A stretch of DNA of 64,000 nucleotides from a virus. The notes beneath the pieces were generated by a model. That model had not been told where the DNA came from and did no database searches. It saw only the letters and a program-made list of their open reading frames with translations. The translations under genes and the position numbers were made by a program. The DNA lies in IMG/VR virus record IMGVR_UViG_3300008017_000012; one strand, given 5' to 3'. Each line of letters begins with the position of its first letter. The stretch's first letter is position 1. Positions 1 to 64,000 of the stretch are shown here, one piece after another.

Positions 1-13
1 TAATACTGAAACA

Positions 14-1441
14 ATGGAAAGTCATGTTCTAGGTGTTGCAACTCAAGATATTCTTAATAATGATCATGGCTATGTAACAGCTTATGGATTTGTACATGAT
101 ATAGATACTTCTTCTTGTACAGAAGGACAAATGGCATATTCTGATGAAAATGGAAATTTAATAACCACAAGACCTGTACCACCTGATTACCCTGTTTGTG
201 TTGGTAAAATAATCATTTCTCATGCTGTTTCAGGAAGTATTTTTGTTGATCCAGGTGATGCAGCTTCTATAACTTCATTAACAGATATGTTTGCTTCATC
301 AAAAGATCCTACTGGTTGGGTAGATCCAAATAATTTAATTATTAACTATTCTGCTTCTGGTAGAACTATTTCTTTAACTCATTCTATTCCAGGCAAAAAT
401 ATTGAATATATGTGGCAGGGTTTAAAGAAAAATATTGGAACTTCTTGGGTTTCTCCTCAACATCCAGCTACTTTAGATAAACAATATTTTTTATTTTCTT
501 CTGATGGTGTTACTTTTAATTGGTCAGAAATGTCTTGGGCATTTAGTGATATTATGGTTGCTTTTGTTAATTATGGAACAATTGATAAATATTGTATTCG
601 GGAGACTCATGGTTTGATGCCTTGGCAAGTACATGAAGAGTTTCATCAAATACATGGCACATATAGAATATCAGGCGGTACTTTATCTAATTATGTTTTA
701 TCATCAACAACAGCAGCTAATAGAAGACCTTTTGTCACTGAAACACTTATTAAAGACGAAGATTTAAAAACATATAATCCATTACTTAATACTGCTTTAT
801 ATACAAGAATGCATTTAGAATCAACAGGTTTAAATATATTTTCAAAATCAAATAGTGATATTATTGCGTTATCTGGTAATCAACCATATTATAATCAATT
901 TACTGGTGGAACATGGGTACAAACATTAGTTGCAAATAATGAATATACTACAGTTTGGTTAATTTCTGCACCAATGGCAGCAGATAGTAATTCACAAGCA
1001 TATAGATATATATGGTTACAAGGACAATCATCAGGTAGTTTAACTTCGCAAGAAGCTTTATTTCCAAGTGATTTAAATTTAGGATTTTTAGGAGAGTTAA
1101 CAACAGAGTTTATTTTTATAACAAAACTAATTATTAGATATACTTCTAGTAATTGGTTTATAGTATCAGTAAGTGATTTAACAGGCACAAGACAATCAAC
1201 CACAGGTGTTGGTACATCAGGAGTTTATTTATCAGCTGTTACAACAGATCTTTCACTTAATGGATTAGGAACATCTGTATCACCTTTATCATTATTAAAT
1301 TCAGAAGGTGTTGGATTCATACCTAATTCAACTGTAATACCAGTTGCTGACCCTGTTGGTGGTGGTTATTTTTATGTTGAAGCTGGAGCTTTAAAATATA
1401 GAGGTTCTTCAGGTACAATTACTACTATAGCGAATGCATAA
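14..1441 (+). CDS. Virion fibre/structural protein, probably 5'-truncated by the window edge
   Basis: Frame is open back to the window start. Thr/Ser/Gly-rich, with a GVATQDILNNDHGYVTAYG segment typical of phage fibre or decoration proteins. Lies upstream of other fibre genes. Confidence 0.55.
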   Translation: MESHVLGVATQDILNNDHGYVTAYGFVHDIDTSSCTEGQMAYSDENGNLITTRPVPPDYPVCVGKIIISHAVSGSIFVDPGDAASITSLTDMFASSKDPTGWVDPNNLIINYSASGRTISLTHSIPGKNIEYMWQGLKKNIGTSWVSPQHPATLDKQYFLFSSDGVTFNWSEMSWAFSDIMVAFVNYGTIDKYCIRETHGLMPWQVHEEFHQIHGTYRISGGTLSNYVLSSTTAANRRPFVTETLIKDEDLKTYNPLLNTALYTRMHLESTGLNIFSKSNSDIIALSGNQPYYNQFTGGTWVQTLVANNEYTTVWLISAPMAADSNSQAYRYIWLQGQSSGSLTSQEALFPSDLNLGFLGELTTEFIFITKLIIRYTSSNWFIVSVSDLTGTRQSTTGVGTSGVYLSAVTTDLSLNGLGTSVSPLSLLNSEGVGFIPNSTVIPVADPVGGGYFYVEAGALKYRGSSGTITTIANA

Positions 1442-1445
1442 TTTT

Positions 1446-1453
1446 TATAAATA
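1446..1453 (+). promoter_or_regulatory. T4-type late promoter TATAAATA
   Basis: Exact TATAAATA upstream of ORF 1487 and its GAGGAG SD; gp55 is encoded in this window. Confidence 0.6.
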
Positions 1454-1486
1454 ACATAAACTATATATATTAAGAGGAGTTTACTT

Positions 1487-1747
1487 ATGGATTTTAATCA
1501 AGTTTTAAAAAAATTAGAAGAGCAAGAAATTGAAGTTGAATATAATATTCCTTCAGGTAAAGAATCTATTGCTGATAGAGTGTTTTCACCTTTATTGAAA
1601 CAACAATCTCAAAAAAATAAAAATAAAATTTCTGCTTCACCTGCATTACAAAAAACTGGGCCTAATAAAGGTAAAAAAATTAAAGTTCGGTATAGAAATG
1701 CGCAAGAAAAAGAAGCTTATGAACGTAAATTAGGAATTGGAGAATAA
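1487..1747 (+). CDS. Hypothetical protein, 86 aa
   Basis: ORF with SD AAGAGGAG downstream of a late promoter. Confidence 0.6.
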   Translation: MDFNQVLKKLEEQEIEVEYNIPSGKESIADRVFSPLLKQQSQKNKNKISASPALQKTGPNKGKKIKVRYRNAQEKEAYERKLGIGE

Positions 1748-1749
1748 CT

Positions 1750-2232
1750 ATGTTATCTCAAGAAATATTAGAAGCTCTTAATGATCAAGCACAACATGAA
1801 AAAACAAATTCTTATATATATAGGAATTTTGCAGGTATTGCTGATTATCAATCACTATTAGGAACAACAAAATGGTTTATGAAACAAAGTAAAGAAGAAG
1901 CAAGCCATTTTGACCTTGTTGTTAATTATATTCAAAACCAAGGTCATATACCAAAATTATTATCTATCCCTGAACAAGATAATACAAATATTACTCTTTA
2001 TGATATGTTTGTTAGAAGTTTAGCAACTGAAATAGAAACTCTTGAAAAACTCAAAAAAATATGTTCACTTTGTAAATTAGAAAATGATGATCAAACTTAT
2101 AAATTAATACTTGATATGGTATATGAACAAATTGAAGAAGTGAAAACAGTTAGTGATATTTTAAATAGAATTAAACAAGCAGGTACTGGTTTAGGATTTA
2201 TTATTATTGATCAAGAATTGGCTAATAGATAA
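1750..2232 (+). CDS. ftnA: Non-heme ferritin (FtnA-like)
   Basis: Ferroxidase ligands align with E. coli FtnA: QAQHE (E17), Y24, KEEASH (E49/E50/H53), TEIE (E94), EQIEE (Q127/E130), and a C-terminal G..IDQEL. Confidence 0.9.
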   Translation: MLSQEILEALNDQAQHEKTNSYIYRNFAGIADYQSLLGTTKWFMKQSKEEASHFDLVVNYIQNQGHIPKLLSIPEQDNTNITLYDMFVRSLATEIETLEKLKKICSLCKLENDDQTYKLILDMVYEQIEEVKTVSDILNRIKQAGTGLGFIIIDQELANR

Positions 2233-2293
2233 TAGATATTTAAAGGGGGTACCGGACAAGCCTCATTATATCATCTAGTACCGTATCTGTCAA
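2232..2293 (-). repeat. Dispersed conserved promoter element, copy 1 (inverted relative to copies 2 and 3)
   Basis: Reverse strand reads TTGACA(2293-2288)-N17-TATAAT(2270-2265)-GAGGCTTGTCCGGTACCCCCTTTAAATATCTAT, near-identical to 36614-36683 and 38196-38265. Confidence 0.9.
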
Positions 2294-2317
2294 CCTCTTT
2301 CTAAGAAAGAAAAATGA

Positions 2318-2488
2318 ATGAATATTAAAAAAATATGTATTAAAATCTTATTAACACTACCTGCAATTGGTTTAGGAATTTTAGCTTTACTTATTCAATT
2401 ATTTTTTTCTATAACTGAATGGCTAAGAACATTTGTTTTATTTCAACCAATTATAGATTTGTGGTTTCCAAATAATTTAAAGGAATAG
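2318..2488 (+). CDS. Small membrane protein, 56 aa (not in the ORF track)
   Basis: Manual translation MNIKKICIKILLTLPAIGLGILALLIQLFFSITEWLR...; hydrophobic, stops 2 nt before the holin-like gene. Confidence 0.45.
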   Translation: MNIKKICIKILLTLPAIGLGILALLIQLFFSITEWLRTFVLFQPIIDLWFPNNLKE

Positions 2489-2490
2489 AT

Positions 2491-3066
2491 ATGAAGTGGT
2501 CAGATGTAGGTGATTGGGTAAAAGAAAATGCTGGGGCTGGCGTTGGATTAGTTGGCTCTCTTTTAACTGGTAATATTCCTGGTGCTATTGCAGCAGGGGT
2601 TTCAATGGTGTCTAGTGCTACTGGTAGTGATGATCCTGATAAAGCTTTATCTATTTTACAATCTAACCCTGAAGCTACTTTGAAACTTAAAGAATTATAT
2701 TTCAAAAATGAAGATTCCATTAGAAGTCATTTAGAACAAATGACTAAACTTGATCTTGAAGATAAACAAAAAGAACATGAACAAACTCAATTGACTATTC
2801 GTAATGCCGATAATGCTACTGATGAATATGTCAGAAGAACTAGACCTAAAATGGCTAAACAAAGTTTTTGGCTTGGCTCTCTTTATTGCTGTATTATGGA
2901 ATTAGGAAATTCAATTTCTTTCTTTGATTCTAATAATATTGAACACCAATTATTATCAAGTGGCGCTAATTGGGAAATTGCTACTCTTTTATTTTCAGGT
3001 GCTTTTGCTTATATGGGGTTACGTACTATGGATAAAATTAAAGGCAAAAATTCTATAATTAAATAA
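2491..3066 (+). CDS. Holin-like protein (3TM, GTA-holin type)
   Basis: Gly/Ala-rich N-terminal helix GAGVGLVGSLLTGNIPGAIAAGV, a coiled middle, RRTRP followed by hydrophobic segments, and a GAFAYMGLRTMDK end typical of this family. Confidence 0.65.
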   Translation: MKWSDVGDWVKENAGAGVGLVGSLLTGNIPGAIAAGVSMVSSATGSDDPDKALSILQSNPEATLKLKELYFKNEDSIRSHLEQMTKLDLEDKQKEHEQTQLTIRNADNATDEYVRRTRPKMAKQSFWLGSLYCCIMELGNSISFFDSNNIEHQLLSSGANWEIATLLFSGAFAYMGLRTMDKIKGKNSIIK

Positions 3067-3067
3067 C

Positions 3068-3075
3068 TATAAATA
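3068..3075 (+). promoter_or_regulatory. T4-type late promoter TATAAATA
   Basis: Exact motif upstream of the AAGGAG SD of the fibre gene at 3106. Confidence 0.65.
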
Positions 3076-3105
3076 AATATAAACTACTTAAGGAGACTAT
3101 TTACT

Positions 3106-5055
3106 ATGGCAATTGGCGATTTAACAGTTGTTGGATCTAATCTAACAGGGATTTCATGTTCAGGAAATTATCATGGTGAATTTACTGGGGATCTTGTAAA
3201 ACCAGTAAAAAATGAGCAAGTTCTTCTTGCTGATCTTAAAAATATTATAGGTAATCCAGGTGATACTGTATATATGACAGGAAGAACCTCACCAGGTGAT
3301 GGAGATGATGGTACTTTCTACTGGGATTCTAGTGACTTATCAGCTAAAGTAGCAACTGATACTCTTAGTGATATATATGTTGCTCCGAATATAGATTTGA
3401 CCGGGGCAAGCGGAGGGTGGGTGCGGCAGCTCATTAGTGCCACTCAAGCCGAAATGGAAGCAGGCACCGAAACCGCGCTTCGTTCTATGTCGCCACTACT
3501 GGTTCGGCAGGCAATAGATGCTCAGATGCCAAACAATATTATTGGTGCACCTGGGGAAGCAGGTTTTGGTGTTGGCATTGCCCCTGCCTCAGCTGTCCCA
3601 GAAGGAATGACGTATCTTGGGACGTCATTCCTTCTGGGAGATAATTACGGCAATTACCAGTTTTCTGATGGTTCCATCATGTGCTACGTACCGAAGTTTT
3701 ACTACCGCATAGCTCATGTCAGTAATCCAACCTATGCAACCTACGGGGTTAACTCGTGTGATGTTAAAGGGGTCAACACCTTTGCAACTACCGCAGATGC
3801 CAACGCCGCAGGCTATGCGCTGCATCGTGCTTTTATTGACGGCGGTACCGAAAAAGATGGATTTTTTGTTGATAAATATATGTGTAGTAAAAACGCCCTT
3901 GGCAGTGGTTTTGTTGCCAGTTCCCTTCAAAACGGTCTGCCAATTTCAACCAACAATACCCATAACCCAATTGCCGCCCTGACCGCCTGCGCGGACAACT
4001 ATAATTACGAAGCGATTAATGCTGCTCATGCCCGTGACGGTATAGATGGGGCAATTAATCCTGATTCGATTTTTTTCTGCAACTCTCGTCAAATTCATGG
4101 AGCACTGGCGCTGCTCTCCCTCGCTCACGGCCAAAAATCCTTAAATACCACAAACTGCGCCTGGTATGATGCTACCTACAATTTCCCCAAAGGTTGTAAC
4201 AATAACGCCCTGGGGGATGCAAACGATGCCACTATCGCTTACACCAGTGATGGTTTTGACAACTGCGGGAAGACCGGCAGTGGTACCCCGTTTGCAAAAA
4301 CCACACACAATGGCCAAGCGTGCGGCGTAGCTGATTTGAACGGTTTGATGTACGAGGTCAATATTGGTCTAACCTGTATCGCCACTACCAAAACAATAAC
4401 CGCAATAACGCAAGCCAACCCCTGTCAGGTTACTGTTGTCGGTCACGGACTGACAACAGGAGACTACGTACTAATTGGTAGCCTTGCTGGCATGACGGAA
4501 CTTAGAAATAAAATCTATAAGGTCACGGTTGTTGATGCGAATAACTTTACCTTGTATGGTGTTAACTCAACGGCCTTTTCTGCCTATATCGGCGGGGGTA
4601 CTGCCATTATAGGTACATTTTATCGGGCAGCTGATAGTACAGAGATGCGCAATTTTACCGCAGGCAACACACTGGCAACAGATCATTGGGGGGTCACAGG
4701 AGTCACCGCAATGATGACGCCGTTTGTTCCTGCGTTTGCGGCAACCTACCCTAGCAACAATTCTACTCAGCGTTTTGGTTCATCGGCGGAGCAGGTTATT
4801 GCCAGTAATGTTAGCGGAGACGCCTGGGAAATGGCGGGGCTGGGATTTCCGCGGCAGACGGCAATCTCCCAAGTAGGCACAAATTTGTTTGGTGTAGATT
4901 ATTACTATCAATATGTGCGTCATGATCTGTGCCCGGCTTCGTCCCACTTTTGGCAAAATTTGACGCTGGCCGGGATCTGGTCGTTCGACTTTACCTCTTA
5001 CCGGACGACTTCGAGCAACATTTTCGGGTTCCGTACCGCCTGTTACCCTGCTTAA
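3106..5055 (+). CDS. Chimeric tail fibre / receptor-binding protein with FCCH-like domain and Mtd-like C-type lectin tip
   Basis: Tailspike-type N-terminus (TGRTSPGDGDDGTFYWD...GGWVR), ATQAEMEAGT linker, E1-FCCH-like ITAITQANPCQVT...HGLTTGD, and FGE/CLec hallmarks ADLNGLMYE and AGIW...GFRTACYP. Confidence 0.8.
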   Translation: MAIGDLTVVGSNLTGISCSGNYHGEFTGDLVKPVKNEQVLLADLKNIIGNPGDTVYMTGRTSPGDGDDGTFYWDSSDLSAKVATDTLSDIYVAPNIDLTGASGGWVRQLISATQAEMEAGTETALRSMSPLLVRQAIDAQMPNNIIGAPGEAGFGVGIAPASAVPEGMTYLGTSFLLGDNYGNYQFSDGSIMCYVPKFYYRIAHVSNPTYATYGVNSCDVKGVNTFATTADANAAGYALHRAFIDGGTEKDGFFVDKYMCSKNALGSGFVASSLQNGLPISTNNTHNPIAALTACADNYNYEAINAAHARDGIDGAINPDSIFFCNSRQIHGALALLSLAHGQKSLNTTNCAWYDATYNFPKGCNNNALGDANDATIAYTSDGFDNCGKTGSGTPFAKTTHNGQACGVADLNGLMYEVNIGLTCIATTKTITAITQANPCQVTVVGHGLTTGDYVLIGSLAGMTELRNKIYKVTVVDANNFTLYGVNSTAFSAYIGGGTAIIGTFYRAADSTEMRNFTAGNTLATDHWGVTGVTAMMTPFVPAFAATYPSNNSTQRFGSSAEQVIASNVSGDAWEMAGLGFPRQTAISQVGTNLFGVDYYYQYVRHDLCPASSHFWQNLTLAGIWSFDFTSYRTTSSNIFGFRTACYPA

Positions 5056-5076
5056 GCAACAATAAGGAGTTTCACT

Positions 5077-5502
5077 ATGCAAATCTACAGCTATCAAAAA
5101 ATATCCGATGATTACACCACCTACACCGCACAAGGCAGTGAAGAAAGTCCGGTGCAAGAGTTGTGTACAATTGACGGGACAACCTATTTTTACGGCCCAG
5201 ACGAGCTGCCTCCGCAGCCTGAGAAGATTACAGTTGTGCCGGTAGTATTGACCGAGGAGTTACGTACTGCGATTAAAGCCGCTAGCCCAATGTGTCAATT
5301 GTCGTATCGCCGTACAAAAGCCCGCATCCGCGAGCGATACAGCCAAGAAGATGAAACATTTCTCGCCCGTATCGGCGTCGGCCAAGCTCTTGGGGTCTAT
5401 CAAATGTCACCAGGAGAAATGCAAGAGCTGGCGGATTACCAAGCGTTTGTTGAAGAACAACGTGCCTGGGGTCGGGAACAACGGGAGCTGATAGGATTAT
5501 GA
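5077..5502 (+). CDS. Putative tail-fibre chaperone/accessory protein
   Basis: Directly follows the fibre gene with SD TAAGGAG; 141 aa; inside the GC-rich cassette. Confidence 0.5.
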   Translation: MQIYSYQKISDDYTTYTAQGSEESPVQELCTIDGTTYFYGPDELPPQPEKITVVPVVLTEELRTAIKAASPMCQLSYRRTKARIRERYSQEDETFLARIGVGQALGVYQMSPGEMQELADYQAFVEEQRAWGREQRELIGL

Positions 5503-5519
5503 GCGACAAGTATAATCTG

Positions 5520-5618
5520 ATGAGATACTTAATAATAGCATTGATATTATTGTTGCCCTGTTCGGTCTCCGCCGACAATTACTATTATCTCTTTGGTGTA
5601 AAAGTCACGCTTTGGTAA
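5520..5618 (+). pseudogene. Internally deleted remnant of a secreted beta-barrel-type gene (signal peptide fused to C-terminal strand)
   Basis: Translates MRYLIIALILLLPCSVSADNYYYLFGVKVTLW; the last 13 aa resemble the C-terminus of ORF 62069-62545 (NYYLIGVKIQAW). An in-frame ATG also occurs at 5499. Confidence 0.5.
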
Positions 5619-5630
5619 AGGAGCCACACA

Positions 5631-6053
5631 ATGATCTTATATATTAGATTGGCCGGTATCACCCCGGAAACTTACACCGATGAATTAGCACGTACCGCCT
5701 TGCACAGTGCCGCGCTGGAGATTCAAGGGCTGAATGCCGCAGTGCCGGGCCTTGCGTTTGACCCAATTAAATCAACCCCAGCGACATGGGATGAGGATGG
5801 TAACACAGACCTGCTCACCAGGCCGATTGAGACCTTTTTAGGCAACTGCAACACGCCGCCGAACGCATGGGGAGATGTAGGCGTACAGATTGACAATTAC
5901 AACTGGCTGGAACTACCGCCGGGAATCGCGCCCAAAACGTTTTCTATTACCCTTGGTCGACCGATCCGTCAAACCGTTGACGCTGAGGGCAACCCGGTAA
6001 CGGTGGAGGTTGGCATGATAGCCGGGGCGACGATTGAGCCGGAGACGTTATGA
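5631..6053 (+). CDS. Hypothetical protein, 140 aa
   Basis: SD AAGGAG, GC-rich cassette, ATGA overlap with the next gene. Confidence 0.6.
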   Translation: MILYIRLAGITPETYTDELARTALHSAALEIQGLNAAVPGLAFDPIKSTPATWDEDGNTDLLTRPIETFLGNCNTPPNAWGDVGVQIDNYNWLELPPGIAPKTFSITLGRPIRQTVDAEGNPVTVEVGMIAGATIEPETL

Positions 6054-6265
6054 GTGACAAGTACAGCCAAAAATGGGTAACGCTCTTTTCCAAAGCGGAT
6101 AAGTGGGCCATTACCTTAGGGCAGACAACCTATTACAGCTGCAACGAATTTGCAATCACACCAAGCTGGAGACGGCACGAAGAGGAGCATAAACGCCAGT
6201 GGCGTGAGCACGGTTGGCTCTTTGCGTTGAAATACTTGTGGGAGTTGCGCAAGGGGTTGAAGTAG
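6050..6265 (+). CDS. Small protein with HExxH-like motif
   Basis: RRHEEEHKRQW motif; translationally coupled to the upstream ORF. Confidence 0.5.
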   Translation: MSDKYSQKWVTLFSKADKWAITLGQTTYYSCNEFAITPSWRRHEEEHKRQWREHGWLFALKYLWELRKGLK

Positions 6266-6350
6266 TTAAAAATATTTTTATAAATAAATATAAATAAGTA
6301 TGAAAAGCTATGAAATAAATTTTTATAAATACTATTAGGAGAAACAAAAA

Positions 6351-6509
6351 ATGAAAGTAGTTAGAGTGACAAATGAAGAGTTTGAATTAGAAGATGGGTC
6401 TATTCATCCTATCTTGTTTGAACTTGATTATACTCCTACCGTAGAAGAATTTCAACTTATATACGATGAATCAGTAAAACAACTGGAATCTATACTACAT
6501 GACAAATGA
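6351..6509 (+). CDS. Small acidic ORF, 52 aa, overlapping the tnpA start (not in the track)
   Basis: MKVVRVTNEEFELEDGSIHPILFELDYTPTVEEFQLIYDESVKQLESILHDK; SD AGGAGA; 11-nt overlap with tnpA. Confidence 0.6.
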   Translation: MKVVRVTNEEFELEDGSIHPILFELDYTPTVEEFQLIYDESVKQLESILHDK

Positions 6510-7122
6510 AAAATTATATACATTATCTGATGTAGCCAAATTATTAAATGTTCATCAAGACACTTTAAGACTATGGGATAAATCTGGTAAATTGGTTTCT
6601 ATAAGAACTAAAGGTGGGCACAGACGATATAAAGAATCTGTTGTTCATGAAATGATGAATATTATCAAAGAGCCAGAAGTTATATCCAATGTAATTTGTA
6701 TTTACTGTAGAGTATCATCAAATGAACAGAAAACCAAAGGTGATTTAGAAAGACAGAAGCAACGTCTATATGAATACTGTATACAAAAGAAATACATAGT
6801 TGAATACATTTTTGAAGAAGTTGGTAGTGGGTTGAATGATAAAAGACCTAAACTACTCAAGATGATGGATTTAGCTAAAGAAAGAAAACTAACTAAAATA
6901 GTTATAGAGCATAAAGATAGATTGATTAGATTTAATAAAAATATACTAATCAAGTATTTTGAAAGTCATGGTGTTACCGTAGAATGGAGTCAAGAAACAT
7001 TAGAACTGTCATACCAAAATGAACTAGTAGAAGATATGCTTTCACTTATAGCCTCATTCAGTTCTAAACTTTATGGTAAACGTAGTGCTGAAAATAGAAA
7101 AATTAAAAAAAGAGAACTCTGA
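6499..7122 (+). CDS. tnpA: IS607 transposase (MerR HTH + serine recombinase)
   Basis: LSDVAKLLNVHQDTLRLWD...GGHRRY HTH; catalytic IYCRVSS; EVGSGLNDKRPKL; EHKDRLIRF; ELVEDMLSLIASFSSKLYGKRS. Confidence 0.95.
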   Translation: MTNEKLYTLSDVAKLLNVHQDTLRLWDKSGKLVSIRTKGGHRRYKESVVHEMMNIIKEPEVISNVICIYCRVSSNEQKTKGDLERQKQRLYEYCIQKKYIVEYIFEEVGSGLNDKRPKLLKMMDLAKERKLTKIVIEHKDRLIRFNKNILIKYFESHGVTVEWSQETLELSYQNELVEDMLSLIASFSSKLYGKRSAENRKIKKREL

Positions 7123-7283
7123 TGAATAAAAATACTCCACTAATAACACCGACTTTTAAAAAGAGTTATCCTATAATAGATATAGAACCTAAAATTATGA
7201 CAGATTGGGAATTTACTATTCGTAAGCTAAAACTATTAACATTGTGTTGTAGAGGTGAAGATGGATGGTGTAGATTAAAATGA
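7122..7283 (+). CDS. Small ORF, 53 aa, between tnpA and tnpB (not in the track)
   Basis: MNKNTPLITPTFKKSYPIIDIEPKIMTDWEFTIRKLKLLTLCCRGEDGWCRLK; TGATG overlap with tnpA and ATGA overlap with tnpB. Confidence 0.5.
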   Translation: MNKNTPLITPTFKKSYPIIDIEPKIMTDWEFTIRKLKLLTLCCRGEDGWCRLK

Positions 7284-8494
7284 TTAGAACAACAGAACAT
7301 TCATTAAAATATATTACTGACTACAAGAAACAAAAACTTGATATTTTGTTTGATGAATATCAACGTGTAGTCAACCAATATATTAATGTGTTCTGGAATC
7401 AAACATCATGGAAATCTAAAGCAACAGCAGATGAATATAAATTAGTAGATTCTTGGCTTATGGGTAAAGTGATGAAGTGTGCTTATGCTCAAGCTATACA
7501 AATGATTCGTTCAACCAAAGATAAACAAAAGAAATTAGTTTACAAACAATACAAAAGAGTTTATAGTAAAGCTAAACGTAAGAATAAAAATTGGGATATA
7601 GTAAATCAAACCTTTACGGTTTGGAGCAAAGATAAAACTTTCAGAGATAGAACTAAAATTCCTTTCTTCTCTGGAGATTCTATAGAACTCAATTCTGACT
7701 TATGTAAGATATATCAAGATGTCTCTATATCTCATTTTGATATGGTTGTTAGATTGGGTTCGATATGGGGAAATAGGCTTTCATTAGAGTTACCAATAAG
7801 AAAGCACAAACATTTCAATCAACTGTTTGCATCTGGTTTTGGTGTAAAAACGTCTTTGAGATTGAGTAGAAAGAACAACAAATATAGCATCAATCTCTAT
7901 ATGTCAAAAGACTTTGAACAAGTAAAAGATGAAGGGAATATTATAGGGATTGACGTTGGCATTAAAAAACTTATGTCGGTTAGTGATGGTACTTTTATTG
8001 GAACTGATATAGAATCAATTATTAGAAAGTATAAAAGAAGAAAGCAAAATAGCAAAAACAGTAAGAAAACATTAAAGCAAATAAAAGACTATATCGGGCA
8101 TTCTGTTAATCAACTCAACTTTACTGATACACAATGTATTGTTATGGAAGAGTTAAAGCCAAGTAATATGTTAGTCAAAGGTAAATCTAGTAAAGAGTTT
8201 AGAAAAATATTAAGTAAATGGAATCAAAACTTGTTAGTGGAAAGAATACAAAATAAATGTGAGCTTAACCGTGTTGAGCTTCAGTTTGTTTTACCACATC
8301 ATACAAGTCAGCAGTGTTCTCAATGTGGAGAAATCCATAAAGAGTCAAGAAAAGGCGAACTATATCAATGTGTTGGTTGTGGTTATACGATAGATGCAGA
8401 CTACAATGCTTCATTGAATATAGTTAATAAATTCTTGAATAAGGAATTTACCGTTCCTTCTAATACAAAAACTACCATTCCTAGATTTTCATAG
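7280..8494 (+). CDS. tnpB: TnpB RNA-guided endonuclease (IS607 type)
   Basis: RuvC-I GIDVGI, RuvC-II MEEL, Zn finger CSQCG...CVGCG, RuvC-III DADYNASLNI; all catalytic acids present. Confidence 0.93.
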   Translation: MIRTTEHSLKYITDYKKQKLDILFDEYQRVVNQYINVFWNQTSWKSKATADEYKLVDSWLMGKVMKCAYAQAIQMIRSTKDKQKKLVYKQYKRVYSKAKRKNKNWDIVNQTFTVWSKDKTFRDRTKIPFFSGDSIELNSDLCKIYQDVSISHFDMVVRLGSIWGNRLSLELPIRKHKHFNQLFASGFGVKTSLRLSRKNNKYSINLYMSKDFEQVKDEGNIIGIDVGIKKLMSVSDGTFIGTDIESIIRKYKRRKQNSKNSKKTLKQIKDYIGHSVNQLNFTDTQCIVMEELKPSNMLVKGKSSKEFRKILSKWNQNLLVERIQNKCELNRVELQFVLPHHTSQQCSQCGEIHKESRKGELYQCVGCGYTIDADYNASLNIVNKFLNKEFTVPSNTKTTIPRFS

Positions 8495-8528
8495 GTTTGG
8501 TTGAACGGTATTTTACTAATCAGAAATT
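8441..8528 (+). ncRNA. Putative 3' part of the TnpB omega/reRNA and its flanking guide
   Basis: Hairpin AAGGAA(8441-8446)/TTCCTT(8454-8459); alternative pairing of TACCGTTC(8449-8456) with GAACGGTA(8503-8510) at the element end. Confidence 0.45.
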
Positions 8529-8820
8529 AAATAGTATCAGATTTTGGTGAACCACTAACAATTGTTGCTATCATAGGGCCAATAACAGAATCCCCAACTC
8601 TACCAACACCTCTTCCTTCTATAGTAGAAACAGAGCTACCAGAAGCAACAACACCAGTATGGCCACAACTAAAAGTCACAATATCACCAACTCTGACCCC
8701 TGGTTTATCATCAATAAAAACAACATTAGAGCCACTTGATATAACACCAGTAACAGAAATAGGTTTATCATGTGCTCTACAAATACCAGTTGCAATATCA
8801 CCTACTCTTGCTAATTGCAT
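8527..8820 (-). CDS. PAAR-domain spike tip protein (gp5.4-like)
   Basis: LARVGD, GVRVGD...CGH and VGRVGD repeats; 97 aa. Confidence 0.88.
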   Translation of the reverse strand: MQLARVGDIATGICRAHDKPISVTGVISSGSNVVFIDDKPGVRVGDIVTFSCGHTGVVASGSSVSTIEGRGVGRVGDSVIGPMIATIVSGSPKSDTI

Positions 8821-8832
8821 ATTAAAATTTCA

Positions 8833-9537
8833 TTAAAGCAAAGGAATTTGAGGGAAGAGAATATTAAAATCATTATTCATACCTCTATCAATAATAAATT
8901 CTTCTAATTTCATATCATCAAGCAAATAATCTTTTGTAGATTTAAAAATATCTTTAGTTTTAGATGAGCGAAAAAGTTGAAAGAGGACTTTATCAGAAAT
9001 TGCATTTTGAACAGAATCGGGTAAATTTTTCCAAGAATCTAATTCAGCAATAGCATGAGCAGGTATATCAATTTCGATAATATTAAATTCAGGTGTTTTT
9101 TCTATAGTAACAGAATAATTAGGTGGATCAAAAGGAGCAGGGCCACCAGATGCATCTTCATTAATTAATTCTGTAGCAATAAAAGGTAATACAGTAATTA
9201 TCTCATTAGAAGTTGGTAATTCATATATTGGTGTAAGATTTAATAAAGAATTATTAGTACAAATATCAACTGGATCAATATTATTTTCGACAAAAATTGT
9301 TGAATATTTTAGTGAACAATAAGAATATAAAGTTGTTAATTGTGATTTAATAACATCAGAAGTTATTAAATTATTATATGAGATTGCATTTATCCAATCT
9401 TCAATATTTGTTCCTGTTTCATCAGAGACAAGATAGCCTTGAGATTCTAAATCAGCAATGAAAGAAGATTTTTCAACATTCATTGCTGAAATAATATCAG
9501 ATTTCCAAATTACTAAATTTTCTTCAGTTAAAATCAT
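8833..9537 (-). CDS. Hypothetical protein, 234 aa
   Basis: Long acidic ORF co-oriented with PAAR. Confidence 0.55.
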   Translation of the reverse strand: MILTEENLVIWKSDIISAMNVEKSSFIADLESQGYLVSDETGTNIEDWINAISYNNLITSDVIKSQLTTLYSYCSLKYSTIFVENNIDPVDICTNNSLLNLTPIYELPTSNEIITVLPFIATELINEDASGGPAPFDPPNYSVTIEKTPEFNIIEIDIPAHAIAELDSWKNLPDSVQNAISDKVLFQLFRSSKTKDIFKSTKDYLLDDMKLEEFIIDRGMNNDFNILFPQIPLL

Positions 9538-9700
9538 TTTTATTTACGAGGTTTTTGTTTTAAAAAAGTAGGGCACAATGCCATTTTATTACTATCTTCA
9601 TATTTACATTTATTGCCATGGAAAGAAGATTTAATACATTCAGCACAAATTGTTACATTTTTAGATTCTTCCATTTTTACATTCCTTTTCTTAGTTAAAT

Positions 9701-9916
9701 TTATTTTCCAAAATTTTTATAACTTGCATAAAGATCCCAGAATCCATAAAAATCCATATTTTCAATTCTTAACCCTTGAAACATTTTCTTTGCTTTATTT
9801 AATAGTCTTTTATATTTTACAGGGTATTTTTCATCATCAAGCAATTCAATTTCATCTAATAAATCACACAATTGAACAGTTAACATAGTTTTTGGTTTAT
9901 CACCAGATATATTCAT
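9701..9916 (-). CDS. Hypothetical protein, 71 aa
   Basis: ORF with GGAG SD in a minus-strand gene run. Confidence 0.5.
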   Translation of the reverse strand: MNISGDKPKTMLTVQLCDLLDEIELLDDEKYPVKYKRLLNKAKKMFQGLRIENMDFYGFWDLYASYKNFGK

Positions 9917-9926
9917 TTAAATACTC

Positions 9927-10526
9927 CTAAAACAATCCTATAAAAATACTATCTGTTATGTCATATTTTGTTTCTATATTATATTTATTATAGGTTATAT
10001 AGTCAATTATTTTATTTTGAATTTCTTTATTTAATTTTAACCAAGTTTTTTCTTTAATAGAAGCATCAAGTTCAAGATTTTTATTAAAAAGTAATATTTC
10101 TTTACGATTGTTACCTTTTTCCCCTTGTGAACTTTTCTTTAATAATTTTAATCTTTTCTTTGCTTCAGCTAATTCTTTTCTTTCATATTTATTAAATAAA
10201 GGATTTCTCCAAGTTAAAACAGGTATAATTTCTAATTTTGAATTAGGAAATTCTTGAACAATTTTACAACGAAGATACCAGAATTGACCAGTAATAATAT
10301 CTTTTGCTCCTGATATTGAATTAAAAGAAAGTCCTTCTATTCTAATAAAATCTGGATTTTCATTTTTTTCTTTTATCCAATTAATGATTTTATTACAATT
10401 ATCTAATATAAGGTCTTCATCTTTAGCAGTTTTATTTTTAATAACAGAAAAATCAATTAAAGTATTTTTTACAACATAAGAAATACCAGTTGATCTTAAA
10501 GATAAATCAATAGCAATAATTTTCAT
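9927..10526 (-). CDS. RuvC-like Holliday junction resolvase
   Basis: IIAIDLSLRSTG, IRIEG and DITDSIFIG acidic catalytic motifs; late promoter upstream (TATTTATA on + at 10548-10555). Confidence 0.8.
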   Translation of the reverse strand: MKIIAIDLSLRSTGISYVVKNTLIDFSVIKNKTAKDEDLILDNCNKIINWIKEKNENPDFIRIEGLSFNSISGAKDIITGQFWYLRCKIVQEFPNSKLEIIPVLTWRNPLFNKYERKELAEAKKRLKLLKKSSQGEKGNNRKEILLFNKNLELDASIKEKTWLKLNKEIQNKIIDYITYNKYNIETKYDITDSIFIGLF

Positions 10527-10579
10527 AATAGTAAATTCCTTTAAATATATTTATAAAAGAATTTACTCTAATATGAAAA

Positions 10580-10831
10580 TTATTTTGTACAACAACCTTC
10601 ACAACAAAATGTATCACAAATCCATTCAGGCATTTCATCATTTTTAAAACGTTCAATTACTTCAATAGTATCACCTCTTGCTAACCAAGATCTGAATGTT
10701 TTAATTTTATCGTGATTATTCCAATTTACATCATCCCATGCGGAAGCTGAAATTTTTCCACATTTTCTTTTAGCAACATACACAAAACCTAAACTTGTAC
10801 TCATTGTACTAATCTCCTTCAATATCAACAA
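10580..10831 (-). CDS. Hypothetical Cys-rich protein
   Basis: C-terminal CDTFCCEGCC; the start may be Met at 10804. Confidence 0.45.
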   Translation of the reverse strand: MLILKEISTMSTSLGFVYVAKRKCGKISASAWDDVNWNNHDKIKTFRSWLARGDTIEVIERFKNDEMPEWICDTFCCEGCCTK

Positions 10832-10842
10832 ACTCGATAAAC

Positions 10843-11472
10843 TTAATTTTTTAAGAATTCAAATAATTTTTGTTTAACCTCAGAGTAATTTGTAGCATAT
10901 TTTGTTAGATTCTCATTATAGTTTTCATTATCAGTAAAATGAGAATATTTTTCAATTTTACTCCAAGCATTTTTACCATTAAAATCAAAAATAATACCTA
11001 AACCTTTATTTTCAATATTATGTTTCAAAATATGTAATGGATAATCATCTATTAAAATTGCATTTTTTGTTAATTTAAATTTTTCATTTAATTCTGAATA
11101 GAAATTAATTTTTAAATCAATAGGGACTCTATCAGTTAGCCATTTTCTTTTTGCAAATTCAGTTTTTTTTGACCAAGAATGAGTTAAGATTTCAACATCA
11201 TAATTAATATATAACCATAAAATAAATTCTAAAAAACCTGGATATTCTTTTACAGATGAATAGCATTGTAAAGGGTCTTTAGTAAAATAATCTTTAACAT
11301 TATTACCAAATTTATCAAACATCCAATTATAATCAGTAATATCTTCAACAGAATAAAGAGTATTTGTATAATTATTATCAACAAGCCATTGCATCCAAGG
11401 TGACATAAAATCACAAATTGTTGAATCCATATCTAAATAGAGTTTTTTATTTGTCATTTTTAACCTTTTCAA
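10843..11472 (-). CDS. 5'(3')-deoxyribonucleotidase (HAD family)
   Basis: LYLDMDSTICDF (DxD), ILTH, AKRKWL, ILIDD motifs. Confidence 0.85.
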   Translation of the reverse strand: MKRLKMTNKKLYLDMDSTICDFMSPWMQWLVDNNYTNTLYSVEDITDYNWMFDKFGNNVKDYFTKDPLQCYSSVKEYPGFLEFILWLYINYDVEILTHSWSKKTEFAKRKWLTDRVPIDLKINFYSELNEKFKLTKNAILIDDYPLHILKHNIENKGLGIIFDFNGKNAWSKIEKYSHFTDNENYNENLTKYATNYSEVKQKLFEFLKN

Positions 11473-11725
11473 TTTTTGTTACATTAGCAACAATAAATGA
11501 ACGAATTCCTTTTGCCTCAATATCCCAAACAACTAAATTATTTTCTGATTCTTTTCTTTGTGGTTTTTCATTAATAGTTTTTTTAGGTAATGTAGATTTA
11601 TTTTCAAAATATTTTGGTAGTAATGTACATTTCATCCTTCTTGTTTCGCCATTTATTTTTGTGAAAGTTATATTATAAATTCCATATTCTAGTTCTTCTT
11701 TTAGTTCTTTTTTTGTTAAAATCAT
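11447..11725 (-). CDS. WYL_2/DUF2693-like small protein
   Basis: ITFTKINGETRRMKCTL...VVWDIEAKGIRSF pattern; paralog of 50120-50404. Confidence 0.7.
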   Translation of the reverse strand: MILTKKELKEELEYGIYNITFTKINGETRRMKCTLLPKYFENKSTLPKKTINEKPQRKESENNLVVWDIEAKGIRSFIVANVTKIEKVKNDK

Positions 11726-11744
11726 TGTGACTCCTTTTGATATA

Positions 11745-12206
11745 TTAAATTCCTTTAATAATCAATTCTTTTTGGATATGTAATAAATCTTCCCAATTTT
11801 TTTTATTCATAGGTTCATGGTGGAATTTATACCAATCAGGTTTCATCATAATTTTTTGATATATTCTTTCAAATGAAGTCAACATATCTTCTTTATTAGG
11901 TACCCAATCATTAAGATATTTTTTATCATTTATATAAAGAATATCATTATGCTGAATATTGAAATTTCTTTTTTTTAATTCTGTTTTTAATTCTTTGAAT
12001 CTATAATAAATATAATTTAATTTATCATAGAAAAAATAGCCATGGCCTGTATTCAGAATATATTTTTTAGATATTTTTTCTTTTAAAATTCCATTTTTTG
12101 AATTTTTTGATTTTAAAAATGCTTTGGGCAACATTTTAATTTCTCTGTATTCAGCAAATAAATGAACATCTGCTAAAAAGTCAACAGGAATACAATTAAT
12201 TCTCAT
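11745..12206 (-). CDS. denV: Pyrimidine-dimer DNA glycosylase (T4 endonuclease V-like)
   Basis: MRINCIPVDFLADVHLFAEYREI matches T4 DenV MTRINL...LADQHLMAEYREL; LNTGHGYFFYDKL. Confidence 0.85.
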   Translation of the reverse strand: MRINCIPVDFLADVHLFAEYREIKMLPKAFLKSKNSKNGILKEKISKKYILNTGHGYFFYDKLNYIYYRFKELKTELKKRNFNIQHNDILYINDKKYLNDWVPNKEDMLTSFERIYQKIMMKPDWYKFHHEPMNKKNWEDLLHIQKELIIKGI

Positions 12207-12436
12207 GATATAATCCTTTCTATTTTTTAAAAATACATCATATAAAGAATTATGTCAAGAAAAATAAAATTAATAATCTTCATAGTCTTCACAATTAAAA
12301 TTATCAATTAAATCTTCAATATTTTTAAAATCATCTTCAGAATTGTAATTTTTATAAAGATCACTATAATCTTTATGCAAAATAAAATCATAAGCATCTT
12401 CTAAATAATCATTCATAATATCACCTTTTTTGTTAG

Positions 12437-12516
12437 TTAGTGGGGTAAGATTACCAATACTTACATCTTTCTACAATAAGTAGAATGCTCTTCTATGGTA
12501 TTTAAGCTAACCACTA
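12437..12516 (-). ncRNA. Degenerate tRNA-like cloverleaf (anticodon position TAT)
   Basis: Minus strand: TAGTGGT-TA-GCTT-[13]-GAGC-A-TTCTA-CTTATTG-TAGAA-AGAT-GTAAG-[10]-CTTAC-CCCACTA-A. All four stems pair (acceptor 6/7), but the D and T loops are non-canonical and there is no CCA. Confidence 0.5.
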
Positions 12517-12530
12517 AGAAATATAGTCAT

Positions 12531-13877
12531 TTATTTTTTAAGTATTTTTTTCAATTCCCTTAATTCAGTTAGCCATATATCTTGGATTTTTTTATTTTGG
12601 ATATTAAATAAAAGTTCTTTTTTAATATCAATAATTTTTTTTAATTCATTAAAAGTTTCTATTGAAAGACTATGAATAGGCATATTAATCAAAAAAGAGA
12701 AATCTTCAAAAGAGTCAAAAGGGAAAGCTTTATTATTTTTAATTTGAGTTTCAATTTGAATTTTAGAATTTTTATTAATAATAATTTTATCGGATAAAAT
12801 TTCTTTAATAAAAAAATATTTAGCACCTAAATAGAGAAGTTCTTCTTTTAGTTTTTGAATTTGGTAAAGCTTTCGTTTTTCATAATAAAGAAGTCTAATT
12901 TTAATAAAAGCATCAAGAATTTCAGTATCAGAGGTAAATTCAACAATTTGGTTATTTTCTCCAATACAAGTAAAATTTTCTGTTACTCTTCTAATTAATT
13001 TTAATTTATCTAGAATATAATCATCATCTTTTTTTGTAAATTCCCTAGAAACTTTCAATTCAAATAAAAATGTATTATCTTCACTTTTATCAGTAAAATC
13101 ATTTATAACTTTATCTTCTTCTAATTTTGATAAAATCTTATTATATTTTTCAAGGTCATACCCAACTGGTAATTCTGTAATTGTTATTGTTGTTGTATTT
13201 GTTCGTTCAAAGTTACCTATAATTTCATACGAGAACCCGTCTAATCGCTTAATGGTGCCCTTAAAATCTTTAAAGTGTGGTAGTAGTTCAGTAGGGGTTG
13301 AATGTCTTTTTTTATTAGTTAATTTATCTTCTAAAATATCAATTATTTCTAAAACATTACGTGATAATATTTTTTGAGCAAATCCATTACCAATACCTTC
13401 ATTACCATTAATAAGAATCATAGGAACAATAGGAATATAAAATCTTGGCTCAATAATAGTTCCTTCAAATTCTTGTGAAATTAGAATTGATTTATCTAAA
13501 TCAATAAAAATCTTATCAATAATATTATTTTTTTTTGTAAAAATATATCTTGATGCAGCAGAAGATTGAATTGTTCTTGTGCCAAATGATCCTTCAGGTA
13601 ATAACAAATTTATATTATTACTACCACAAAAATTTTGTGCCATTCCTATGACAACACCTTCAAGAGATGTTGCACCATGTATATATTCATTTTCTCTAGC
13701 TACATCTGATACAAATATAGATACTTTTTCTTCTTTTGTACTTTTACGTTTAGTTATAGAATTTATAACTTTTCTTGCTGATGGCTTTAATCCATCAATA
13801 TAATTCCCTATACTTCGATAAGAATCATATATAGCAAAATTAATATATTCTTTATCATAAAAATCTGAAATTTTCAT
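12531..13877 (-). CDS. DNA topoisomerase II, GyrA/ParC-like subunit (gp52)
   Basis: IDGLKPSARK, YIHGATSL, EGSFGTR, catalytic ASRYIF, NGNEGIGNGFA. Confidence 0.93.
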   Translation of the reverse strand: MKISDFYDKEYINFAIYDSYRSIGNYIDGLKPSARKVINSITKRKSTKEEKVSIFVSDVARENEYIHGATSLEGVVIGMAQNFCGSNNINLLLPEGSFGTRTIQSSAASRYIFTKKNNIIDKIFIDLDKSILISQEFEGTIIEPRFYIPIVPMILINGNEGIGNGFAQKILSRNVLEIIDILEDKLTNKKRHSTPTELLPHFKDFKGTIKRLDGFSYEIIGNFERTNTTTITITELPVGYDLEKYNKILSKLEEDKVINDFTDKSEDNTFLFELKVSREFTKKDDDYILDKLKLIRRVTENFTCIGENNQIVEFTSDTEILDAFIKIRLLYYEKRKLYQIQKLKEELLYLGAKYFFIKEILSDKIIINKNSKIQIETQIKNNKAFPFDSFEDFSFLINMPIHSLSIETFNELKKIIDIKKELLFNIQNKKIQDIWLTELRELKKILKK

Positions 13878-14015
13878 TTAAAATATCCTTTAATACATTT
13901 CATTAGGGGCATAATATTTATCTTATCTATTATGATCAAGAATATATTCTTGATTTTAAAAGTTCACTAGAAAATTTCATTCATTAGTATTTTTTTCTAT
14001 ATTATGAAATAAAAT

Positions 14016-14342
14016 TTACTTTATTTTGAAATCTTTAGATAATTTCTGATATTTAGATATATAATACCAATCTACTTTATCTTGAAACTCACGTATAAAT
14101 TCTTCGGAGAGTTTTTGATAACAGGAAATACGATCCCATTTGACTCTATTAGTAAATTCTCTAATGAAAACTTCTGATAAAGTTTGAAACTTTGAAACAG
14201 AAAGCCATTCTACTTTATCTTGAAACTCACGTATAAATTCTTCGGAGAGTTTCTGATACATACAAATTAAATCCCAATTTACTTTATCGTGATTTTCTCT
14301 AATGAAGTTTTCTGACATAGATGTTTTGTAATTAAATTTCAT
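14016..14342 (-). CDS. Tryptophan-repeat protein (about four 23-aa repeats)
   Basis: Repeated W..IS.YQKLSEEFIREFQDKV unit; near-identical DNA copies 138 bp apart; SD GGAG. Confidence 0.75.
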   Translation of the reverse strand: MKFNYKTSMSENFIRENHDKVNWDLICMYQKLSEEFIREFQDKVEWLSVSKFQTLSEVFIREFTNRVKWDRISCYQKLSEEFIREFQDKVDWYYISKYQKLSKDFKIK

Positions 14343-14391
14343 TTAACTCTCCTTTAGAAAGTATTGTTTCTATCTCGTTAACCACAAATAT

Positions 14392-14420
14392 AGAATACTT
14401 CATTTCTAAAAGATTGTCAA
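14392..14420 (-). promoter_or_regulatory. Sigma70-type early promoter
   Basis: TTGACA-N17-TATTCT upstream of the Trp-repeat gene. Confidence 0.6.
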
Positions 14421-14428
14421 GATATTTT

Positions 14429-16306
14429 TTAAACTCCATTTATATCAAATTGTTTAGATTTTACTTTTTCTTTTCGATAAGTTACAGTTTTCCCACTCAT
14501 CCAATTTTTAATATAATCTTCATAAGAATCTTCAACTTCAAAATCAACAATAAATGATTCTAACCCATCTTTAGCAAAGATATATTTTAACTCATCTTTT
14601 TTCCAAGAGCCTAAACCTTTTTTATAAAAATACTCATAATTTTCTTTATTATTTTCTTTAAAAATATTATATTCTTCAAACGAATAAAAACATTTCAAAA
14701 TTTTATTTCTTTTTTTAGCAACAATCATAGGAGTTTTAAGATACGAGACTTGGTTATTAGCAATTAATGAAGGAGCAAATCTTTGGAACAAACAAAGTAA
14801 TAAGCCTCTAATAGATATACCATCAAGGTCTGAATCTGTTGCAAAAACAATTTTTTGATGTGAAATAGATTGAATATCTTTATCTAAACGAAGGTTAAGA
14901 ATACTGATAATATTTTTTAATTCTTCATTAGATGTTATTTTAGTAATAGAAGCTTCTAAAGAGTTTAAAGGTTTTCCTTTAAGAGGAAAAAAAGAGCATT
15001 TTTCACGACCAATAACAGGCATTAATAATGAATTAGCTGAATCTCCTTCTGATAACATAAGATATGTTTGTTGTTTAACAGCAGGATAATATTTATCAAT
15101 ACGAATTTTTTTCTTAGAAGAATTTAATTTTTTAAGTTCAATATTATCTTTTACTTGTTGTTTGAGTTTATAGGATTCAACAATAGGTAAAATAATTTCT
15201 TCATTTTTACAAATTGATTTTAATAATTTCTCAGAAAGAAGTTCATTAATTAAATCTTTAAAATTGTTATTACTAATAAGTCTTTCTTTTGATTGATTAT
15301 CAAAACTAGGAGCTTTCATTCTAATAGCTAAAATCAAGAAAAGTTTTGATTTAATGTCAAGAGGTTTAACATCTATTTTATGTTTTTTCTTTAAAAAGTT
15401 TCTTAAATAATCAACAATCAAAGATAAAGCATAATCAATATGAGTACCACCCCTTGAGGTATGAGTACCATTAACCCAACTCATTTGCTGAAAATCAGTA
15501 TCAGAATAAAATAATCCAATACGAGCATTTTCAACTTCATTACATTCATATACTTCATGAATTTGTTTCAAAAAACTTTTCAGATTGTTTCCATGAATTT
15601 TTTCTTTGTTATACGTAAATTCAATTTCTGGATAAGCAAAAGCAAGATCTGTAATACGTTTATGATAAAGAGAATCCAAATTGTTATTAACATCATCAGA
15701 AATATTAAAATAATTATAATTTAAAAAATATGTGATAATAGTAAAATTTTTATTGGATTTTTTAATAATTGGTGGTCTTTTAATAGCAATATGGTTTTCA
15801 AGTAATTGTTTGTAATGGAATTTACCATTAGCAGTATCAATAATAAATTTCCTTGAAAAAATAGCTGCAAGTGAGCCACCTACTCCATTCATCCCTGCAA
15901 GCATAGCTTTATTTTCATCATCAAAATTACTTCCAGCATTTAAATTTGTATAAATTTGTTCTGGTGTATATATACCAGTTTCTATATTTTTTTCAATTGG
16001 TAAACCCCTGCCATTATCTTCAATTGTAACTGAACCTTCAGTTTTATTGAATGTTACTTTAATCTTATTTGCATATTGAAAATTAGTTCTAATTGATTCA
16101 TCAACAGCATTGGTCAAAATCTCATCATAAAGTTTTAATATTCCTGGTATTTGTGGTATATCTTTCTGTACAATATATCCATTTTCATAGACATACGATG
16201 AAATTTTTTCTTCACTTGTTGAACCAATATACATTGGTGCTCGTAATAAACAATGTTCCACTGGATTTAATTGTACAATATCATTTTTCCTCAAAGCTTG
16301 ACTCAT
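14429..16306 (-). CDS. DNA topoisomerase II, GyrB/ParE-like subunit (gp39+gp60 fused)
   Basis: GHKL motifs EILTNAVDE, EDNGRGLP, GMNGVGGSLA; TOPRIM SEGDSA, PLKGKPLN, DSDLDG; YKKGLGS. Confidence 0.93.
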   Translation of the reverse strand: MSQALRKNDIVQLNPVEHCLLRAPMYIGSTSEEKISSYVYENGYIVQKDIPQIPGILKLYDEILTNAVDESIRTNFQYANKIKVTFNKTEGSVTIEDNGRGLPIEKNIETGIYTPEQIYTNLNAGSNFDDENKAMLAGMNGVGGSLAAIFSRKFIIDTANGKFHYKQLLENHIAIKRPPIIKKSNKNFTIITYFLNYNYFNISDDVNNNLDSLYHKRITDLAFAYPEIEFTYNKEKIHGNNLKSFLKQIHEVYECNEVENARIGLFYSDTDFQQMSWVNGTHTSRGGTHIDYALSLIVDYLRNFLKKKHKIDVKPLDIKSKLFLILAIRMKAPSFDNQSKERLISNNNFKDLINELLSEKLLKSICKNEEIILPIVESYKLKQQVKDNIELKKLNSSKKKIRIDKYYPAVKQQTYLMLSEGDSANSLLMPVIGREKCSFFPLKGKPLNSLEASITKITSNEELKNIISILNLRLDKDIQSISHQKIVFATDSDLDGISIRGLLLCLFQRFAPSLIANNQVSYLKTPMIVAKKRNKILKCFYSFEEYNIFKENNKENYEYFYKKGLGSWKKDELKYIFAKDGLESFIVDFEVEDSYEDYIKNWMSGKTVTYRKEKVKSKQFDINGV

Positions 16307-16353
16307 AAATTATTCCTTTAAATTATTTCTGCTTTTTAGTTAGTTTTCTATTT

Positions 16354-16382
16354 ATCTTATCTTATAGTTTTTCTTTTGTCAA
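16354..16382 (-). promoter_or_regulatory. Sigma70-type promoter of the topoisomerase genes
   Basis: TTGACA-N17-TAAGAT. Confidence 0.55.
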
Positions 16383-16386
16383 ATAA

Positions 16387-16414
16387 AAAATCCTCTAAAA
16401 TATTAGAGGATTTT
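16387..16414. terminator. Intrinsic terminator hairpin
   Basis: AAAATCCTCTAA-AATA-TTAGAGGATTTT perfect stem with A/T tails. Confidence 0.75.
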
Positions 16415-16442
16415 AATTTTTTAAAAATTTAAAATAAATAAT

Positions 16443-16856
16443 TTAAATCATAGAATAAACATATTGATTATTAGAAAATTGTTCTAAAGGAATTTCTCTT
16501 CTATATCTATGACCATATTTATCTTCAAGAGTAATATTATCAGAATCAGGTAAAAGCTTTTTATCAACTAAAACTGTTTTATTTGATTGTCTGTATACTT
16601 TAACAGTTTTAGTTGAAGAAGGCAGAACAATAAAAGTTTCTATTTTATTTTCTTTTTTTTCAAATATCTTAAGAGTTTTAGAAAAATTACTTTCAGATTT
16701 AGTTTTTTTATAATTCTTCACCATTTTTGTAACTGTACCAACAACAGCTTCCCAATTTTCCCCATATTCATCTTTAGCTTTTTCCCAAAAAATTTCTATT
16801 TGTTTCATGGGAACATTATATTTTTCTGAAAATGATTTTAATAATTTGTTTGGCAT
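16443..16856 (-). CDS. Hypothetical protein, 137 aa
   Basis: Last gene of a late-promoter cluster. Confidence 0.55.
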   Translation of the reverse strand: MPNKLLKSFSEKYNVPMKQIEIFWEKAKDEYGENWEAVVGTVTKMVKNYKKTKSESNFSKTLKIFEKKENKIETFIVLPSSTKTVKVYRQSNKTVLVDKKLLPDSDNITLEDKYGHRYRREIPLEQFSNNQYVYSMI

Positions 16857-16858
16857 TT

Positions 16859-17152
16859 TTATTTATCCCCTATTTTAAATGTTTTTAACCCTTCTTTTGG
16901 GTGTGCTAGAATAAAATTTGAAACAGAAATACCTAATTTAGTTGGAGTAGTTGCTGTATTTATAACTCCAATAACTTTTGATTTAGTTTGTGGTGTTAGA
17001 TTATTAGCTGCATCTAATTTTTGTTTGATGTATTTTTTACCATCTTCAATAGTCATTTTAATAATTTTATCAACATCATCCATATTAAATATAGATTTAC
17101 CTTTAATTTCTTTTTCAAGAATAAGGTTAAAAATTTGTAAAAATCTGCCCAT
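16859..17152 (-). CDS. Hypothetical protein, 97 aa
   Basis: ORF with SD TAGGAG. Confidence 0.55.
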   Translation of the reverse strand: MGRFLQIFNLILEKEIKGKSIFNMDDVDKIIKMTIEDGKKYIKQKLDAANNLTPQTKSKVIGVINTATTPTKLGISVSNFILAHPKEGLKTFKIGDK

Positions 17153-17181
17153 AAAAACTCCTAATAATGATTATTTAAATA

Positions 17182-17871
17182 TTATTCAACTTCAATAATT
17201 TCAAAATTCTTTAAATGATAAAATTTATTTTCACATAAAATAACTTCAACAGTACAATTTTCAAAAACTAAATTTTTTATATTATAACCATATTGTTTTT
17301 CTTCAGCCAAGAGTTCATTTTTACAATGTTCAGTCATTAAGTAATCAATATACTTAATAAACTTAGATGAATAATCATCATAATATGATTCAAGGATTAT
17401 TTTTTTTGTTTTACCAGAATCATTTTTTTGAATATCTTGTTTGCCGTGGGGTAGCATGGTAATAATAACAAATTGATTACCTTTTACTTCTCCTGATTTA
17501 TCTGGTCGATAATCAATAGCAATAGCTTGATTCAAACTTTTTGAGTAAAAAAGATATTCCCCTGGTGAAATATCTTGTTCAAGAGAACTATCAATAATAT
17601 TAGAAAAGAATTTTTTTAATTGTGTAGCAGATAGTTTATTTCTTTCTTCAAATCGTTCATAACCATGTGTTGTTGTAATAAACCATTTCCCTTTATATTC
17701 AAAAATATAATTAAGGGATTTACCTCCTAATTGTTTCCATATAGGTGTATTAATAACTTTTAATCTCGGTTTATTATATACTTCTGGTTCTTTTTTTGTT
17801 TGAACACGTTCAGCAGAACGCATTAAAGATGCTAAACTTGCTTCTTTAATAAATTCTTTAAATGTTTTCAT
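17182..17871 (-). CDS. Putative capsid internal protein (CTS-like N-terminus) with possible RNase-like domain
   Basis: MKTFKEFIKEA resembles the T4 internal-protein targeting signal MKT(F/Y)(K/Q)EF..E; internal THGYERFEER...VIITMLP. Confidence 0.55.
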   Translation of the reverse strand: MKTFKEFIKEASLASLMRSAERVQTKKEPEVYNKPRLKVINTPIWKQLGGKSLNYIFEYKGKWFITTTHGYERFEERNKLSATQLKKFFSNIIDSSLEQDISPGEYLFYSKSLNQAIAIDYRPDKSGEVKGNQFVIITMLPHGKQDIQKNDSGKTKKIILESYYDDYSSKFIKYIDYLMTEHCKNELLAEEKQYGYNIKNLVFENCTVEVILCENKFYHLKNFEIIEVE

Positions 17872-17873
17872 TC

Positions 17874-18182
17874 TTACTTACCTTTACTAAAAGAATAGGA
17901 ATCCACAGTATTTCTTGCATTATGATCAATTTTTTTATTTTGAGATTCCCCATCAGCTTTTACTTCAATATCAATTTCTGCATCATAATTGAACTTTTTA
18001 TTAAGTTCTTTTTCCCAAGCTTTAGCAGCATTGAATGCTGAATCTCCATCTGTAAGTCCTAGTTTTTTCTGTACAACTTTTCTTTGTTTCTCATAATCAA
18101 TTGTAGCAATTAAAACATAATCACGGATTCCTTCTTTTTTGTTTATTTTAACTTCTGCTAAAATTTCTTTAAAAGATTTCAT
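17874..18182 (-). CDS. Putative capsid internal protein
   Basis: MKSFKEILAE N-terminus. Confidence 0.55.
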   Translation of the reverse strand: MKSFKEILAEVKINKKEGIRDYVLIATIDYEKQRKVVQKKLGLTDGDSAFNAAKAWEKELNKKFNYDAEIDIEVKADGESQNKKIDHNARNTVDSYSFSKGK

Positions 18183-18535
18183 TTATTATCTCCTTGTTTT
18201 TCGATATTAACAACTTTTATATTTTTATTTTTGAAAATAACCCAATCATCATCAAGATGAATAGAATCAAAACCTAAATTTTCAATTTCAAACAAACTTA
18301 ATTTTTCATAATCATCCCAACCAGCAGTTTTGTCAACAGTTAAAATTACTTCCATAATATATTTTGAACTTACTGCACCACTTGTACCTTTAATAATTTT
18401 ATCTTTATCTTCTGAAAACCAAAAAACACCTTGAGCAGAAAAATCCCTATTAAATTTATTAATAGGTACATTACTTCCATGATAAGCTTTTATTTTTCTT
18501 TTATTTTCAGTTAAGAATTGTTTGAATGATAACAT
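18179..18535 (-). CDS. Putative capsid internal protein with ADP-ribosyltransferase-like fold
   Basis: MLSFKQFLTE N-terminus; AYHGS...GVFWFSED...YIMEVIL...GFDSI pattern. Confidence 0.55.
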   Translation of the reverse strand: MLSFKQFLTENKRKIKAYHGSNVPINKFNRDFSAQGVFWFSEDKDKIIKGTSGAVSSKYIMEVILTVDKTAGWDDYEKLSLFEIENLGFDSIHLDDDWVIFKNKNIKVVNIEKQGDNK

Positions 18536-18563
18536 ATATAAACCTTTTATTATAGTTTATATT

Positions 18564-18587
18564 TATTTATATAAAAAAATATTTATA
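18564..18587 (-). promoter_or_regulatory. Two tandem T4-type late promoters
   Basis: TATTTATA on + at 18564-18571 and 18580-18587, upstream of the internal-protein cluster. Confidence 0.65.
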
Positions 18588-18622
18588 AAAATAGTTTATT
18601 TGAGGGGAGATAATTTCTAAGA

Positions 18623-18688
18623 AAAGAAACTCCTTTGAAGTTTAAGTATATTGTTTAGAAAACAATATTAGTTCAAAGGAGTTTCTTT
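18623..18688. repeat. Long inverted repeat (17-bp outer arms, 9-bp inner arms)
   Basis: AAAGAAACTCCTTTGAA/TTCAAAGGAGTTTCTTT enclosing ATATTGTTT-AGA-AAACAATAT. Confidence 0.85.
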
Positions 18689-18696
18689 GTCAATAT

Positions 18697-20934
18697 TTAA
18701 ATTCTTTTAATTTCACAAGCCCCACCAGAACAAGCAGTTGCAGCATATTCATTAACATCATTATATTTAGGAGCAAGGAGAATTTCTTCAAAATTAATAG
18801 ATTTAAGGTTACGATTAATTTTTAACCATTTATGCCATAAATGAACATCTTTCAAACAATAGATCATTTTTTGAATATCACCTTTAAAGTTATTCTTAGC
18901 AAATTGTTTTGCTCTACGAACCCAATCTTCTTTCAAAATAATTTCAGTTCTAGTACCAACAAATTTTTTATTTTTATTAAGGACAAAATCACAAGCATCC
19001 CAAAGATCATTATCAAAATAATGTAATCCATCAACAATAATTCCTGATGCAAAAATAACAGCATCACCATATTTATCTAATAACTCTTGAGAATTAAAAA
19101 CTGAAGTAAATGGTGATTGTGGATAATCTTTATCACCAAAATCACTTAGAAAACTAATTGCTGTGAATGTTTTTTGATTTTTAAAAACATAATCACTAAT
19201 TTCTTTTATATCATCAATAATAACAGTACATGAAACATTATTCATTAGATATGGTTTATTACATCTTTCAATATGTTTACCACCAGCAATCCATGTATTT
19301 TGAACTAATTTGATTTTTTCTAAATGTGCAACTCCTTTCATTTGTTCTTTAAATAAAGCATTAGGATCATTTTCAACAGGAATATAAATAACATAATCAG
19401 AATTTGTTGCTGACCATACAGAGTCTTCAATCATTTCAGGGAAAGCATTTTCACCTAACCAATTACCAATTTCAGAATATTTATTAATTTGCATTAATCT
19501 AAAATAAGTTTTAGCGTGTTCAGGGTGAATACCAGAAGCAGTTTTAAGCAAAGTACTTGCATTACCTGAAGGTTTTACGGCTGTTGTTCTTGCAGCTGGA
19601 TTAATATTGATCATATTAGCTACTTTTTCATTTGTTTTATTGACAATTGAAACACCAATATTAAGAATTTCTTCATCAAATAATTCTGGATTATCCATCC
19701 AACCAGTAATTGAAACCCCAATTAAAGCTTCTTTTTTTGTAATGTCTTCTGAATCTTTACCGAGATAAGGAAAATCCGTATAACCAGCTTGAAGTGTTGC
19801 AATTACTGAAGCACTTTCACAAGCTTTGTAAAACTTTTCTTTATCTATTTTTCCATTTTTCATACAATCAATAGCATTAATTTCTGTAAGATTACAAAAT
19901 TGAAATGCACTTACACCATTAGGAAGAATAGGAGAAAAACCTATCTCAAAACAAGGGTTCATAACTACATCAGTATCATCACAAAAAACAAACCCTATAT
20001 CAGACATACCACTATTAAGGTCAAAAAACTTATCAAAATCTTTTTTTGTAAATTGATCTCTTATTAGTATAACAGAATTATTACTTCTTTCACGTTGTTT
20101 ATTAGTTTCTCTCCAATTACCTGTTTTAGCATTAATTAATTCTGTATCAGTAGGGTCAATCATAATAGCCATAGCAGCACGTCTAACCCCACCTGAAAGT
20201 GTTGCATCGGCACAATGCATCAAACAATCATACGCATCAATACTTTTTAATTGTGTATTTTTATCAACTGAATCTAAAAGTTTTTCAATACGTTCTAGAG
20301 ATTGTTTTAGTCCTTCTGAACCAGGAGCTTTAAACCCACCAGAAATTAAAGAACCTTTAGATCTAATTTCAGAATAATCAAAACGCACAACACATCCTTG
20401 ATATTCAGGAAAAGGAACTTCACCATCACAAAATGAACTTAATAATACACCAACTGAATCACTCCAACCTTCTATTGAATCATCAATAACAAAATTTTTA
20501 ACTGTATTATCACTTCTTTCAATTATATTTGGTAATTTTGATACAAATTTTTTATGTAATTGCAAGGTAACACCACATCCACATAATGATAGATAAAATG
20601 CTTTATTAATTTTTTCTATGGAATCTAAATGGGAAACTACACAATTATAAATTCTTGCATTATGTTTTTTAATTTGGTCTTTTCTATATTGTAAATTCCT
20701 TTGTGAAGCAAGAATTGTTTTTTCTTTATACATTTTTTCAGCATTATTAATTAATTCTAATAATTCACTATTATTATCAATTTCATTTTTATATTTTTCA
20801 CGATGCATATTAATAACATCTTCACAAGATTCTTCCCATCTCTCATAACGACCTAAAGAAGGAACCCATTTTGCATAATCATTATAAAATTTAAGATCTG
20901 ATAATAATTGTTTTCCTTTTTTAAATTTGCTCAT
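18697..20934 (-). CDS. nrdJ: Ribonucleotide reductase, probably class II (B12-dependent, RTPR type)
   Basis: RIYNC, SGGVRRAA, NPCFEI thiyl motif, QFCNLTEIN, AVKPSGNAS and C-terminal CSGGACE; no nrdB in the window. Confidence 0.8.
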   Translation of the reverse strand: MSKFKKGKQLLSDLKFYNDYAKWVPSLGRYERWEESCEDVINMHREKYKNEIDNNSELLELINNAEKMYKEKTILASQRNLQYRKDQIKKHNARIYNCVVSHLDSIEKINKAFYLSLCGCGVTLQLHKKFVSKLPNIIERSDNTVKNFVIDDSIEGWSDSVGVLLSSFCDGEVPFPEYQGCVVRFDYSEIRSKGSLISGGFKAPGSEGLKQSLERIEKLLDSVDKNTQLKSIDAYDCLMHCADATLSGGVRRAAMAIMIDPTDTELINAKTGNWRETNKQRERSNNSVILIRDQFTKKDFDKFFDLNSGMSDIGFVFCDDTDVVMNPCFEIGFSPILPNGVSAFQFCNLTEINAIDCMKNGKIDKEKFYKACESASVIATLQAGYTDFPYLGKDSEDITKKEALIGVSITGWMDNPELFDEEILNIGVSIVNKTNEKVANMININPAARTTAVKPSGNASTLLKTASGIHPEHAKTYFRLMQINKYSEIGNWLGENAFPEMIEDSVWSATNSDYVIYIPVENDPNALFKEQMKGVAHLEKIKLVQNTWIAGGKHIERCNKPYLMNNVSCTVIIDDIKEISDYVFKNQKTFTAISFLSDFGDKDYPQSPFTSVFNSQELLDKYGDAVIFASGIIVDGLHYFDNDLWDACDFVLNKNKKFVGTRTEIILKEDWVRRAKQFAKNNFKGDIQKMIYCLKDVHLWHKWLKINRNLKSINFEEILLAPKYNDVNEYAATACSGGACEIKRI

Positions 20935-21264
20935 TTCTTGTCCTTTGCTTTAGTAAAAAAATCTATTTTTTAAAAAATTGGGTTTTATAAAAATCCTTTC
21001 ATTGGATATTCAAGTTAAAAATTTTTAATTAATACATTATCCATAATAAAAAGCTTTTCTAATTTTCATTATTTCTTCCTTTTAGGTGGTTTATTAATTG
21101 CAGTTTCAATTAAAAGAATGAGTTTATTTATGATATAATTTGCATCTTCATCATTTTTTGATTTAATATCATCTTGATTTATTACAGATTTATAATTTTT
21201 AATAAATGATCTTAATTCTTTTTTTGCTTGAGTAGAAGTCATAAAAATTACCTATGGAGTATTT

Positions 21265-21915
21265 TTAAATTTTTAGTAATTCTTTAGTTGAGACAGGGAA
21301 ATATTTTTGCATTATAGGCAAAACTAAGTTAGCAAATAGCTGTGCTTCTTGTTGTGCATGAGAATCTAAACGCAATTTACATACTCTAGCCCAAAATAAT
21401 AAAGTTCCAGTCCAATACCATTCTGTCATCGTATTTAATGGTAAAACAATTCTAGCTTGTTCTGGTGCAACACCAAGATTTAATAATTCTTCATACTCTG
21501 TTAAACATTTTGAAACAACTGAATGTACTTTATCTTGCGCAGCCATATTATGTTGAATTGGTTCATTGATAGAACCTTGTTTTAGATTTTCTGCTCTTTG
21601 TCTAAAAAAATCAGGGAACCAAAATTCAGGTTCATAAGAAACATAGCGTCTTGAAACTTCATTCCATGAAGCGCCAATCTGGTGTTTAGCTAGTTGTCTA
21701 GTCAAAAAAATAGGAGCTTTACATTTTAATTGGATAGAAGTATGAGCAAAAGGAGACCAATGATCATGTTTTGCTAGATATTTAATTAATTGTTCATCTT
21801 TTTCTAAAAAATCTTCATTATTATCTTGATTAAAAGAAACTCTTGCTGCATTTACTACTGTTTTATCAGTTCCCATGTGATTAATATATGTTACTTCAAT
21901 ATTAGCTTCTTTCAT
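21265..21915 (-). CDS. thyX: FAD-dependent thymidylate synthase
   Basis: VVNAARVSF, HWSPFAH, RQLAKHQ...WNEVSRRY, PEQARIVLP, LRLDSHAQQE. Confidence 0.93.
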   Translation of the reverse strand: MKEANIEVTYINHMGTDKTVVNAARVSFNQDNNEDFLEKDEQLIKYLAKHDHWSPFAHTSIQLKCKAPIFLTRQLAKHQIGASWNEVSRRYVSYEPEFWFPDFFRQRAENLKQGSINEPIQHNMAAQDKVHSVVSKCLTEYEELLNLGVAPEQARIVLPLNTMTEWYWTGTLLFWARVCKLRLDSHAQQEAQLFANLVLPIMQKYFPVSTKELLKI

Positions 21916-21949
21916 TTATTAATTCCTTTCAGATATACATTTTTTTATT

Positions 21950-22228
21950 TTATAGAGTTATATTTTTAGCTCTAGCATTATTATATCTTTCTTCAATTTT
22001 TTTCTCAGAATCTAAATTTTTATTCATTTCATTTTGAGTTACTTCATATCCAGTATTAAAAAACCATCCTGACCCTAGAAATTTCACCATTGGGGCTGTT
22101 ACTACTTGATACATTAAATAATCACATTCACAAGTAATTTGATTTTTTTTCTTTGAATGTTCTTCGAATGACATTTTAATTTCTTTTGTAACACCACATT
22201 TATCACATTTATAAATATATATTGCCAT
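21950..22228 (-). CDS. FmdB-family zinc-ribbon protein
   Basis: MAIYIYKCDKCG...CEC...FLGSGWF. Confidence 0.8.
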   Translation of the reverse strand: MAIYIYKCDKCGVTKEIKMSFEEHSKKKNQITCECDYLMYQVVTAPMVKFLGSGWFFNTGYEVTQNEMNKNLDSEKKIEERYNNARAKNITL

Positions 22229-23212
22229 TTAACGTTCCTTCCTCATATTTTTAAAAGTCAATCTTGTTTTTAATTCTATACCAGCATAACAGTTATCTAA
22301 TATTAATTGTTTAACTTTTTTATTTGACCAACCATTAACAGATAAATCATTAAAATCTTTATATTTTATTTCATTAGGCCATACAAAAACTTCACAATTA
22401 TTATCACAATATTTTAAAGATTTTAAAATACCAGTTTTATCATTATCAAAACCATAGATTATTCTTGAATTTTCAAAATATTTTTTAACACCTACAGTTA
22501 AATCTGAACCTACCATAGCAATTGAATTTTCAATATTATAATGATCTATAATTGATTCAACTGCTATAATTGGTTTCTTTTTATTTACATGAAAAATACC
22601 ACAAGATTTAAAGGAATCATTTTTACAAAAAACGTGAAAATTTTTATTTTCTGTGTGTCTACCTTGAAACCCATAAAGTCTTTCATCACCAAGAAGAAAA
22701 GGAAAAATTAACATTCCTTTCAATATGGATTTTTCATTTATATTATAATACAATGTATCTAATTTATCAAGAATATTTCTCTTTTTACAAAATTCAATAG
22801 CTTTTTTATAATTTTTAGCTGGTTTAAAATACTCTTTATTTAGAGTAAATTTATATTTAATATCAAGATTGTCAATATTTATTTTTAAAGATTTTTCTTT
22901 TTTTATTAATTTTCCTTCTTTCAGAGAATTTAAAAAATCTTCTTTTTCTTCTTTTAAATACTCTTCAAAAACTAAAGGATCAACTAATTTAATAAATTCT
23001 CTAAGGTTTGTACTAAGATTACAATTATGGCAAAAAACTAATATTGTATCAGGTAGTTTATCAGTTAAAAACCAAAGTCTTTTTTTATATTTTGATTTAC
23101 GACTATCACCACAAACAGGGCATCTCCCATTAAAATTATTATTTACTTTATGTATTCCTTCTATATTAAGTAAATGAATAAATTTTAATTGATCATATTT
23201 TTGTAGTGCCAT
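22229..23212 (-). CDS. DNA primase (gp61-like)
   Basis: Zn finger CPVCGDS...CHNC; GFQGR; TOPRIM AVESIID and FDNDKTG. Confidence 0.9.
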   Translation of the reverse strand: MALQKYDQLKFIHLLNIEGIHKVNNNFNGRCPVCGDSRKSKYKKRLWFLTDKLPDTILVFCHNCNLSTNLREFIKLVDPLVFEEYLKEEKEDFLNSLKEGKLIKKEKSLKINIDNLDIKYKFTLNKEYFKPAKNYKKAIEFCKKRNILDKLDTLYYNINEKSILKGMLIFPFLLGDERLYGFQGRHTENKNFHVFCKNDSFKSCGIFHVNKKKPIIAVESIIDHYNIENSIAMVGSDLTVGVKKYFENSRIIYGFDNDKTGILKSLKYCDNNCEVFVWPNEIKYKDFNDLSVNGWSNKKVKQLILDNCYAGIELKTRLTFKNMRKER

Positions 23213-23222
23213 TATTTAATTC

Positions 23223-23411
23223 CTAAATCATAAATTCACAAATTTCACTATCTTCACATTCTTTTACTGTGCATGGTTTTACTTTTGATGGACTTAATTT
23301 TCTACATTCTATATTTAAATCACACCGTATACAGCATAAATTTGTGCTTTGTTTACAAAAACTTGGCCTAATTTTTGCTGAACAAAATAAATATTTTTCT
23401 TTATCTGACAT
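23223..23411 (-). CDS. Cys-rich small protein
   Basis: 62 aa, Cys-rich; SD GGAG. Confidence 0.5.
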   Translation of the reverse strand: MSDKEKYLFCSAKIRPSFCKQSTNLCCIRCDLNIECRKLSPSKVKPCTVKECEDSEICEFMI

Positions 23412-23434
23412 TTTTGTTTCTCCTTTTTTAAAAG

Positions 23435-24376
23435 TTAACTAAAAAAATTCTCAATGTTACTTTCTTCAATATCTTCATTTTTCTTTTTTTCATCTATACT
23501 ACTAGTCATTTTAGTTTCAATTTTTTTATCATCTAATTTAAAATTATTAATATCTTCTGAATGTTTTACAAGATTAAACTTGACAAAATCACTCATCAAT
23601 TTCATTCCATTATAAGAAAAAGACTGATTATTAAATTCCTCAATAATTGAATTATAGATTTCTAAAGGGATATAATCAAAATCAACAAGGTTTTGGTTAA
23701 AATCCCAGTGTTTTTTCATCAAAGGATCTGTAGATAAAAGATCATCTAATTCCGATAGAATTTTAATAGCAGTTTTTTCCCCTAATCTAGGTCTAATAGC
23801 AAGAATATTATCACTCTTATCCCCAATCATAGTATGAATTTTTTTAAAAAGTTGAACATCAATTTGTGGTTTAAAAATTTGTTTATGTTGATCATATATT
23901 AATACTTTATTTTTATCTTGAAGCTGAACAAAGTCTTTATCTGAAGATAATATATATATAGTTTCTTTATCTTTGAAATGTTTTGTTAGACAAGCAATAA
24001 CATCATCTCCTTCTGCTTCGTCTATTTGAATGACGTACATATCAGAATAATTTTTTAAAGACTCCATGACGCTATTATAGCACGAATAGATAGCATCCCA
24101 ATCAAACTTTGTATCTTTAGTTCTATTACCTTTATATTGTTGTTCTTCAAGTCTAGGAATACCATCTCTATTATCTAGATAATATTTTTTCCTCCAGTTA
24201 TTTTTTCCTTCAAGTGCAATAACAAAAGGATTTTGTTTAGATGCTCCAAATTTTTTAGATAAATATGTAATTTGAGATAATACTAAATGTGTGATAAAAT
24301 TTGGATTTTCAATAATATCATCAGCATTAGCCCAAAGAACCCGATTCATTGCCATAGCACCATCTAAAATTATCAT
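23435..24376 (-). CDS. rnh: T4 RNase H-like 5'-3' exonuclease
   Basis: IILDG, YKGNR, EAEGDDVIA, SSDKDFVQL, GDKSDNI. Confidence 0.9.
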   Translation of the reverse strand: MIILDGAMAMNRVLWANADDIIENPNFITHLVLSQITYLSKKFGASKQNPFVIALEGKNNWRKKYYLDNRDGIPRLEEQQYKGNRTKDTKFDWDAIYSCYNSVMESLKNYSDMYVIQIDEAEGDDVIACLTKHFKDKETIYILSSDKDFVQLQDKNKVLIYDQHKQIFKPQIDVQLFKKIHTMIGDKSDNILAIRPRLGEKTAIKILSELDDLLSTDPLMKKHWDFNQNLVDFDYIPLEIYNSIIEEFNNQSFSYNGMKLMSDFVKFNLVKHSEDINNFKLDDKKIETKMTSSIDEKKKNEDIEESNIENFFS

Positions 24377-24483
24377 TTAACTCTCCTATATAAAATAATA
24401 ATCAAGTATATCATATTAAATTTATTTTTTCAACTTTTATTTTTTGTAAAATTGTAAACTATTAGTTTACATTTGAACATTTT

Positions 24484-26484
24484 TTAAAACCCTAGCCTTT
24501 CAAATAGTTCTTCATATTTTCTTAAAATTAAATCCCCATTTTCTTCAAAAGTGAACTGTTGTTTTACTTTTTTATTTGCAACATCAATAATTTCTAATCT
24601 TTTTTGTTCATTAAGGATTAACTCTTCTAAATAAATATACCAATCTGTTTTTGGTTTTTTAATAAGAAAGCCATCTTTTTCATGGTCAATAGTTGTTGCA
24701 TAAGGATATACATTATCAGCAACAGAAACAACTTTTGCTAAACTATACTCTATGTATTTTAAATTGGATTTACACTTATTAAAATCATTATTAGCCGCAA
24801 CAATAATTCCAATATCAAGATTAAGAGATATTAATGTTTTCATAAAATCATCAATAGAAGACCATTCTGTATGAATAGCAAAACTTTTATAAGATGGAGG
24901 GCAATAACCAAAAGTATAAAAATCAAAATCATATTTCTCTTTTAGTTTTCTAATAGCATTACCTAAATAGTGAGAAAAATCTGATTTATGGGTGTTACCA
25001 CACCAAAACATTTTACCTTCTCTTCTAACTAATAAAGTATGATAAGGAACAGTCACACAATAAATCCTACCTTCATAGTGAACTTTACTTACTTCTTCTT
25101 TTAAAACTATTTTTTCTTTCTTTTTATAATCAAATTTTATTAAATATGCATCATATTTTTTGTTTGTTTTTTTATTAATATTTAAATTAATACATGAAAC
25201 CCCTATTTTAATAGCAATTTCATTTATATCATTCATTAAATTTAAAGATGAAGTTGAATAAGAAATTCTTTTATCTTTACCAATAGAAACATCTTCTTTG
25301 ATTATCCAATCAAATAATATTTTTAATTGTCTTGAAGAGGTATTTAATAATTCTCTGGGGACAAATTTATTTTCTTCTTTCCCTATTTGATTAAGATAAT
25401 TACATAATTGTTCATTAAAAATAATTAATTGAGAATTATTTTTTGTATAATTCCATTTATATTTTTTTGCTATTTGCTCAATAATATAAAGATACTGATT
25501 ATTTTTATAATGAGATAATACAATTTGGTTATCATATTCAGAAACACAACAAGCATCAGAAAGCCATAAACCAAAGAATTTAAGCCAATCATCCATATAT
25601 ATTAGATGTTCATCGTGGTTTTTTAATTTAGGCAAGACAAAATATTTAACTTCTTTACCCTCATAATTACACATATTTTTAACGTAAAAATCTAATCCTT
25701 CTAATGATTCCATACTATGAAAATTAAAATCTAAATTCTTTTCAGATTTCATAATAGAAGCATACATATTATGATTAGGTGTAACTAAAAAATTCGTATG
25801 ACTACCATTTCCATAATACATATCTCCTAAATATTGTTCATCAACATATTCAGTTGGTAAATGATATTCTAACATATTTGTTACAGGGTTTAAAGAAGCA
25901 ACTTTTTCATTTTTATCTAAATTTTTAAATAACTTCCAACCATTTTCCGTTAATAATTCTGTTTTTTCATCATAACAATAACTTCCATGCCATCCAATTC
26001 TAATTTTTTCATTTTTTGGTTTAATAAAATCTTCAGGTGTATGATACATATTAGGGATAATAATTGGTTCTTTATTAAATCTTTTTTTTAAGTATTCAGC
26101 AAGAGGAATAGTTGATGTTGTTATTTCATCTGACTGTTTAAACACAAAATCAAGTTTATCAAGTTCTTTTCTATTATAATGATTATGTGCTAGATTCCCT
26201 GCTGGAATACCCCAAATAAGATCATCAATATCTGATACAATTTTTTTGCCTTTAGATTTAATATATGGAAGCCATTTCTGAAAAAAAATATCATTAGCTC
26301 GTTGAAGTCCAATTACATCTACTTCTTCTAATCTTGGATCATTAGGTGGAAAACCAAGAGTATATTCTACATTATTCATGTGTTGTTTTAAAAATTCTGC
26401 TGGTTGTTTTACCCGCATATATCCACAACCATATATATCTGATGAAGTTGCTAAATATTTAATATTTTTAAATTTTTCGTTCAT
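24484..26484 (-). CDS. Glycosyltransferase (GT-B-like) interrupted by an intein
   Basis: GCGYMRVKQP, VSDIDDL, GWHGSY|intein|THKSD, FNKCKSNLKYIEY; predicted spliced length 338 aa. Confidence 0.8.
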   Translation of the reverse strand: MNEKFKNIKYLATSSDIYGCGYMRVKQPAEFLKQHMNNVEYTLGFPPNDPRLEEVDVIGLQRANDIFFQKWLPYIKSKGKKIVSDIDDLIWGIPAGNLAHNHYNRKELDKLDFVFKQSDEITTSTIPLAEYLKKRFNKEPIIIPNMYHTPEDFIKPKNEKIRIGWHGSYCYDEKTELLTENGWKLFKNLDKNEKVASLNPVTNMLEYHLPTEYVDEQYLGDMYYGNGSHTNFLVTPNHNMYASIMKSEKNLDFNFHSMESLEGLDFYVKNMCNYEGKEVKYFVLPKLKNHDEHLIYMDDWLKFFGLWLSDACCVSEYDNQIVLSHYKNNQYLYIIEQIAKKYKWNYTKNNSQLIIFNEQLCNYLNQIGKEENKFVPRELLNTSSRQLKILFDWIIKEDVSIGKDKRISYSTSSLNLMNDINEIAIKIGVSCINLNINKKTNKKYDAYLIKFDYKKKEKIVLKEEVSKVHYEGRIYCVTVPYHTLLVRREGKMFWCGNTHKSDFSHYLGNAIRKLKEKYDFDFYTFGYCPPSYKSFAIHTEWSSIDDFMKTLISLNLDIGIIVAANNDFNKCKSNLKYIEYSLAKVVSVADNVYPYATTIDHEKDGFLIKKPKTDWYIYLEELILNEQKRLEIIDVANKKVKQQFTFEENGDLILRKYEELFERLGF
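24994..25977 (-). mobile_element. Intein (328 aa) with degenerate LAGLIDADG region
   Basis: N-terminal CYDEKTELLTENGWK; C-terminal YEGRIYCVTVPYHTLLVRREGKMFWCGN followed by Thr; LAGLIDADG-like FFGLWLSDAC and LFDWIIKED. Confidence 0.88.
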
Positions 26485-26506
26485 ATTAAACCTTTATTAA
26501 AAATAA

Positions 26507-26701
26507 TTAACCTAAAAGAATGTTATGAGTATTATTGTCTTTATTTCTTTTAGCACATTCTGTACACACATTTTTAGTAATTTTTTTACCTTCTTGAATA
26601 ACAATAATTGGTTCTAAATTTTCATGTAAAGCACCACATTCTTGGCAAACTTGAAATAACATAATAGCTCTCTCTCTCCTTTTTAAATTAAGAAAAATCA
26701 A
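26507..26701 (-). CDS. Small zinc-finger-like protein
   Basis: CQECG...CTEC. Confidence 0.5.
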   Translation of the reverse strand: MIFLNLKRRERAIMLFQVCQECGALHENLEPIIVIQEGKKITKNVCTECAKRNKDNNTHNILLG

Positions 26702-28061
26702 ATCCTATATTAGATTCTTCTTTATTAATTTTATTTTGTTGTTCTTTTAACATATCTTTAATATGGATAGGAATTTCTTGTTGAGAATCATCTAAATTAA
26801 GAAGTTTCATTTTTGAATAATCAACACCTATAGTATAACATTTTTCATTATTACCAGCAAATCTAGTTTTAATAGTTTTTAAGATATATTTATTTTGTTC
26901 TTTCAGTTCAGGAGTTTGGATTAAAGCCCCTGACCAGTCAGAAGTTTGTGAAATTCCATAACCTAAACCAACATCTTCATTACTAACGTCTGTTTTTTTA
27001 TCTTTTGCAGTACGATTAAACTGTGCTGCTGTCAATATTACAATATCAAATTCTTTAGCAACAGCCCTTATTTCTTCAGCAACACAATAAACATATAAAT
27101 GTGTTCCTGTTTGACTAGCAGGCAGTCTATATGATGTAAATAAAGTTAAATGATCTAAAATTAAAATTTCTGGTACATATCCTTTTTTATTTTTTATTTC
27201 ATTTAATAAATTCGTCAAATGTTTGGCATTTGTACTACCAGTAGATACTTCTTTGATTAATAATTTACCATGAGCTTGTGAAGCAATATCTTTAAATTTA
27301 CTTTTAAATAATTTTTTATCCACTGTATTAGATAAAGTAGAAATATCTATATCTAATACATTAGCATCAATTCTTTTGCCAATTTCTTCAAACCCCATTT
27401 CACCAGATACATAAAGAATATTTTTACCAGATTTTAATAAACTAGAAGCACAATGGCATAACCATAAAGTTTTACCAACATTAGTTTGTGCCATAAAAAT
27501 AAAAATTGATTTTTTAGCTAACCCCCCACCCATTGCCATATTTACCAAATCTATATCTAAAGTTATTTTATCTTCATTCTCTAAATATCTCTTTAATCGT
27601 TCTACTGCATCTTCAAAAAAATCATGCCCTAATTTTACTTCAAATTCAACACTTAATGCTTCTTTTATAATATCTTCTATTAAACCTTTTGACTTTTTAT
27701 TATTTTGAATAATTTCAACTGATTCAAGTATAGCGTTTTCTAATGCTCTTGATTGACAAAATTTTTCAGTTTCTTTTATTAAAAGTTTTTCATCTGTTAC
27801 TTCTTCTGTTGTTTTTAAACTATCTAAAAACTTATAAATCGAATCTGATAAACTTTCACTAATTTCATTATCAGTTTCTATGAGTAATTTAATGTCAGAA
27901 ATTTTAGGTTGTTTATTGTATGTCTCATTATATAATTTAATTTTTTTGAATAAATTAATATGAATACTATCATTAAAATATTCTTCTTTTAAATGTGGTA
28001 AAACTACTCTAAAAAATTCAGAACTTGTTGTCATTTTTTTAAATAGATTTTCGTGTAACAT
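26688..28061 (-). CDS. Replicative DNA helicase (gp41, DnaB-like)
   Basis: Walker A AQTNVGKT, ILDH, TAAQFNR, KTRFA. Confidence 0.92.
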   Translation of the reverse strand: MLHENLFKKMTTSSEFFRVVLPHLKEEYFNDSIHINLFKKIKLYNETYNKQPKISDIKLLIETDNEISESLSDSIYKFLDSLKTTEEVTDEKLLIKETEKFCQSRALENAILESVEIIQNNKKSKGLIEDIIKEALSVEFEVKLGHDFFEDAVERLKRYLENEDKITLDIDLVNMAMGGGLAKKSIFIFMAQTNVGKTLWLCHCASSLLKSGKNILYVSGEMGFEEIGKRIDANVLDIDISTLSNTVDKKLFKSKFKDIASQAHGKLLIKEVSTGSTNAKHLTNLLNEIKNKKGYVPEILILDHLTLFTSYRLPASQTGTHLYVYCVAEEIRAVAKEFDIVILTAAQFNRTAKDKKTDVSNEDVGLGYGISQTSDWSGALIQTPELKEQNKYILKTIKTRFAGNNEKCYTIGVDYSKMKLLNLDDSQQEIPIHIKDMLKEQQNKINKEESNIGFDFS

Positions 28062-28085
28062 TAAATCCTCTTTATCTATTAAAGG

Positions 28086-28120
28086 TGAGAGAACCTAAAT
28101 ATTATATTTAAGTTCTCTCA
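28086..28120. terminator. Hairpin upstream of gp41 (terminator or regulatory)
   Basis: TGAGAGAAC/GTTCTCTCA stem with inner TAAATAT/ATATTTA. Confidence 0.5.
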
Positions 28121-28178
28121 ATCTCTCTACTTATTTCATATAGTATATATTATTTTTTAAGTTTTTTCAAGTTTTTTT

Positions 28179-28595
28179 TCAGTTAGGACAAACAATACTG
28201 TGAATTTCAGATGCAATTGTGTTTTTTCCAATAGTAAAATATTCATTAGGTGTTAAACTTTTTAAAATATATTTATTTGCATCATATACTTTAAATGTCA
28301 TAATTCGATATAGTTCCGTATCTTCACAGTAAAAATATGTGTCAACAATAATTGTTTTAATATTGTCTGGAAAAGGAACAAAATCATATTGTTCCCTACG
28401 ATAATTAATACTTTCAGGGGAATTATTGAACCTCATATAATAATCTAATTGAACCATTGGATACTCTGAAATGTCAATTGCATCTCCATCAATATAAATA
28501 TCATATTTATCATTTGCAATGATTTTTACAATTTCAGCATTGGAATAAGAGACGGGGATAACCAGTAATGCCATAATTAAAATTAGTTTTTTCAT
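28179..28595 (-). CDS. Hypothetical exported protein
   Basis: Signal peptide MKKLILIMALLVIPVSYSNA. Confidence 0.6.
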   Translation of the reverse strand: MKKLILIMALLVIPVSYSNAEIVKIIANDKYDIYIDGDAIDISEYPMVQLDYYMRFNNSPESINYRREQYDFVPFPDNIKTIIVDTYFYCEDTELYRIMTFKVYDANKYILKSLTPNEYFTIGKNTIASEIHSIVCPN

Positions 28596-28598
28596 TCT

Positions 28599-29240
28599 TT
28601 ATTTCTCCTTATTATTAAGAATTGTTAATGCAACTTCTTGTTCTTGAATTTTTTCTTCAATATCAGTGACAACATCTTTAACTTCAATATCTTTAGTTTT
28701 ACTCTGTACAAGAATCTTTGTAATAGTTTTTAATGTTTCTTTTGTATCAGAAATATTATTGGCTTGTGTATTAAATTCTTCTTTATAATTATCTGTCTCA
28801 ATTTTTATTTCTTTAAAGTTAGCTGTAAGTGAATTTTGAATTCTAACTATATCATTTTCAGGATTACAACTCGGTTCTAAAAAATAATATTCAAATTCTT
28901 CTTTATATTTTTCGATTTTTTTAGAATTATTTTTGTACTTTAAAGAAAAATTACAACTTTGAAGATTTACTGAATGAACATTTTTTAAATAATTAGAAAA
29001 ATTTTCAAAAGAACCCTGAATATAAATTGCTTTGATAATATTACCAATGTTGTCATAAAGTTTTTTAATTTCATCTTGATCTTCAGATCCAAAAACTTTT
29101 GCTACTTTTTCAACTCCTTTGTTGTCTCCTTCAAATCCAAGTGTAATGAGTTTTTTTAAACGTGAAATCTCTTTTTTAAGATCATTTGTATTTACCACAA
29201 GATCTGATAAATTTTCTGCAACTTCTAATGTTGTTGACAT
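28599..29240 (-). CDS. Hypothetical coiled-coil protein
   Basis: 213-aa ORF with GGAGA SD. Confidence 0.55.
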   Translation of the reverse strand: MSTTLEVAENLSDLVVNTNDLKKEISRLKKLITLGFEGDNKGVEKVAKVFGSEDQDEIKKLYDNIGNIIKAIYIQGSFENFSNYLKNVHSVNLQSCNFSLKYKNNSKKIEKYKEEFEYYFLEPSCNPENDIVRIQNSLTANFKEIKIETDNYKEEFNTQANNISDTKETLKTITKILVQSKTKDIEVKDVVTDIEEKIQEQEVALTILNNKEK

Positions 29241-29290
29241 TTTAGTTTCTCTCTCTCCTTTAGTTAGTTAGTTGGTTAATTACATATCAA

Positions 29291-29914
29291 TTAATAGTCC
29301 TCAATAGATTTTTTAAACTTTTTCATTTCTTCATCATGATTATACCCAATGAATACAAAAGGAACATCACCAAATTTATTTTTAATTTGCATATTATAAT
29401 CTTCTTCAAGTAGACTCCAAAAAATAACTTCATTAAAATTGAAATCCTCTTGATATTTAGGGGTTTCCCCATCTTTAAAAACTGGTTTAATATTAAATTC
29501 TTTAAATCCTTTACCGTAATTAACAGGTTTATCGTTAATCATTTCTACAATAATTATTTTAATTCTATCTTCTTTAATAAATTTATCTAATTGAGTATCC
29601 ATGTAAATTAATTGATGTTGAATCATATTTGCTTCAAGAGCAAATTGCCCTTGTTTAATTAGAGACATTCCTAGAGAGATTGCATCTTCACCATTAATCC
29701 ACATACAAATTTCAGCATCAGGAATACTTGAATTTTTATTATTTTCAAAATCCGGTTGAGATTTAATATTAATATATACATCCCTATCTTCATAAGATCT
29801 GTCAGGAGTTTGACCTAAAATTTCAAATGAAATATTTTCATTATACTCCGATAAAGTAGAATTTGGGAATGTAAAAAAATCTGGGGTTTCTCTGCGATAC
29901 ATTACAGTTTTCAT
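29291..29914 (-). CDS. Hypothetical protein, 207 aa
   Basis: First gene after the promoter at 29939-29967. Confidence 0.55.
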   Translation of the reverse strand: MKTVMYRRETPDFFTFPNSTLSEYNENISFEILGQTPDRSYEDRDVYINIKSQPDFENNKNSSIPDAEICMWINGEDAISLGMSLIKQGQFALEANMIQHQLIYMDTQLDKFIKEDRIKIIIVEMINDKPVNYGKGFKEFNIKPVFKDGETPKYQEDFNFNEVIFWSLLEEDYNMQIKNKFGDVPFVFIGYNHDEEMKKFKKSIEDY

Positions 29915-29938
29915 TTATGTTTCTCCTCTAGTTAATTG

Positions 29939-29967
29939 ATTGTAGCTAAAAAATAAAAAAATGTCAA
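29939..29967 (-). promoter_or_regulatory. Sigma70-type early promoter
   Basis: TTGACA-N17-TACAAT. Confidence 0.7.
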
Positions 29968-29982
29968 GTATTATATTAGTTA

Positions 29983-31158
29983 TTATTCAGATTCTTCTTC
30001 ATCAAGACCAATACTATTAGATATACTTTGGTAAGAAAATTTATTATGAAGGTATTTACCAAGGTATAGATCTAAAAATTCTTCCCATATTTCATCAGTA
30101 ATTGTTGTAAATTTTTCACCTTGTTTATAATTAGTTTCTTCTGAAAATATCCAAGAACGACCTACTTTATTAATAATTTTTTCATCAGAACAGAATAATT
30201 CAAGGCCAGAAGTTTTAGCCAATCCATTATCAAAATCAATAGTAAATTTTACTTTTGTACGCTCTTTAGCTGTTCTACATTTAGAGACAGTAGAAGTCAC
30301 TAAAGCACCTGTCATTGTTTTACCATCTTTTCCTTTTTCTTGAGATTTTGAAAATTCAGCAATGATACTTGCATTATACAAACCGCCAGATCCACCAGCA
30401 ATTTGTTGTCCACCTGAAAAGAATCCACCAATTATAGCGTAAGTATGGTTTATTGCAATAATTGGTATATTTTTCACACCTGATCTAAGTGTAACAGTGC
30501 GGAATAAAGATTTTAACTGTGCTGCTCTTGACATATCTTTAGTTGTATTTCCTTCTGTTGAATCTTCTATTTCTTTATTTGTACTCAAGTTACCAATGGA
30601 ATCAACAATCATAAAAATTTTATCATCTTCACCAACTTCATCAATAAGATTTAACATTGATGTTTTTAAATTTTCAACAGTATCAACAGGTATAAATAAT
30701 AAACGTTCAGTATCAATCCCTCTACCTTTTAAATCATCTTTATTATTATTGGCCATTTCACTATCAAAGATAACACCAAAATAACCAAGTTCTTGAGCAT
30801 TTTTTAAAGTTTCAAGTGCTAGATATGATTTTCCTGTAGACTGAACTCCAGCAAACATTGAAACTCTTCCTGAAGGTACACCTTTTTTATAATCACCAGA
30901 AATTTGTGCATTAAATAAATAATTGCCAGTAGAAATCCAATCTCTAATAGGAAATTTATCATCATTGTCATCACCCATCAATTGAGCATATTTACTTTTT
31001 GATGAGTTTAACAAACGTTCACCTAGACTCATTTTTGATTTTTTTTCTTTAGCTTCTTTGTCATTCTCTTTTAAAATCAATTTTTCTTCTCTAGATAATT
31101 TGATTCCATTTTTCTTTTTAAATTCTAATTCTAATAATACTTCATCACTAACAGCCAT
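29983..31158 (-). CDS. uvsX: RecA-like recombinase
   Basis: Walker A GVQSTGKS, FDSE, IVDSIGNL, AINHTY, GGSGGLYNAS. Confidence 0.92.
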   Translation of the reverse strand: MAVSDEVLLELEFKKKNGIKLSREEKLILKENDKEAKEKKSKMSLGERLLNSSKSKYAQLMGDDNDDKFPIRDWISTGNYLFNAQISGDYKKGVPSGRVSMFAGVQSTGKSYLALETLKNAQELGYFGVIFDSEMANNNKDDLKGRGIDTERLLFIPVDTVENLKTSMLNLIDEVGEDDKIFMIVDSIGNLSTNKEIEDSTEGNTTKDMSRAAQLKSLFRTVTLRSGVKNIPIIAINHTYAIIGGFFSGGQQIAGGSGGLYNASIIAEFSKSQEKGKDGKTMTGALVTSTVSKCRTAKERTKVKFTIDFDNGLAKTSGLELFCSDEKIINKVGRSWIFSEETNYKQGEKFTTITDEIWEEFLDLYLGKYLHNKFSYQSISNSIGLDEEESE

Positions 31159-31189
31159 AATTTCTCCTCATTAGTTGTTTAAATTTCTC

Positions 31190-32197
31190 TTACAATTTAT
31201 CTGTCTGAGAGAGCCAAAAGATTCTTGCTTTTTTAGAAAGTTCACTTGTAACATCTTTAGCACAAAGATTATTTTTAGTTAATGTATCTAGTTCTTCTGA
31301 AATAATATCTGAAACAATCCATTTCAAGAATTCCCCAGTATTTTTTCTATGAATCTCTTTTCCTTGTTCTTTTAAAATTGAAAGACCTTGTTCAAGACGT
31401 GATTCAGTCACAGTCATTTCAACAAATTCTTGAATATTATTTACTTTTTCAACATCAACAGAAGCTAAAGTTTTTACTTTTGATGAGGAATGTTTCATAC
31501 CTTTAACTTTAAACCAATATTTTGGTGAAAGATCATATTTATTTTTCCATACAATCCCTTCTCCTGTTCCCAAAATACCAAAATATTTTCCAACAGGACA
31601 TTCATTTTCAACTTGATTTGTTAATTCTTTTAATTTATTTTGTGCTAATTCAGGGTGTTCAAAGTCAATTTCCATTTCATAAGATTCAAATTGAAGAATA
31701 GAATATATTTTATTTTTATTTAAAATACTTAATTCATCCTCTGTAAAAACAGGTAGTAACCAATCATCATCTTTTTTAAAATTAAATATAACAAACATTT
31801 TTGGTAATTTTTCGATAGCAACCCCTTTTTGAATACCATTACCACAAAATTCCCCAAAATATACAAATGTAGAACATATATGTTTATTAAAGACATTTAA
31901 TAAAACTTGTTTTGCTTCAATAGATATACCAGACATGAAAGCTGCAAACCCAGCATTATCTTTCAATACTGTAATTTCATTATTTCTAGATTGATATATA
32001 ATATCTTTAGATTTACTATATACAACTGAAGAATTAGTACCATGTAATTTTGGTGTTCCTGTAAAAGTAAGTTTGGGGTATAATGTGTCATGGTTAAAAA
32101 TTGATTGCCCTTCTTCATTAAATCCTTTGAAATCATTTTGTTTCCTAACAAATGATACAACATCACGAAACTGACCAATTTTTGGAAATTTAATCAT
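31190..32197 (-). CDS. RNA ligase (Rnl2-like nucleotidyltransferase)
   Basis: PKLHGTN adenylation motif, FGEFCG, GEGIVW, FKVKG. Confidence 0.8.
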   Translation of the reverse strand: MIKFPKIGQFRDVVSFVRKQNDFKGFNEEGQSIFNHDTLYPKLTFTGTPKLHGTNSSVVYSKSKDIIYQSRNNEITVLKDNAGFAAFMSGISIEAKQVLLNVFNKHICSTFVYFGEFCGNGIQKGVAIEKLPKMFVIFNFKKDDDWLLPVFTEDELSILNKNKIYSILQFESYEMEIDFEHPELAQNKLKELTNQVENECPVGKYFGILGTGEGIVWKNKYDLSPKYWFKVKGMKHSSSKVKTLASVDVEKVNNIQEFVEMTVTESRLEQGLSILKEQGKEIHRKNTGEFLKWIVSDIISEELDTLTKNNLCAKDVTSELSKKARIFWLSQTDKL

Positions 32198-32223
32198 ATA
32201 AAATCCTTTTTATTAATTTTTTT

Positions 32224-32484
32224 CTACTTTATCACAGAATTTTTGATTTGTCTAGATTTTTTTTTATTTTCAGATAAGAAATCTTTAAAGCGAAGAATCA
32301 GTGAATTTGTTTCATTAATTTCTAATTTATTCTTGAGAATTGTGGTCAAGTATATAGAAAATCTAATATCGGATTTTTTCATACCTTGTTCAGAGAGTTG
32401 GTTGATAATTTCTAAACATTGTTTAGCGACAAAATGTTCATTTTTACCAGATTTTTTAGCGAATTTTTTTATTAAAGTTTTCAT
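32224..32484 (-). CDS. Hypothetical protein, 86 aa
   Basis: Late promoter (TATTTATA on + at 32490-32497) just upstream. Confidence 0.5.
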   Translation of the reverse strand: MKTLIKKFAKKSGKNEHFVAKQCLEIINQLSEQGMKKSDIRFSIYLTTILKNKLEINETNSLILRFKDFLSENKKKSRQIKNSVIK

Positions 32485-32499
32485 AAATGTATTTATATT

Positions 32500-32970
32500 T
32501 TACTGTAAAGTAATAGATTTTTTAAAATCTTTACAATTGACACAAGTACCACTTTCTAAAATATTTTTTTTAAAGACAATATTATTACATAATGGGCATT
32601 TGACTTTACCTTGTTGGTTTAAATAATCTTCATATTTAGCGTGTACAGCTTCATCACCATATTTTAAAGAAGATGAATTTTCATCCCAAAAGCTATCTTC
32701 TAAAATAACAAGATAATTTGAGGCAATAATATCATTTATATAAGTTGTTATAAGAGCCGATTCTTGACAAGTTGTACCTAGATAAAAAGATAAATAAAAT
32801 AATTCTTTATCATTAATATAAAATAATGAGAATTTTTCAGAAATAATACAAAAAATATTATTATCAGGATCAAATGTTTTTTTAATATAATAATTTTTCA
32901 TATAAGATTGGATAATATTAATAATATCATCAAAGATTTTATTAATGGGATCTTTTTTTAAATTAATCAT
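32500..32970 (-). CDS. Hypothetical protein with C-terminal zinc finger
   Basis: CPLC...CVNC. Confidence 0.55.
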   Translation of the reverse strand: MINLKKDPINKIFDDIINIIQSYMKNYYIKKTFDPDNNIFCIISEKFSLFYINDKELFYLSFYLGTTCQESALITTYINDIIASNYLVILEDSFWDENSSSLKYGDEAVHAKYEDYLNQQGKVKCPLCNNIVFKKNILESGTCVNCKDFKKSITLQ

Positions 32971-32987
32971 TTTAATAAAACTCTTTC

Positions 32988-34703
32988 TTAAAAAATAACT
33001 TCCTTAATAGAAGAGAATCCTTTTACAATACTTGTCTCGAAAATTTTATCAAGATATTCCTGTTCTAGTTCACCACTATTATCAATCATAATTACACTTT
33101 TATTATATTGATCTTTAAAATCTTTTAATACTTTCAACAAACATTCACGGCCATTTGAATCTAATCCACTACTAATTTCATCAAGTATTAAGGTATTAAT
33201 ATTAGATTTTTTATTTTTATATATTGAAAAATTAATAAAGGAAAAAAGTATTGCTAGATTTATTCTACTTTTTTGCCCTTCTGAAAAAGAAAAGTAAGAG
33301 AAATTCTCTTTATGTCTTGTCTTAACAATCTCATTAAACTCTGTATCAAAATTAAAAATTATATCTGAATTAAATTTAATAAGATAAGAATTAAGTAAGT
33401 TATTTATTGCTGGTAAATATTTTTTGATTATAAACGCTTTTATTCCTTCTTCTGAATATAAATCTTTTAAAATTAAATAATGTTTTTTTAATTTCCCTGC
33501 TTCTATATATTTATTTTTTAATTCTTTAACTGAATTGTTATAATTTTTTAATTTAGTTTTATCAATTTTAATTTCTTTAGCTTGTTCGGATTTAATTATT
33601 TTATTTATTTCTTTAATTCTATTTTCATTTCTATACATTGAATCTTTAATAAATCGTTCATTAGCAATAATTTTATCTATTTTTTCAAGATCTTTTTCTT
33701 TATTAGATAAATAAGAATTGATCTCTTTTATTTCGACTTCAATCAAGTCAATTTTTGATTTCATAGAATCAATATTTTCTGAAACTAAAAGATCTTTAAT
33801 TTTAGGACAACCAGAACAAGTATTGTTTAGGAATTTAATTTTATTTATTGCAAGTTTCATATCAGCTTTAACTGATAATTGACTTTCTTGAATATTTTTT
33901 AACTCATTTTTCTTTATTAAAATTTCTTTTAATTTAGATTCTTTTATAATTTTATTCTTATTAATTATACTTATTCCCATAACATATTTGTTATTTTCTT
34001 CATCAATAGAAAGTAATTCCAATTTAAGTTTATCAATTTTATCTTTTGCTTCTAGTTCTAATTCTTTTTTAATTTTAGTTAAATTATCAATATTAATAAT
34101 TTCTTGTTCAATGAGTAATTCCGTATTCTCAATATCTTTTTGCATAGTTTTTAAATCAAAATCAATAAGTTTTATTTTTTCTTTGATGTTTTTTAACATA
34201 ATAGAAAAAAGTTCAACATCAAAAATATTTTCAACAACTGATCTTTTTTCAGCTTTAGACAGAGTCATAAAAGATAGATTTTTAGTTAAAGACTTTATAC
34301 CAATCTGATTAAAAAGATTCTCATTGATTCCTAGAATAGTTTCTTCTAAAATTTCTTGGTAACCTCTTTTAGATGAAGAAACAGGAACTATTTCACCATT
34401 TTTGAAAATTTTAAAAATATCTGGTTTTAACCCACGTTCAATTTTGAAAGAATCCTCCCCTTTTGTGAAATGAAGTTCAGCATAGAGTTCTTTTTTATTT
34501 TTTGAGTTGATGAGTTGTGATACTTTTATCTTTCTATAAGATTTACCAAAAAGTAAAAAATAAAATACATCTGTTGGAAATGTTGATTTACCAGATCCAT
34601 TTACTCCTATTATTCTATGTACACCTTTTTCAAAATTAAATGTTGTTAATGAATTACCATAACTTAGAAAATTCTTTGCTTTAATCATTTTAAAATTAAT
34701 CAT
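32988..34703 (-). CDS. Recombination endonuclease ATPase subunit (gp46, Rad50/SbcC-like)
   Basis: GVNGSGKST, zinc hook CSGC, FSEGQK, LILDE. Confidence 0.93.
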   Translation of the reverse strand: MINFKMIKAKNFLSYGNSLTTFNFEKGVHRIIGVNGSGKSTFPTDVFYFLLFGKSYRKIKVSQLINSKNKKELYAELHFTKGEDSFKIERGLKPDIFKIFKNGEIVPVSSSKRGYQEILEETILGINENLFNQIGIKSLTKNLSFMTLSKAEKRSVVENIFDVELFSIMLKNIKEKIKLIDFDLKTMQKDIENTELLIEQEIINIDNLTKIKKELELEAKDKIDKLKLELLSIDEENNKYVMGISIINKNKIIKESKLKEILIKKNELKNIQESQLSVKADMKLAINKIKFLNNTCSGCPKIKDLLVSENIDSMKSKIDLIEVEIKEINSYLSNKEKDLEKIDKIIANERFIKDSMYRNENRIKEINKIIKSEQAKEIKIDKTKLKNYNNSVKELKNKYIEAGKLKKHYLILKDLYSEEGIKAFIIKKYLPAINNLLNSYLIKFNSDIIFNFDTEFNEIVKTRHKENFSYFSFSEGQKSRINLAILFSFINFSIYKNKKSNINTLILDEISSGLDSNGRECLLKVLKDFKDQYNKSVIMIDNSGELEQEYLDKIFETSIVKGFSSIKEVIF

Positions 34704-35841
34704 TAGATAATCCTAAACTTTCATCTTGTGCTAACTGATACATTTCTGATGATAGAGACATTAATAAATTCTTTTCTATATTTTCTTCAAATGTCATTCC
34801 ATCAATAAATGTTCTTATCAAGTCTATTGTATTTGTATCTGTTTCTAATGTTTCTTCAAATTCTGTTAAATTAAAATTTTCTACTACTTGTTCTGTATCA
34901 ATAATTTCTATCTTATAATCATTTTTTGAAACTTCACATAAACTATTATAGAATATATCAAAATTAAATAGATTTTTACACTTTTTAACGTATATCTTTG
35001 AATAGTTAGTACTTACTATGTCTTTTGCTTTATCCTTCGTTATTTCGCTTGTTTTGTTCGTTTCAAGCCCACTTACAGTTATTACATCGTCATCATAATA
35101 TAATTTAATAAATTTAGGTGTAATAATATTTTTAATATAGTCTAATTCATAATTATCCTTTAAAACATAAAACCCCTTTTCTTCATCAAAATCATTATAA
35201 GTTAATTGGTATTGTGTTCCTGTATAAATGATATTATCTTGTCTGGATTTAATATGATAATGCCCACTAAACACTAATTTAATGTCTTTAAAAATATTAG
35301 CATCAAACCCACCTTTTGACATGATATTTTTCATCATAGGAAAATTATTCATTTCAAAATGTCCTGCAATTATATCACACTTTTTTGGAACAGAAAAAGT
35401 TTTTTGGTCAACAATCCAAGGAATCATAGCAATTGAATATTTTCCAATTTTAATAGTTTTTGCTCTATCATATACAAAAATATTTTTGAACTCATTAGTA
35501 TTTTCTGATAAAAAATTATGGGAAATCCTATCACGAAAATAACAATCATGATTACCAACTAAAATATGTAGTTTTATGTTGTTTTCATCAAACCATTTAA
35601 AAAATCTTGTTTTTAATTCTTGAAGAATCCAAAGATCAATATTATTTCTATTATGTACAAAATCCCCTAAATGAATTACTTCTTTAATACCATTCTCAAT
35701 AAGATAAGGAAAAAATTGGTCATCAAAAAAAGATAGTTGGGTTTCAAATATTGATTTAGAACTATTATTTGTTCCAAAATGGGAATCTGATAAAAATACT
35801 ATATTATTGTTCATTTTGAACTTCCCTTTTTTTCTTGACAA
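34696..35841 (-). CDS. Recombination nuclease subunit (gp47, Mre11/SbcD-like)
   Basis: SDSHFG, LGDFVH, VGNHD, GHFE, SGHYH; the true start is probably MNNNIV. Confidence 0.92.
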   Translation of the reverse strand: MSRKKGKFKMNNNIVFLSDSHFGTNNSSKSIFETQLSFFDDQFFPYLIENGIKEVIHLGDFVHNRNNIDLWILQELKTRFFKWFDENNIKLHILVGNHDCYFRDRISHNFLSENTNEFKNIFVYDRAKTIKIGKYSIAMIPWIVDQKTFSVPKKCDIIAGHFEMNNFPMMKNIMSKGGFDANIFKDIKLVFSGHYHIKSRQDNIIYTGTQYQLTYNDFDEEKGFYVLKDNYELDYIKNIITPKFIKLYYDDDVITVSGLETNKTSEITKDKAKDIVSTNYSKIYVKKCKNLFNFDIFYNSLCEVSKNDYKIEIIDTEQVVENFNLTEFEETLETDTNTIDLIRTFIDGMTFEENIEKNLLMSLSSEMYQLAQDESLGLSND

Positions 35842-35863
35842 AAATATAAATAATTGTTATAGC
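35835..35863 (+). promoter_or_regulatory. Sigma70-type promoter for the small ORF at 35901
   Basis: TTGACA-N17-TATAGC with TGn extension. Confidence 0.5.
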
Positions 35864-35900
35864 TATTTTTATAAAAAATTACATCTGAAAGAGATATATT

Positions 35901-36050
35901 ATGAAAAAAGAAAACAATATGCAAAAAACTATTAAAAAGTTATCAAGACAAGAAATTGGCCCTATTCCTTATAAAAGAATAGAAAAGACTAAAAAAGATA
36001 AATTAAAAAATAGACAACAGAAACATAAAAAAATTGATTATGAAGATTAA
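35901..36050 (+). CDS. Small basic protein, 49 aa, opposite strand (not in the track)
   Basis: MKKENNMQKTIKKLSRQEIGPIPYKRIEKTKKDKLKNRQQKHKKIDYED; stop overlaps the gp55 stop. Confidence 0.5.
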   Translation: MKKENNMQKTIKKLSRQEIGPIPYKRIEKTKKDKLKNRQQKHKKIDYED

Positions 36051-36526
36051 TCATCAACAGATTCATCAATAAAATTTGGGTCATGGTCATCATACCATAA
36101 TTGTATATTAGTATAATCAATATCACAATTTACATCAGAAACTTCACCATTTCTTAGTTCTGCTTGTTCTTTCTCTTTTTTCAGAATCATTCTAAATGAA
36201 TTTTCAATACATTTAGAATAATAACCATAAGCATTATCAGATTTTTCAGGATTAAATTTAGCTAAATATCTAAAACAATTCAATGTTGCTTCAGCTTTCA
36301 TTTCGTCGAGATAAGTATAACCTCTGAAATTATATCGTTTAGCATAATTAGATACTAAAAGAAGGATACTTTCAGTAACAAACTCTGGTACATCAGGCCA
36401 CTCTGAACGTTTTTTACCTTTTGTCAAAAGTACCCATTCACTTATTTCTTTAGTAAATCTTTTATTATCAATATAATCCCTATCACCTTTTTTCCTTCTT
36501 CTTTTTCTTTTTGGTTCTTCTACCAT
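36047..36526 (-). CDS. Late-transcription sigma factor (gp55)
   Basis: YIDNKRF, NFRGYTYLDEM, KFNPEKSDNAYGYYS...SF...LKKEK; next to gp47/gp46. Confidence 0.92.
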   Translation of the reverse strand: MVEEPKRKRRRKKGDRDYIDNKRFTKEISEWVLLTKGKKRSEWPDVPEFVTESILLLVSNYAKRYNFRGYTYLDEMKAEATLNCFRYLAKFNPEKSDNAYGYYSKCIENSFRMILKKEKEQAELRNGEVSDVNCDIDYTNIQLWYDDHDPNFIDESVDD

Positions 36527-36560
36527 AATTTCCTTCTCCTTATAATATATTATTTAAAAA

Positions 36561-36589
36561 ATTATAGCATATAAGATAAATAATGTCAA
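36561..36589 (-). promoter_or_regulatory. Consensus sigma70 promoter of gp55
   Basis: TTGACA-N17-TATAAT, perfect. Confidence 0.8.
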
Positions 36590-36613
36590 TTTTTTATAAT
36601 GGATTTTTTTTAC

Positions 36614-36683
36614 TTGACAGATCCGGTACTAGATGATATAATGAGGCTTGTCCGGTACCCCTTTGAATATCTATATTATAAGA
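36614..36683 (+). repeat. Dispersed conserved promoter element, copy 2
   Basis: TTGACA-GATCCGGTACTAGATGA-TATAAT-GAGGCTTGTCCGGTACCCCTTTGAATATCTATATTATAAGA. Confidence 0.92.
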
Positions 36684-36691
36684 CAAAAAAA

Positions 36692-38179
36692 TTAGAGTTT
36701 AAATTTCATTGTTTTGTAATTCCAATCTTGTTCATTATAATAAGTCAATCTTTCTTTAAAATGTTTCATTGCATGATTTTTATATGTAATTTTTCTTTCT
36801 TTATTTGAAAAAGAGGTATCATCAATTATATCATATAATTTAGCAAATTCTTTATTATCTGATAGACGTAACATTCTACCTATTGATTGAAGCACTTTAA
36901 CTTTACTTTTATATGAAGAAGCAAAAATGATATTATGTATATTAGGTGCATTCATTCCTGTTGATGTTGTTCCATACGTTGCTAATAAAATAATATCATT
37001 TCTTTCTGAAATCATTTTTCTATATTTTTCTCTTTCTTTTACGTTAACATCACCATCAATATATAAAAGTGTTTTATTTTGTAATTTTTTTTCAAATAGA
37101 TCTTTTAATATATAACCATGAGTTTCTTTTTTCGTAAAAAGGATAAGAGTATTACCTTCAGTTTTTTGAGCTAATTTTAAAATAAATTCATTTCTATTAT
37201 TAAATTTATTAATCAAGGTACTTTCTTTTTGATAATCCTTTTTCCCATTAAAATAAAAATCTAATTTTGTTTTATTGTCATATTGAAGAATTAAATTATA
37301 AATTTTCATTTGAGAAATAAAGCCATCTTCTTGAAGTGATTTATAAGAAGCAAATTTTTTAATAGGGCCAATAGATCCAACAATAGAAAACCAATCAGCA
37401 CTTGAAGAATCTGGGTATGTTCCTGACATACCAAAACGATATTTAGCATTAATACAATTTTTAGAAATTACACTTATTGATTTAGCACTTGCTCCATGTG
37501 CTTCATCAATTAATAAACAGCCAAATTGTTTAAATAAATCTTTATTTTTATATATTGACTGCCAACAAGCAATTATAACTTGTCTTTCAAAAACTTTTCT
37601 TTGCCCTGAATATAATTTATGACATTTATATTCTACATCCCAACCATAATTTTCAAAATCTGAATAAATTTGTTCAACCAATCCTATATTAGGTACAATT
37701 AATAATGTTTGTAAATTTTGTGTTTCCATAAATCTACAAATGATATATGCAACTAAAGATTTACCTCCTGAGGTTGATATATGAATATTAATATGTTTTT
37801 TACAACAAGCTTGATAAGCTGCTTCAAATTGATAATCACGACATTCAAATGGTAATTTTAAATATTTTATAAATTTTATAAATTCATCTCGTGATATTTT
37901 ATTTTCTTGTTCAAAATGTTTTTCTACTTGATAATTACCAATAGAAGCAAATTCATATACTTTTTCTAAAAGTCCTATAGGCAAAGAATTATCAATAGAA
38001 TTAAAAAACTTTATTTTTCCATCCCATATTTTTTCTTTATACAATGGAGTAAATTGATAGTTAGTTGCATATATTGAAAAATAATTTTTAATTTCTCTTA
38101 AAATTATATCAGATGCTTCAATAAGAAGTGTTGATTCATTTTTCTTATATATTTTAATTACTTTCATAGAAATATTCAT
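36692..38179 (-). CDS. uvsW: SF2 DNA helicase
   Basis: STSGGKS, LIDEAH, MSGT, QSIGRMLR. Confidence 0.93.
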   Translation of the reverse strand: MNISMKVIKIYKKNESTLLIEASDIILREIKNYFSIYATNYQFTPLYKEKIWDGKIKFFNSIDNSLPIGLLEKVYEFASIGNYQVEKHFEQENKISRDEFIKFIKYLKLPFECRDYQFEAAYQACCKKHINIHISTSGGKSLVAYIICRFMETQNLQTLLIVPNIGLVEQIYSDFENYGWDVEYKCHKLYSGQRKVFERQVIIACWQSIYKNKDLFKQFGCLLIDEAHGASAKSISVISKNCINAKYRFGMSGTYPDSSSADWFSIVGSIGPIKKFASYKSLQEDGFISQMKIYNLILQYDNKTKLDFYFNGKKDYQKESTLINKFNNRNEFILKLAQKTEGNTLILFTKKETHGYILKDLFEKKLQNKTLLYIDGDVNVKEREKYRKMISERNDIILLATYGTTSTGMNAPNIHNIIFASSYKSKVKVLQSIGRMLRLSDNKEFAKLYDIIDDTSFSNKERKITYKNHAMKHFKERLTYYNEQDWNYKTMKFKL

Positions 38180-38195
38180 CCTAAGAAAAAAAAGC

Positions 38196-38265
38196 TTGAC
38201 AGATACGGTTCTAGATGATATAATGAGGCTTGTCCGGTACCCCTTTGAATATCTATATTATAAGA
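38196..38265 (+). repeat. Dispersed conserved promoter element, copy 3
   Basis: Identical to copy 2 over 70 bp except two spacer substitutions. Confidence 0.92.
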
Positions 38266-38364
38266 GAAAGTTTTTTGTACTTAAAGAGAGACCTTTTATA
38301 TATTTCTAGTAAAAATATATAAATACAATTATTACAGTTATTTATATAATAAAAGGATTAAAAA

Positions 38365-38790
38365 ATGAAAGAAACAATGATAGAAAAATTATATAAGAAA
38401 TTTAGTGAGCTAAGAGAAGAAGCAGTAGAAGATTGTAAATTTATAAGAACAGAATTAGACAACTCATTCAACAATACAAATAAAATCATAAAGTATATAA
38501 ATTTAAAATGTGAATGGAATAGAGTAAATAGAAAATTTGAATTAGAGAGAAAACAAAAATATAGAAAATTATATGAATTTTATCAAACAGATTATCCTTT
38601 AAAAATTAACACAAAAGATGAATATCAATTATTTATTGAAAGTGACAGTGAATATTATGATATACAATCAAAATCACAAATAACAAAAGAAATTATTATT
38701 TATATAGATTCAGTGTTAGATGCATTAAAAGGAAGAGGATATGAAATAAAAAATTGTCTTGAATGGGAAAAATTCAAAAATGGACAATAA
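38365..38790 (+). CDS. uvsY: Recombination mediator (UvsY-like)
   Basis: Helical protein ending LKGRGYEIKNCLEWEKFKNG, typical of UvsY; adjacent to uvsW; late promoter TATAAATA at 38318-38325. Confidence 0.8.
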   Translation: MKETMIEKLYKKFSELREEAVEDCKFIRTELDNSFNNTNKIIKYINLKCEWNRVNRKFELERKQKYRKLYEFYQTDYPLKINTKDEYQLFIESDSEYYDIQSKSQITKEIIIYIDSVLDALKGRGYEIKNCLEWEKFKNGQ

Positions 38791-39744
38791 TTAAATAACA
38801 ATTACTTCATTAGAATCAGATGCAAAAATTTCTGTATCTATATTTTTAATAGAAGTATCTTTACTACCAGTATTATTCATAAAATATAATACTCTTGTTA
38901 TTAATTCTTCAATTTTAGGTGAAAAAATTTTATCAGAAAATACCTGTTTAAAATTTATATCACTGATATTTTTTATATGATATACACTTTTAAAATACAT
39001 AGAATAGAGTAATTCATTAGAATGACTAATAGTAGATAAAGGAATTTGAAAAATATTTGTTTCTATGAAAAATTTCTCAATTAAAATTAATTTATTTATT
39101 AAAAATGAAATTTCATTTTCTTCAAGGAAAGATTGATAATCTAAAAAAGGTTGGACTAAAGAATAATAATAAGGGTCAAATGATTTAATTAAAGAATTTT
39201 TTTTAAGAGATAATAAATTATTTAAAACATTCATCATCAAATCATTAGGCATATTTAATGTATCAGATGAATTATTATAAGCTAAATCAACAATAATATT
39301 AGCTACAGATTCTGGTAATAAAGAAAAATATTCTTCATCTAAATTAATATCTAGTGTTTTCAAATCAATATTATTATCATTATCATTTAATATTGTTAAA
39401 TTTATAAAAATATCATCAATATTATATGATATAGGAATACCTATATTAATTAAAGCATTTAAAATATCAGATTTATAGATTTTACTTGGGAAATTAGAAA
39501 TATCTGGTTGTAAGTTACTTTTAACTTCTAAAACACTTAGTTTATAAATTAACTCTTTATATATATCATCAGTAAAAAAATATTCAGCTTTATAAAGTTC
39601 TCTTAATAAAGAATTATTTAAAGAGTTTAAAGAATTAAGAGTAGTTACAATAGAACTATGTTCTTTTATAACATTATTAAAAATAAATTTAGGATCTGAT
39701 ACATCAAGAGGTATATTTGATAAATTTTGGATTAAATCACTCAT
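38791..39744 (-). CDS. Hypothetical protein, 317 aa
   Basis: Last ORF of the baseplate gene run. Confidence 0.55.
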   Translation of the reverse strand: MSDLIQNLSNIPLDVSDPKFIFNNVIKEHSSIVTTLNSLNSLNNSLLRELYKAEYFFTDDIYKELIYKLSVLEVKSNLQPDISNFPSKIYKSDILNALINIGIPISYNIDDIFINLTILNDNDNNIDLKTLDINLDEEYFSLLPESVANIIVDLAYNNSSDTLNMPNDLMMNVLNNLLSLKKNSLIKSFDPYYYSLVQPFLDYQSFLEENEISFLINKLILIEKFFIETNIFQIPLSTISHSNELLYSMYFKSVYHIKNISDINFKQVFSDKIFSPKIEELITRVLYFMNNTGSKDTSIKNIDTEIFASDSNEVIVI

Positions 39745-39747
39745 ATA

Positions 39748-41418
39748 TTAACCTAGCTTAATAGCAGGGGCAGATAAAGCAATAAGAGAAGATGAAGAAA
39801 TATTAACTTTAGCAGCACTTATATTTACATTACCAGAAACAGTTATATTCAAATTACCACCAATTGATTCTTTTAAATTACCTTGAACTTTTTGTGTTTG
39901 ATTACCATTTATATTTTCATTTTTATTATTACCAATAGAAATATCGCAATTATCAGTAATTTTTTCATTTAATGAAGCACCATAATCATTGTTAACATCA
40001 CCACCAATTTTTGTATTTTTTTCATTATCTATATTTAAATTTTCTGATCCATGAATATTTTCAAATTTATCTTCACGAATTTCAATTTTTGTATTTTTAT
40101 TTACAATTACAATATTATCTTGAAAAATAGTTATTTCCCAATTTCCATCAACTATATCAACTTTTTTACCAGTTGTTTTAGAAATTGCATCACCATTATC
40201 TAATTTTGAATCATACGTTCCTGATGGGTGTAAATTAACTTTTCTGACATTACCTGGTGTTTCATCTGAAATTTCAACAAATCCACCTTTATTTTCTCTA
40301 ACAACTATTTTTCCGTATTCAGCTTTATCACTTGTTGGTGCTTCTTCTTTAATTTCATTAGAATTAGAAGATGATGATGCACTAGAAACATTACCTGATT
40401 TAGCTAATGTTGGTTTAATTCCATTAATAATAGAGCCAGCATTTGGTATTTTAGGTATTGGTGTTTCATTTGTTATTCCGGACGTTACTGAAGTTATTTT
40501 TTTATCTTTGCCCATTAAGTTATCTAGAAATTTTGGTTTTTCTAATGACTTAATCCCTAATAAATTTTTAATAGGTGTTACAACTTTTGTTACATTTGTA
40601 TCTTTCTTTAATTGAGGAGTTATAATTTTTGCATCAGGAGTATCTTTTAAAGCAGCTGGATTTATTTTTTGATTACCATTTAGATCTGGTATTTTTGTTT
40701 GTATATATTTTGATGTTGAGGGTTCACCTTCTTTACGTTTATAAAAATCATAATTTGTTTTATTAAAAATATCTAATTTTGTTGCAGATATTAAACTTTT
40801 ATATTTCAAATCTTCAATAGGGTTAGATTTAGGGATTAAGCCGTTTAAATCTTCAATAGATTTATTAAATACGTTAGTAATATCACTTGTAGTATCTGAT
40901 ATAGAAAAAGAAGTTATATTATCAAATGAAGTAAGAATTTCTGTACTTAAAGAATTTGCATTATTAATAACACTATTAATCAATGTAATATTAGCATTAA
41001 ATTCTGGTATACCTAAAGTTTTTTGAAGTTCAGAAATTTTATTATTTATTAAATTGTTTATTGTGCTTTGAAACCCACCTTTTAATTTTCTTGTAAACCC
41101 ATTCATCTGAGACGTAAATAAATTAATAGATGAAATATTAGTAAAATTTAATGATGTTTTAGAAGATACAATTAAATTATTAATATCAGTTAAATAAGCA
41201 GCAGATTTAGCTCCTTTACCATATTTTCTTTCAAGAGCTTTCATTTCATTATTAGTTCGTTTTTTATTAATTGAAGATTTTTTTGAAAAAAGCTTTATGG
41301 TATTTAAACTAGATTTATTATTAAAATTATTTAAAACAGCTAAAGAAGATTTTTTGGAAGAATTTATAGAATTTGTTATAGAATTTTCTGTTGCTTTAAT
41401 AATATCAAAACTACTCAT
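39748..41418 (-). CDS. Baseplate spike protein (gp5 C-terminal beta-helix part)
   Basis: GGFVEISDETPG...HPSGTY followed by 8-residue (I/V)xGx repeats; long Ser/Asn/Lys-rich N-terminal half. Confidence 0.8.
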   Translation of the reverse strand: MSSFDIIKATENSITNSINSSKKSSLAVLNNFNNKSSLNTIKLFSKKSSINKKRTNNEMKALERKYGKGAKSAAYLTDINNLIVSSKTSLNFTNISSINLFTSQMNGFTRKLKGGFQSTINNLINNKISELQKTLGIPEFNANITLINSVINNANSLSTEILTSFDNITSFSISDTTSDITNVFNKSIEDLNGLIPKSNPIEDLKYKSLISATKLDIFNKTNYDFYKRKEGEPSTSKYIQTKIPDLNGNQKINPAALKDTPDAKIITPQLKKDTNVTKVVTPIKNLLGIKSLEKPKFLDNLMGKDKKITSVTSGITNETPIPKIPNAGSIINGIKPTLAKSGNVSSASSSSNSNEIKEEAPTSDKAEYGKIVVRENKGGFVEISDETPGNVRKVNLHPSGTYDSKLDNGDAISKTTGKKVDIVDGNWEITIFQDNIVIVNKNTKIEIREDKFENIHGSENLNIDNEKNTKIGGDVNNDYGASLNEKITDNCDISIGNNKNENINGNQTQKVQGNLKESIGGNLNITVSGNVNISAAKVNISSSSLIALSAPAIKLG

Positions 41419-41420
41419 AA

Positions 41421-41714
41421 TTATCCCATAGTCCTAACCCAACCCAACCAAACTAAATTCATTGGGTCATTTTGAATAAATTGTACATATACGAAATCAC
41501 CAATATCAGGAATTTCACCAGAAAGACCTTTAGAAAAAGCACAGTGATTAGCCCAAACACTATGATTAGGATTATTATTATTCATATTATGAACACCTAT
41601 AACTCTTACTCTTACTCTTTCTAATGCTTTAGGGTCAAGATTATTTATTACTTCAGCAATAAATATTCCTGATAAATTAACTTCGTTATCTAAATTATAT
41701 TCTCTTCCTAACAT
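41421..41714 (-). CDS. Stand-alone gp5 N-terminal OB-fold
   Basis: AEVINNLDPKALERVRVRVIGVH...WA...PDIGDFVYVQF. Confidence 0.8.
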   Translation of the reverse strand: MLGREYNLDNEVNLSGIFIAEVINNLDPKALERVRVRVIGVHNMNNNNPNHSVWANHCAFSKGLSGEIPDIGDFVYVQFIQNDPMNLVWLGWVRTMG

Positions 41715-41715
41715 A

Positions 41716-42951
41716 TTACCAACTTATTATATTCCTTGAAAATTCTTTAAATCCATCAGAACATAAACAAATTGCTTGTGAATATTCTTCATAAAAAGAA
41801 AATGAATGGGATATATCTCTAATTAAATAATCCCCTTTATATTGTTTATTTATTTCAGAACTTTGTCCTTCAACATTTAAATTTTGTGAAGGAAAATCTA
41901 ATTTTGCTAACCAGCCACATCTTCTATCAGGGTCACCATTAGTTAAAAAATTTATTTTAAATACATCTGTTGATAATAAAGAGTAATCATTTTGTATTTT
42001 CCCATTTAAGAGATCATTCAATTTTGAATCATCCCCTGTAATAGCACCTTTAGTATTAGGAAATAAAGAACAAAAAGCAATATTATGATATTTAATATCA
42101 TTTAAATATTTTGGATATAAAGGATATTTAGATGATAAATGAGTTTGATTTACATTACTTATATTTAATTCAGTAGAAATTACTTTCTTTTTATCAAAAT
42201 TAAAAGCATAATATTTAGTACCAGCACCACCATTAGATAACAATCTTATAATATCATAATTCGTTTCTACTGTTAAATTATCTATTCTACCACGATACCT
42301 TGGATTTTCTGGATTAACTAAAAATTCATCAAATCTTCCAAGACTACCTTTCATTAAATAATCTAATGTTGTTACATTAACTTTACCTGTTTTTAAATCA
42401 GTCCAACAAAGATAACCACCTGTTCCTGAAGAATTAATTGCAAAAGATAAAAGATATTTAATTATGTGATATGGACTCCAATAAGGTGATACAAAACTTT
42501 CAATAATTTGTTTTGTTGGTTCTATATATCCTATTTGTGCACCACATTCAGTTAATAATGATGATATAATTTGACTTATTTTCATATCATCATAATTTAT
42601 AGATAATGTTTTAGATAATCCTTGAATTAACCAAGATGAACAAAAATTAAATCTAATTGTATTATAGTGTTGTTCTGGTAATACAGACCCCTTTTCATTA
42701 GAATATAACACATAATCTAATGTTAAATCTGTTTGCCCTTCAACTGTAAAAATAATTTTTATTTTATCTTCTGCAAAAACTTCACCTTTTTCAACAAGAG
42801 CTTGATAATCCATTATATCTATATAACCAGTAATCCCTGGTTGTGTAATTGTTTCAAAAATTTTTATTGCTGTTATATGTTCTCGAATAATTTCTATATC
42901 ATTTATTAAAACTTTTTTTAGTCTTAGTTGTTCAATAGTTTCTTGAGACAT
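41716..42951 (-). CDS. Baseplate hub protein (gp27-like)
   Basis: IFETITQP..TGYIDI N-terminus, YKGDYLIRDISHSF C-terminus; between gp53 and gp5. Confidence 0.6.
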   Translation of the reverse strand: MSQETIEQLRLKKVLINDIEIIREHITAIKIFETITQPGITGYIDIMDYQALVEKGEVFAEDKIKIIFTVEGQTDLTLDYVLYSNEKGSVLPEQHYNTIRFNFCSSWLIQGLSKTLSINYDDMKISQIISSLLTECGAQIGYIEPTKQIIESFVSPYWSPYHIIKYLLSFAINSSGTGGYLCWTDLKTGKVNVTTLDYLMKGSLGRFDEFLVNPENPRYRGRIDNLTVETNYDIIRLLSNGGAGTKYYAFNFDKKKVISTELNISNVNQTHLSSKYPLYPKYLNDIKYHNIAFCSLFPNTKGAITGDDSKLNDLLNGKIQNDYSLLSTDVFKINFLTNGDPDRRCGWLAKLDFPSQNLNVEGQSSEINKQYKGDYLIRDISHSFSFYEEYSQAICLCSDGFKEFSRNIISW

Positions 42952-42957
42952 GGAATT

Positions 42958-43458
42958 TTATCTTTCTAAAATTTTTTGTTGATATGCCCAGATAATATCA
43001 TTAAGTGTTTGTGTTCTAGGCAATATAATATATCTTTTAAGCTCATTACTTTCAAAAAGCATATCATAGTAAGTATTTCTTGAATAAAGCCCTTCCTCCT
43101 CAAAATAGAGGTCACTAAGAGTATTTAATTGTTCTTGAGACAATGGCCATTCACTTAACGGGTCAGTTATATTATTAAAGACAAGAATTAACCACCAAAA
43201 ATCAACAGTATTAAAATTTTTATAAGATACCATATCAGGAAGTTCACCTTCAAGTATCTCATATCTATTAATTAAATTTATGTCATTTTTATATTTATCA
43301 TCTAACTGATATTTTATAAACATATTTTTAATTGTTGTTTTAACAGGTTGCCTATTAGACATAATATATGACGTACCAGATGTTGTTGATAAACTTTCTA
43401 AATAATCTGTTAAATCTATCTCAATATCTGGAAACTGATCAAAAAATGAGAAATTCAT
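42958..43458 (-). CDS. Baseplate wedge subunit (gp53-like)
   Basis: YEILEGELPDMVSYK...WWLILVFNNITDPLSEWPLS. Confidence 0.85.
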   Translation of the reverse strand: MNFSFFDQFPDIEIDLTDYLESLSTTSGTSYIMSNRQPVKTTIKNMFIKYQLDDKYKNDINLINRYEILEGELPDMVSYKNFNTVDFWWLILVFNNITDPLSEWPLSQEQLNTLSDLYFEEEGLYSRNTYYDMLFESNELKRYIILPRTQTLNDIIWAYQQKILER

Positions 43459-43466
43459 AAAAATCC

Positions 43467-44186
43467 TTAATCTTGAAATTTTTTAATAGATTGAAAGCTT
43501 AAATCTAATGTAACTTGTGTAGGTCTTTTATCTATTGTGTATATATGCATATTTGATTCACCTGAATAAGATATATTTAAATTTTTTAATGCCATCCAAG
43601 TATATTTTCCTGTTTCTCCATATCCTAAACCAACTACATCTTGAAAATTTATATCCCATACAGGCGGATAAATTAATGTATTTGTTTTGCCTGATGTTGA
43701 TGCTGATTTTGATGGATTATTTGCTTTTTTAAAATTTTGTACAATTCCTTGTACAATTTCATTCTCTCTTTGTGAAATGGGCACCATAGAAAAAGAAAAA
43801 TTTAATTCTATTGGGTTTGGCCCTTCATAAATAAGAAGATCCATAGGCATAGCAACACTACCATTATATGCTGATGCTGTTGCTGTTATTTTAGCACCAA
43901 AATTTGTTTTTAATGTGTTTATTAATTCGTTAGCAGCTGCATTTTTAAGATCCTCAGCTGGCCCACCTAAAATATTTTGTAATCCCCATGAAGATGTTGA
44001 AGCTTCTTTAAATGAACCTGGTAAATATAATGCTACTGATTCAATTCCTGGATATTGAGGCTCTAATTCTACTTTAGCATCTTTTTTATCCCCATAAGGA
44101 AATTTATATTTTTTGGGTGTAAAAAGAACCCAAGGACAATTTGCATTATATTCTTCTGGAAATCTTAATTTTAAATTATTAGCCAT
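43467..44186 (-). CDS. Baseplate tail-tube cap (gp48-like)
   Basis: VALYLP, YEGPNPIELNFSFSMVP..E, YPPVW, ALKNLNISY, PTQVTLDLSF. Confidence 0.75.
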   Translation of the reverse strand: MANNLKLRFPEEYNANCPWVLFTPKKYKFPYGDKKDAKVELEPQYPGIESVALYLPGSFKEASTSSWGLQNILGGPAEDLKNAAANELINTLKTNFGAKITATASAYNGSVAMPMDLLIYEGPNPIELNFSFSMVPISQRENEIVQGIVQNFKKANNPSKSASTSGKTNTLIYPPVWDINFQDVVGLGYGETGKYTWMALKNLNISYSGESNMHIYTIDKRPTQVTLDLSFQSIKKFQD

Positions 44187-46114
44187 TAATATGTTCTCAC
44201 TAATCTACTCGGGAAACTATTAACATCCCCTGTTAAAATAGAAATAATTGGTTTTGTTTTACTTGTAGACGATTGTGTTACAGAATTAATATTATTTATT
44301 TGTGGTTCTTTCTTCTCTATAACAGAATTTTGTCTATTTAGTTCTTCTTTTATTTTATATTGTTCAGTATTATTTGTTGTATTTTTTGTATTTTGTACTA
44401 TATTATTAACATTATTTGTTGCTGGTTTATTTTGATTATATGTTACAGGACTAACAACTTCATTATCTATATTTTTAGAATGAGAACTAACCATTTCTAT
44501 ATTTTTAGAATGAGAATTAGTCATTTCTATATTTTTAGAATGAGGACTAACAACTTCATTATCTATATTTTTAGAATGAGAATTAGTCATTTCTATATTT
44601 TTTTGAACTCTTTTTTCTTCTGTATGTTTATTAAAACCAAGTAAACCAGATTTTTCAATAAGTTTTATTTCATATTCAACGCCTCTCCTTTTTAATTCTT
44701 TTTCAATAGCTTCTCTTCTTTTAATATCACCTTCAGAAATCCATCCATCATTCTTTTCATTTGTTGAAATTAGATCTAAAGAATTTAATAAAGATTCCGT
44801 TGATTTTGAATTTTTTTCTATATCAATTATTGTATCCTCAATTTTTGGAAAAAGAACAGATGCACCTGCACCAATAGCTATTGCAGGAAGTATTGTACTT
44901 GTTAAAGCTGTTGTTAAAGCTGTTGTAATTGTAGGTATTAATGCTCCACTTCCTACTAATCCTAATCCTTTTAATATTGTATTTGTTATTGAAGAAGTGT
45001 TTTCCTCATCTTTTGTTTTTATACCTGAATAAGTATTAGTGCTTTCTTCTGTTTTTAATGATGATAAATTTGTTTTTATTGGACTTGCTTCTAATTCTCT
45101 ATCTCTTTCTATTTCTTCATTGTTTTCAATATTTCTTTTTTGTAAATCTCTTATATTTTCTAATAGTCCAGTATGAATAGTTAGTATATCAACAATTTTA
45201 GTAGTTAATGGTTCAATATTTTCTTTTTCTTCTGTACTCTTATTTGTTTTTACTTTTGGTGTATTTTCTTCTAAATCCTTTATATCTTCTAACAATCCAG
45301 TGCGATTATCTAATATATCAACAACATTAGCAGTTAATAATTCAATTTCTTCTTTTAAATCTTCTTTAGTATCATCTGGTATTATATTACCAAACCCTTT
45401 TTTTGATTTTTCTGGTAAATTTTTAGAAACAATATCATTAGTTTCTTCTTTTAATTTTTCTAAATTTTCTCTTTTTTGTTTATGTTTACCTGCTAAATCA
45501 GAAAGTTTAGAACCCCCTAATAATAAAGAGGGAGATTCTGTTAATGCACCAAGGCCTTTTAATAGACCACCACCTGTATGTAAAGCTAATTCTTTGCTTG
45601 ACTTCTTTTTTAATTCTTCTTTTGTTTCTTTAAATTTTTCTTTCATTGTCTTAGCTGTTTCAACAGGATTTAATGCTGAAGAAATACCTTTCCCCATAAT
45701 AATTCCTAGAGAAGGATTTTCTAATACCCCACCTAAAGCTAGACCTGTTGTTAAACCTACTGTTTTTTTAAAGTTTCCATCATTTGAATATTTTTTTAAT
45801 GTTATAAATGATTTAGTAACACTATCTGTCACTAAAGAAAACATTTTCAAATCAGCATTTAATTTTGGTTTTTCTAGTGGATTTGTTTTATTAAGGTCAT
45901 CAACATATTTTTTTGTTTTGTTAAGAGATTTTTTTACAAAATCATTAATAATGCCTTCTTGACTGGATAAATCACTAATAGTTATTGAGTTAAAAACAGA
46001 TAATACATCATTTGCAAAACTACTAATCGAAGGATTTTTTATATTTTTTATATATTTAATAATTCGACTATTTATTAAAGATTTTTTTTTATTAAATTTA
46101 TTTTCGTTATTCAT
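44186..46114 (-). CDS. Tape-measure-like / gp29-like hub protein
   Basis: Long helical protein with Gly-rich hydrophobic blocks; downstream of the gp26/gp51-like pair; late promoter (TATTTATA on + at 46146-46153). Confidence 0.6.
   Translation of the reverse strand: MNNENKFNKKKSLINSRIIKYIKNIKNPSISSFANDVLSVFNSITISDLSSQEGIINDFVKKSLNKTKKYVDDLNKTNPLEKPKLNADLKMFSLVTDSVTKSFITLKKYSNDGNFKKTVGLTTGLALGGVLENPSLGIIMGKGISSALNPVETAKTMKEKFKETKEELKKKSSKELALHTGGGLLKGLGALTESPSLLLGGSKLSDLAGKHKQKRENLEKLKEETNDIVSKNLPEKSKKGFGNIIPDDTKEDLKEEIELLTANVVDILDNRTGLLEDIKDLEENTPKVKTNKSTEEKENIEPLTTKIVDILTIHTGLLENIRDLQKRNIENNEEIERDRELEASPIKTNLSSLKTEESTNTYSGIKTKDEENTSSITNTILKGLGLVGSGALIPTITTALTTALTSTILPAIAIGAGASVLFPKIEDTIIDIEKNSKSTESLLNSLDLISTNEKNDGWISEGDIKRREAIEKELKRRGVEYEIKLIEKSGLLGFNKHTEEKRVQKNIEMTNSHSKNIDNEVVSPHSKNIEMTNSHSKNIEMVSSHSKNIDNEVVSPVTYNQNKPATNNVNNIVQNTKNTTNNTEQYKIKEELNRQNSVIEKKEPQINNINSVTQSSTSKTKPIISILTGDVNSFPSRLVRTY
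44456..44602 (-). repeat. Intragenic tandem repeats (SHSKNIEMxx / SHSKNIDNEVV)
   Basis: Mixed 30- and 39-bp units containing TTCTATATTTTTAGAATGAG. Confidence 0.85.
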
Positions 46115-46156
46115 AATGTATTCCTAGATAAAATATGCTCATGAATATTTATATAT

Positions 46157-46189
46157 AAAAAAAAGACAATAATAAAAATTGTCTTTTTT
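46157..46189. terminator. Intrinsic terminator hairpin
   Basis: AAAAAAGACAAT-N7-ATTGTCTTTTTT after the gp51-like frame. Confidence 0.65.
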
Positions 46190-46197
46190 AAAAAGGA

Positions 46198-46380
46198 TTA
46201 TTTTTTTAATTTATCTTTCAATTCCTTTAAAGTCATATAATAATATAATTCTAACTCATAAGGGTATAAATTATACATTTCCTCTAAACTAAAATTAGCT
46301 TCTTTTTTTAAGAAAAAGAATGTCTGATATAAATCAGGCAAATTTTGGTCTAGAGTTATAAAACTAAAAAACTTAACAAA
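46198..46380 (-). CDS. gp51-like reading frame with no ATG at its 5' end, in the -1 frame of gp26 (not in the track)
   Basis: ...LDQNLPDLYQTFFFLKKEANFSLEEMYNLYPYELELYYYMTLKELKDKLKK; resembles gp51/GT-type C-terminal chaperone segments. Confidence 0.65.
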   Translation of the reverse strand, partial: FVKFFSFITLDQNLPDLYQTFFFLKKEANFSLEEMYNLYPYELELYYYMTLKELKDKLKK

Positions 46381-47078
46381 TTACCATAATTCATATTAAT
46401 TTCTTTTTGACAATTAGGGTTATGGCATTTAACTGTTCTTTCTAATTTTACACTTGATAAACGACTTTTAAACTCTTTATAAATTTCAATCATATCATCA
46501 GAGTCAAATTGATCAAGAAAATCTTCTAATTCATTAAGAGTAAAAATAGTGAATGTTTCGTTTTTATAAGTTAATCCTTCTATAGAATTTAAAACTACAT
46601 AAAAATCATAACGAGAAGAGTTAACCCCATACTCTTCTAATAATTCTTTTGCTTTAATATATGAAATTTCTTTAAAGACAATAGTAAGATTATCATTTAT
46701 AATAGCAGGACTTTTATCAAATTCTTTAATTATTGTATTTTTGGTTAAACTAACTTCATCTAATAATTTATTTTTACAGTTTGGACAATGGTAATTATAT
46801 TCTATTGTATCCCCTTTAGATAATTTTCTTATTTCGATTGCAATTTTTTTTATATCTTGTTCTGATAAACTATCAAACAATTCTGGATTATTTGTACAAT
46901 TTTTAAAAAATTCTAATACATAATTTAATTTATTTTTTTCAAAGTCTGAATCTGAATCAATTTTAAACATAAGATTTTTTTCATCTTTTATTTTCCACCC
47001 ACGAATACCAATATTTTTACCTGAAGGTAATTTTGTTTTAATAAAACTATTATCATTATCTAAAATAGGCAAACTCAT
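46356..47078 (-). CDS. Baseplate hub assembly protein (gp26-like)
   Basis: KLPSGK..IRGWKIKDEK, IRKLSKGD..E..Y.CPNC, KCHNPNC. Confidence 0.85.
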   Translation of the reverse strand: MSLPILDNDNSFIKTKLPSGKNIGIRGWKIKDEKNLMFKIDSDSDFEKNKLNYVLEFFKNCTNNPELFDSLSEQDIKKIAIEIRKLSKGDTIEYNYHCPNCKNKLLDEVSLTKNTIIKEFDKSPAIINDNLTIVFKEISYIKAKELLEEYGVNSSRYDFYVVLNSIEGLTYKNETFTIFTLNELEDFLDQFDSDDMIEIYKEFKSRLSSVKLERTVKCHNPNCQKEINMNYGNLLSFLVL

Positions 47079-47116
47079 ACGACAATCTCCTTAGTTAGTT
47101 TATTTTTTAAATATTA

Positions 47117-47404
47117 CTATGCATAATCTAAAATTTTTGCTTTTAAATCATCAATTGTAACTGTTGGTAAATCATCAATGTCAATTTCTTTATTTGTATC
47201 AACATTAATAATTTTTAATATTTCAACAACATCCCCCTCATCAGGAGTTTCTCTATCACCTTTCATACCTTTTTCAATATCATAAAAAACTTCAACTTCA
47301 GGGTCAATAATATCATTATCATAATCCTTAAAAAAAAGTTTAGTAGATAAAGATAATGGTTTTTTTTCACAGAGAGTAGAAAAGATTTCGCTAATAGTTT
47401 TCAT
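47117..47404 (-). CDS. Hypothetical acidic protein, 95 aa
   Basis: SD plus ORF; N-terminus MKTISEIF. Confidence 0.5.
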   Translation of the reverse strand: MKTISEIFSTLCEKKPLSLSTKLFFKDYDNDIIDPEVEVFYDIEKGMKGDRETPDEGDVVEILKIINVDTNKEIDIDDLPTVTIDDLKAKILDYA

Positions 47405-47406
47405 AA

Positions 47407-48024
47407 TTATTTCCTTGCAATTAAGTGAGTTGGGTCTAAAGTATCATCAATAGTTTCTATATTATGGAATTGATAATTAAAAATTACAGTACATCTTATA
47501 ATTTCATTAAATGAAGAATAATTATAATTTATATCTTGTATTTTAGTAGGGAATACATTTCTAAATCTATCAACTCTTCTAGCTTTACCTTCAAAATCTA
47601 ATGGCATTATAGCAAAATTACTAGCTACAATATCACTTAAATAATTTCTTGTTATTCCACCTGTTGCTGTATCAATATGCAAAGCTGATTGCATCCATTG
47701 ATAGAAAAAATTTCTCATTGTTAATTCAGAAGTTTCTAAGAATGTAATCATTAATGAATCATAAGATCTATTTTTAAAATAATAACGATTAACACCATTT
47801 AATTCTGAATCAACTGTAGTAATATTTATACTAGGACAATCAACAGATATTACTTGAAATTCTAACCAACCATTTTCTTGAAATTTATATATATTTGGTG
47901 CATTAAGTAAACAAGCATATCTGTTAATTAATGGTATACCAAGATTGTCATATATTGTTGATTTATTTTTAAATTCTTCAATATCAAGAACATTATTTAA
48001 ATCTAATGATTTTAATTCACTCAT
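47407..48024 (-). CDS. Tail tube family protein (gp19/gp54-like), paralog 3
   Basis: NRY, VDCPS, LMITF, FYQW, VFPTKI...Y...TVIFNY. Confidence 0.65.
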   Translation of the reverse strand: MSELKSLDLNNVLDIEEFKNKSTIYDNLGIPLINRYACLLNAPNIYKFQENGWLEFQVISVDCPSINITTVDSELNGVNRYYFKNRSYDSLMITFLETSELTMRNFFYQWMQSALHIDTATGGITRNYLSDIVASNFAIMPLDFEGKARRVDRFRNVFPTKIQDINYNYSSFNEIIRCTVIFNYQFHNIETIDDTLDPTHLIARK

Positions 48025-48029
48025 AAAAA

Positions 48030-48695
48030 TTAATTTCTTTTATAAAATTCTAAATTAGTAAAAGGCATTGTAACACTAAACTCTTGAACTTGTGAATCTG
48101 TTTCTTGATTAAGTGTAATTTCTGAAATATTTTTTGGCCAACAATTACTTGCTTTAACTGCATAAGTTTCACTATGAAAACTATCAAATTGAAAAATAGA
48201 TACTTCACCACTTAATGCTAATAAAGGTATTGATCCAATATCTTTTTGAGAATTAAAAATAGTTAATCTTTGCCATCTATTAAAAAGTGATCTTATATTA
48301 AAATCTACATCATTCCAAAAAGTTATAGACAATTCACCAAAGTTAATTTTATTAGATGGAATATGTAATATTAAACCTGCTCTTTCATACATATATTCAT
48401 CAATCTCCATAGAAGGAAAAGATGCGCTTTTAACAAGAACTTCTACTTCATTTTTCCAATCAGATTTAAGAATATCAGGAGGATTTATTTTTACTTTAAA
48501 TTGATTAGGTCTAGCTAAATCTCTGAATTTTGTTTTGAGAACATCAATATGAAAACTATCTTTGTTTGCACCTGAGCCACCAAGTTCAGAAATATTTTTA
48601 GGAAATAATTCATTTTCATAACCAGAACTGGGAGTTTTATAAAAATTAGGTTTTATTTTACCATTATCTGTAGCCATTATTTGCCTTGTTTCCAA
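48030..48695 (-). CDS. Tail tube family protein (gp54/gp19-like), paralog 2
   Basis: LARPNQFKV, KSASFPS, FGELSITF, FNRWQ, NCWPKNISEITL, FSVTM. Confidence 0.75.
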   Translation of the reverse strand: METRQIMATDNGKIKPNFYKTPSSGYENELFPKNISELGGSGANKDSFHIDVLKTKFRDLARPNQFKVKINPPDILKSDWKNEVEVLVKSASFPSMEIDEYMYERAGLILHIPSNKINFGELSITFWNDVDFNIRSLFNRWQRLTIFNSQKDIGSIPLLALSGEVSIFQFDSFHSETYAVKASNCWPKNISEITLNQETDSQVQEFSVTMPFTNLEFYKRN

Positions 48696-49201
48696 TGAGA
48701 ATATGCAAAATCAACAGTAAAAATTTCTACTTGATCACTTGAATTCATATCTAATTCTATTGCTGATATATTTTTTGGAAATATATTAAAAAAAGTATAA
48801 AATGCAAGAGCCATTTCATTATCCCCAACTTGATAAATTGTTATAGTTGCATCATCTATAACATCTATTCCATCCAATCTTGTGTTTTCAGAATTAACAA
48901 GTTGAATTTGTTCTATCCAGTTTTCAAAAAATAATCTAGGTTCCCAGCCATAATGATTTAAAAATGTTATTGATAAATCTTCATGTGTATAATCACCAGG
49001 AAGTTTTAAACTCATCCCGTGATATTTTATTTCTATCTCACCTAAACTTTTTTCAGGTATTTTTGCTGCTTGTGCCATATATGATAAAAATTCAATATCA
49101 TTTGGTACATCCACTGATGATGGCGGATATACTGCAACAATAAATCTATTAGGTTTGACTATTTGATATAATTTATTTTTAAACTCTGTTAATTTTATCA
49201 T
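48677..49201 (-). CDS. Tail tube protein (gp19-like), paralog 1
   Basis: KPNRF, AAKIPEKSLG, KLPGD, ITF, FENWIEQI, FPKNISAIELD, FTVDFAYSHW. Confidence 0.8.
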   Translation of the reverse strand: MIKLTEFKNKLYQIVKPNRFIVAVYPPSSVDVPNDIEFLSYMAQAAKIPEKSLGEIEIKYHGMSLKLPGDYTHEDLSITFLNHYGWEPRLFFENWIEQIQLVNSENTRLDGIDVIDDATITIYQVGDNEMALAFYTFFNIFPKNISAIELDMNSSDQVEIFTVDFAYSHWKQGK

Positions 49202-49211
49202 GTAAATCCAA

Positions 49212-49394
49212 TTATATAGGGGTAATACTGATAATCTTTTCTTTAAAAATAAGACATTTATTTAAAATTATACTATCTGAATAAAATGCTACAATTTTCC
49301 CTGAAAGCATTGCCCCACCTGTTAAAAATACTTTAAGTTCAGTTTTTTCTCTTTTGTGTTTTTCAAAAAAATCAACGCATTCCATGTTTTTCAT
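49212..49394 (-). CDS. Hfq/Sm-like protein, 60 aa
   Basis: FFEKHKREKTELKVFLTGGAMLSGKIVAFYSDSIIL...IFKEKIISITP aligns with Hfq [36 protein letters not shown]...VYKHAISTVVP. Confidence 0.65.
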   Translation of the reverse strand: MKNMECVDFFEKHKREKTELKVFLTGGAMLSGKIVAFYSDSIILNKCLIFKEKIISITPI

Positions 49395-49417
49395 TCCTTA
49401 TTGTGAAAGTTTATATT

Positions 49418-49425
49418 TATTTATA
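49418..49425 (-). promoter_or_regulatory. T4-type late promoter
   Basis: TATTTATA on + just upstream of the Hfq-like/tube gene run. Confidence 0.6.
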
Positions 49426-49426
49426 T

Positions 49427-49669
49427 CTATTTTGCTGCTTTCTTTTTTGTATTAACAATATTATCCAATTCTTTAAATACTTTTTGAAATTCTAAATTAA
49501 AAATATCTTTGCTTTTTGTCGCTTTTAATTCATTTCCTTTTGGAAAATGATTATTTATAATACTTAATAAAAAATTTTCAATATTAGAATCATTTGAAGT
49601 TAATATAGGATGTTTACGAAATTTTGTTCTCAGTTCGTTTAAAACTGTTTGATTTAATAAATTACTCAT
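49427..49669 (-). CDS. Hypothetical protein, 80 aa
   Basis: SD GGAG. Confidence 0.5.
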   Translation of the reverse strand: MSNLLNQTVLNELRTKFRKHPILTSNDSNIENFLLSIINNHFPKGNELKATKSKDIFNLEFQKVFKELDNIVNTKKKAAK

Positions 49670-49714
49670 TTATAACTCCTATATTAAATATCTTTTATTG
49701 TTATTTAGTAATAA

Positions 49715-49747
49715 AAAAACCCTATTGATTTTTTCAATAGGGTTTTT
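49715..49747. terminator. Intrinsic terminator hairpin
   Basis: AAAAACCCTATTGA-TTTTT-TCAATAGGGTTTTT. Confidence 0.8.
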
Positions 49748-49767
49748 AAAAACTATTATATATTTAC

Positions 49768-50118
49768 TTATTCAAAAAATTCACATGAGTCATTTAATTG
49801 TTTTGATATAGATGCTAAAATATATCCATGACAAGGTTTAGGAGCGCAATAACAAACTAAAATTTTATCATAAAGAGATTTAACTTTTTCTCTAAACCAC
49901 TTATCAGTATCCACTCTATTTTCTAAATATTTTAAATAACAATCTAATGTAGATCCGTTTGTTATATGTTTATTTCCACATATAAAACATTTTTTATTTT
50001 TGACAATAGTATTTCCAAAAATTCCAGGTCTACCTATATAAATATACCCATTTTGATCAATATCTTTTTTAAGGAAATTTATAGGAGCATCTTTAATATG
50101 GATAACATTCTTTTTCAT
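49768..50118 (-). CDS. DUF4326-family protein
   Basis: YIYIGRPGIFGN...LVCYCAPKPCHGYIL. Confidence 0.8.
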   Translation of the reverse strand: MKKNVIHIKDAPINFLKKDIDQNGYIYIGRPGIFGNTIVKNKKCFICGNKHITNGSTLDCYLKYLENRVDTDKWFREKVKSLYDKILVCYCAPKPCHGYILASISKQLNDSCEFFE

Positions 50119-50119
50119 A

Positions 50120-50404
50120 TCACTTCACAACATATTCAACATGATTAGATTTGATCGTAAAAATAGTTTCCGCATTAATATGGCGGTAACCTTTAGCATT
50201 TACATCAAAAACAGTTTTATATTTATTATCCATTTTTGGTTTTTGACGAACAGGATTAGGATTCAAATATTTTTTGACTCCAAAGCGGCAAGTCATATTT
50301 CGATTTGTACCGTCTTTTTTAATAAAACCAACAGAAAAGAAAGCTGTTTTAGGAATAAGATTGAGAACCATTGGAACTTCTTCTTGATTGATTTCAACTT
50401 TCAT
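50120..50404 (-). CDS. WYL_2/DUF2693-like small protein
   Basis: FSVGFIKKDGTNRNMTCR...VFDVNAKGYRHIN. Confidence 0.65.
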   Translation of the reverse strand: MKVEINQEEVPMVLNLIPKTAFFSVGFIKKDGTNRNMTCRFGVKKYLNPNPVRQKPKMDNKYKTVFDVNAKGYRHINAETIFTIKSNHVEYVVK

Positions 50405-50444
50405 TTGTTATCTCCTTTAGTTAGTTATTGTTACTTACAAAATA

Positions 50445-50473
50445 AAATTAACATATAACGGATTATATGTCAA
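50445..50473 (-). promoter_or_regulatory. Sigma70-type promoter
   Basis: TTGACA-N17-TAATTT. Confidence 0.55.
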
Positions 50474-50475
50474 TA

Positions 50476-50775
50476 TTAATGTTTAAATAAAATATGTTTT
50501 AATCCTTCTGGTAGTTCAATATGTAAAATTTCATGAGCATTCAGCATAGCATTTAAAACTTCTCGACTATTACCTGTTGTATTTCCCCATTTGCGCTGTA
50601 TTTGATTGTTTTTAATATTACCTGTGTCTTCAATCAATTCTATCATAACTCCATAAGAAAAAAGATTTTCGTTTAACATACGAAGATTTTTGATTCCTGC
50701 TAAAATAAATTCACTAGCATATTTTGTTTTCATAAAAAAATCTCCTGTAAAGTTGATTACGTTATGTAAATACAA
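50476..50775 (-). CDS. Hypothetical protein
   Basis: True start probably MKTKY, after the promoter at 50772-50800. Confidence 0.5.
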   Translation of the reverse strand: MYLHNVINFTGDFFMKTKYASEFILAGIKNLRMLNENLFSYGVMIELIEDTGNIKNNQIQRKWGNTTGNSREVLNAMLNAHEILHIELPEGLKHILFKH

Positions 50776-50800
50776 TACAAGAGATTTTGTTTTATGTCAA
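50772..50800 (-). promoter_or_regulatory. Sigma70-type promoter
   Basis: TTGACA-N17-TATTGT. Confidence 0.55.
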
Positions 50801-50848
50801 GAATTATTTTTTTTAATATATTATATATAATTTTTTAATTCATAATTT

Positions 50849-51721
50849 TTAATCCTCTGTTCTGATTTGTTTCTTATATATATTCATTTTTTTTAACTCT
50901 CTGCTTATTTTACCTTTTTTAAAATTTAATTGATTAGAAATATAAGGTACACTAAATCCTTCTTCATATAATTTTTTTATTAAAAATAATTGTTCATTGG
51001 TAATAGGAATATATCTAGCATTTAATTCCCCTGATCTTTCTAGACTCATTTTAGCTTTTATTTCGTCAGAATATTTTTTACCAAAGTTAGGATTTTTTTC
51101 ACCAAATAATCCTTTACCATACATAGGATTATTTTCCCCACGCATTTTATTTCTGCTTTCTTCAGACCATTTGTGACCAAAGTTAGGATTTTTTTCACCT
51201 TTTATTAAATAACCTTTATTTTTTAACCAATGGTTATCAGACATTTTTTGTTTTGTTTCCTCACTTCTTTTTGAACCAAGATTATTCTTAGACATTTTTT
51301 GTTTACAAATTAATGCTTTTTCTTCACCTAATCTTTCAACCCATGTTTTACCTTTAATAATATCAGATAATCTTTTTTTTACTTCATCTGAATGTGTTTT
51401 GCCATACATACCATTTTTTTCACCTCTTAATATTGGTGAATGACCTCCTTCTGATATATTATAACCTATTTTATTATCAGTAGAATTATAGTATGAAATA
51501 TAATATATCTCTTTTGTATTTAATTCATCAAAAGAATCAGCACGGTCTATCTCTTCAATGATGAAATTTTCAGCACCATATTTTTTAATGGCATTAGATA
51601 AATAATAATTATTTTTTCTAACACAGTGTTGGTAAAATCTTTTATGTATATTCTGTGTTGTTTGCCCAATATATATTTTATTATTTAAAACGTTTAATAT
51701 TTTGTAAATCACCCCATACAT
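50849..51721 (-). CDS. Free-standing GIY-YIG homing endonuclease with NUMOD3-like repeats (Seg-like)
   Basis: GVIYKILNVLNNKIYIGQT, E..YI, GYN; repeated GEKNP(N/M)(F/Y)G..HSEE motifs. Confidence 0.9.
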   Translation of the reverse strand: MYGVIYKILNVLNNKIYIGQTTQNIHKRFYQHCVRKNNYYLSNAIKKYGAENFIIEEIDRADSFDELNTKEIYYISYYNSTDNKIGYNISEGGHSPILRGEKNGMYGKTHSDEVKKRLSDIIKGKTWVERLGEEKALICKQKMSKNNLGSKRSEETKQKMSDNHWLKNKGYLIKGEKNPNFGHKWSEESRNKMRGENNPMYGKGLFGEKNPNFGKKYSDEIKAKMSLERSGELNARYIPITNEQLFLIKKLYEEGFSVPYISNQLNFKKGKISRELKKMNIYKKQIRTED

Positions 51722-52953
51722 TATAAAATCTCTATTTTTGTATTTTTAACATCATTAATATTTTTAACATTATAGCTCACTAATTTTTCTTCAATATCAT
51801 AACCAATATAATTATCAGAATATTGCAAATCTATTTTTATAGCATTTATATCTTTATCAGATATTACTAATAATAATTGTGCTGCTCTTGATGATAATTG
51901 TAAATCACTATTTGAATAATTATTCCCACCACACAAAGATGAACTTCTTGAATATGTATCACTTATCATAGTAGAATGAATATGACCAAAAACAATATAA
52001 TTAATTATTATATCTTGGTCAGCATATTTACCTTTAATTTCCATTATCTTTTTTTCAACATTACCTTTTCCTATTTGATTACCATGAAGAAATAAAATAT
52101 TATTATTATTAATTTTAACTATTTGTTCTACAGGATTATTTCCGATAAATTTAATATCACTTTTTTTAAACATTATTTTTAAAATTTCATAAACAGTATA
52201 ATCATGATTATTTGTCATAGATATTTCAGAACTACCGTATTCATCACTAATTCTTGATTCATTACCTGTCACCCCACAAATGGAAAGATTAAAATCTTCA
52301 TTTAATTCAATAATAACTTGTTCTAATAACATTGCTGTTAATAAGGTTGCTCTAGCTAAATTTGTTGCTTGATTTAATAATTCATCCATTCTTCTAGATG
52401 AATTTAAAAAATCCCCTAAACAAACAATTAAAACATTATTAATATTTTGGGATTTAAAATATTTTTTTGATTCAGTTACATATTTTTTTAATCTTTTTGA
52501 TGCAATATTAAAATCATATTTATTTGATGGAATATCAATAAGTTCATTCAAATGTAAATCTGATAAACAAAATACACCAGTTTTATTTTTATCTATTTCT
52601 TGGTGTGTAATAATAGGTGTTTTAAATTTTGTTTCTTGTAATTGATTTATAAGTTCATTAGTATAATCACTTAAACAATTTTCAACTCGAATTTGGTTTC
52701 TTATTTTACGTTCAATTCTTTGTTGATCCATTAAACGTTGTTTTTGTTTTTCTAATTTTGCTGTATATATTGGTAGGCGTTCATCTGGATCTATTATATT
52801 TTTTTCTTGTTCATTAATAATACTTTTACAAATTTTCAGAATATTTCTTGCAAGTTTTTCAGAAATTCCATATTTTTTTGCAGTAACATATCTTCCAACA
52901 TTAGGATTTTTAATAACATCATCCATAATATTTTTTTCTAAATTATTCATCAA
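51721..52953 (-). CDS. Calcineurin-like metallophosphoesterase with N-terminal HTH/coiled coil
   Basis: LSDLH, LGDFLN, GNES, LHG, FGHIH. Confidence 0.8.
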   Translation of the reverse strand: MMNNLEKNIMDDVIKNPNVGRYVTAKKYGISEKLARNILKICKSIINEQEKNIIDPDERLPIYTAKLEKQKQRLMDQQRIERKIRNQIRVENCLSDYTNELINQLQETKFKTPIITHQEIDKNKTGVFCLSDLHLNELIDIPSNKYDFNIASKRLKKYVTESKKYFKSQNINNVLIVCLGDFLNSSRRMDELLNQATNLARATLLTAMLLEQVIIELNEDFNLSICGVTGNESRISDEYGSSEISMTNNHDYTVYEILKIMFKKSDIKFIGNNPVEQIVKINNNNILFLHGNQIGKGNVEKKIMEIKGKYADQDIIINYIVFGHIHSTMISDTYSRSSSLCGGNNYSNSDLQLSSRAAQLLLVISDKDINAIKIDLQYSDNYIGYDIEEKLVSYNVKNINDVKNTKIEIL

Positions 52954-52970
52954 TTACCTCCAGTAATATA

Positions 52971-53408
52971 TTATTTTAAGAAAGATGGGCCTTTTTTCTT
53001 TTTGTACATATTGCTTTTTCTTCTTATATCAGCTGTATATCTATCTATTCCAAGTACATAATTCCATTTTTCTTGTGGTACTTCTTTAATTCCAGTAATA
53101 TTTTTAATAATATATTTTCTAACTGCTAGAATACCAGCTTTATATGGTCTTTTCTTTAACATAGTATAAACTAATTTAAATCTTTGTCTTTTCTTCCCTC
53201 TACCTATTGTTTTACCCATTATTTCTTGAAGATCTTCTAAAAATTTAAATTTATGATTTTTTGGTATCCAATGAACATTAACAGCAAGAAGATATGGTTC
53301 TTGAATGTCTAATACGAAAATTAAAGGATTTTTATCATATTCTTCTAATTTTCCTAGACCTTTAGGAGTGTATTTAAAGTTGTATAATTTTTCAGGATTA
53401 AGTTTCAT
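52971..53408 (-). CDS. DNA end protector-like protein (gp2-like)
   Basis: YDKNPLIFVL...LAVNVHWIP...YKAGILAVRKY resembles gp2. Confidence 0.6.
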   Translation of the reverse strand: MKLNPEKLYNFKYTPKGLGKLEEYDKNPLIFVLDIQEPYLLAVNVHWIPKNHKFKFLEDLQEIMGKTIGRGKKRQRFKLVYTMLKKRPYKAGILAVRKYIIKNITGIKEVPQEKWNYVLGIDRYTADIRRKSNMYKKKKGPSFLK

Positions 53409-53428
53409 TTAGGCTTATTCTATAAGAA

Positions 53429-53638
53429 TTATTGCTTATTTAATTGAAGTATTTTATTTTGAACAGATTGAATGTTGAAACATTTATGCCCAGAAAAATC
53501 ATTTTCATACCGGATTAAAAAATCAAGAAATGCTTTTTCTTCTGTTTCACCTTCACCATATAATTCTTTGATTTCATCAACAAAAACATAATAAAGTTTC
53601 TCATCATAATCAAATGTTATTTTTATTTTTAAATTCAT
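53429..53638 (-). CDS. HicB-like small protein
   Basis: YYVFVDEIKELYGEGETEEKAF matches the HicB N-terminal fold pattern. Confidence 0.55.
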   Translation of the reverse strand: MNLKIKITFDYDEKLYYVFVDEIKELYGEGETEEKAFLDFLIRYENDFSGHKCFNIQSVQNKILQLNKQ

Positions 53639-53693
53639 TAATTACCTCAAATATTTTATAATACTCAGCCAATGTATTAGTATTTAGTAGAAT

Positions 53694-55418
53694 TTATTCA
53701 AGAACAAAAACTAAATTACCACAATCCCATATTCTTCTGAAATTATTGTTAAACATATTTTCACTTTCAGTTAAAGAAGGATCAAAATTTTTCAATAAAT
53801 TTTTTAATTTATGTTTTTGGAAATTTATTCTAGATTGTAAAATTAATCTATTTTTATGATGATTCATGTCTATATAAAAATAATTTGGCTTTGATTCATG
53901 TAATTCAATAAACCCATTTTTCCTATATAAATTACCATTAGATATTCTTCTATCAGCATAAGTTATAATTGAACCTACATTATTTTTTCTAAAATGCTTT
54001 AAAAGTTTTGAAAACCCACCTACAACATTTATATTTAGTTTGTTAGCAAATCTAGTGATTTCCCAATCATATTTTTTATTATATCTTGATTTTGATAAAG
54101 TTAATGAACATATTAATTCGTTGTTATAAAAAAGTCCATAACATTCAGAAGAAGGTATAAATCCTTGTAAATGATTATTATTCATAAATTCTTTAATATT
54201 TTTGCTATCTACTTTTCTTAATTCACATTTTCTAGCATAAATAGTTTTATTAAGACCTATTTTTGAATTTATTATTGATTTCCAAATTTTTTGTTTTTTC
54301 TCATCAATCCATTCATTTTCAAAAATATGAAGTAACTGAATCCCCATTTTTTCACACATTAATGTTTTATTTAAGTGATACTTTTTATCTTCTTTTAAAT
54401 AATTATTAAGAAGTGAAGATGCACCTTTTCCATAACTATGATATAAAATTCCATCATATTCTATAGCTATTTTTTTATTTTTAATGAAAATATCAAGTTC
54501 ATAAGGACTAATTATTGTCCTACTGTTTTTAATTATATCTTTTTCTAAAGTACAAATATATTCAAATAATTCTAATTCAGCTTGAGGAATGTTAACAGGG
54601 TAACAATCAATACATCTAGTGATATTAATAGAATGTCTAAAAAATTCTTTGTTGCATTTATTACATAGATATTTCATCTCTGATTTTTTTAAATGATAAT
54701 CATTTTCCGTAAATAATGGGGTACTTCCTTCATAATGATAACATCCCCTATTAAAATCACTTTTGAATTTCTTTTTTTTATGATTACTTTGTCTTTCTAA
54801 AACTTTTCCAGGATATTTCTCATCATTATTTTTTTTAGTTTGTTTAATTTTTTCAATTATTTCAGAATTTTTATAAGGATTATTTACTCCATATTTTTCT
54901 ATAAAAGTTTTTTCAGCTTTAACTTTATATTTTTTATCTTGAAGAAGATAAGGAATACCATATTTTTCAATATTAGTTTGTTCTCTTTTAGTAAGAATTT
55001 CTTCTTTTTTTTCTTTTGTATAATTTAATTTTATTTCAGAAATTTTCTTTTTACCTTCTTCTGTACAAGTCCAATTATCAGCCCCATATTTTTCAATATT
55101 AGTTTTTTTAATTTTTTCTTTTCTTTTAGGATTTCTTGCAGCACAACTAGTTGAACAACATTCTTTCTTAAGTGGAATAACAATTTTGCATACAGGACAT
55201 ATATGTTGTTCTGTTAAATCTAATAAAATATGTCTGAGTTTTTCGCAATAAGAAATATTACCTTTAAAATTTTTACAATGAAAATCTATAGATTCTTTGA
55301 GTAAAGAATCGTTATTTATCCAGCTTTCAGTTTTAGGTACTAAATTTGTTGAATTAGGTCGAATTTTATGACTTACATATTTTTTTATTTCATCTTTTGT
55401 TAAAACCATTATATTCAC
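53694..55418 (-). CDS. Hef-like homing endonuclease (PD-(D/E)xK/Vsr-like)
   Basis: T.IEKYG repeats; YELDIFI...AIEYDGILYH; GIQLLHIFENEW; GGFSKLL...TYADRR; RIWDCG; directly downstream of gp23. Confidence 0.8.
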   Translation of the reverse strand: MNIMVLTKDEIKKYVSHKIRPNSTNLVPKTESWINNDSLLKESIDFHCKNFKGNISYCEKLRHILLDLTEQHICPVCKIVIPLKKECCSTSCAARNPKRKEKIKKTNIEKYGADNWTCTEEGKKKISEIKLNYTKEKKEEILTKREQTNIEKYGIPYLLQDKKYKVKAEKTFIEKYGVNNPYKNSEIIEKIKQTKKNNDEKYPGKVLERQSNHKKKKFKSDFNRGCYHYEGSTPLFTENDYHLKKSEMKYLCNKCNKEFFRHSINITRCIDCYPVNIPQAELELFEYICTLEKDIIKNSRTIISPYELDIFIKNKKIAIEYDGILYHSYGKGASSLLNNYLKEDKKYHLNKTLMCEKMGIQLLHIFENEWIDEKKQKIWKSIINSKIGLNKTIYARKCELRKVDSKNIKEFMNNNHLQGFIPSSECYGLFYNNELICSLTLSKSRYNKKYDWEITRFANKLNINVVGGFSKLLKHFRKNNVGSIITYADRRISNGNLYRKNGFIELHESKPNYFYIDMNHHKNRLILQSRINFQKHKLKNLLKNFDPSLTESENMFNNNFRRIWDCGNLVFVLE

Positions 55419-55474
55419 TCCTTATTTCTTTAATTATACATTAATTAGGGGTAAAAGTAAAGAGATTATATAAT

Positions 55475-55508
55475 AAAAAAGCTCCTAGAAATTAATCTAG
55501 GAGCTTTT
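55475..55508 (-). terminator. Terminator of the major capsid gene
   Basis: AAAAGCTCCTAGA-N6-TCTAGGAGCTTTT with a U-tract on the minus strand. Confidence 0.85.
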
Positions 55509-55531
55509 GAATTTTACTTAATCAATTAAGA

Positions 55532-56971
55532 TTAAGCAGTCCAGATGCCGTTGCCGCCAAGAGCGGAACCGGTGAAGTCTACTGGAATATAACGTTGATA
55601 ATTTTCTGTTCCAAATAGATTCCCTGTGATTGCATCTCTTGTCATGAATCCAATACGAGGCTGGAAAGTACTTGGATCAATTACTTTCTGCATCATTAGA
55701 GGAATATAAGGACAATAAATTATACCTGCATCTAATTCACTAGTACCTTTATAAAGCACAGTTACATAATCACTAGTAGCGAAAGTATCAAGATAGACAG
55801 TAAAGCGGCCATCAAGAGTACCAACTTTAGCAATACCAAGAGTAGGTTTAACAGTACCAGGAACAGCTGAATACATAAAGCCTTGAAGAGACTCAAGAGC
55901 AGATACAACATTTGAAGAACAAATGAGGATATTAGCAGTACCACGGCGAGTAGTTAGTGCAACTTTGTTAGCTTCAGAAAGAATTCTGGTGTATAGAGTA
56001 CGAAGTTTTTCACCTTCCCACCGACCATCAGAAGTATTGAAAGCAACAGTTGAGGTAGAACCAGGAGCATTACCATAAGACCAAGTAGGAGTTTGAGTAG
56101 CTTTAGTATTGATAAGATCAACTAATTCACGATCTAGTTCAGCAGAAATTTCATATTCAAGAATATTAATAAGTTCTGCTTCGGCATCAAGACCATGAAC
56201 ATTTTTTAAATCTTGTGCTAATTCAAGAGTGTACTCTGCTTTTAATTTACGTGTTTGAGCTTCAATTTGAATCCGCTCAACAGTCATTTTCATTGACTTC
56301 ATGGTTGTTTTGTCAAGAACTTCACCAGCAGCAGTAGTAACCCGAGGAATGTAATTTTTGAAGATTAGGTTGTACCCAGCTTCATTGTTGAACAGAGCCA
56401 CAATAGTGAAAATTGCGCCACCAGTAGTTGCACCAGTTGCACCAACAGTGAATAGAGCAGCAGCTGAAGCAGCAGGAGTTGAAATAATAGCTTTACCTAG
56501 TTCAGAATATACAACAGGTAGTGTAACAAGTTGACCAGCAATTTCAATCACATCAGTACTGAAAACGAAAGAGGGATCATCAGCTAGAATAGCAAAAGAA
56601 CCAAACGTTGCGGCAGCAGCTTCGCCACGAGTAGAAAGACCACGATCAACAGTAGAACCAGTTAGGGCACTATTTTGTGCATCAGTACCAGCATAAGCAT
56701 AACGAAGAGCGTATGCATAGCCAGTTGGTTGTTGCATAGGTTGTACTGCAACTAATTCATTAGCAATAAGATTGGGGAAAATACGGCGAACAGCAGGAAC
56801 AAGAATAGGGGTATACTGTGCCATATCAGCAGCAGCTTGACTATTCTCATTTAGATAACTTTCTTCATTTTCTAAAAGACGTGCCATTCCTTCTTTGTTT
56901 GAAACAACAGGGGCTTTTTCTGTATCAATAATTTCGCCCCATTTTTCAACTAACATATTTTTTTCTTCCAT
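55532..56971 (-). CDS. Major capsid protein (gp23)
   Basis: PILVPAVRRIFPNLIANELVAVQPMQQPTG, RKLKAEYTLELAQDLKNVHGLDAEAEL, YCPYIPL, DPSTFQPRIGFMTR. Confidence 0.97.
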   Translation of the reverse strand: MEEKNMLVEKWGEIIDTEKAPVVSNKEGMARLLENEESYLNENSQAAADMAQYTPILVPAVRRIFPNLIANELVAVQPMQQPTGYAYALRYAYAGTDAQNSALTGSTVDRGLSTRGEAAAATFGSFAILADDPSFVFSTDVIEIAGQLVTLPVVYSELGKAIISTPAASAAALFTVGATGATTGGAIFTIVALFNNEAGYNLIFKNYIPRVTTAAGEVLDKTTMKSMKMTVERIQIEAQTRKLKAEYTLELAQDLKNVHGLDAEAELINILEYEISAELDRELVDLINTKATQTPTWSYGNAPGSTSTVAFNTSDGRWEGEKLRTLYTRILSEANKVALTTRRGTANILICSSNVVSALESLQGFMYSAVPGTVKPTLGIAKVGTLDGRFTVYLDTFATSDYVTVLYKGTSELDAGIIYCPYIPLMMQKVIDPSTFQPRIGFMTRDAITGNLFGTENYQRYIPVDFTGSALGGNGIWTA

Positions 56972-56998
56972 TTATAAATCTCCTTTTTCTATGTGTTG

Positions 56999-57715
56999 TT
57001 ATTTAAGATATTTAAGATATTGTGAAACAGATGTTTTTTTATTTTCAACTGGTACTTCTTCAACATTTTCATTTAATTTACTAACTTCTTCATCATCATC
57101 TGATTTACTTTCAGTGATAATTTTTTCCATAATAGTTTTTACTTTAGTTTCAAAAATTTCAAGAGTTTCAAAATCAAGTTTTTTTGTTGTCTCAATAAGT
57201 TGTTCAATTTGAAGATCAGTAGCACCAACAGAAGCTTCGCTAATAATAGCAGCACGTTTTATATCTTCATTTTCTTTTTTTGATTCAATTAAATTATTAG
57301 TGAGTTTATTACATTCAGTTTTCAATTTTTCAATTTCATCTTCTGCATCAATAGATTCATCAGATAAGGAAATATTAAATGCTTCTACCATTTGATTGAA
57401 ATTTCTTAAAACTTTTTCTGCAAGTTTTACTTTTGAAAAATCTTCAACTACAACTTCATTTTCCTTAATATAATCTTTGACAAAATAATCCATATAATCA
57501 TCAATTTGTTCTACGAGATCAGCTTTAAATACTGTAAGATCCGCAGCATTAGCCTCCTCTAATTCTTTTTCTTTTTTTTCTACTGCTTCATTTACAGCAG
57601 ATTCAAAAAGAGTTTGCATTTTTAGTTGTACATCCTCTGTGAAAATTTCTTTATCCATTGATTCAAAAATCATTTTTAAAGAATCTTTTTCTTCATTTAA
57701 CTTATCATCTTCCAT
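56999..57715 (-). CDS. Prohead core scaffold (gp22)
   Basis: Acidic coiled coil, IDDYMDYFV..YIKENEV; between gp21 and gp23. Confidence 0.88.
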   Translation of the reverse strand: MEDDKLNEEKDSLKMIFESMDKEIFTEDVQLKMQTLFESAVNEAVEKKEKELEEANAADLTVFKADLVEQIDDYMDYFVKDYIKENEVVVEDFSKVKLAEKVLRNFNQMVEAFNISLSDESIDAEDEIEKLKTECNKLTNNLIESKKENEDIKRAAIISEASVGATDLQIEQLIETTKKLDFETLEIFETKVKTIMEKIITESKSDDDEEVSKLNENVEEVPVENKKTSVSQYLKYLK

Positions 57716-57839
57716 TAAATTATCCTTTCTTTTATGTTATAGTTTTATTTGTTTCTTAAATTCTTGATTTCATTGTTTATTTATTATAATAAAACTTTTT
57801 AATGTAAATAAATTTATAAGTAGTTGAAAAATAAATAAA

Positions 57840-58526
57840 TTATTTATTTTTAATTTTATTTAATGTATCATTAAAAAGTTTTAAAAATGCAGCAGCTTTT
57901 TCATCAGTAGAAACATTGTGTTCAATAACAATATTATCAGCTTTCTTAAATACAGTATCAATTTCTTCTTCTGTTAAAATCCCATTCTTGATAACCCACT
58001 CTTTTTGCGATTCCATAATTCCATCAAGAAAACAATTTGGGCCAGATGGATTCCATACTAAATCTTGACATATCATGTGATAATCATTCTGAACAATCCC
58101 ATTTTTTAATGTTCCTGTACCTCTTGATGATATACCAATTTTTATTCCTTCTTCCACAAGTGCTTTAGCTATCATTCCACAAGGAAATGCTGGTTTATCA
58201 AGAATTTTAGCTTTACCAATAGCTGTATTACCATCCATTTTTAGTTCTGTTACTAAATGGGAAATTCTTGAAGGATCAATATCTGTATTTGATGGATGAA
58301 GTAATTCACCTACTGAACGTTTTTCTGAAATTACTTTGTTGTATTTTTCTACTTCTCTTTCAATTATACTTTTAGGATATATTCTTTTATTTCCATTTTG
58401 TATCTCTGCTTGAAGAAATGGCCCTTTTAAATAAAATATTTTTGTTTTTGCCATGCCTTCTTGTAGTTCTTCTACTTCTGATTCTATTAAACTAAAATCT
58501 ACATCTTCTAAAATTAAATCGGACAT
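57840..58526 (-). CDS. Prohead protease (gp21)
   Basis: NGNKRIYP, GELLHP (His), GISSRGTG (Ser), DLVWNPSGP. Confidence 0.93.
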   Translation of the reverse strand: MSDLILEDVDFSLIESEVEELQEGMAKTKIFYLKGPFLQAEIQNGNKRIYPKSIIEREVEKYNKVISEKRSVGELLHPSNTDIDPSRISHLVTELKMDGNTAIGKAKILDKPAFPCGMIAKALVEEGIKIGISSRGTGTLKNGIVQNDYHMICQDLVWNPSGPNCFLDGIMESQKEWVIKNGILTEEEIDTVFKKADNIVIEHNVSTDEKAAAFLKLFNDTLNKIKNK

Positions 58527-58550
58527 ATATTACTCCTTCTTCTTTTAAAT

Positions 58551-58718
58551 TTATTTTTGATCATTATTTTTTTGGAATGTATTTTTTTCTAAGTAGTTAA
58601 CGAAACCTTCTAAATTTGTTTTCATTTTATCTTTTACGATAGAATTAATAGAAGATTCAAAATCTTTATAATCTTTATTAGATACAGATGCAATTGCTTT
58701 TTCAATTTCTGTTGACAT
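58551..58718 (-). CDS. Small prohead-core-like protein, 55 aa (not in the track)
   Basis: MSTEIEKAIASVSNKDYKDFESSINSIVKDKMK...; SD GGAG; gp67/68 position upstream of gp21. Confidence 0.55.
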   Translation of the reverse strand: MSTEIEKAIASVSNKDYKDFESSINSIVKDKMKTNLEGFVNYLEKNTFQKNNDQK

Positions 58719-58744
58719 AATATAACTCCTTTTAATAATTATAT

Positions 58745-60217
58745 TTAATATAAAGTTTTTAATACTCCGGAATTATCTTTAATTTTTATAATATTATCTA
58801 AACTATCTAAAAAAATAGAATTATTAGGAACATTAAGTGAAGGTATAGGTGTTGAAAAATTCAATAAACTTGTTGAATAGACATTTTTACTAGCATCAAT
58901 AACACTATTTATTTTTTCTTGAAAGGTTTCAAATTGGTATAATGGAGTTGCTGAAGTTCTACTAACTTTAACATTTTTTATTATTCCATTTTCGACATAA
59001 ATTCTATAATCATAATTATTAATATAATCTTTTGTTTCTTTATAGAAAGAATAATTAGCATCAAAAGCAACAACATTTAAAACTAATGTACCATTAAGAA
59101 TATTAATTAAATAACCTACTAATAGTTTTGTATCTCTAATATAAAAACCATCAGAAACCTCTGGAACAGATAAAGGATCTAATTCAGTAGTAATAAGAGC
59201 ATCATTTTTTACTTCAACCATATATTTTTTATTAAGATAAGCACCTGATACAGCTTGATCAACTAAAACATAAGGAGAAGGAAGATATTCTCTTTCTTCA
59301 AAAGAAGAAACAGCATTTATAACTTTTAAATCATATCTAGCGCCGGAAGAAATATCATCAACATTTACAGTTAAATTAACTAAATCATCATAAACTTGAT
59401 TTTCAATTGCTAATAAACCATCAAAAACTCTTAATCTGTAAGTTTCGTTAACACCTACAGCAGAATCGTTAATAAGAACAGAATAAACTTTTTTATAATC
59501 AGGAAGAACAATTTCGTTTTGAACTAACATACCATGATAGATAAAAAATACATAAGATTTAATAGTCAATGAATCTGATATAATTAAAGATCTATAAACA
59601 TCTTCTTCAGGAACATCAGAATCCATAACATCATCTAATTCGACTAATCCTTTATAGACAAGAATTTTTTTAATTTCTATTTGTTGAGGTGATGCAGATA
59701 TATTTGTTAATTTTACATAGACAGAACCAGAAACAGATGTTGAATTTGTTTTAAATTGGATAATATTTTTTGTAATAGAATCAGAAGTTAAAAGAGAAGT
59801 TGTTGCTTTATTAATTTCTAAAGAATCATTAACATTAAAAATTTGGTTTAAATTATCAGCATAAACACCAAATTCTAAAGATTCAGCAACAGGACTAGTT
59901 GAAAAAATAATTGCAGTATATTCTTCATTAGGGTTTAAAAAATTTATATTTTGAGATAATGAACCTGAAGGTGAAATATTAACAAATGAAGATCTAGAAA
60001 CAGGATTGTAGACAAAAGAAGTTATGCCACCTGTTTGCCAATATAAAGGCATTGTTGATTCAGATATAATTGAATTTAAATAACCATTACCAATTCTATT
60101 TTTTTGTTCTAACTTAGCAAGATCAATTAAGAATTGATTTGTATTCTGTTTAAGAGAATACACAGACATATTATTGGATGTTAAATATCTCTGATTTGTA
60201 TTTGCGATAACTGTCAT
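58745..60217 (-). CDS. Hypothetical virion structural protein, 490 aa
   Basis: Beta-rich composition; lies between the baseplate-like and head genes. Confidence 0.55.
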   Translation of the reverse strand: MTVIANTNQRYLTSNNMSVYSLKQNTNQFLIDLAKLEQKNRIGNGYLNSIISESTMPLYWQTGGITSFVYNPVSRSSFVNISPSGSLSQNINFLNPNEEYTAIIFSTSPVAESLEFGVYADNLNQIFNVNDSLEINKATTSLLTSDSITKNIIQFKTNSTSVSGSVYVKLTNISASPQQIEIKKILVYKGLVELDDVMDSDVPEEDVYRSLIISDSLTIKSYVFFIYHGMLVQNEIVLPDYKKVYSVLINDSAVGVNETYRLRVFDGLLAIENQVYDDLVNLTVNVDDISSGARYDLKVINAVSSFEEREYLPSPYVLVDQAVSGAYLNKKYMVEVKNDALITTELDPLSVPEVSDGFYIRDTKLLVGYLINILNGTLVLNVVAFDANYSFYKETKDYINNYDYRIYVENGIIKNVKVSRTSATPLYQFETFQEKINSVIDASKNVYSTSLLNFSTPIPSLNVPNNSIFLDSLDNIIKIKDNSGVLKTLY

Positions 60218-60231
60218 TTATTAACCTCAAA

Positions 60232-62031
60232 TTATAAAATAATTTTAAATTCTTCTACTCCAGAAGTTGAATCTGCATATTTTCTATAAATAGGAATTTT
60301 ATTAGAAAGATATAATAAAGTGCCTATATCATATTTTAATAAAGTTTTATTAAAAATTTCATCTAATTCATAAGTTGGTGCTTTATATAAAGGATTAGAC
60401 ATAATTGCACCAGTAGAATCTAATGGGCTATAACTAATAAATAATTGTCTATATACATCTTCAGTTGGTGAACCAGAACCACTAAGATCTACTATTTTAT
60501 TTATGAGAGCAGAATTAAACCCATATTGTAAAGCTTTTTTTAAATTTTGTGTTTTTGCAATTGTAATTCTTGCAACAGCTGATGTTGGTTCTGAAACAAT
60601 AATATCATTAGCATTTATTGTATGTGAAAGAATACCATCTATTGTAATATATGAATTATCAACTTCATAAGATACATCATTTATAGTATATAAAGTTGTT
60701 GGATTAGGAAGATAAAAAGTATCACCAACAACAAAATTTAAATAATTATTCATTTCTATTGTTGAATCACCAAAATTAGCAGTTGTTTTAACAGATCCTA
60801 TATGTTCAACACCTGAACCATTTAAATCAATAACTTCTTTTTCAAACCCATACCCACCACCAGATACTGCATTTGTATATAACTCTGTATCTGCTACACT
60901 TAACATTTCTTTGATGAACCATACATCATTAGAATTTATTTGTATCATCCCTTTTATATCAAATATAGAATCTCCTAATAAAGGATTTTTGAGATATGAA
61001 ACTTCTAACCCTGGTGGATTTGCATCAGAACTTGGAATTGCTGAATCAAATGGTAAATGTTCATTCCAAATACCAAGTTCATCTATTTGTCTATTTCCAA
61101 CTATAAATTTTATATATTGTCCTTCTGAATCAATATAATTATATCTAAAAGCTACATATTTTGATACATTACCTAAATCACCTTCAGGTGATACTAGTTC
61201 AAAATATATTTCATCTGAAGTGTTGTTTGGTGATACAAAACTCATATTGTCTATAAGAACATTTCCTCCAACATCTTTTAATACAAACGTATCATTTAAC
61301 ATTTGAGTTTTATTACTTGTTGCTACAAGTGAAGGACTTTGAAAAATAGCATCAATATCTGAATCTAAAATTGATGAAGGATCTTTTAATCCAACAACAT
61401 AAGATTCACCAATAATATTTGTTATTCTTTGTACTCCTGTTAAAATTACAGCACTTGTTGATTTTGAATATAATGTACATTCTGTTGAATAATAAGGTAC
61501 ATTTACAAAAGATTTTGATAATATTTTTGCTGCATTTTCAAAGTTACCACTTGATGAATGATTTACTATATAATATTCTGCTGATGCTGATTTTGAAACA
61601 ATAGTATAATAATCTTTAGGTATTCCTTCTATTAACATCCAATGTTTGCCAATAAAATTTAATTTTAAATCACTATATATAGGGGTAAGTCCTAATAAAT
61701 CTGATTGATTATTAGGAACTTTATATAAACTAACTGTTGTATTACCTCCAGAACATGATGCATTCCTTAATGAATTACTATCAAAAAATTTATTAGCTAA
61801 TTCTGTATCTCCTTCTGTTGCAACAATATCTTCAAAATTACTTTCCCCTCTATATTCAACATATACTAAACTATTAATTCCCCATTGAACATTTGGCGGT
61901 GTTAAAAGTGTTTCAACAGGTTTTTCCCCTCTTGAAAATCCTAAATATGATTGACCACTTTGAAGTCCATCAAATAAAAATTTTGTTACAGAATCAATTG
62001 ATGATCCACTAAGAAAATTGTATGTTGGCAT
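60232..62031 (-). CDS. Baseplate wedge protein (gp8-like)
   Basis: YLGFSRG near the N-terminus; C-terminal YRQLFI..P...GTLLYLSNKIPIYR...EEFKIIL, as in gp8-family ends. Confidence 0.55.
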   Translation of the reverse strand: MPTYNFLSGSSIDSVTKFLFDGLQSGQSYLGFSRGEKPVETLLTPPNVQWGINSLVYVEYRGESNFEDIVATEGDTELANKFFDSNSLRNASCSGGNTTVSLYKVPNNQSDLLGLTPIYSDLKLNFIGKHWMLIEGIPKDYYTIVSKSASAEYYIVNHSSSGNFENAAKILSKSFVNVPYYSTECTLYSKSTSAVILTGVQRITNIIGESYVVGLKDPSSILDSDIDAIFQSPSLVATSNKTQMLNDTFVLKDVGGNVLIDNMSFVSPNNTSDEIYFELVSPEGDLGNVSKYVAFRYNYIDSEGQYIKFIVGNRQIDELGIWNEHLPFDSAIPSSDANPPGLEVSYLKNPLLGDSIFDIKGMIQINSNDVWFIKEMLSVADTELYTNAVSGGGYGFEKEVIDLNGSGVEHIGSVKTTANFGDSTIEMNNYLNFVVGDTFYLPNPTTLYTINDVSYEVDNSYITIDGILSHTINANDIIVSEPTSAVARITIAKTQNLKKALQYGFNSALINKIVDLSGSGSPTEDVYRQLFISYSPLDSTGAIMSNPLYKAPTYELDEIFNKTLLKYDIGTLLYLSNKIPIYRKYADSTSGVEEFKIIL

Positions 62032-62068
62032 TTATTTTTCTCCGTTTATATAATATTTGTTCTTCTCT

Positions 62069-62545
62069 TTACCAAGCTTGGATTTTTACCCCAATTAAAT
62101 AATAATTACCAAAAGTCCCAACACCACCCCAACTAGAACCATTTATTGGTTGATAATTTTCTGCAAAAGGACGTACACTCCATGTTTCTTTACCAAAATA
62201 TAATATATGATTTAAACTCACTCGACTTTTATCAAAACCCCAATCACTATTTTTCCATGCTTCTATTCCATGCCCAACTTCTGATGATAGATGCCATTTC
62301 TGTGTTAACCATAATGTGGCTTTACCTTCATATTGTAAATATTTAAATGATAAAGTGTAATCTGAATTTAATCTATATCTTGCTACTCTATCACCTATGA
62401 CTGGTTCACCATGAGGCGGAACTAATGCTGTTGTAAATGATAATGTTGTGTTTTCTGTTAAAAAATTCCCAGCAAATACGATATTTGTTTTAATTAATAC
62501 TAATATTAAAATAAATAGAATAATTTTTATTTTATATCTTGACAT
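62069..62545 (-). CDS. Putative outer-membrane beta-barrel protein
   Basis: Signal peptide ending VFA, alternating aromatic/polar strands, C-terminal IGVKIQAW ending in an aromatic residue; late promoter (TATTTATA on + at 62570-62577). Confidence 0.55.
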   Translation of the reverse strand: MSRYKIKIILFILILVLIKTNIVFAGNFLTENTTLSFTTALVPPHGEPVIGDRVARYRLNSDYTLSFKYLQYEGKATLWLTQKWHLSSEVGHGIEAWKNSDWGFDKSRVSLNHILYFGKETWSVRPFAENYQPINGSSWGGVGTFGNYYLIGVKIQAW

Positions 62546-62667
62546 TTTTATTTCTCCTATTATATACTTTATTTATATTATTATTCTTACTACTTAATCT
62601 GTAATATATTAAGATTTTTCTGGATAAACCACTGTGTGAAGATTATCCAAATTATAATTTCTCCTCA

Positions 62668-63999
62668 TCAGTTTGTACTCACCGTCCAACCCTTGGCAAT
62701 CATATTTGTTTTAGCCGTCAAACCAGCCCCGGTAGGTGCTGCATTGCCGGCTCCGTTGATGATTATTTTTCCACCTGACACAGTTACGTCTCGGTCGAAC
62801 GCGGTCAGAATTCCGTTGATGGCGACTTCAGTGAGTTGATTGTTTAAGGCGTTGAAGATGAATGTTTTATTTGGTACGCCGAAGTCTACTGCAATCCCGG
62901 TTAATTGGTTGTTGTGACACTGGAATTGTGTCAATGCGGTATTACTAGATAGGTCTGGAATACTGCCGGTGAGCTGGTTTATGTAGCAGTAAAAAACAGT
63001 CAGCGCAGGATTGCTCGATAGGTCAGGAATACTGCCGGTGAGCTGGTTGGCAGCACAGGAAAAATAAGCCAATGCGGTATTACTAGATAGGTCTGGAATA
63101 CTGCCGGTGAGCTGGTTTATGTAGCAGAAAAAATAAGCCAATGCGGTATTACTAGATAGGTCTGGAATACTGCCGGTGAGCTGGTTTATGTAGCAGTAAA
63201 AATGAGTCAATGCAGTATTACTAGATAGGTCTGGAATACTGCCGGTGAGCTGGTTGGCAGCACAGGAAAAATAAGCCAATGCGGTATTACTAGATAGGTC
63301 TGGAATACTGCCAGTGAACTGGTTTGAGTAGCAGTAAAAATAAGTTAACCCAGCATCAGACCGCACCGCAGCAGGCACCAGCACCCAAACAGGGGCGGTC
63401 AGTCCTTGTGCGGCAACATCGGTGGTGACGTTGTTGGCGGTGGTCTGATATATTGCTCCATTACCGCCGACGAACGTTATCTGATACGGGCCAGAAGGTG
63501 AGTCAATACGGTGAAAAATACTGGTCTTTTCGGTTCTGGCCATTAGGGTGTATTCAGTCAACCCTGCCAGTGCAGCATCAATGGCTTCGTGGGTTTTAGC
63601 GACCCCCGCTGACCAGAGTTGGGTGTCGATGAAATTCCACACGCTGCCGCCTGAATTGTGGGTGTGCTGATAGCCGTGGGGTGATTGGATCCAGGCGGGT
63701 AATAATCCAGTGTGTGTAGGGGTTATCACCAGGTTCCCAGCTGGGCGAGTAACGGCGGCGGTGGTTGTGGTAATGGGACTGGTGGCGTAAGTACCGGCTT
63801 CAAGCTGAGCGTGTGTTAGTGCTCCTGCAACAGTCAGAGTCAAAGTACCGGCGGTGGCGGTAAAGGTCACAGGACTACCTTCAGTGGCGGTGCCTGTTCC
63901 GGTACCACTCAGGGTAATGCTACCAGATCCTATTACACTAAGGGTATAGACCTGCGCGGTGGTGGTAATGTTTTGCGTTGCGGGACTCACCGATTGCAA
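62668..63999 (-). CDS. Fibre/virion protein with leucine-rich repeats; 5'-truncated by the window edge; GC-rich
   Basis: AQLEAGTYATSPITTTTAAVTR fibre motif; six 23-aa NQLTGSIPDLSSNTALxxFxCxx LRRs; C-cap AINGIL...LIAKGW-like end. Confidence 0.8.
   Translation of the reverse strand: MQSVSPATQNITTTAQVYTLSVIGSGSITLSGTGTGTATEGSPVTFTATAGTLTLTVAGALTHAQLEAGTYATSPITTTTAAVTRPAGNLVITPTHTGLLPAWIQSPHGYQHTHNSGGSVWNFIDTQLWSAGVAKTHEAIDAALAGLTEYTLMARTEKTSIFHRIDSPSGPYQITFVGGNGAIYQTTANNVTTDVAAQGLTAPVWVLVPAAVRSDAGLTYFYCYSNQFTGSIPDLSSNTALAYFSCAANQLTGSIPDLSSNTALTHFYCYINQLTGSIPDLSSNTALAYFFCYINQLTGSIPDLSSNTALAYFSCAANQLTGSIPDLSSNPALTVFYCYINQLTGSIPDLSSNTALTQFQCHNNQLTGIAVDFGVPNKTFIFNALNNQLTEVAINGILTAFDRDVTVSGGKIIINGAGNAAPTGAGLTAKTNMIAKGWTVSTN
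62934..63345 (-). repeat. 69-bp tandem repeats encoding the LRRs
   Basis: Repeated GATAGGTCTGGAATACTGCCGGTGAGCTGGTT core with a variable block. Confidence 0.9.
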
Positions 64000-64000
64000 A

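Follow-up and report, generated by a model that had tools for sequence, protein, structure and literature searches.

Why should a T4-like phage carry one and the same perfect sigma70 promoter, together with the same stretch of transcribed sequence behind it, in several gaps between its genes, with some of the copies pointing into the ends of those genes? The question arises from 64,000 nucleotides (the window) of an 86-kb contig from an uncultured groundwater phage (IMG/VR record IMGVR_UViG_3300008017_000012), in which a first-pass annotation had pointed out three copies of such a cassette and proposed that they might be portable antisense or guide-RNA modules, or promoters under an operator. 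We put the probability at roughly 0.5 that the cassette is a dispersed, recombining and self-contained strong early promoter, the copies of which have been spread and homogenised, some of them lying antisense to late genes.

A family of five near-identical copies

The three copies in the window lie at the positions and on the strands originally given for them. A degenerate pattern of 48 nt, from TTGACA through to GGTACCCC, fits without mismatch at 2246-2293 (minus strand), 36614-36661 (plus) and 38196-38243 (plus); it matches in 0 of 100 dinucleotide-preserving shuffles (chance expectation 0), and the GC-rich 19-nt core is present exactly three times. Searching with the 70-mer outside the window, as the first-pass annotation had advised, yields two further copies. 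Copy 4 is on the same contig, which thus has at least four (G000:C1:70205-70270, ~7.0 kb ahead of window position 1 and on the minus strand in window orientation); copy 5 is on a sister contig (G002:34896-34980), which probably belongs to the same genome, or to a related one, without overlapping the first contig. The first is antisense and the second sense, so that the remaining copies are not simply ordinary sense promoters, a possibility that the annotation had left standing. The family as treated here comprises these five copies in total.

The five members score 81-96 bits in nhmmer, with the next-best match at 6 bits; blastn and nhmmer searches of the contig return the cassette copies alone, and nhmmer finds no decayed relics there. 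Identity among the copies is 90-100% over 66-85 bp and reaches ~40 nt downstream of the -10. Over 77 nt, copy 2 does not differ from the copy on the sister contig (100% identity). Copy 1 is the most diverged, with an added C, a G>A substitution and the loss of 1 nt in its leader. Duplication introduced by assembly, which had been named as a possible trivial cause, is contradicted by independent Logan assemblies of four DNA runs (aquifer and hot-spring), where the cassette pieces have 1.5-2.9x the depth of the intervening unique uvsW piece.

Promoter architecture and the transcribed leader

The arrangement TTGACA-N17-TGnTATAAT, with its extended -10, is invariant in all five copies. The unit had been described as starting exactly at TTGACA; this boundary is set too far downstream for three of the five, where the shared unit starts ~10 nt further upstream with A(6-8)GC, and where the A6-8 tract resembles an UP element. 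Upstream of the A-tract no sequence is shared among the copies. Neither terminal inverted repeats nor target-site duplications are common to them, some being flanked by low-complexity A/T runs only; a MITE or IS-derived repeat was considered and rejected, as inverted repeats and flanking duplications are absent among the copies.

T4 early promoters have been described as an 'über' class with UP, -35, TGn and -10 elements, that is, with consensus beyond the hexamers (Hinton 2010, PMC2988021). The cassette likewise holds all four polymerase recognition elements and would be placed in the same class, with invariant -35, TGn and -10 and the A-tract in 3/5 copies. It differs from T4 early promoters in that its near-identity continues some 40 nt past the -10, and in that T4 early promoters serve sense genes while most cassette copies do not; the activity of the cassette is predicted from sequence. 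It also differs from the other sigma70-type promoters of this phage, as the first-pass annotation had maintained in calling it a separate class: the ordinary early-type promoters (~10, intergenic) are all sense and have only the hexamers in common with it. The same is true of the gp55 promoter (36561-36589, minus strand), the sole other perfect TTGACA-N17-TATAAT site in the 86-kb contig.

Downstream of the -10, about 41 transcribed bases are common to the copies, after which the sequence becomes locus-specific. This leader is GC-rich for the genome, as had been noticed (68% in the core against 26.7% genome-wide), and CGGTAC does flank the -10 on both sides in copies 1 and 2 and in one sister-contig strain, but in these only. 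Neither strand of the leader folds better than shuffled sequence (z-scores -0.96 to +1.82), the leader has no match in Rfam, and no 9-nt match or complement to it occurs elsewhere in 140 kb of phage DNA. There is no terminator-like site at any copy, and no intrinsic terminator within 1.5-3.6 kb downstream. Genuine terminator-promoter pairs are present elsewhere in the phage, for example in the gap at 16307-16442. Because there is no RNA fold on either strand and no downstream terminator, the product of the cassette is expected to be a long transcript rather than a discrete small RNA.

These properties bear directly on the proposed guide or antisense-RNA scaffold, in which a constant 5' part would carry an antisense 3' part specific to each locus and might work with an Hfq-like protein or TnpB. 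The transcribed part is indeed constant and then variable, and both genes are in the same phage: the Hfq-like gene is confirmed by Pfam (Hfq, 28.6 bits, cut-off 27), and a TnpB gene lies at 7280-8494. The absence of a fold, Rfam match, terminator or complementary sequence nonetheless speaks against the proposal; in addition the cassette is sense at two of its five sites, an antisense RNA that pairs in cis over its full length would have no need of a scaffold, and the cassette resembles neither the TnpB gene nor its 3' region (blastn and nhmmer, contig). We therefore regard a guide module as highly improbable, and any link between the Hfq-like protein and the cassette as speculation.

Loci and orientation

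The cassette enters the 3' ends of genes in antisense in three of five copies (ferritin, an internal-protein-like gene and uvsW), and is sense in the other two, toward uvsY and toward a SprT-like gene on the sister contig; for the copies in the window this is the assignment first proposed. Copy 1 (2222-2303, core 2232-2293, minus strand, TTGACA at 2288-2293; 80.8 bits) takes up the 85 nt that separate two late genes of the same direction. Its right end overlaps the stop codon of the ferritin-like gene (1750-2232, plus strand; Pfam PF00210), the TAA at 2230-2232 being formed by the TTA of the cassette end, and the same cassette TTA is the stop codon of two unrelated convergent genes. On its other side a 56-aa ORF (2318-2488, plus strand) diverges, its start codon 24 nt from the -35. 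Copies 1 and 4 both lie within the plus-strand late structural block, among terminase, capsid, sheath and portal genes, copy 4 being within an array of internal-protein-like genes with T4-like capsid-targeting N-termini. Ferritin and the internal-protein-like gene are late genes, and the proteins of genes opposed by the cassette probably include ones packaged in the capsid.

The uvsW helicase gene (36692-38179, minus strand) is bracketed by copies 2 and 3 as direct repeats. Copy 2 (36613-36688, plus strand; 86.4 bits) stands back to back with the divergent gp55 promoter, and the uvsW stop codon follows 9 nt past its shared part. Copy 3 (38186-38270, plus strand; 94.1 bits), with an A8GC tract upstream, has 16 nt between its -35 and the start codon of uvsW, which is on the opposite strand, and lies ~100 nt ahead of the start codon of uvsY (38365-38790, plus strand), at the place where uvsY is inverted relative to the co-oriented uvsY-uvsW-gp55-gp47 of distant relatives. 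Both sense copies are upstream of the target gene's own promoter, with ~100 nt between the end of the shared part and the ATG. A pair of divergent TATAAATA late-promoter motifs is found between copy 3 and uvsY (38318-38346), at 38318-38325 (plus) toward uvsY and at 38339-38346 (minus) toward uvsW. The assignment of uvsW to the late class is suggested by this one TATAAATA motif, which by itself is not enriched genome-wide; a late uvsW transcript from 38339-38346 would cross copy 3 in reverse. Overall, the orientation of the cassette is independent of the neighboring genes, and no mobility gene adjoins it.

Probable exchange between copies

The sister contig is represented by two strains of 99.96% identity, and one of their 10 differences falls at spacer position 14 of the cassette (A/T), which is also one of the two spacer positions variable among the paralogues; the chance of this coincidence is ~7e-4. 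A strain polymorphism at an inter-copy variable site points to gene conversion. The two variable spacer sites are seen in each of their four possible combinations, and the similarities of the flanks are mosaic. Exchange would also be in keeping with where some copies lie: copy 3 beside the inverted uvsY, copy 4 inside the internal-protein-like array, and one cassette TTA at the ends of two unrelated convergent genes. We suggest that ectopic homologous recombination or gene conversion maintains the near-identity of the copies and was probably the means of their spread, as has been proposed for PeSL cassettes in other T4-like phages (PMC2839356, PMC4122927). Were the promoter all that mattered, one would see no evident need for a leader of 41 nt to be 90-100% identical; concerted evolution might account for it.

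A proposed dispersed early-promoter module and its alternatives

We believe that the cassette is best understood as such an early-promoter module, made up of an UP-like A-tract, a consensus -35, a 17-bp spacer, TGn, a consensus -10 and ~41 nt of unstructured initial transcribed sequence. Judging from these elements, the unmodified sigma70 RNA polymerase of the host should fire it immediately after infection. The sense copies would then add early transcription to uvsY and the SprT-like gene, each of which already has its own promoter, while the copies facing the ferritin operon, the internal-protein array and uvsW would yield long untranslated antisense transcripts that collide or pair with the transcripts of the facing genes early in infection. 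The cassette probably makes early 'anti-late' transcripts, for which the classic 'anti-late RNA' is the comparison. Their role might be to silence the opposing genes, or they could be a tolerated by-product of cassette spread. At uvsW, antisense transcription would fit the logic of T4, where this R-loop helicase must stay off until late.

The by-product view, taken further, would make the cassette a selfish or neutral repeat, a promoter segment that illegitimate or mini-circle recombination has placed at new junctions, with the antisense copies functionless. All copies seem to have been inserted in intergenic gaps whatever the orientation, the cassette end abuts or supplies stop codons, the two sense copies precede promoters that their genes already possess, and the lack of relics suggests recent spread; the gene-conversion signal agrees with this as well. 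Still, a promoter of maximal strength directed head-on into late operons should be costly, and yet the recognition elements are intact in every antisense copy; nor are there terminal inverted repeats, target-site duplications or an adjacent mobility gene. On balance we consider such a repeat unlikely. We are more doubtful about a regulator-controlled promoter, in which the invariant TCCGGTACC (~+2 to +10) and a related site in the spacer would form an operator at which a DNA-binding protein, encoded by phage or host, shuts the family off jointly. All five copies keep the downstream site unchanged, the palindromes GGTACC and CCGG stand out in a genome of 27% GC, and in copy 2 and one sister-contig strain TCCGGTAC forms a direct repeat, with one unit to either side of the -10 at a distance of 29 bp. 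The upstream site (the CGGTAC half-site) differs at 2/8 positions between copies, however, which makes an operator of two sites less likely; a direct repeat is not the usual geometry of dimeric operators, and no candidate regulator was identified. An operator is in any case compatible with the early-promoter module.

Replication origins offer a further explanation, and one to which gene orientation is irrelevant: an R-loop origin needs a promoter and a downstream element, where the hybridised transcript primes leading-strand synthesis, as at T4 oriF (uvsY) and oriG. Copy 3 at the uvsW/uvsY junction, copy 2 on the other side of uvsW, the indifference of the cassette to its neighbors and a unit of ~75-85 bp that begins GC-rich and then turns AT-rich would all be in line with this, although the AT-richness after the first 19 nt (68% GC) does not discriminate in a genome of 73% AT. 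The first ~19 transcribed bases are 63% pyrimidine in the RNA, which is unfavorable. Pyrimidine-rich RNA gives the least stable type of RNA:DNA hybrid in hybrid thermodynamics, and the same would be expected of the cassette. GC skew tracks gene orientation and carries no origin signal. Like oriF and oriG (34) of T4, the cassette combines a promoter and a downstream element within ~100 bp (Kreuzer and Brister 2010, PMC3016281), and as at oriF one copy sits at the uvsY junction, beside the gene of a helicase that dissolves R-loops; T4 UvsW unwinds origin R-loops (PMC3016281). The T4 origins, on the other hand, use MotA-dependent middle promoters and an unwinding element that needs no specific sequence (PMC3016281), whereas the cassette promoter is of the early sigma70 type and its downstream element is conserved in sequence, with a pyrimidine-rich RNA, so that the fixed leader is left unexplained. 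A search of 140 kb of phage DNA, run without a positive control, did not find MotA. We hold an R-loop origin to be quite improbable, and the more specific proposal, that the cassettes are portable origin modules dispersed in multiple copies with a fixed leader for the priming R-loop, two of them bracketing uvsW, to be very doubtful; if true, it would be a sequence-defined, multi-copy origin class for T4-like phages without detected MotA.

Relation to known phage elements

The closest parallel to the early-promoter module is with the PeSLs (promoter-early stem-loops), mobile regulatory cassettes of T4-type phages (Arbiol et al. 2010, PMC2839356; Comeau et al. 2014, PMC4122927); the cassette is PeSL-like, minus the stem-loop and the SD/ATG. 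Both consist of multiple near-identical, perfect or near-perfect sigma70 early promoters preceded by AT-rich sequence, and both occupy gaps between the genes of T4-like phages, beside accessory or rearranged genes. As proposed for PeSLs, copies of the cassette probably exchange by homologous recombination, and direct repeats around a gene, here uvsW, are the geometry proposed for mini-circle excision. In contrast to PeSLs, the cassette has neither a stem-loop or terminator upstream of the promoter nor a Shine-Dalgarno or start codon at its 3' end, but a fixed, unstructured transcribed segment of 41 nt instead; three of its five copies are antisense to flanking genes, and copies 1 and 4 are inside the late structural block, where PeSLs are reportedly rare. 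Antisense transcription has its own precedent in T4, where gene 32 is transcribed in sense and antisense (Belin et al. 1987, as cited in PMC2988021). As in the early antisense transcription of T4 genes, host-polymerase promoters are directed against phage genes, with the difference that here the antisense promoters of several loci are all copies of one repeated cassette.

The cassette is short enough for synthesis and in vitro work without phage culture. If our reading holds, a distant uncultured T4-like lineage would put one portable promoter module of maximal strength to two uses, raising the early output of a recombination gene and driving early transcription against late genes, among them uvsW and genes whose proteins are probably packaged in the capsid. 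This would extend the PeSL idea to a terminator-less form with an antisense role, and would provide a simple example of a lytic phage timing gene expression through convergent transcription.

A sharply bounded repeat family

A repeated cassette, consisting of TTGACA, a 17-bp spacer, TATAAT and a common transcribed leader, had been placed at three sites by the first-pass annotation, and all three copies read as it described them: a 48-nt pattern that spans TTGACA, the spacer, TATAAT and the following GC-rich stretch is found with 0 mismatches at 2246-2293(-), 36614-36661(+) and 38196-38243(+) (copies 1, 2 and 3), it was matched in 0/100 dinucleotide-preserving shuffles, and the window holds the 19-nt core GAGGCTTGTCCGGTACCCC three times and no more. 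The window is the reverse complement of part of the IMG/VR contig G000 (86,073 bp, GC 26.7%, estimated 48% complete). The wider search for copies that the annotation had proposed yielded two more. Copy 4, antisense, lies at G000:C1:70205-70270 (= locus L004:1479-1545), ~7.0 kb before window position 1 and on the minus strand in window orientation; a fifth, sense copy is present in three IMG/VR contigs that are mutually 99.96% identical and are therefore counted as one sister phage fragment (G002, 54 kb). When an nhmmer profile built from the five copies was run against the 140 kb of both contigs, the five scored 81-96 bits and the next best match 6 bits, with no partial or decayed copies; given this gap, the family is sharp and without decayed relics.

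Megablast of 36000-39000 against INPHARED gave no match. Exact-pattern scans with the GC-rich core returned chance matches only, both in genome contigs, where they include a conserved TusA-like coding motif in Hungatella and Spirochaetes, and in metagenome contigs; in viral contigs, three different sub-patterns of the core recovered the sister contig alone, besides chance matches. These scans thus turned up neither a copy in a host nor diverged members of the family. No terminal inverted repeats or target duplications are common to the copies.

The annotation had also considered that assembly might have produced the duplication. We reject such an artefact because the Logan assemblies of four DNA runs from aquifer and hot-spring samples, among which may be the source sample, break at the cassette, and depth on the cassette pieces is 1.5-2.9 times that on the unique uvsW piece of 1,576 nt lying between copies 2 and 3 (65-99.8 vs 37.8 in run X1, 15.3-29.6 vs 10.3 in run X19).

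Anatomy of the cassette

In the alignment of the five copies, TTGACA is preceded by A6-8GC in copy 3, copy 4 and the sister copy, and is followed by a 17-bp spacer, whose last bases are TGA (making an extended -10), and then by TATAAT. The leader after TATAAT reads GAGGCTT(G/A)TCCGGTACCCC(C)TTT(G/A)AATATCTATATTA, to which three copies add TAAGA(C/G)AAA. All polymerase-recognition elements are invariant across the aligned copies; the two variable positions of the spacer, 10 (A/C) and 14 (A/T), occur in all four combinations, and the leader carries one change in copy 4 and three changes plus an early divergence in copy 1. The core has a GC content of 68% vs 27% for the genome, and TCCGGTAC is repeated at a distance of 29 bp only in the copies with spacer C...A.

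Of perfect TTGACA-N17-TATAAT sites the 86 kb has only five, four in the cassettes and one in the gp55 promoter (36561-36589, -). The ordinary early-type promoters (CTTGACA-N17-TAnnnT) in intergenic gaps number about ten; all are sense to the next gene and share with the cassette the hexamers only, which agrees with the earlier view of a separate promoter class. Two further readings of the transcribed part were discarded: coding from the ATG within TATAATG, as the frame is unconserved, ends after 8 codons in copy 1 and has no SD; and a second tandem promoter in the leader (TTGTCC-N18-TATATT, 9/12), which is no better than background matches.

Genomic setting

The phage is a distant T4-like myovirus, with a portal protein that has 31-35% identity to the portals of cyanophages and of a Campylobacter phage; further genes specify terminase, major head protein, sheath, a gp5-like hub, gp46/47-like nucleases, the gp55 late sigma factor, UvsW and UvsY. 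AsiA (PF09010) and MotA (PF09114) gave no match in either contig, which says nothing on their presence, as the records are fragmentary and the control genomes gave no match either. In window coordinates, the late structural block is formed by the plus-strand genes between about -22.8 kb and 8.5 kb, and from 8.5 kb to 62.5 kb nearly all genes are on the minus strand. Within the late block lies a GC-rich island (3107-7100, 41-47% GC) with a 649-aa gene (3106-5055) and small ORFs that have GC-rich upstream regions. At the far end, 62900-64000 holds 69-nt tandem repeats and then, past the end of the IMG/VR contig, a stretch of 52% GC (phage body 27%), which might represent a fibre gene of foreign origin or else a chimeric join.

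Three of the five copies are placed antisense. Copy 1 (2222-2303, -) fills the 85 nt that separate two plus-strand late genes, a ferritin gene (PF00210) and a 56-aa ORF, and copy 4 (about -7.0 kb, -) fills a gap of 97 nt between two members of a six-gene array; in both, the convergent gene takes its stop codon from the TTA of ...CTATATTA. The products of this array begin MKTFKQFI(T/S/L)E or MKSFKSFINE, N-termini that resemble the T4 internal-protein capsid-targeting sequence; the same tag begins the gene at 17182-17871 and two sister-contig genes. Copy 2 (36613-36688, +) separates the minus-strand genes gp55 and uvsW; it stands back to back with the promoter of gp55, and the uvsW stop codon is 9 nt past its common part. 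Copy 3 (38186-38270, +), between uvsW and uvsY, is sense to uvsY, and forms with copy 2 direct repeats on either side of uvsW; its -35 is 16 nt from the uvsW start codon, and uvsY follows ~100 nt downstream with one late-promoter motif, TATAAATA, in between. The sister copy (G002:34896-34980) is sense among a run of small early-type ORFs, and is followed by an ordinary promoter and then a SprT-like gene.

UvsW homologues closer to that of this phage have 52-57% identity. In distant relatives (L039-L043; UvsW 37% identical), uvsY, uvsW, gp55 and gp47 are co-oriented and tightly packed; compared with these, uvsY (38365-38790) is inverted, and copy 3 lies at that junction. In T4, uvsW is a late gene, and its R-loop helicase must appear only late (PMC3016281). 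A second TATAAATA motif at 38339-38346(-), directed toward uvsW, suggests that uvsW may be late here too, although the motif is not enriched genome-wide.

Sister contig and probable recombination between copies

Besides the cassette, G002 and G000 have in common little more than a repeated-domain protein, an intein-like insert, a 124-nt segment comprising a late promoter and an N-terminus, and the capsid-targeting tag. G002 encodes core genes missing from G000 (gp43 polymerase, a Dda-like helicase, RnlA and PhoH) and no core gene present in G000, while GC content is equal and the extended late-promoter motif identical. The sister contig is therefore most simply a part, not overlapping G000, of the same genome or of one closely related to it, and the 100% match of its cassette with copy 2 should not be taken as a sign of transfer from one phage to an unrelated one.

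The 124-nt segment (3051-3174 vs G002:36175-36296, 86% identical) spans the extended motif (TATAAATAAATATAAAC), a leader and the first 23 codons, and looks like a second, late-type repeated regulatory cassette; the extended motif is also found at 18564-18587(-) and 49418-49425(-). The large terminase (951 aa; L037:13427-16282, -) matches terminase profiles only over residues 6-232 and 777-893, and between these, residues 233-505 share 27.6% identity with an insert at residues 248-514 of the sister-contig Dda-like helicase (L012:4904-6925, -); both inserts are probably intein-like insertions.

Two strains of the sister contig differ at 10 sites in 26.7 kb, and one of these is cassette spacer position 14 (A vs T), where the same bases separate the G000 paralogues; the chance of striking one of the two variable spacer sites is about 7e-4. 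Together with flank similarities that form a mosaic in the five-copy alignment, this polymorphism points to gene conversion among the copies. Because conversion would explain the identity, the leader could stay identical without a function of its own. We consider it rather unlikely that the cassette is a repeat of a selfish or neutral kind, with antisense copies that are merely tolerated.

Alternative roles of the transcribed part and the locus

The annotation had seen in the constant leader a possible guide or scaffold RNA. Folding of each predicted transcript over its first 100 nt, and of the opposite strand of each cassette, did not surpass that of shuffles (z-scores -0.96 to +1.82), Rfam gave no family at gathering score in the whole window, and GC-rich leader words of 9-12 nt have no match or complement elsewhere in G000 or G002. 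An intrinsic terminator is absent for 2.3 kb after copy 1, for 1.5 kb (to copy 3) after copy 2 and for 3.6 kb after copy 4, where a GC-rich gap of 731 nt and a co-oriented gene (383 aa) precede the first one. These results leave the guide reading unsupported, and a guide or small-RNA module appears very improbable. A TnpB gene at the end of the late block (7280-8494, +; Pfam Cas12f1-like_TNB 62.9 bits, OrfB_IS605 weak) is without similarity to the cassette, and nothing ties it, or an Hfq-like gene (49212-49394, -; 60 aa; Pfam Hfq 28.6 bits, gathering score 27), to the cassette. A TATAAATA motif stands directly upstream of the Hfq-like gene (49418-49425). The 731-nt gap after copy 4 (L037:8762-9492) is gene-free and has a TTGACA-N17-TATATT promoter of its own; the 383-aa gene (phrog_2319) and a strong bidirectional terminator follow, promoter and gene being oriented like copies 1 and 4.

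Could the cassettes instead be R-loop origins of the oriF type? Their location at uvsY, unit size and orientation independence would fit; however, a fixed, pyrimidine-rich leader does not, and GC skew tracks gene strand only, with no replication signal, so that we regard such origins as improbable. An operator-controlled promoter, also proposed earlier, would be compatible with the promoter module that we favor, and seems to us a slim prospect.

A candidate early promoter module

Known from sequence, the cassette is a real feature, with five copies in an uncultured phage. We suggest, with a probability of about one half for the whole and higher for the promoter part, that it is a strong early promoter module that has been dispersed and homogenised by homologous recombination. 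Its promoter half has the UP/-35/TGn/-10 architecture that lets T4 early promoters outcompete host promoters (PMC2988021), and it answers to the sequence definition of a T4-type early promoter. The sense copies would give additional early transcription to a gene that already has a promoter; the antisense copies would send long untranslated transcripts into late genes and, via collision or pairing, interfere with these early in infection. For uvsW, this would match the T4 need for the R-loop helicase only late (PMC3016281). A literature search for such "anti-late" RNA gave no usable match.

The closest known elements, the promoter-early stem-loop (PeSL) mobile cassettes of T4-type phages, are defined by an upstream stem-loop and an SD/ATG at the 3' end (PMC2839356; PMC4122927). 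The cassette resembles them in its repeated near-perfect early promoter, and may do so too in its association with junctions and in recombination between copies, but it has neither defining feature, and differs in its fixed leader and mostly antisense placement; we thus do not class it as a PeSL, though it may work in part like one. Four hairpin-plus-T-run terminators directly before an early- or late-type promoter (16307-16442, 49670-49767, 55410-55531 and 46115-46355, minus-strand sense) are PeSL-like and outside the cassette family. The cassette itself would exemplify a portable promoter serving early antisense transcription, possibly tied to the control of uvsW.
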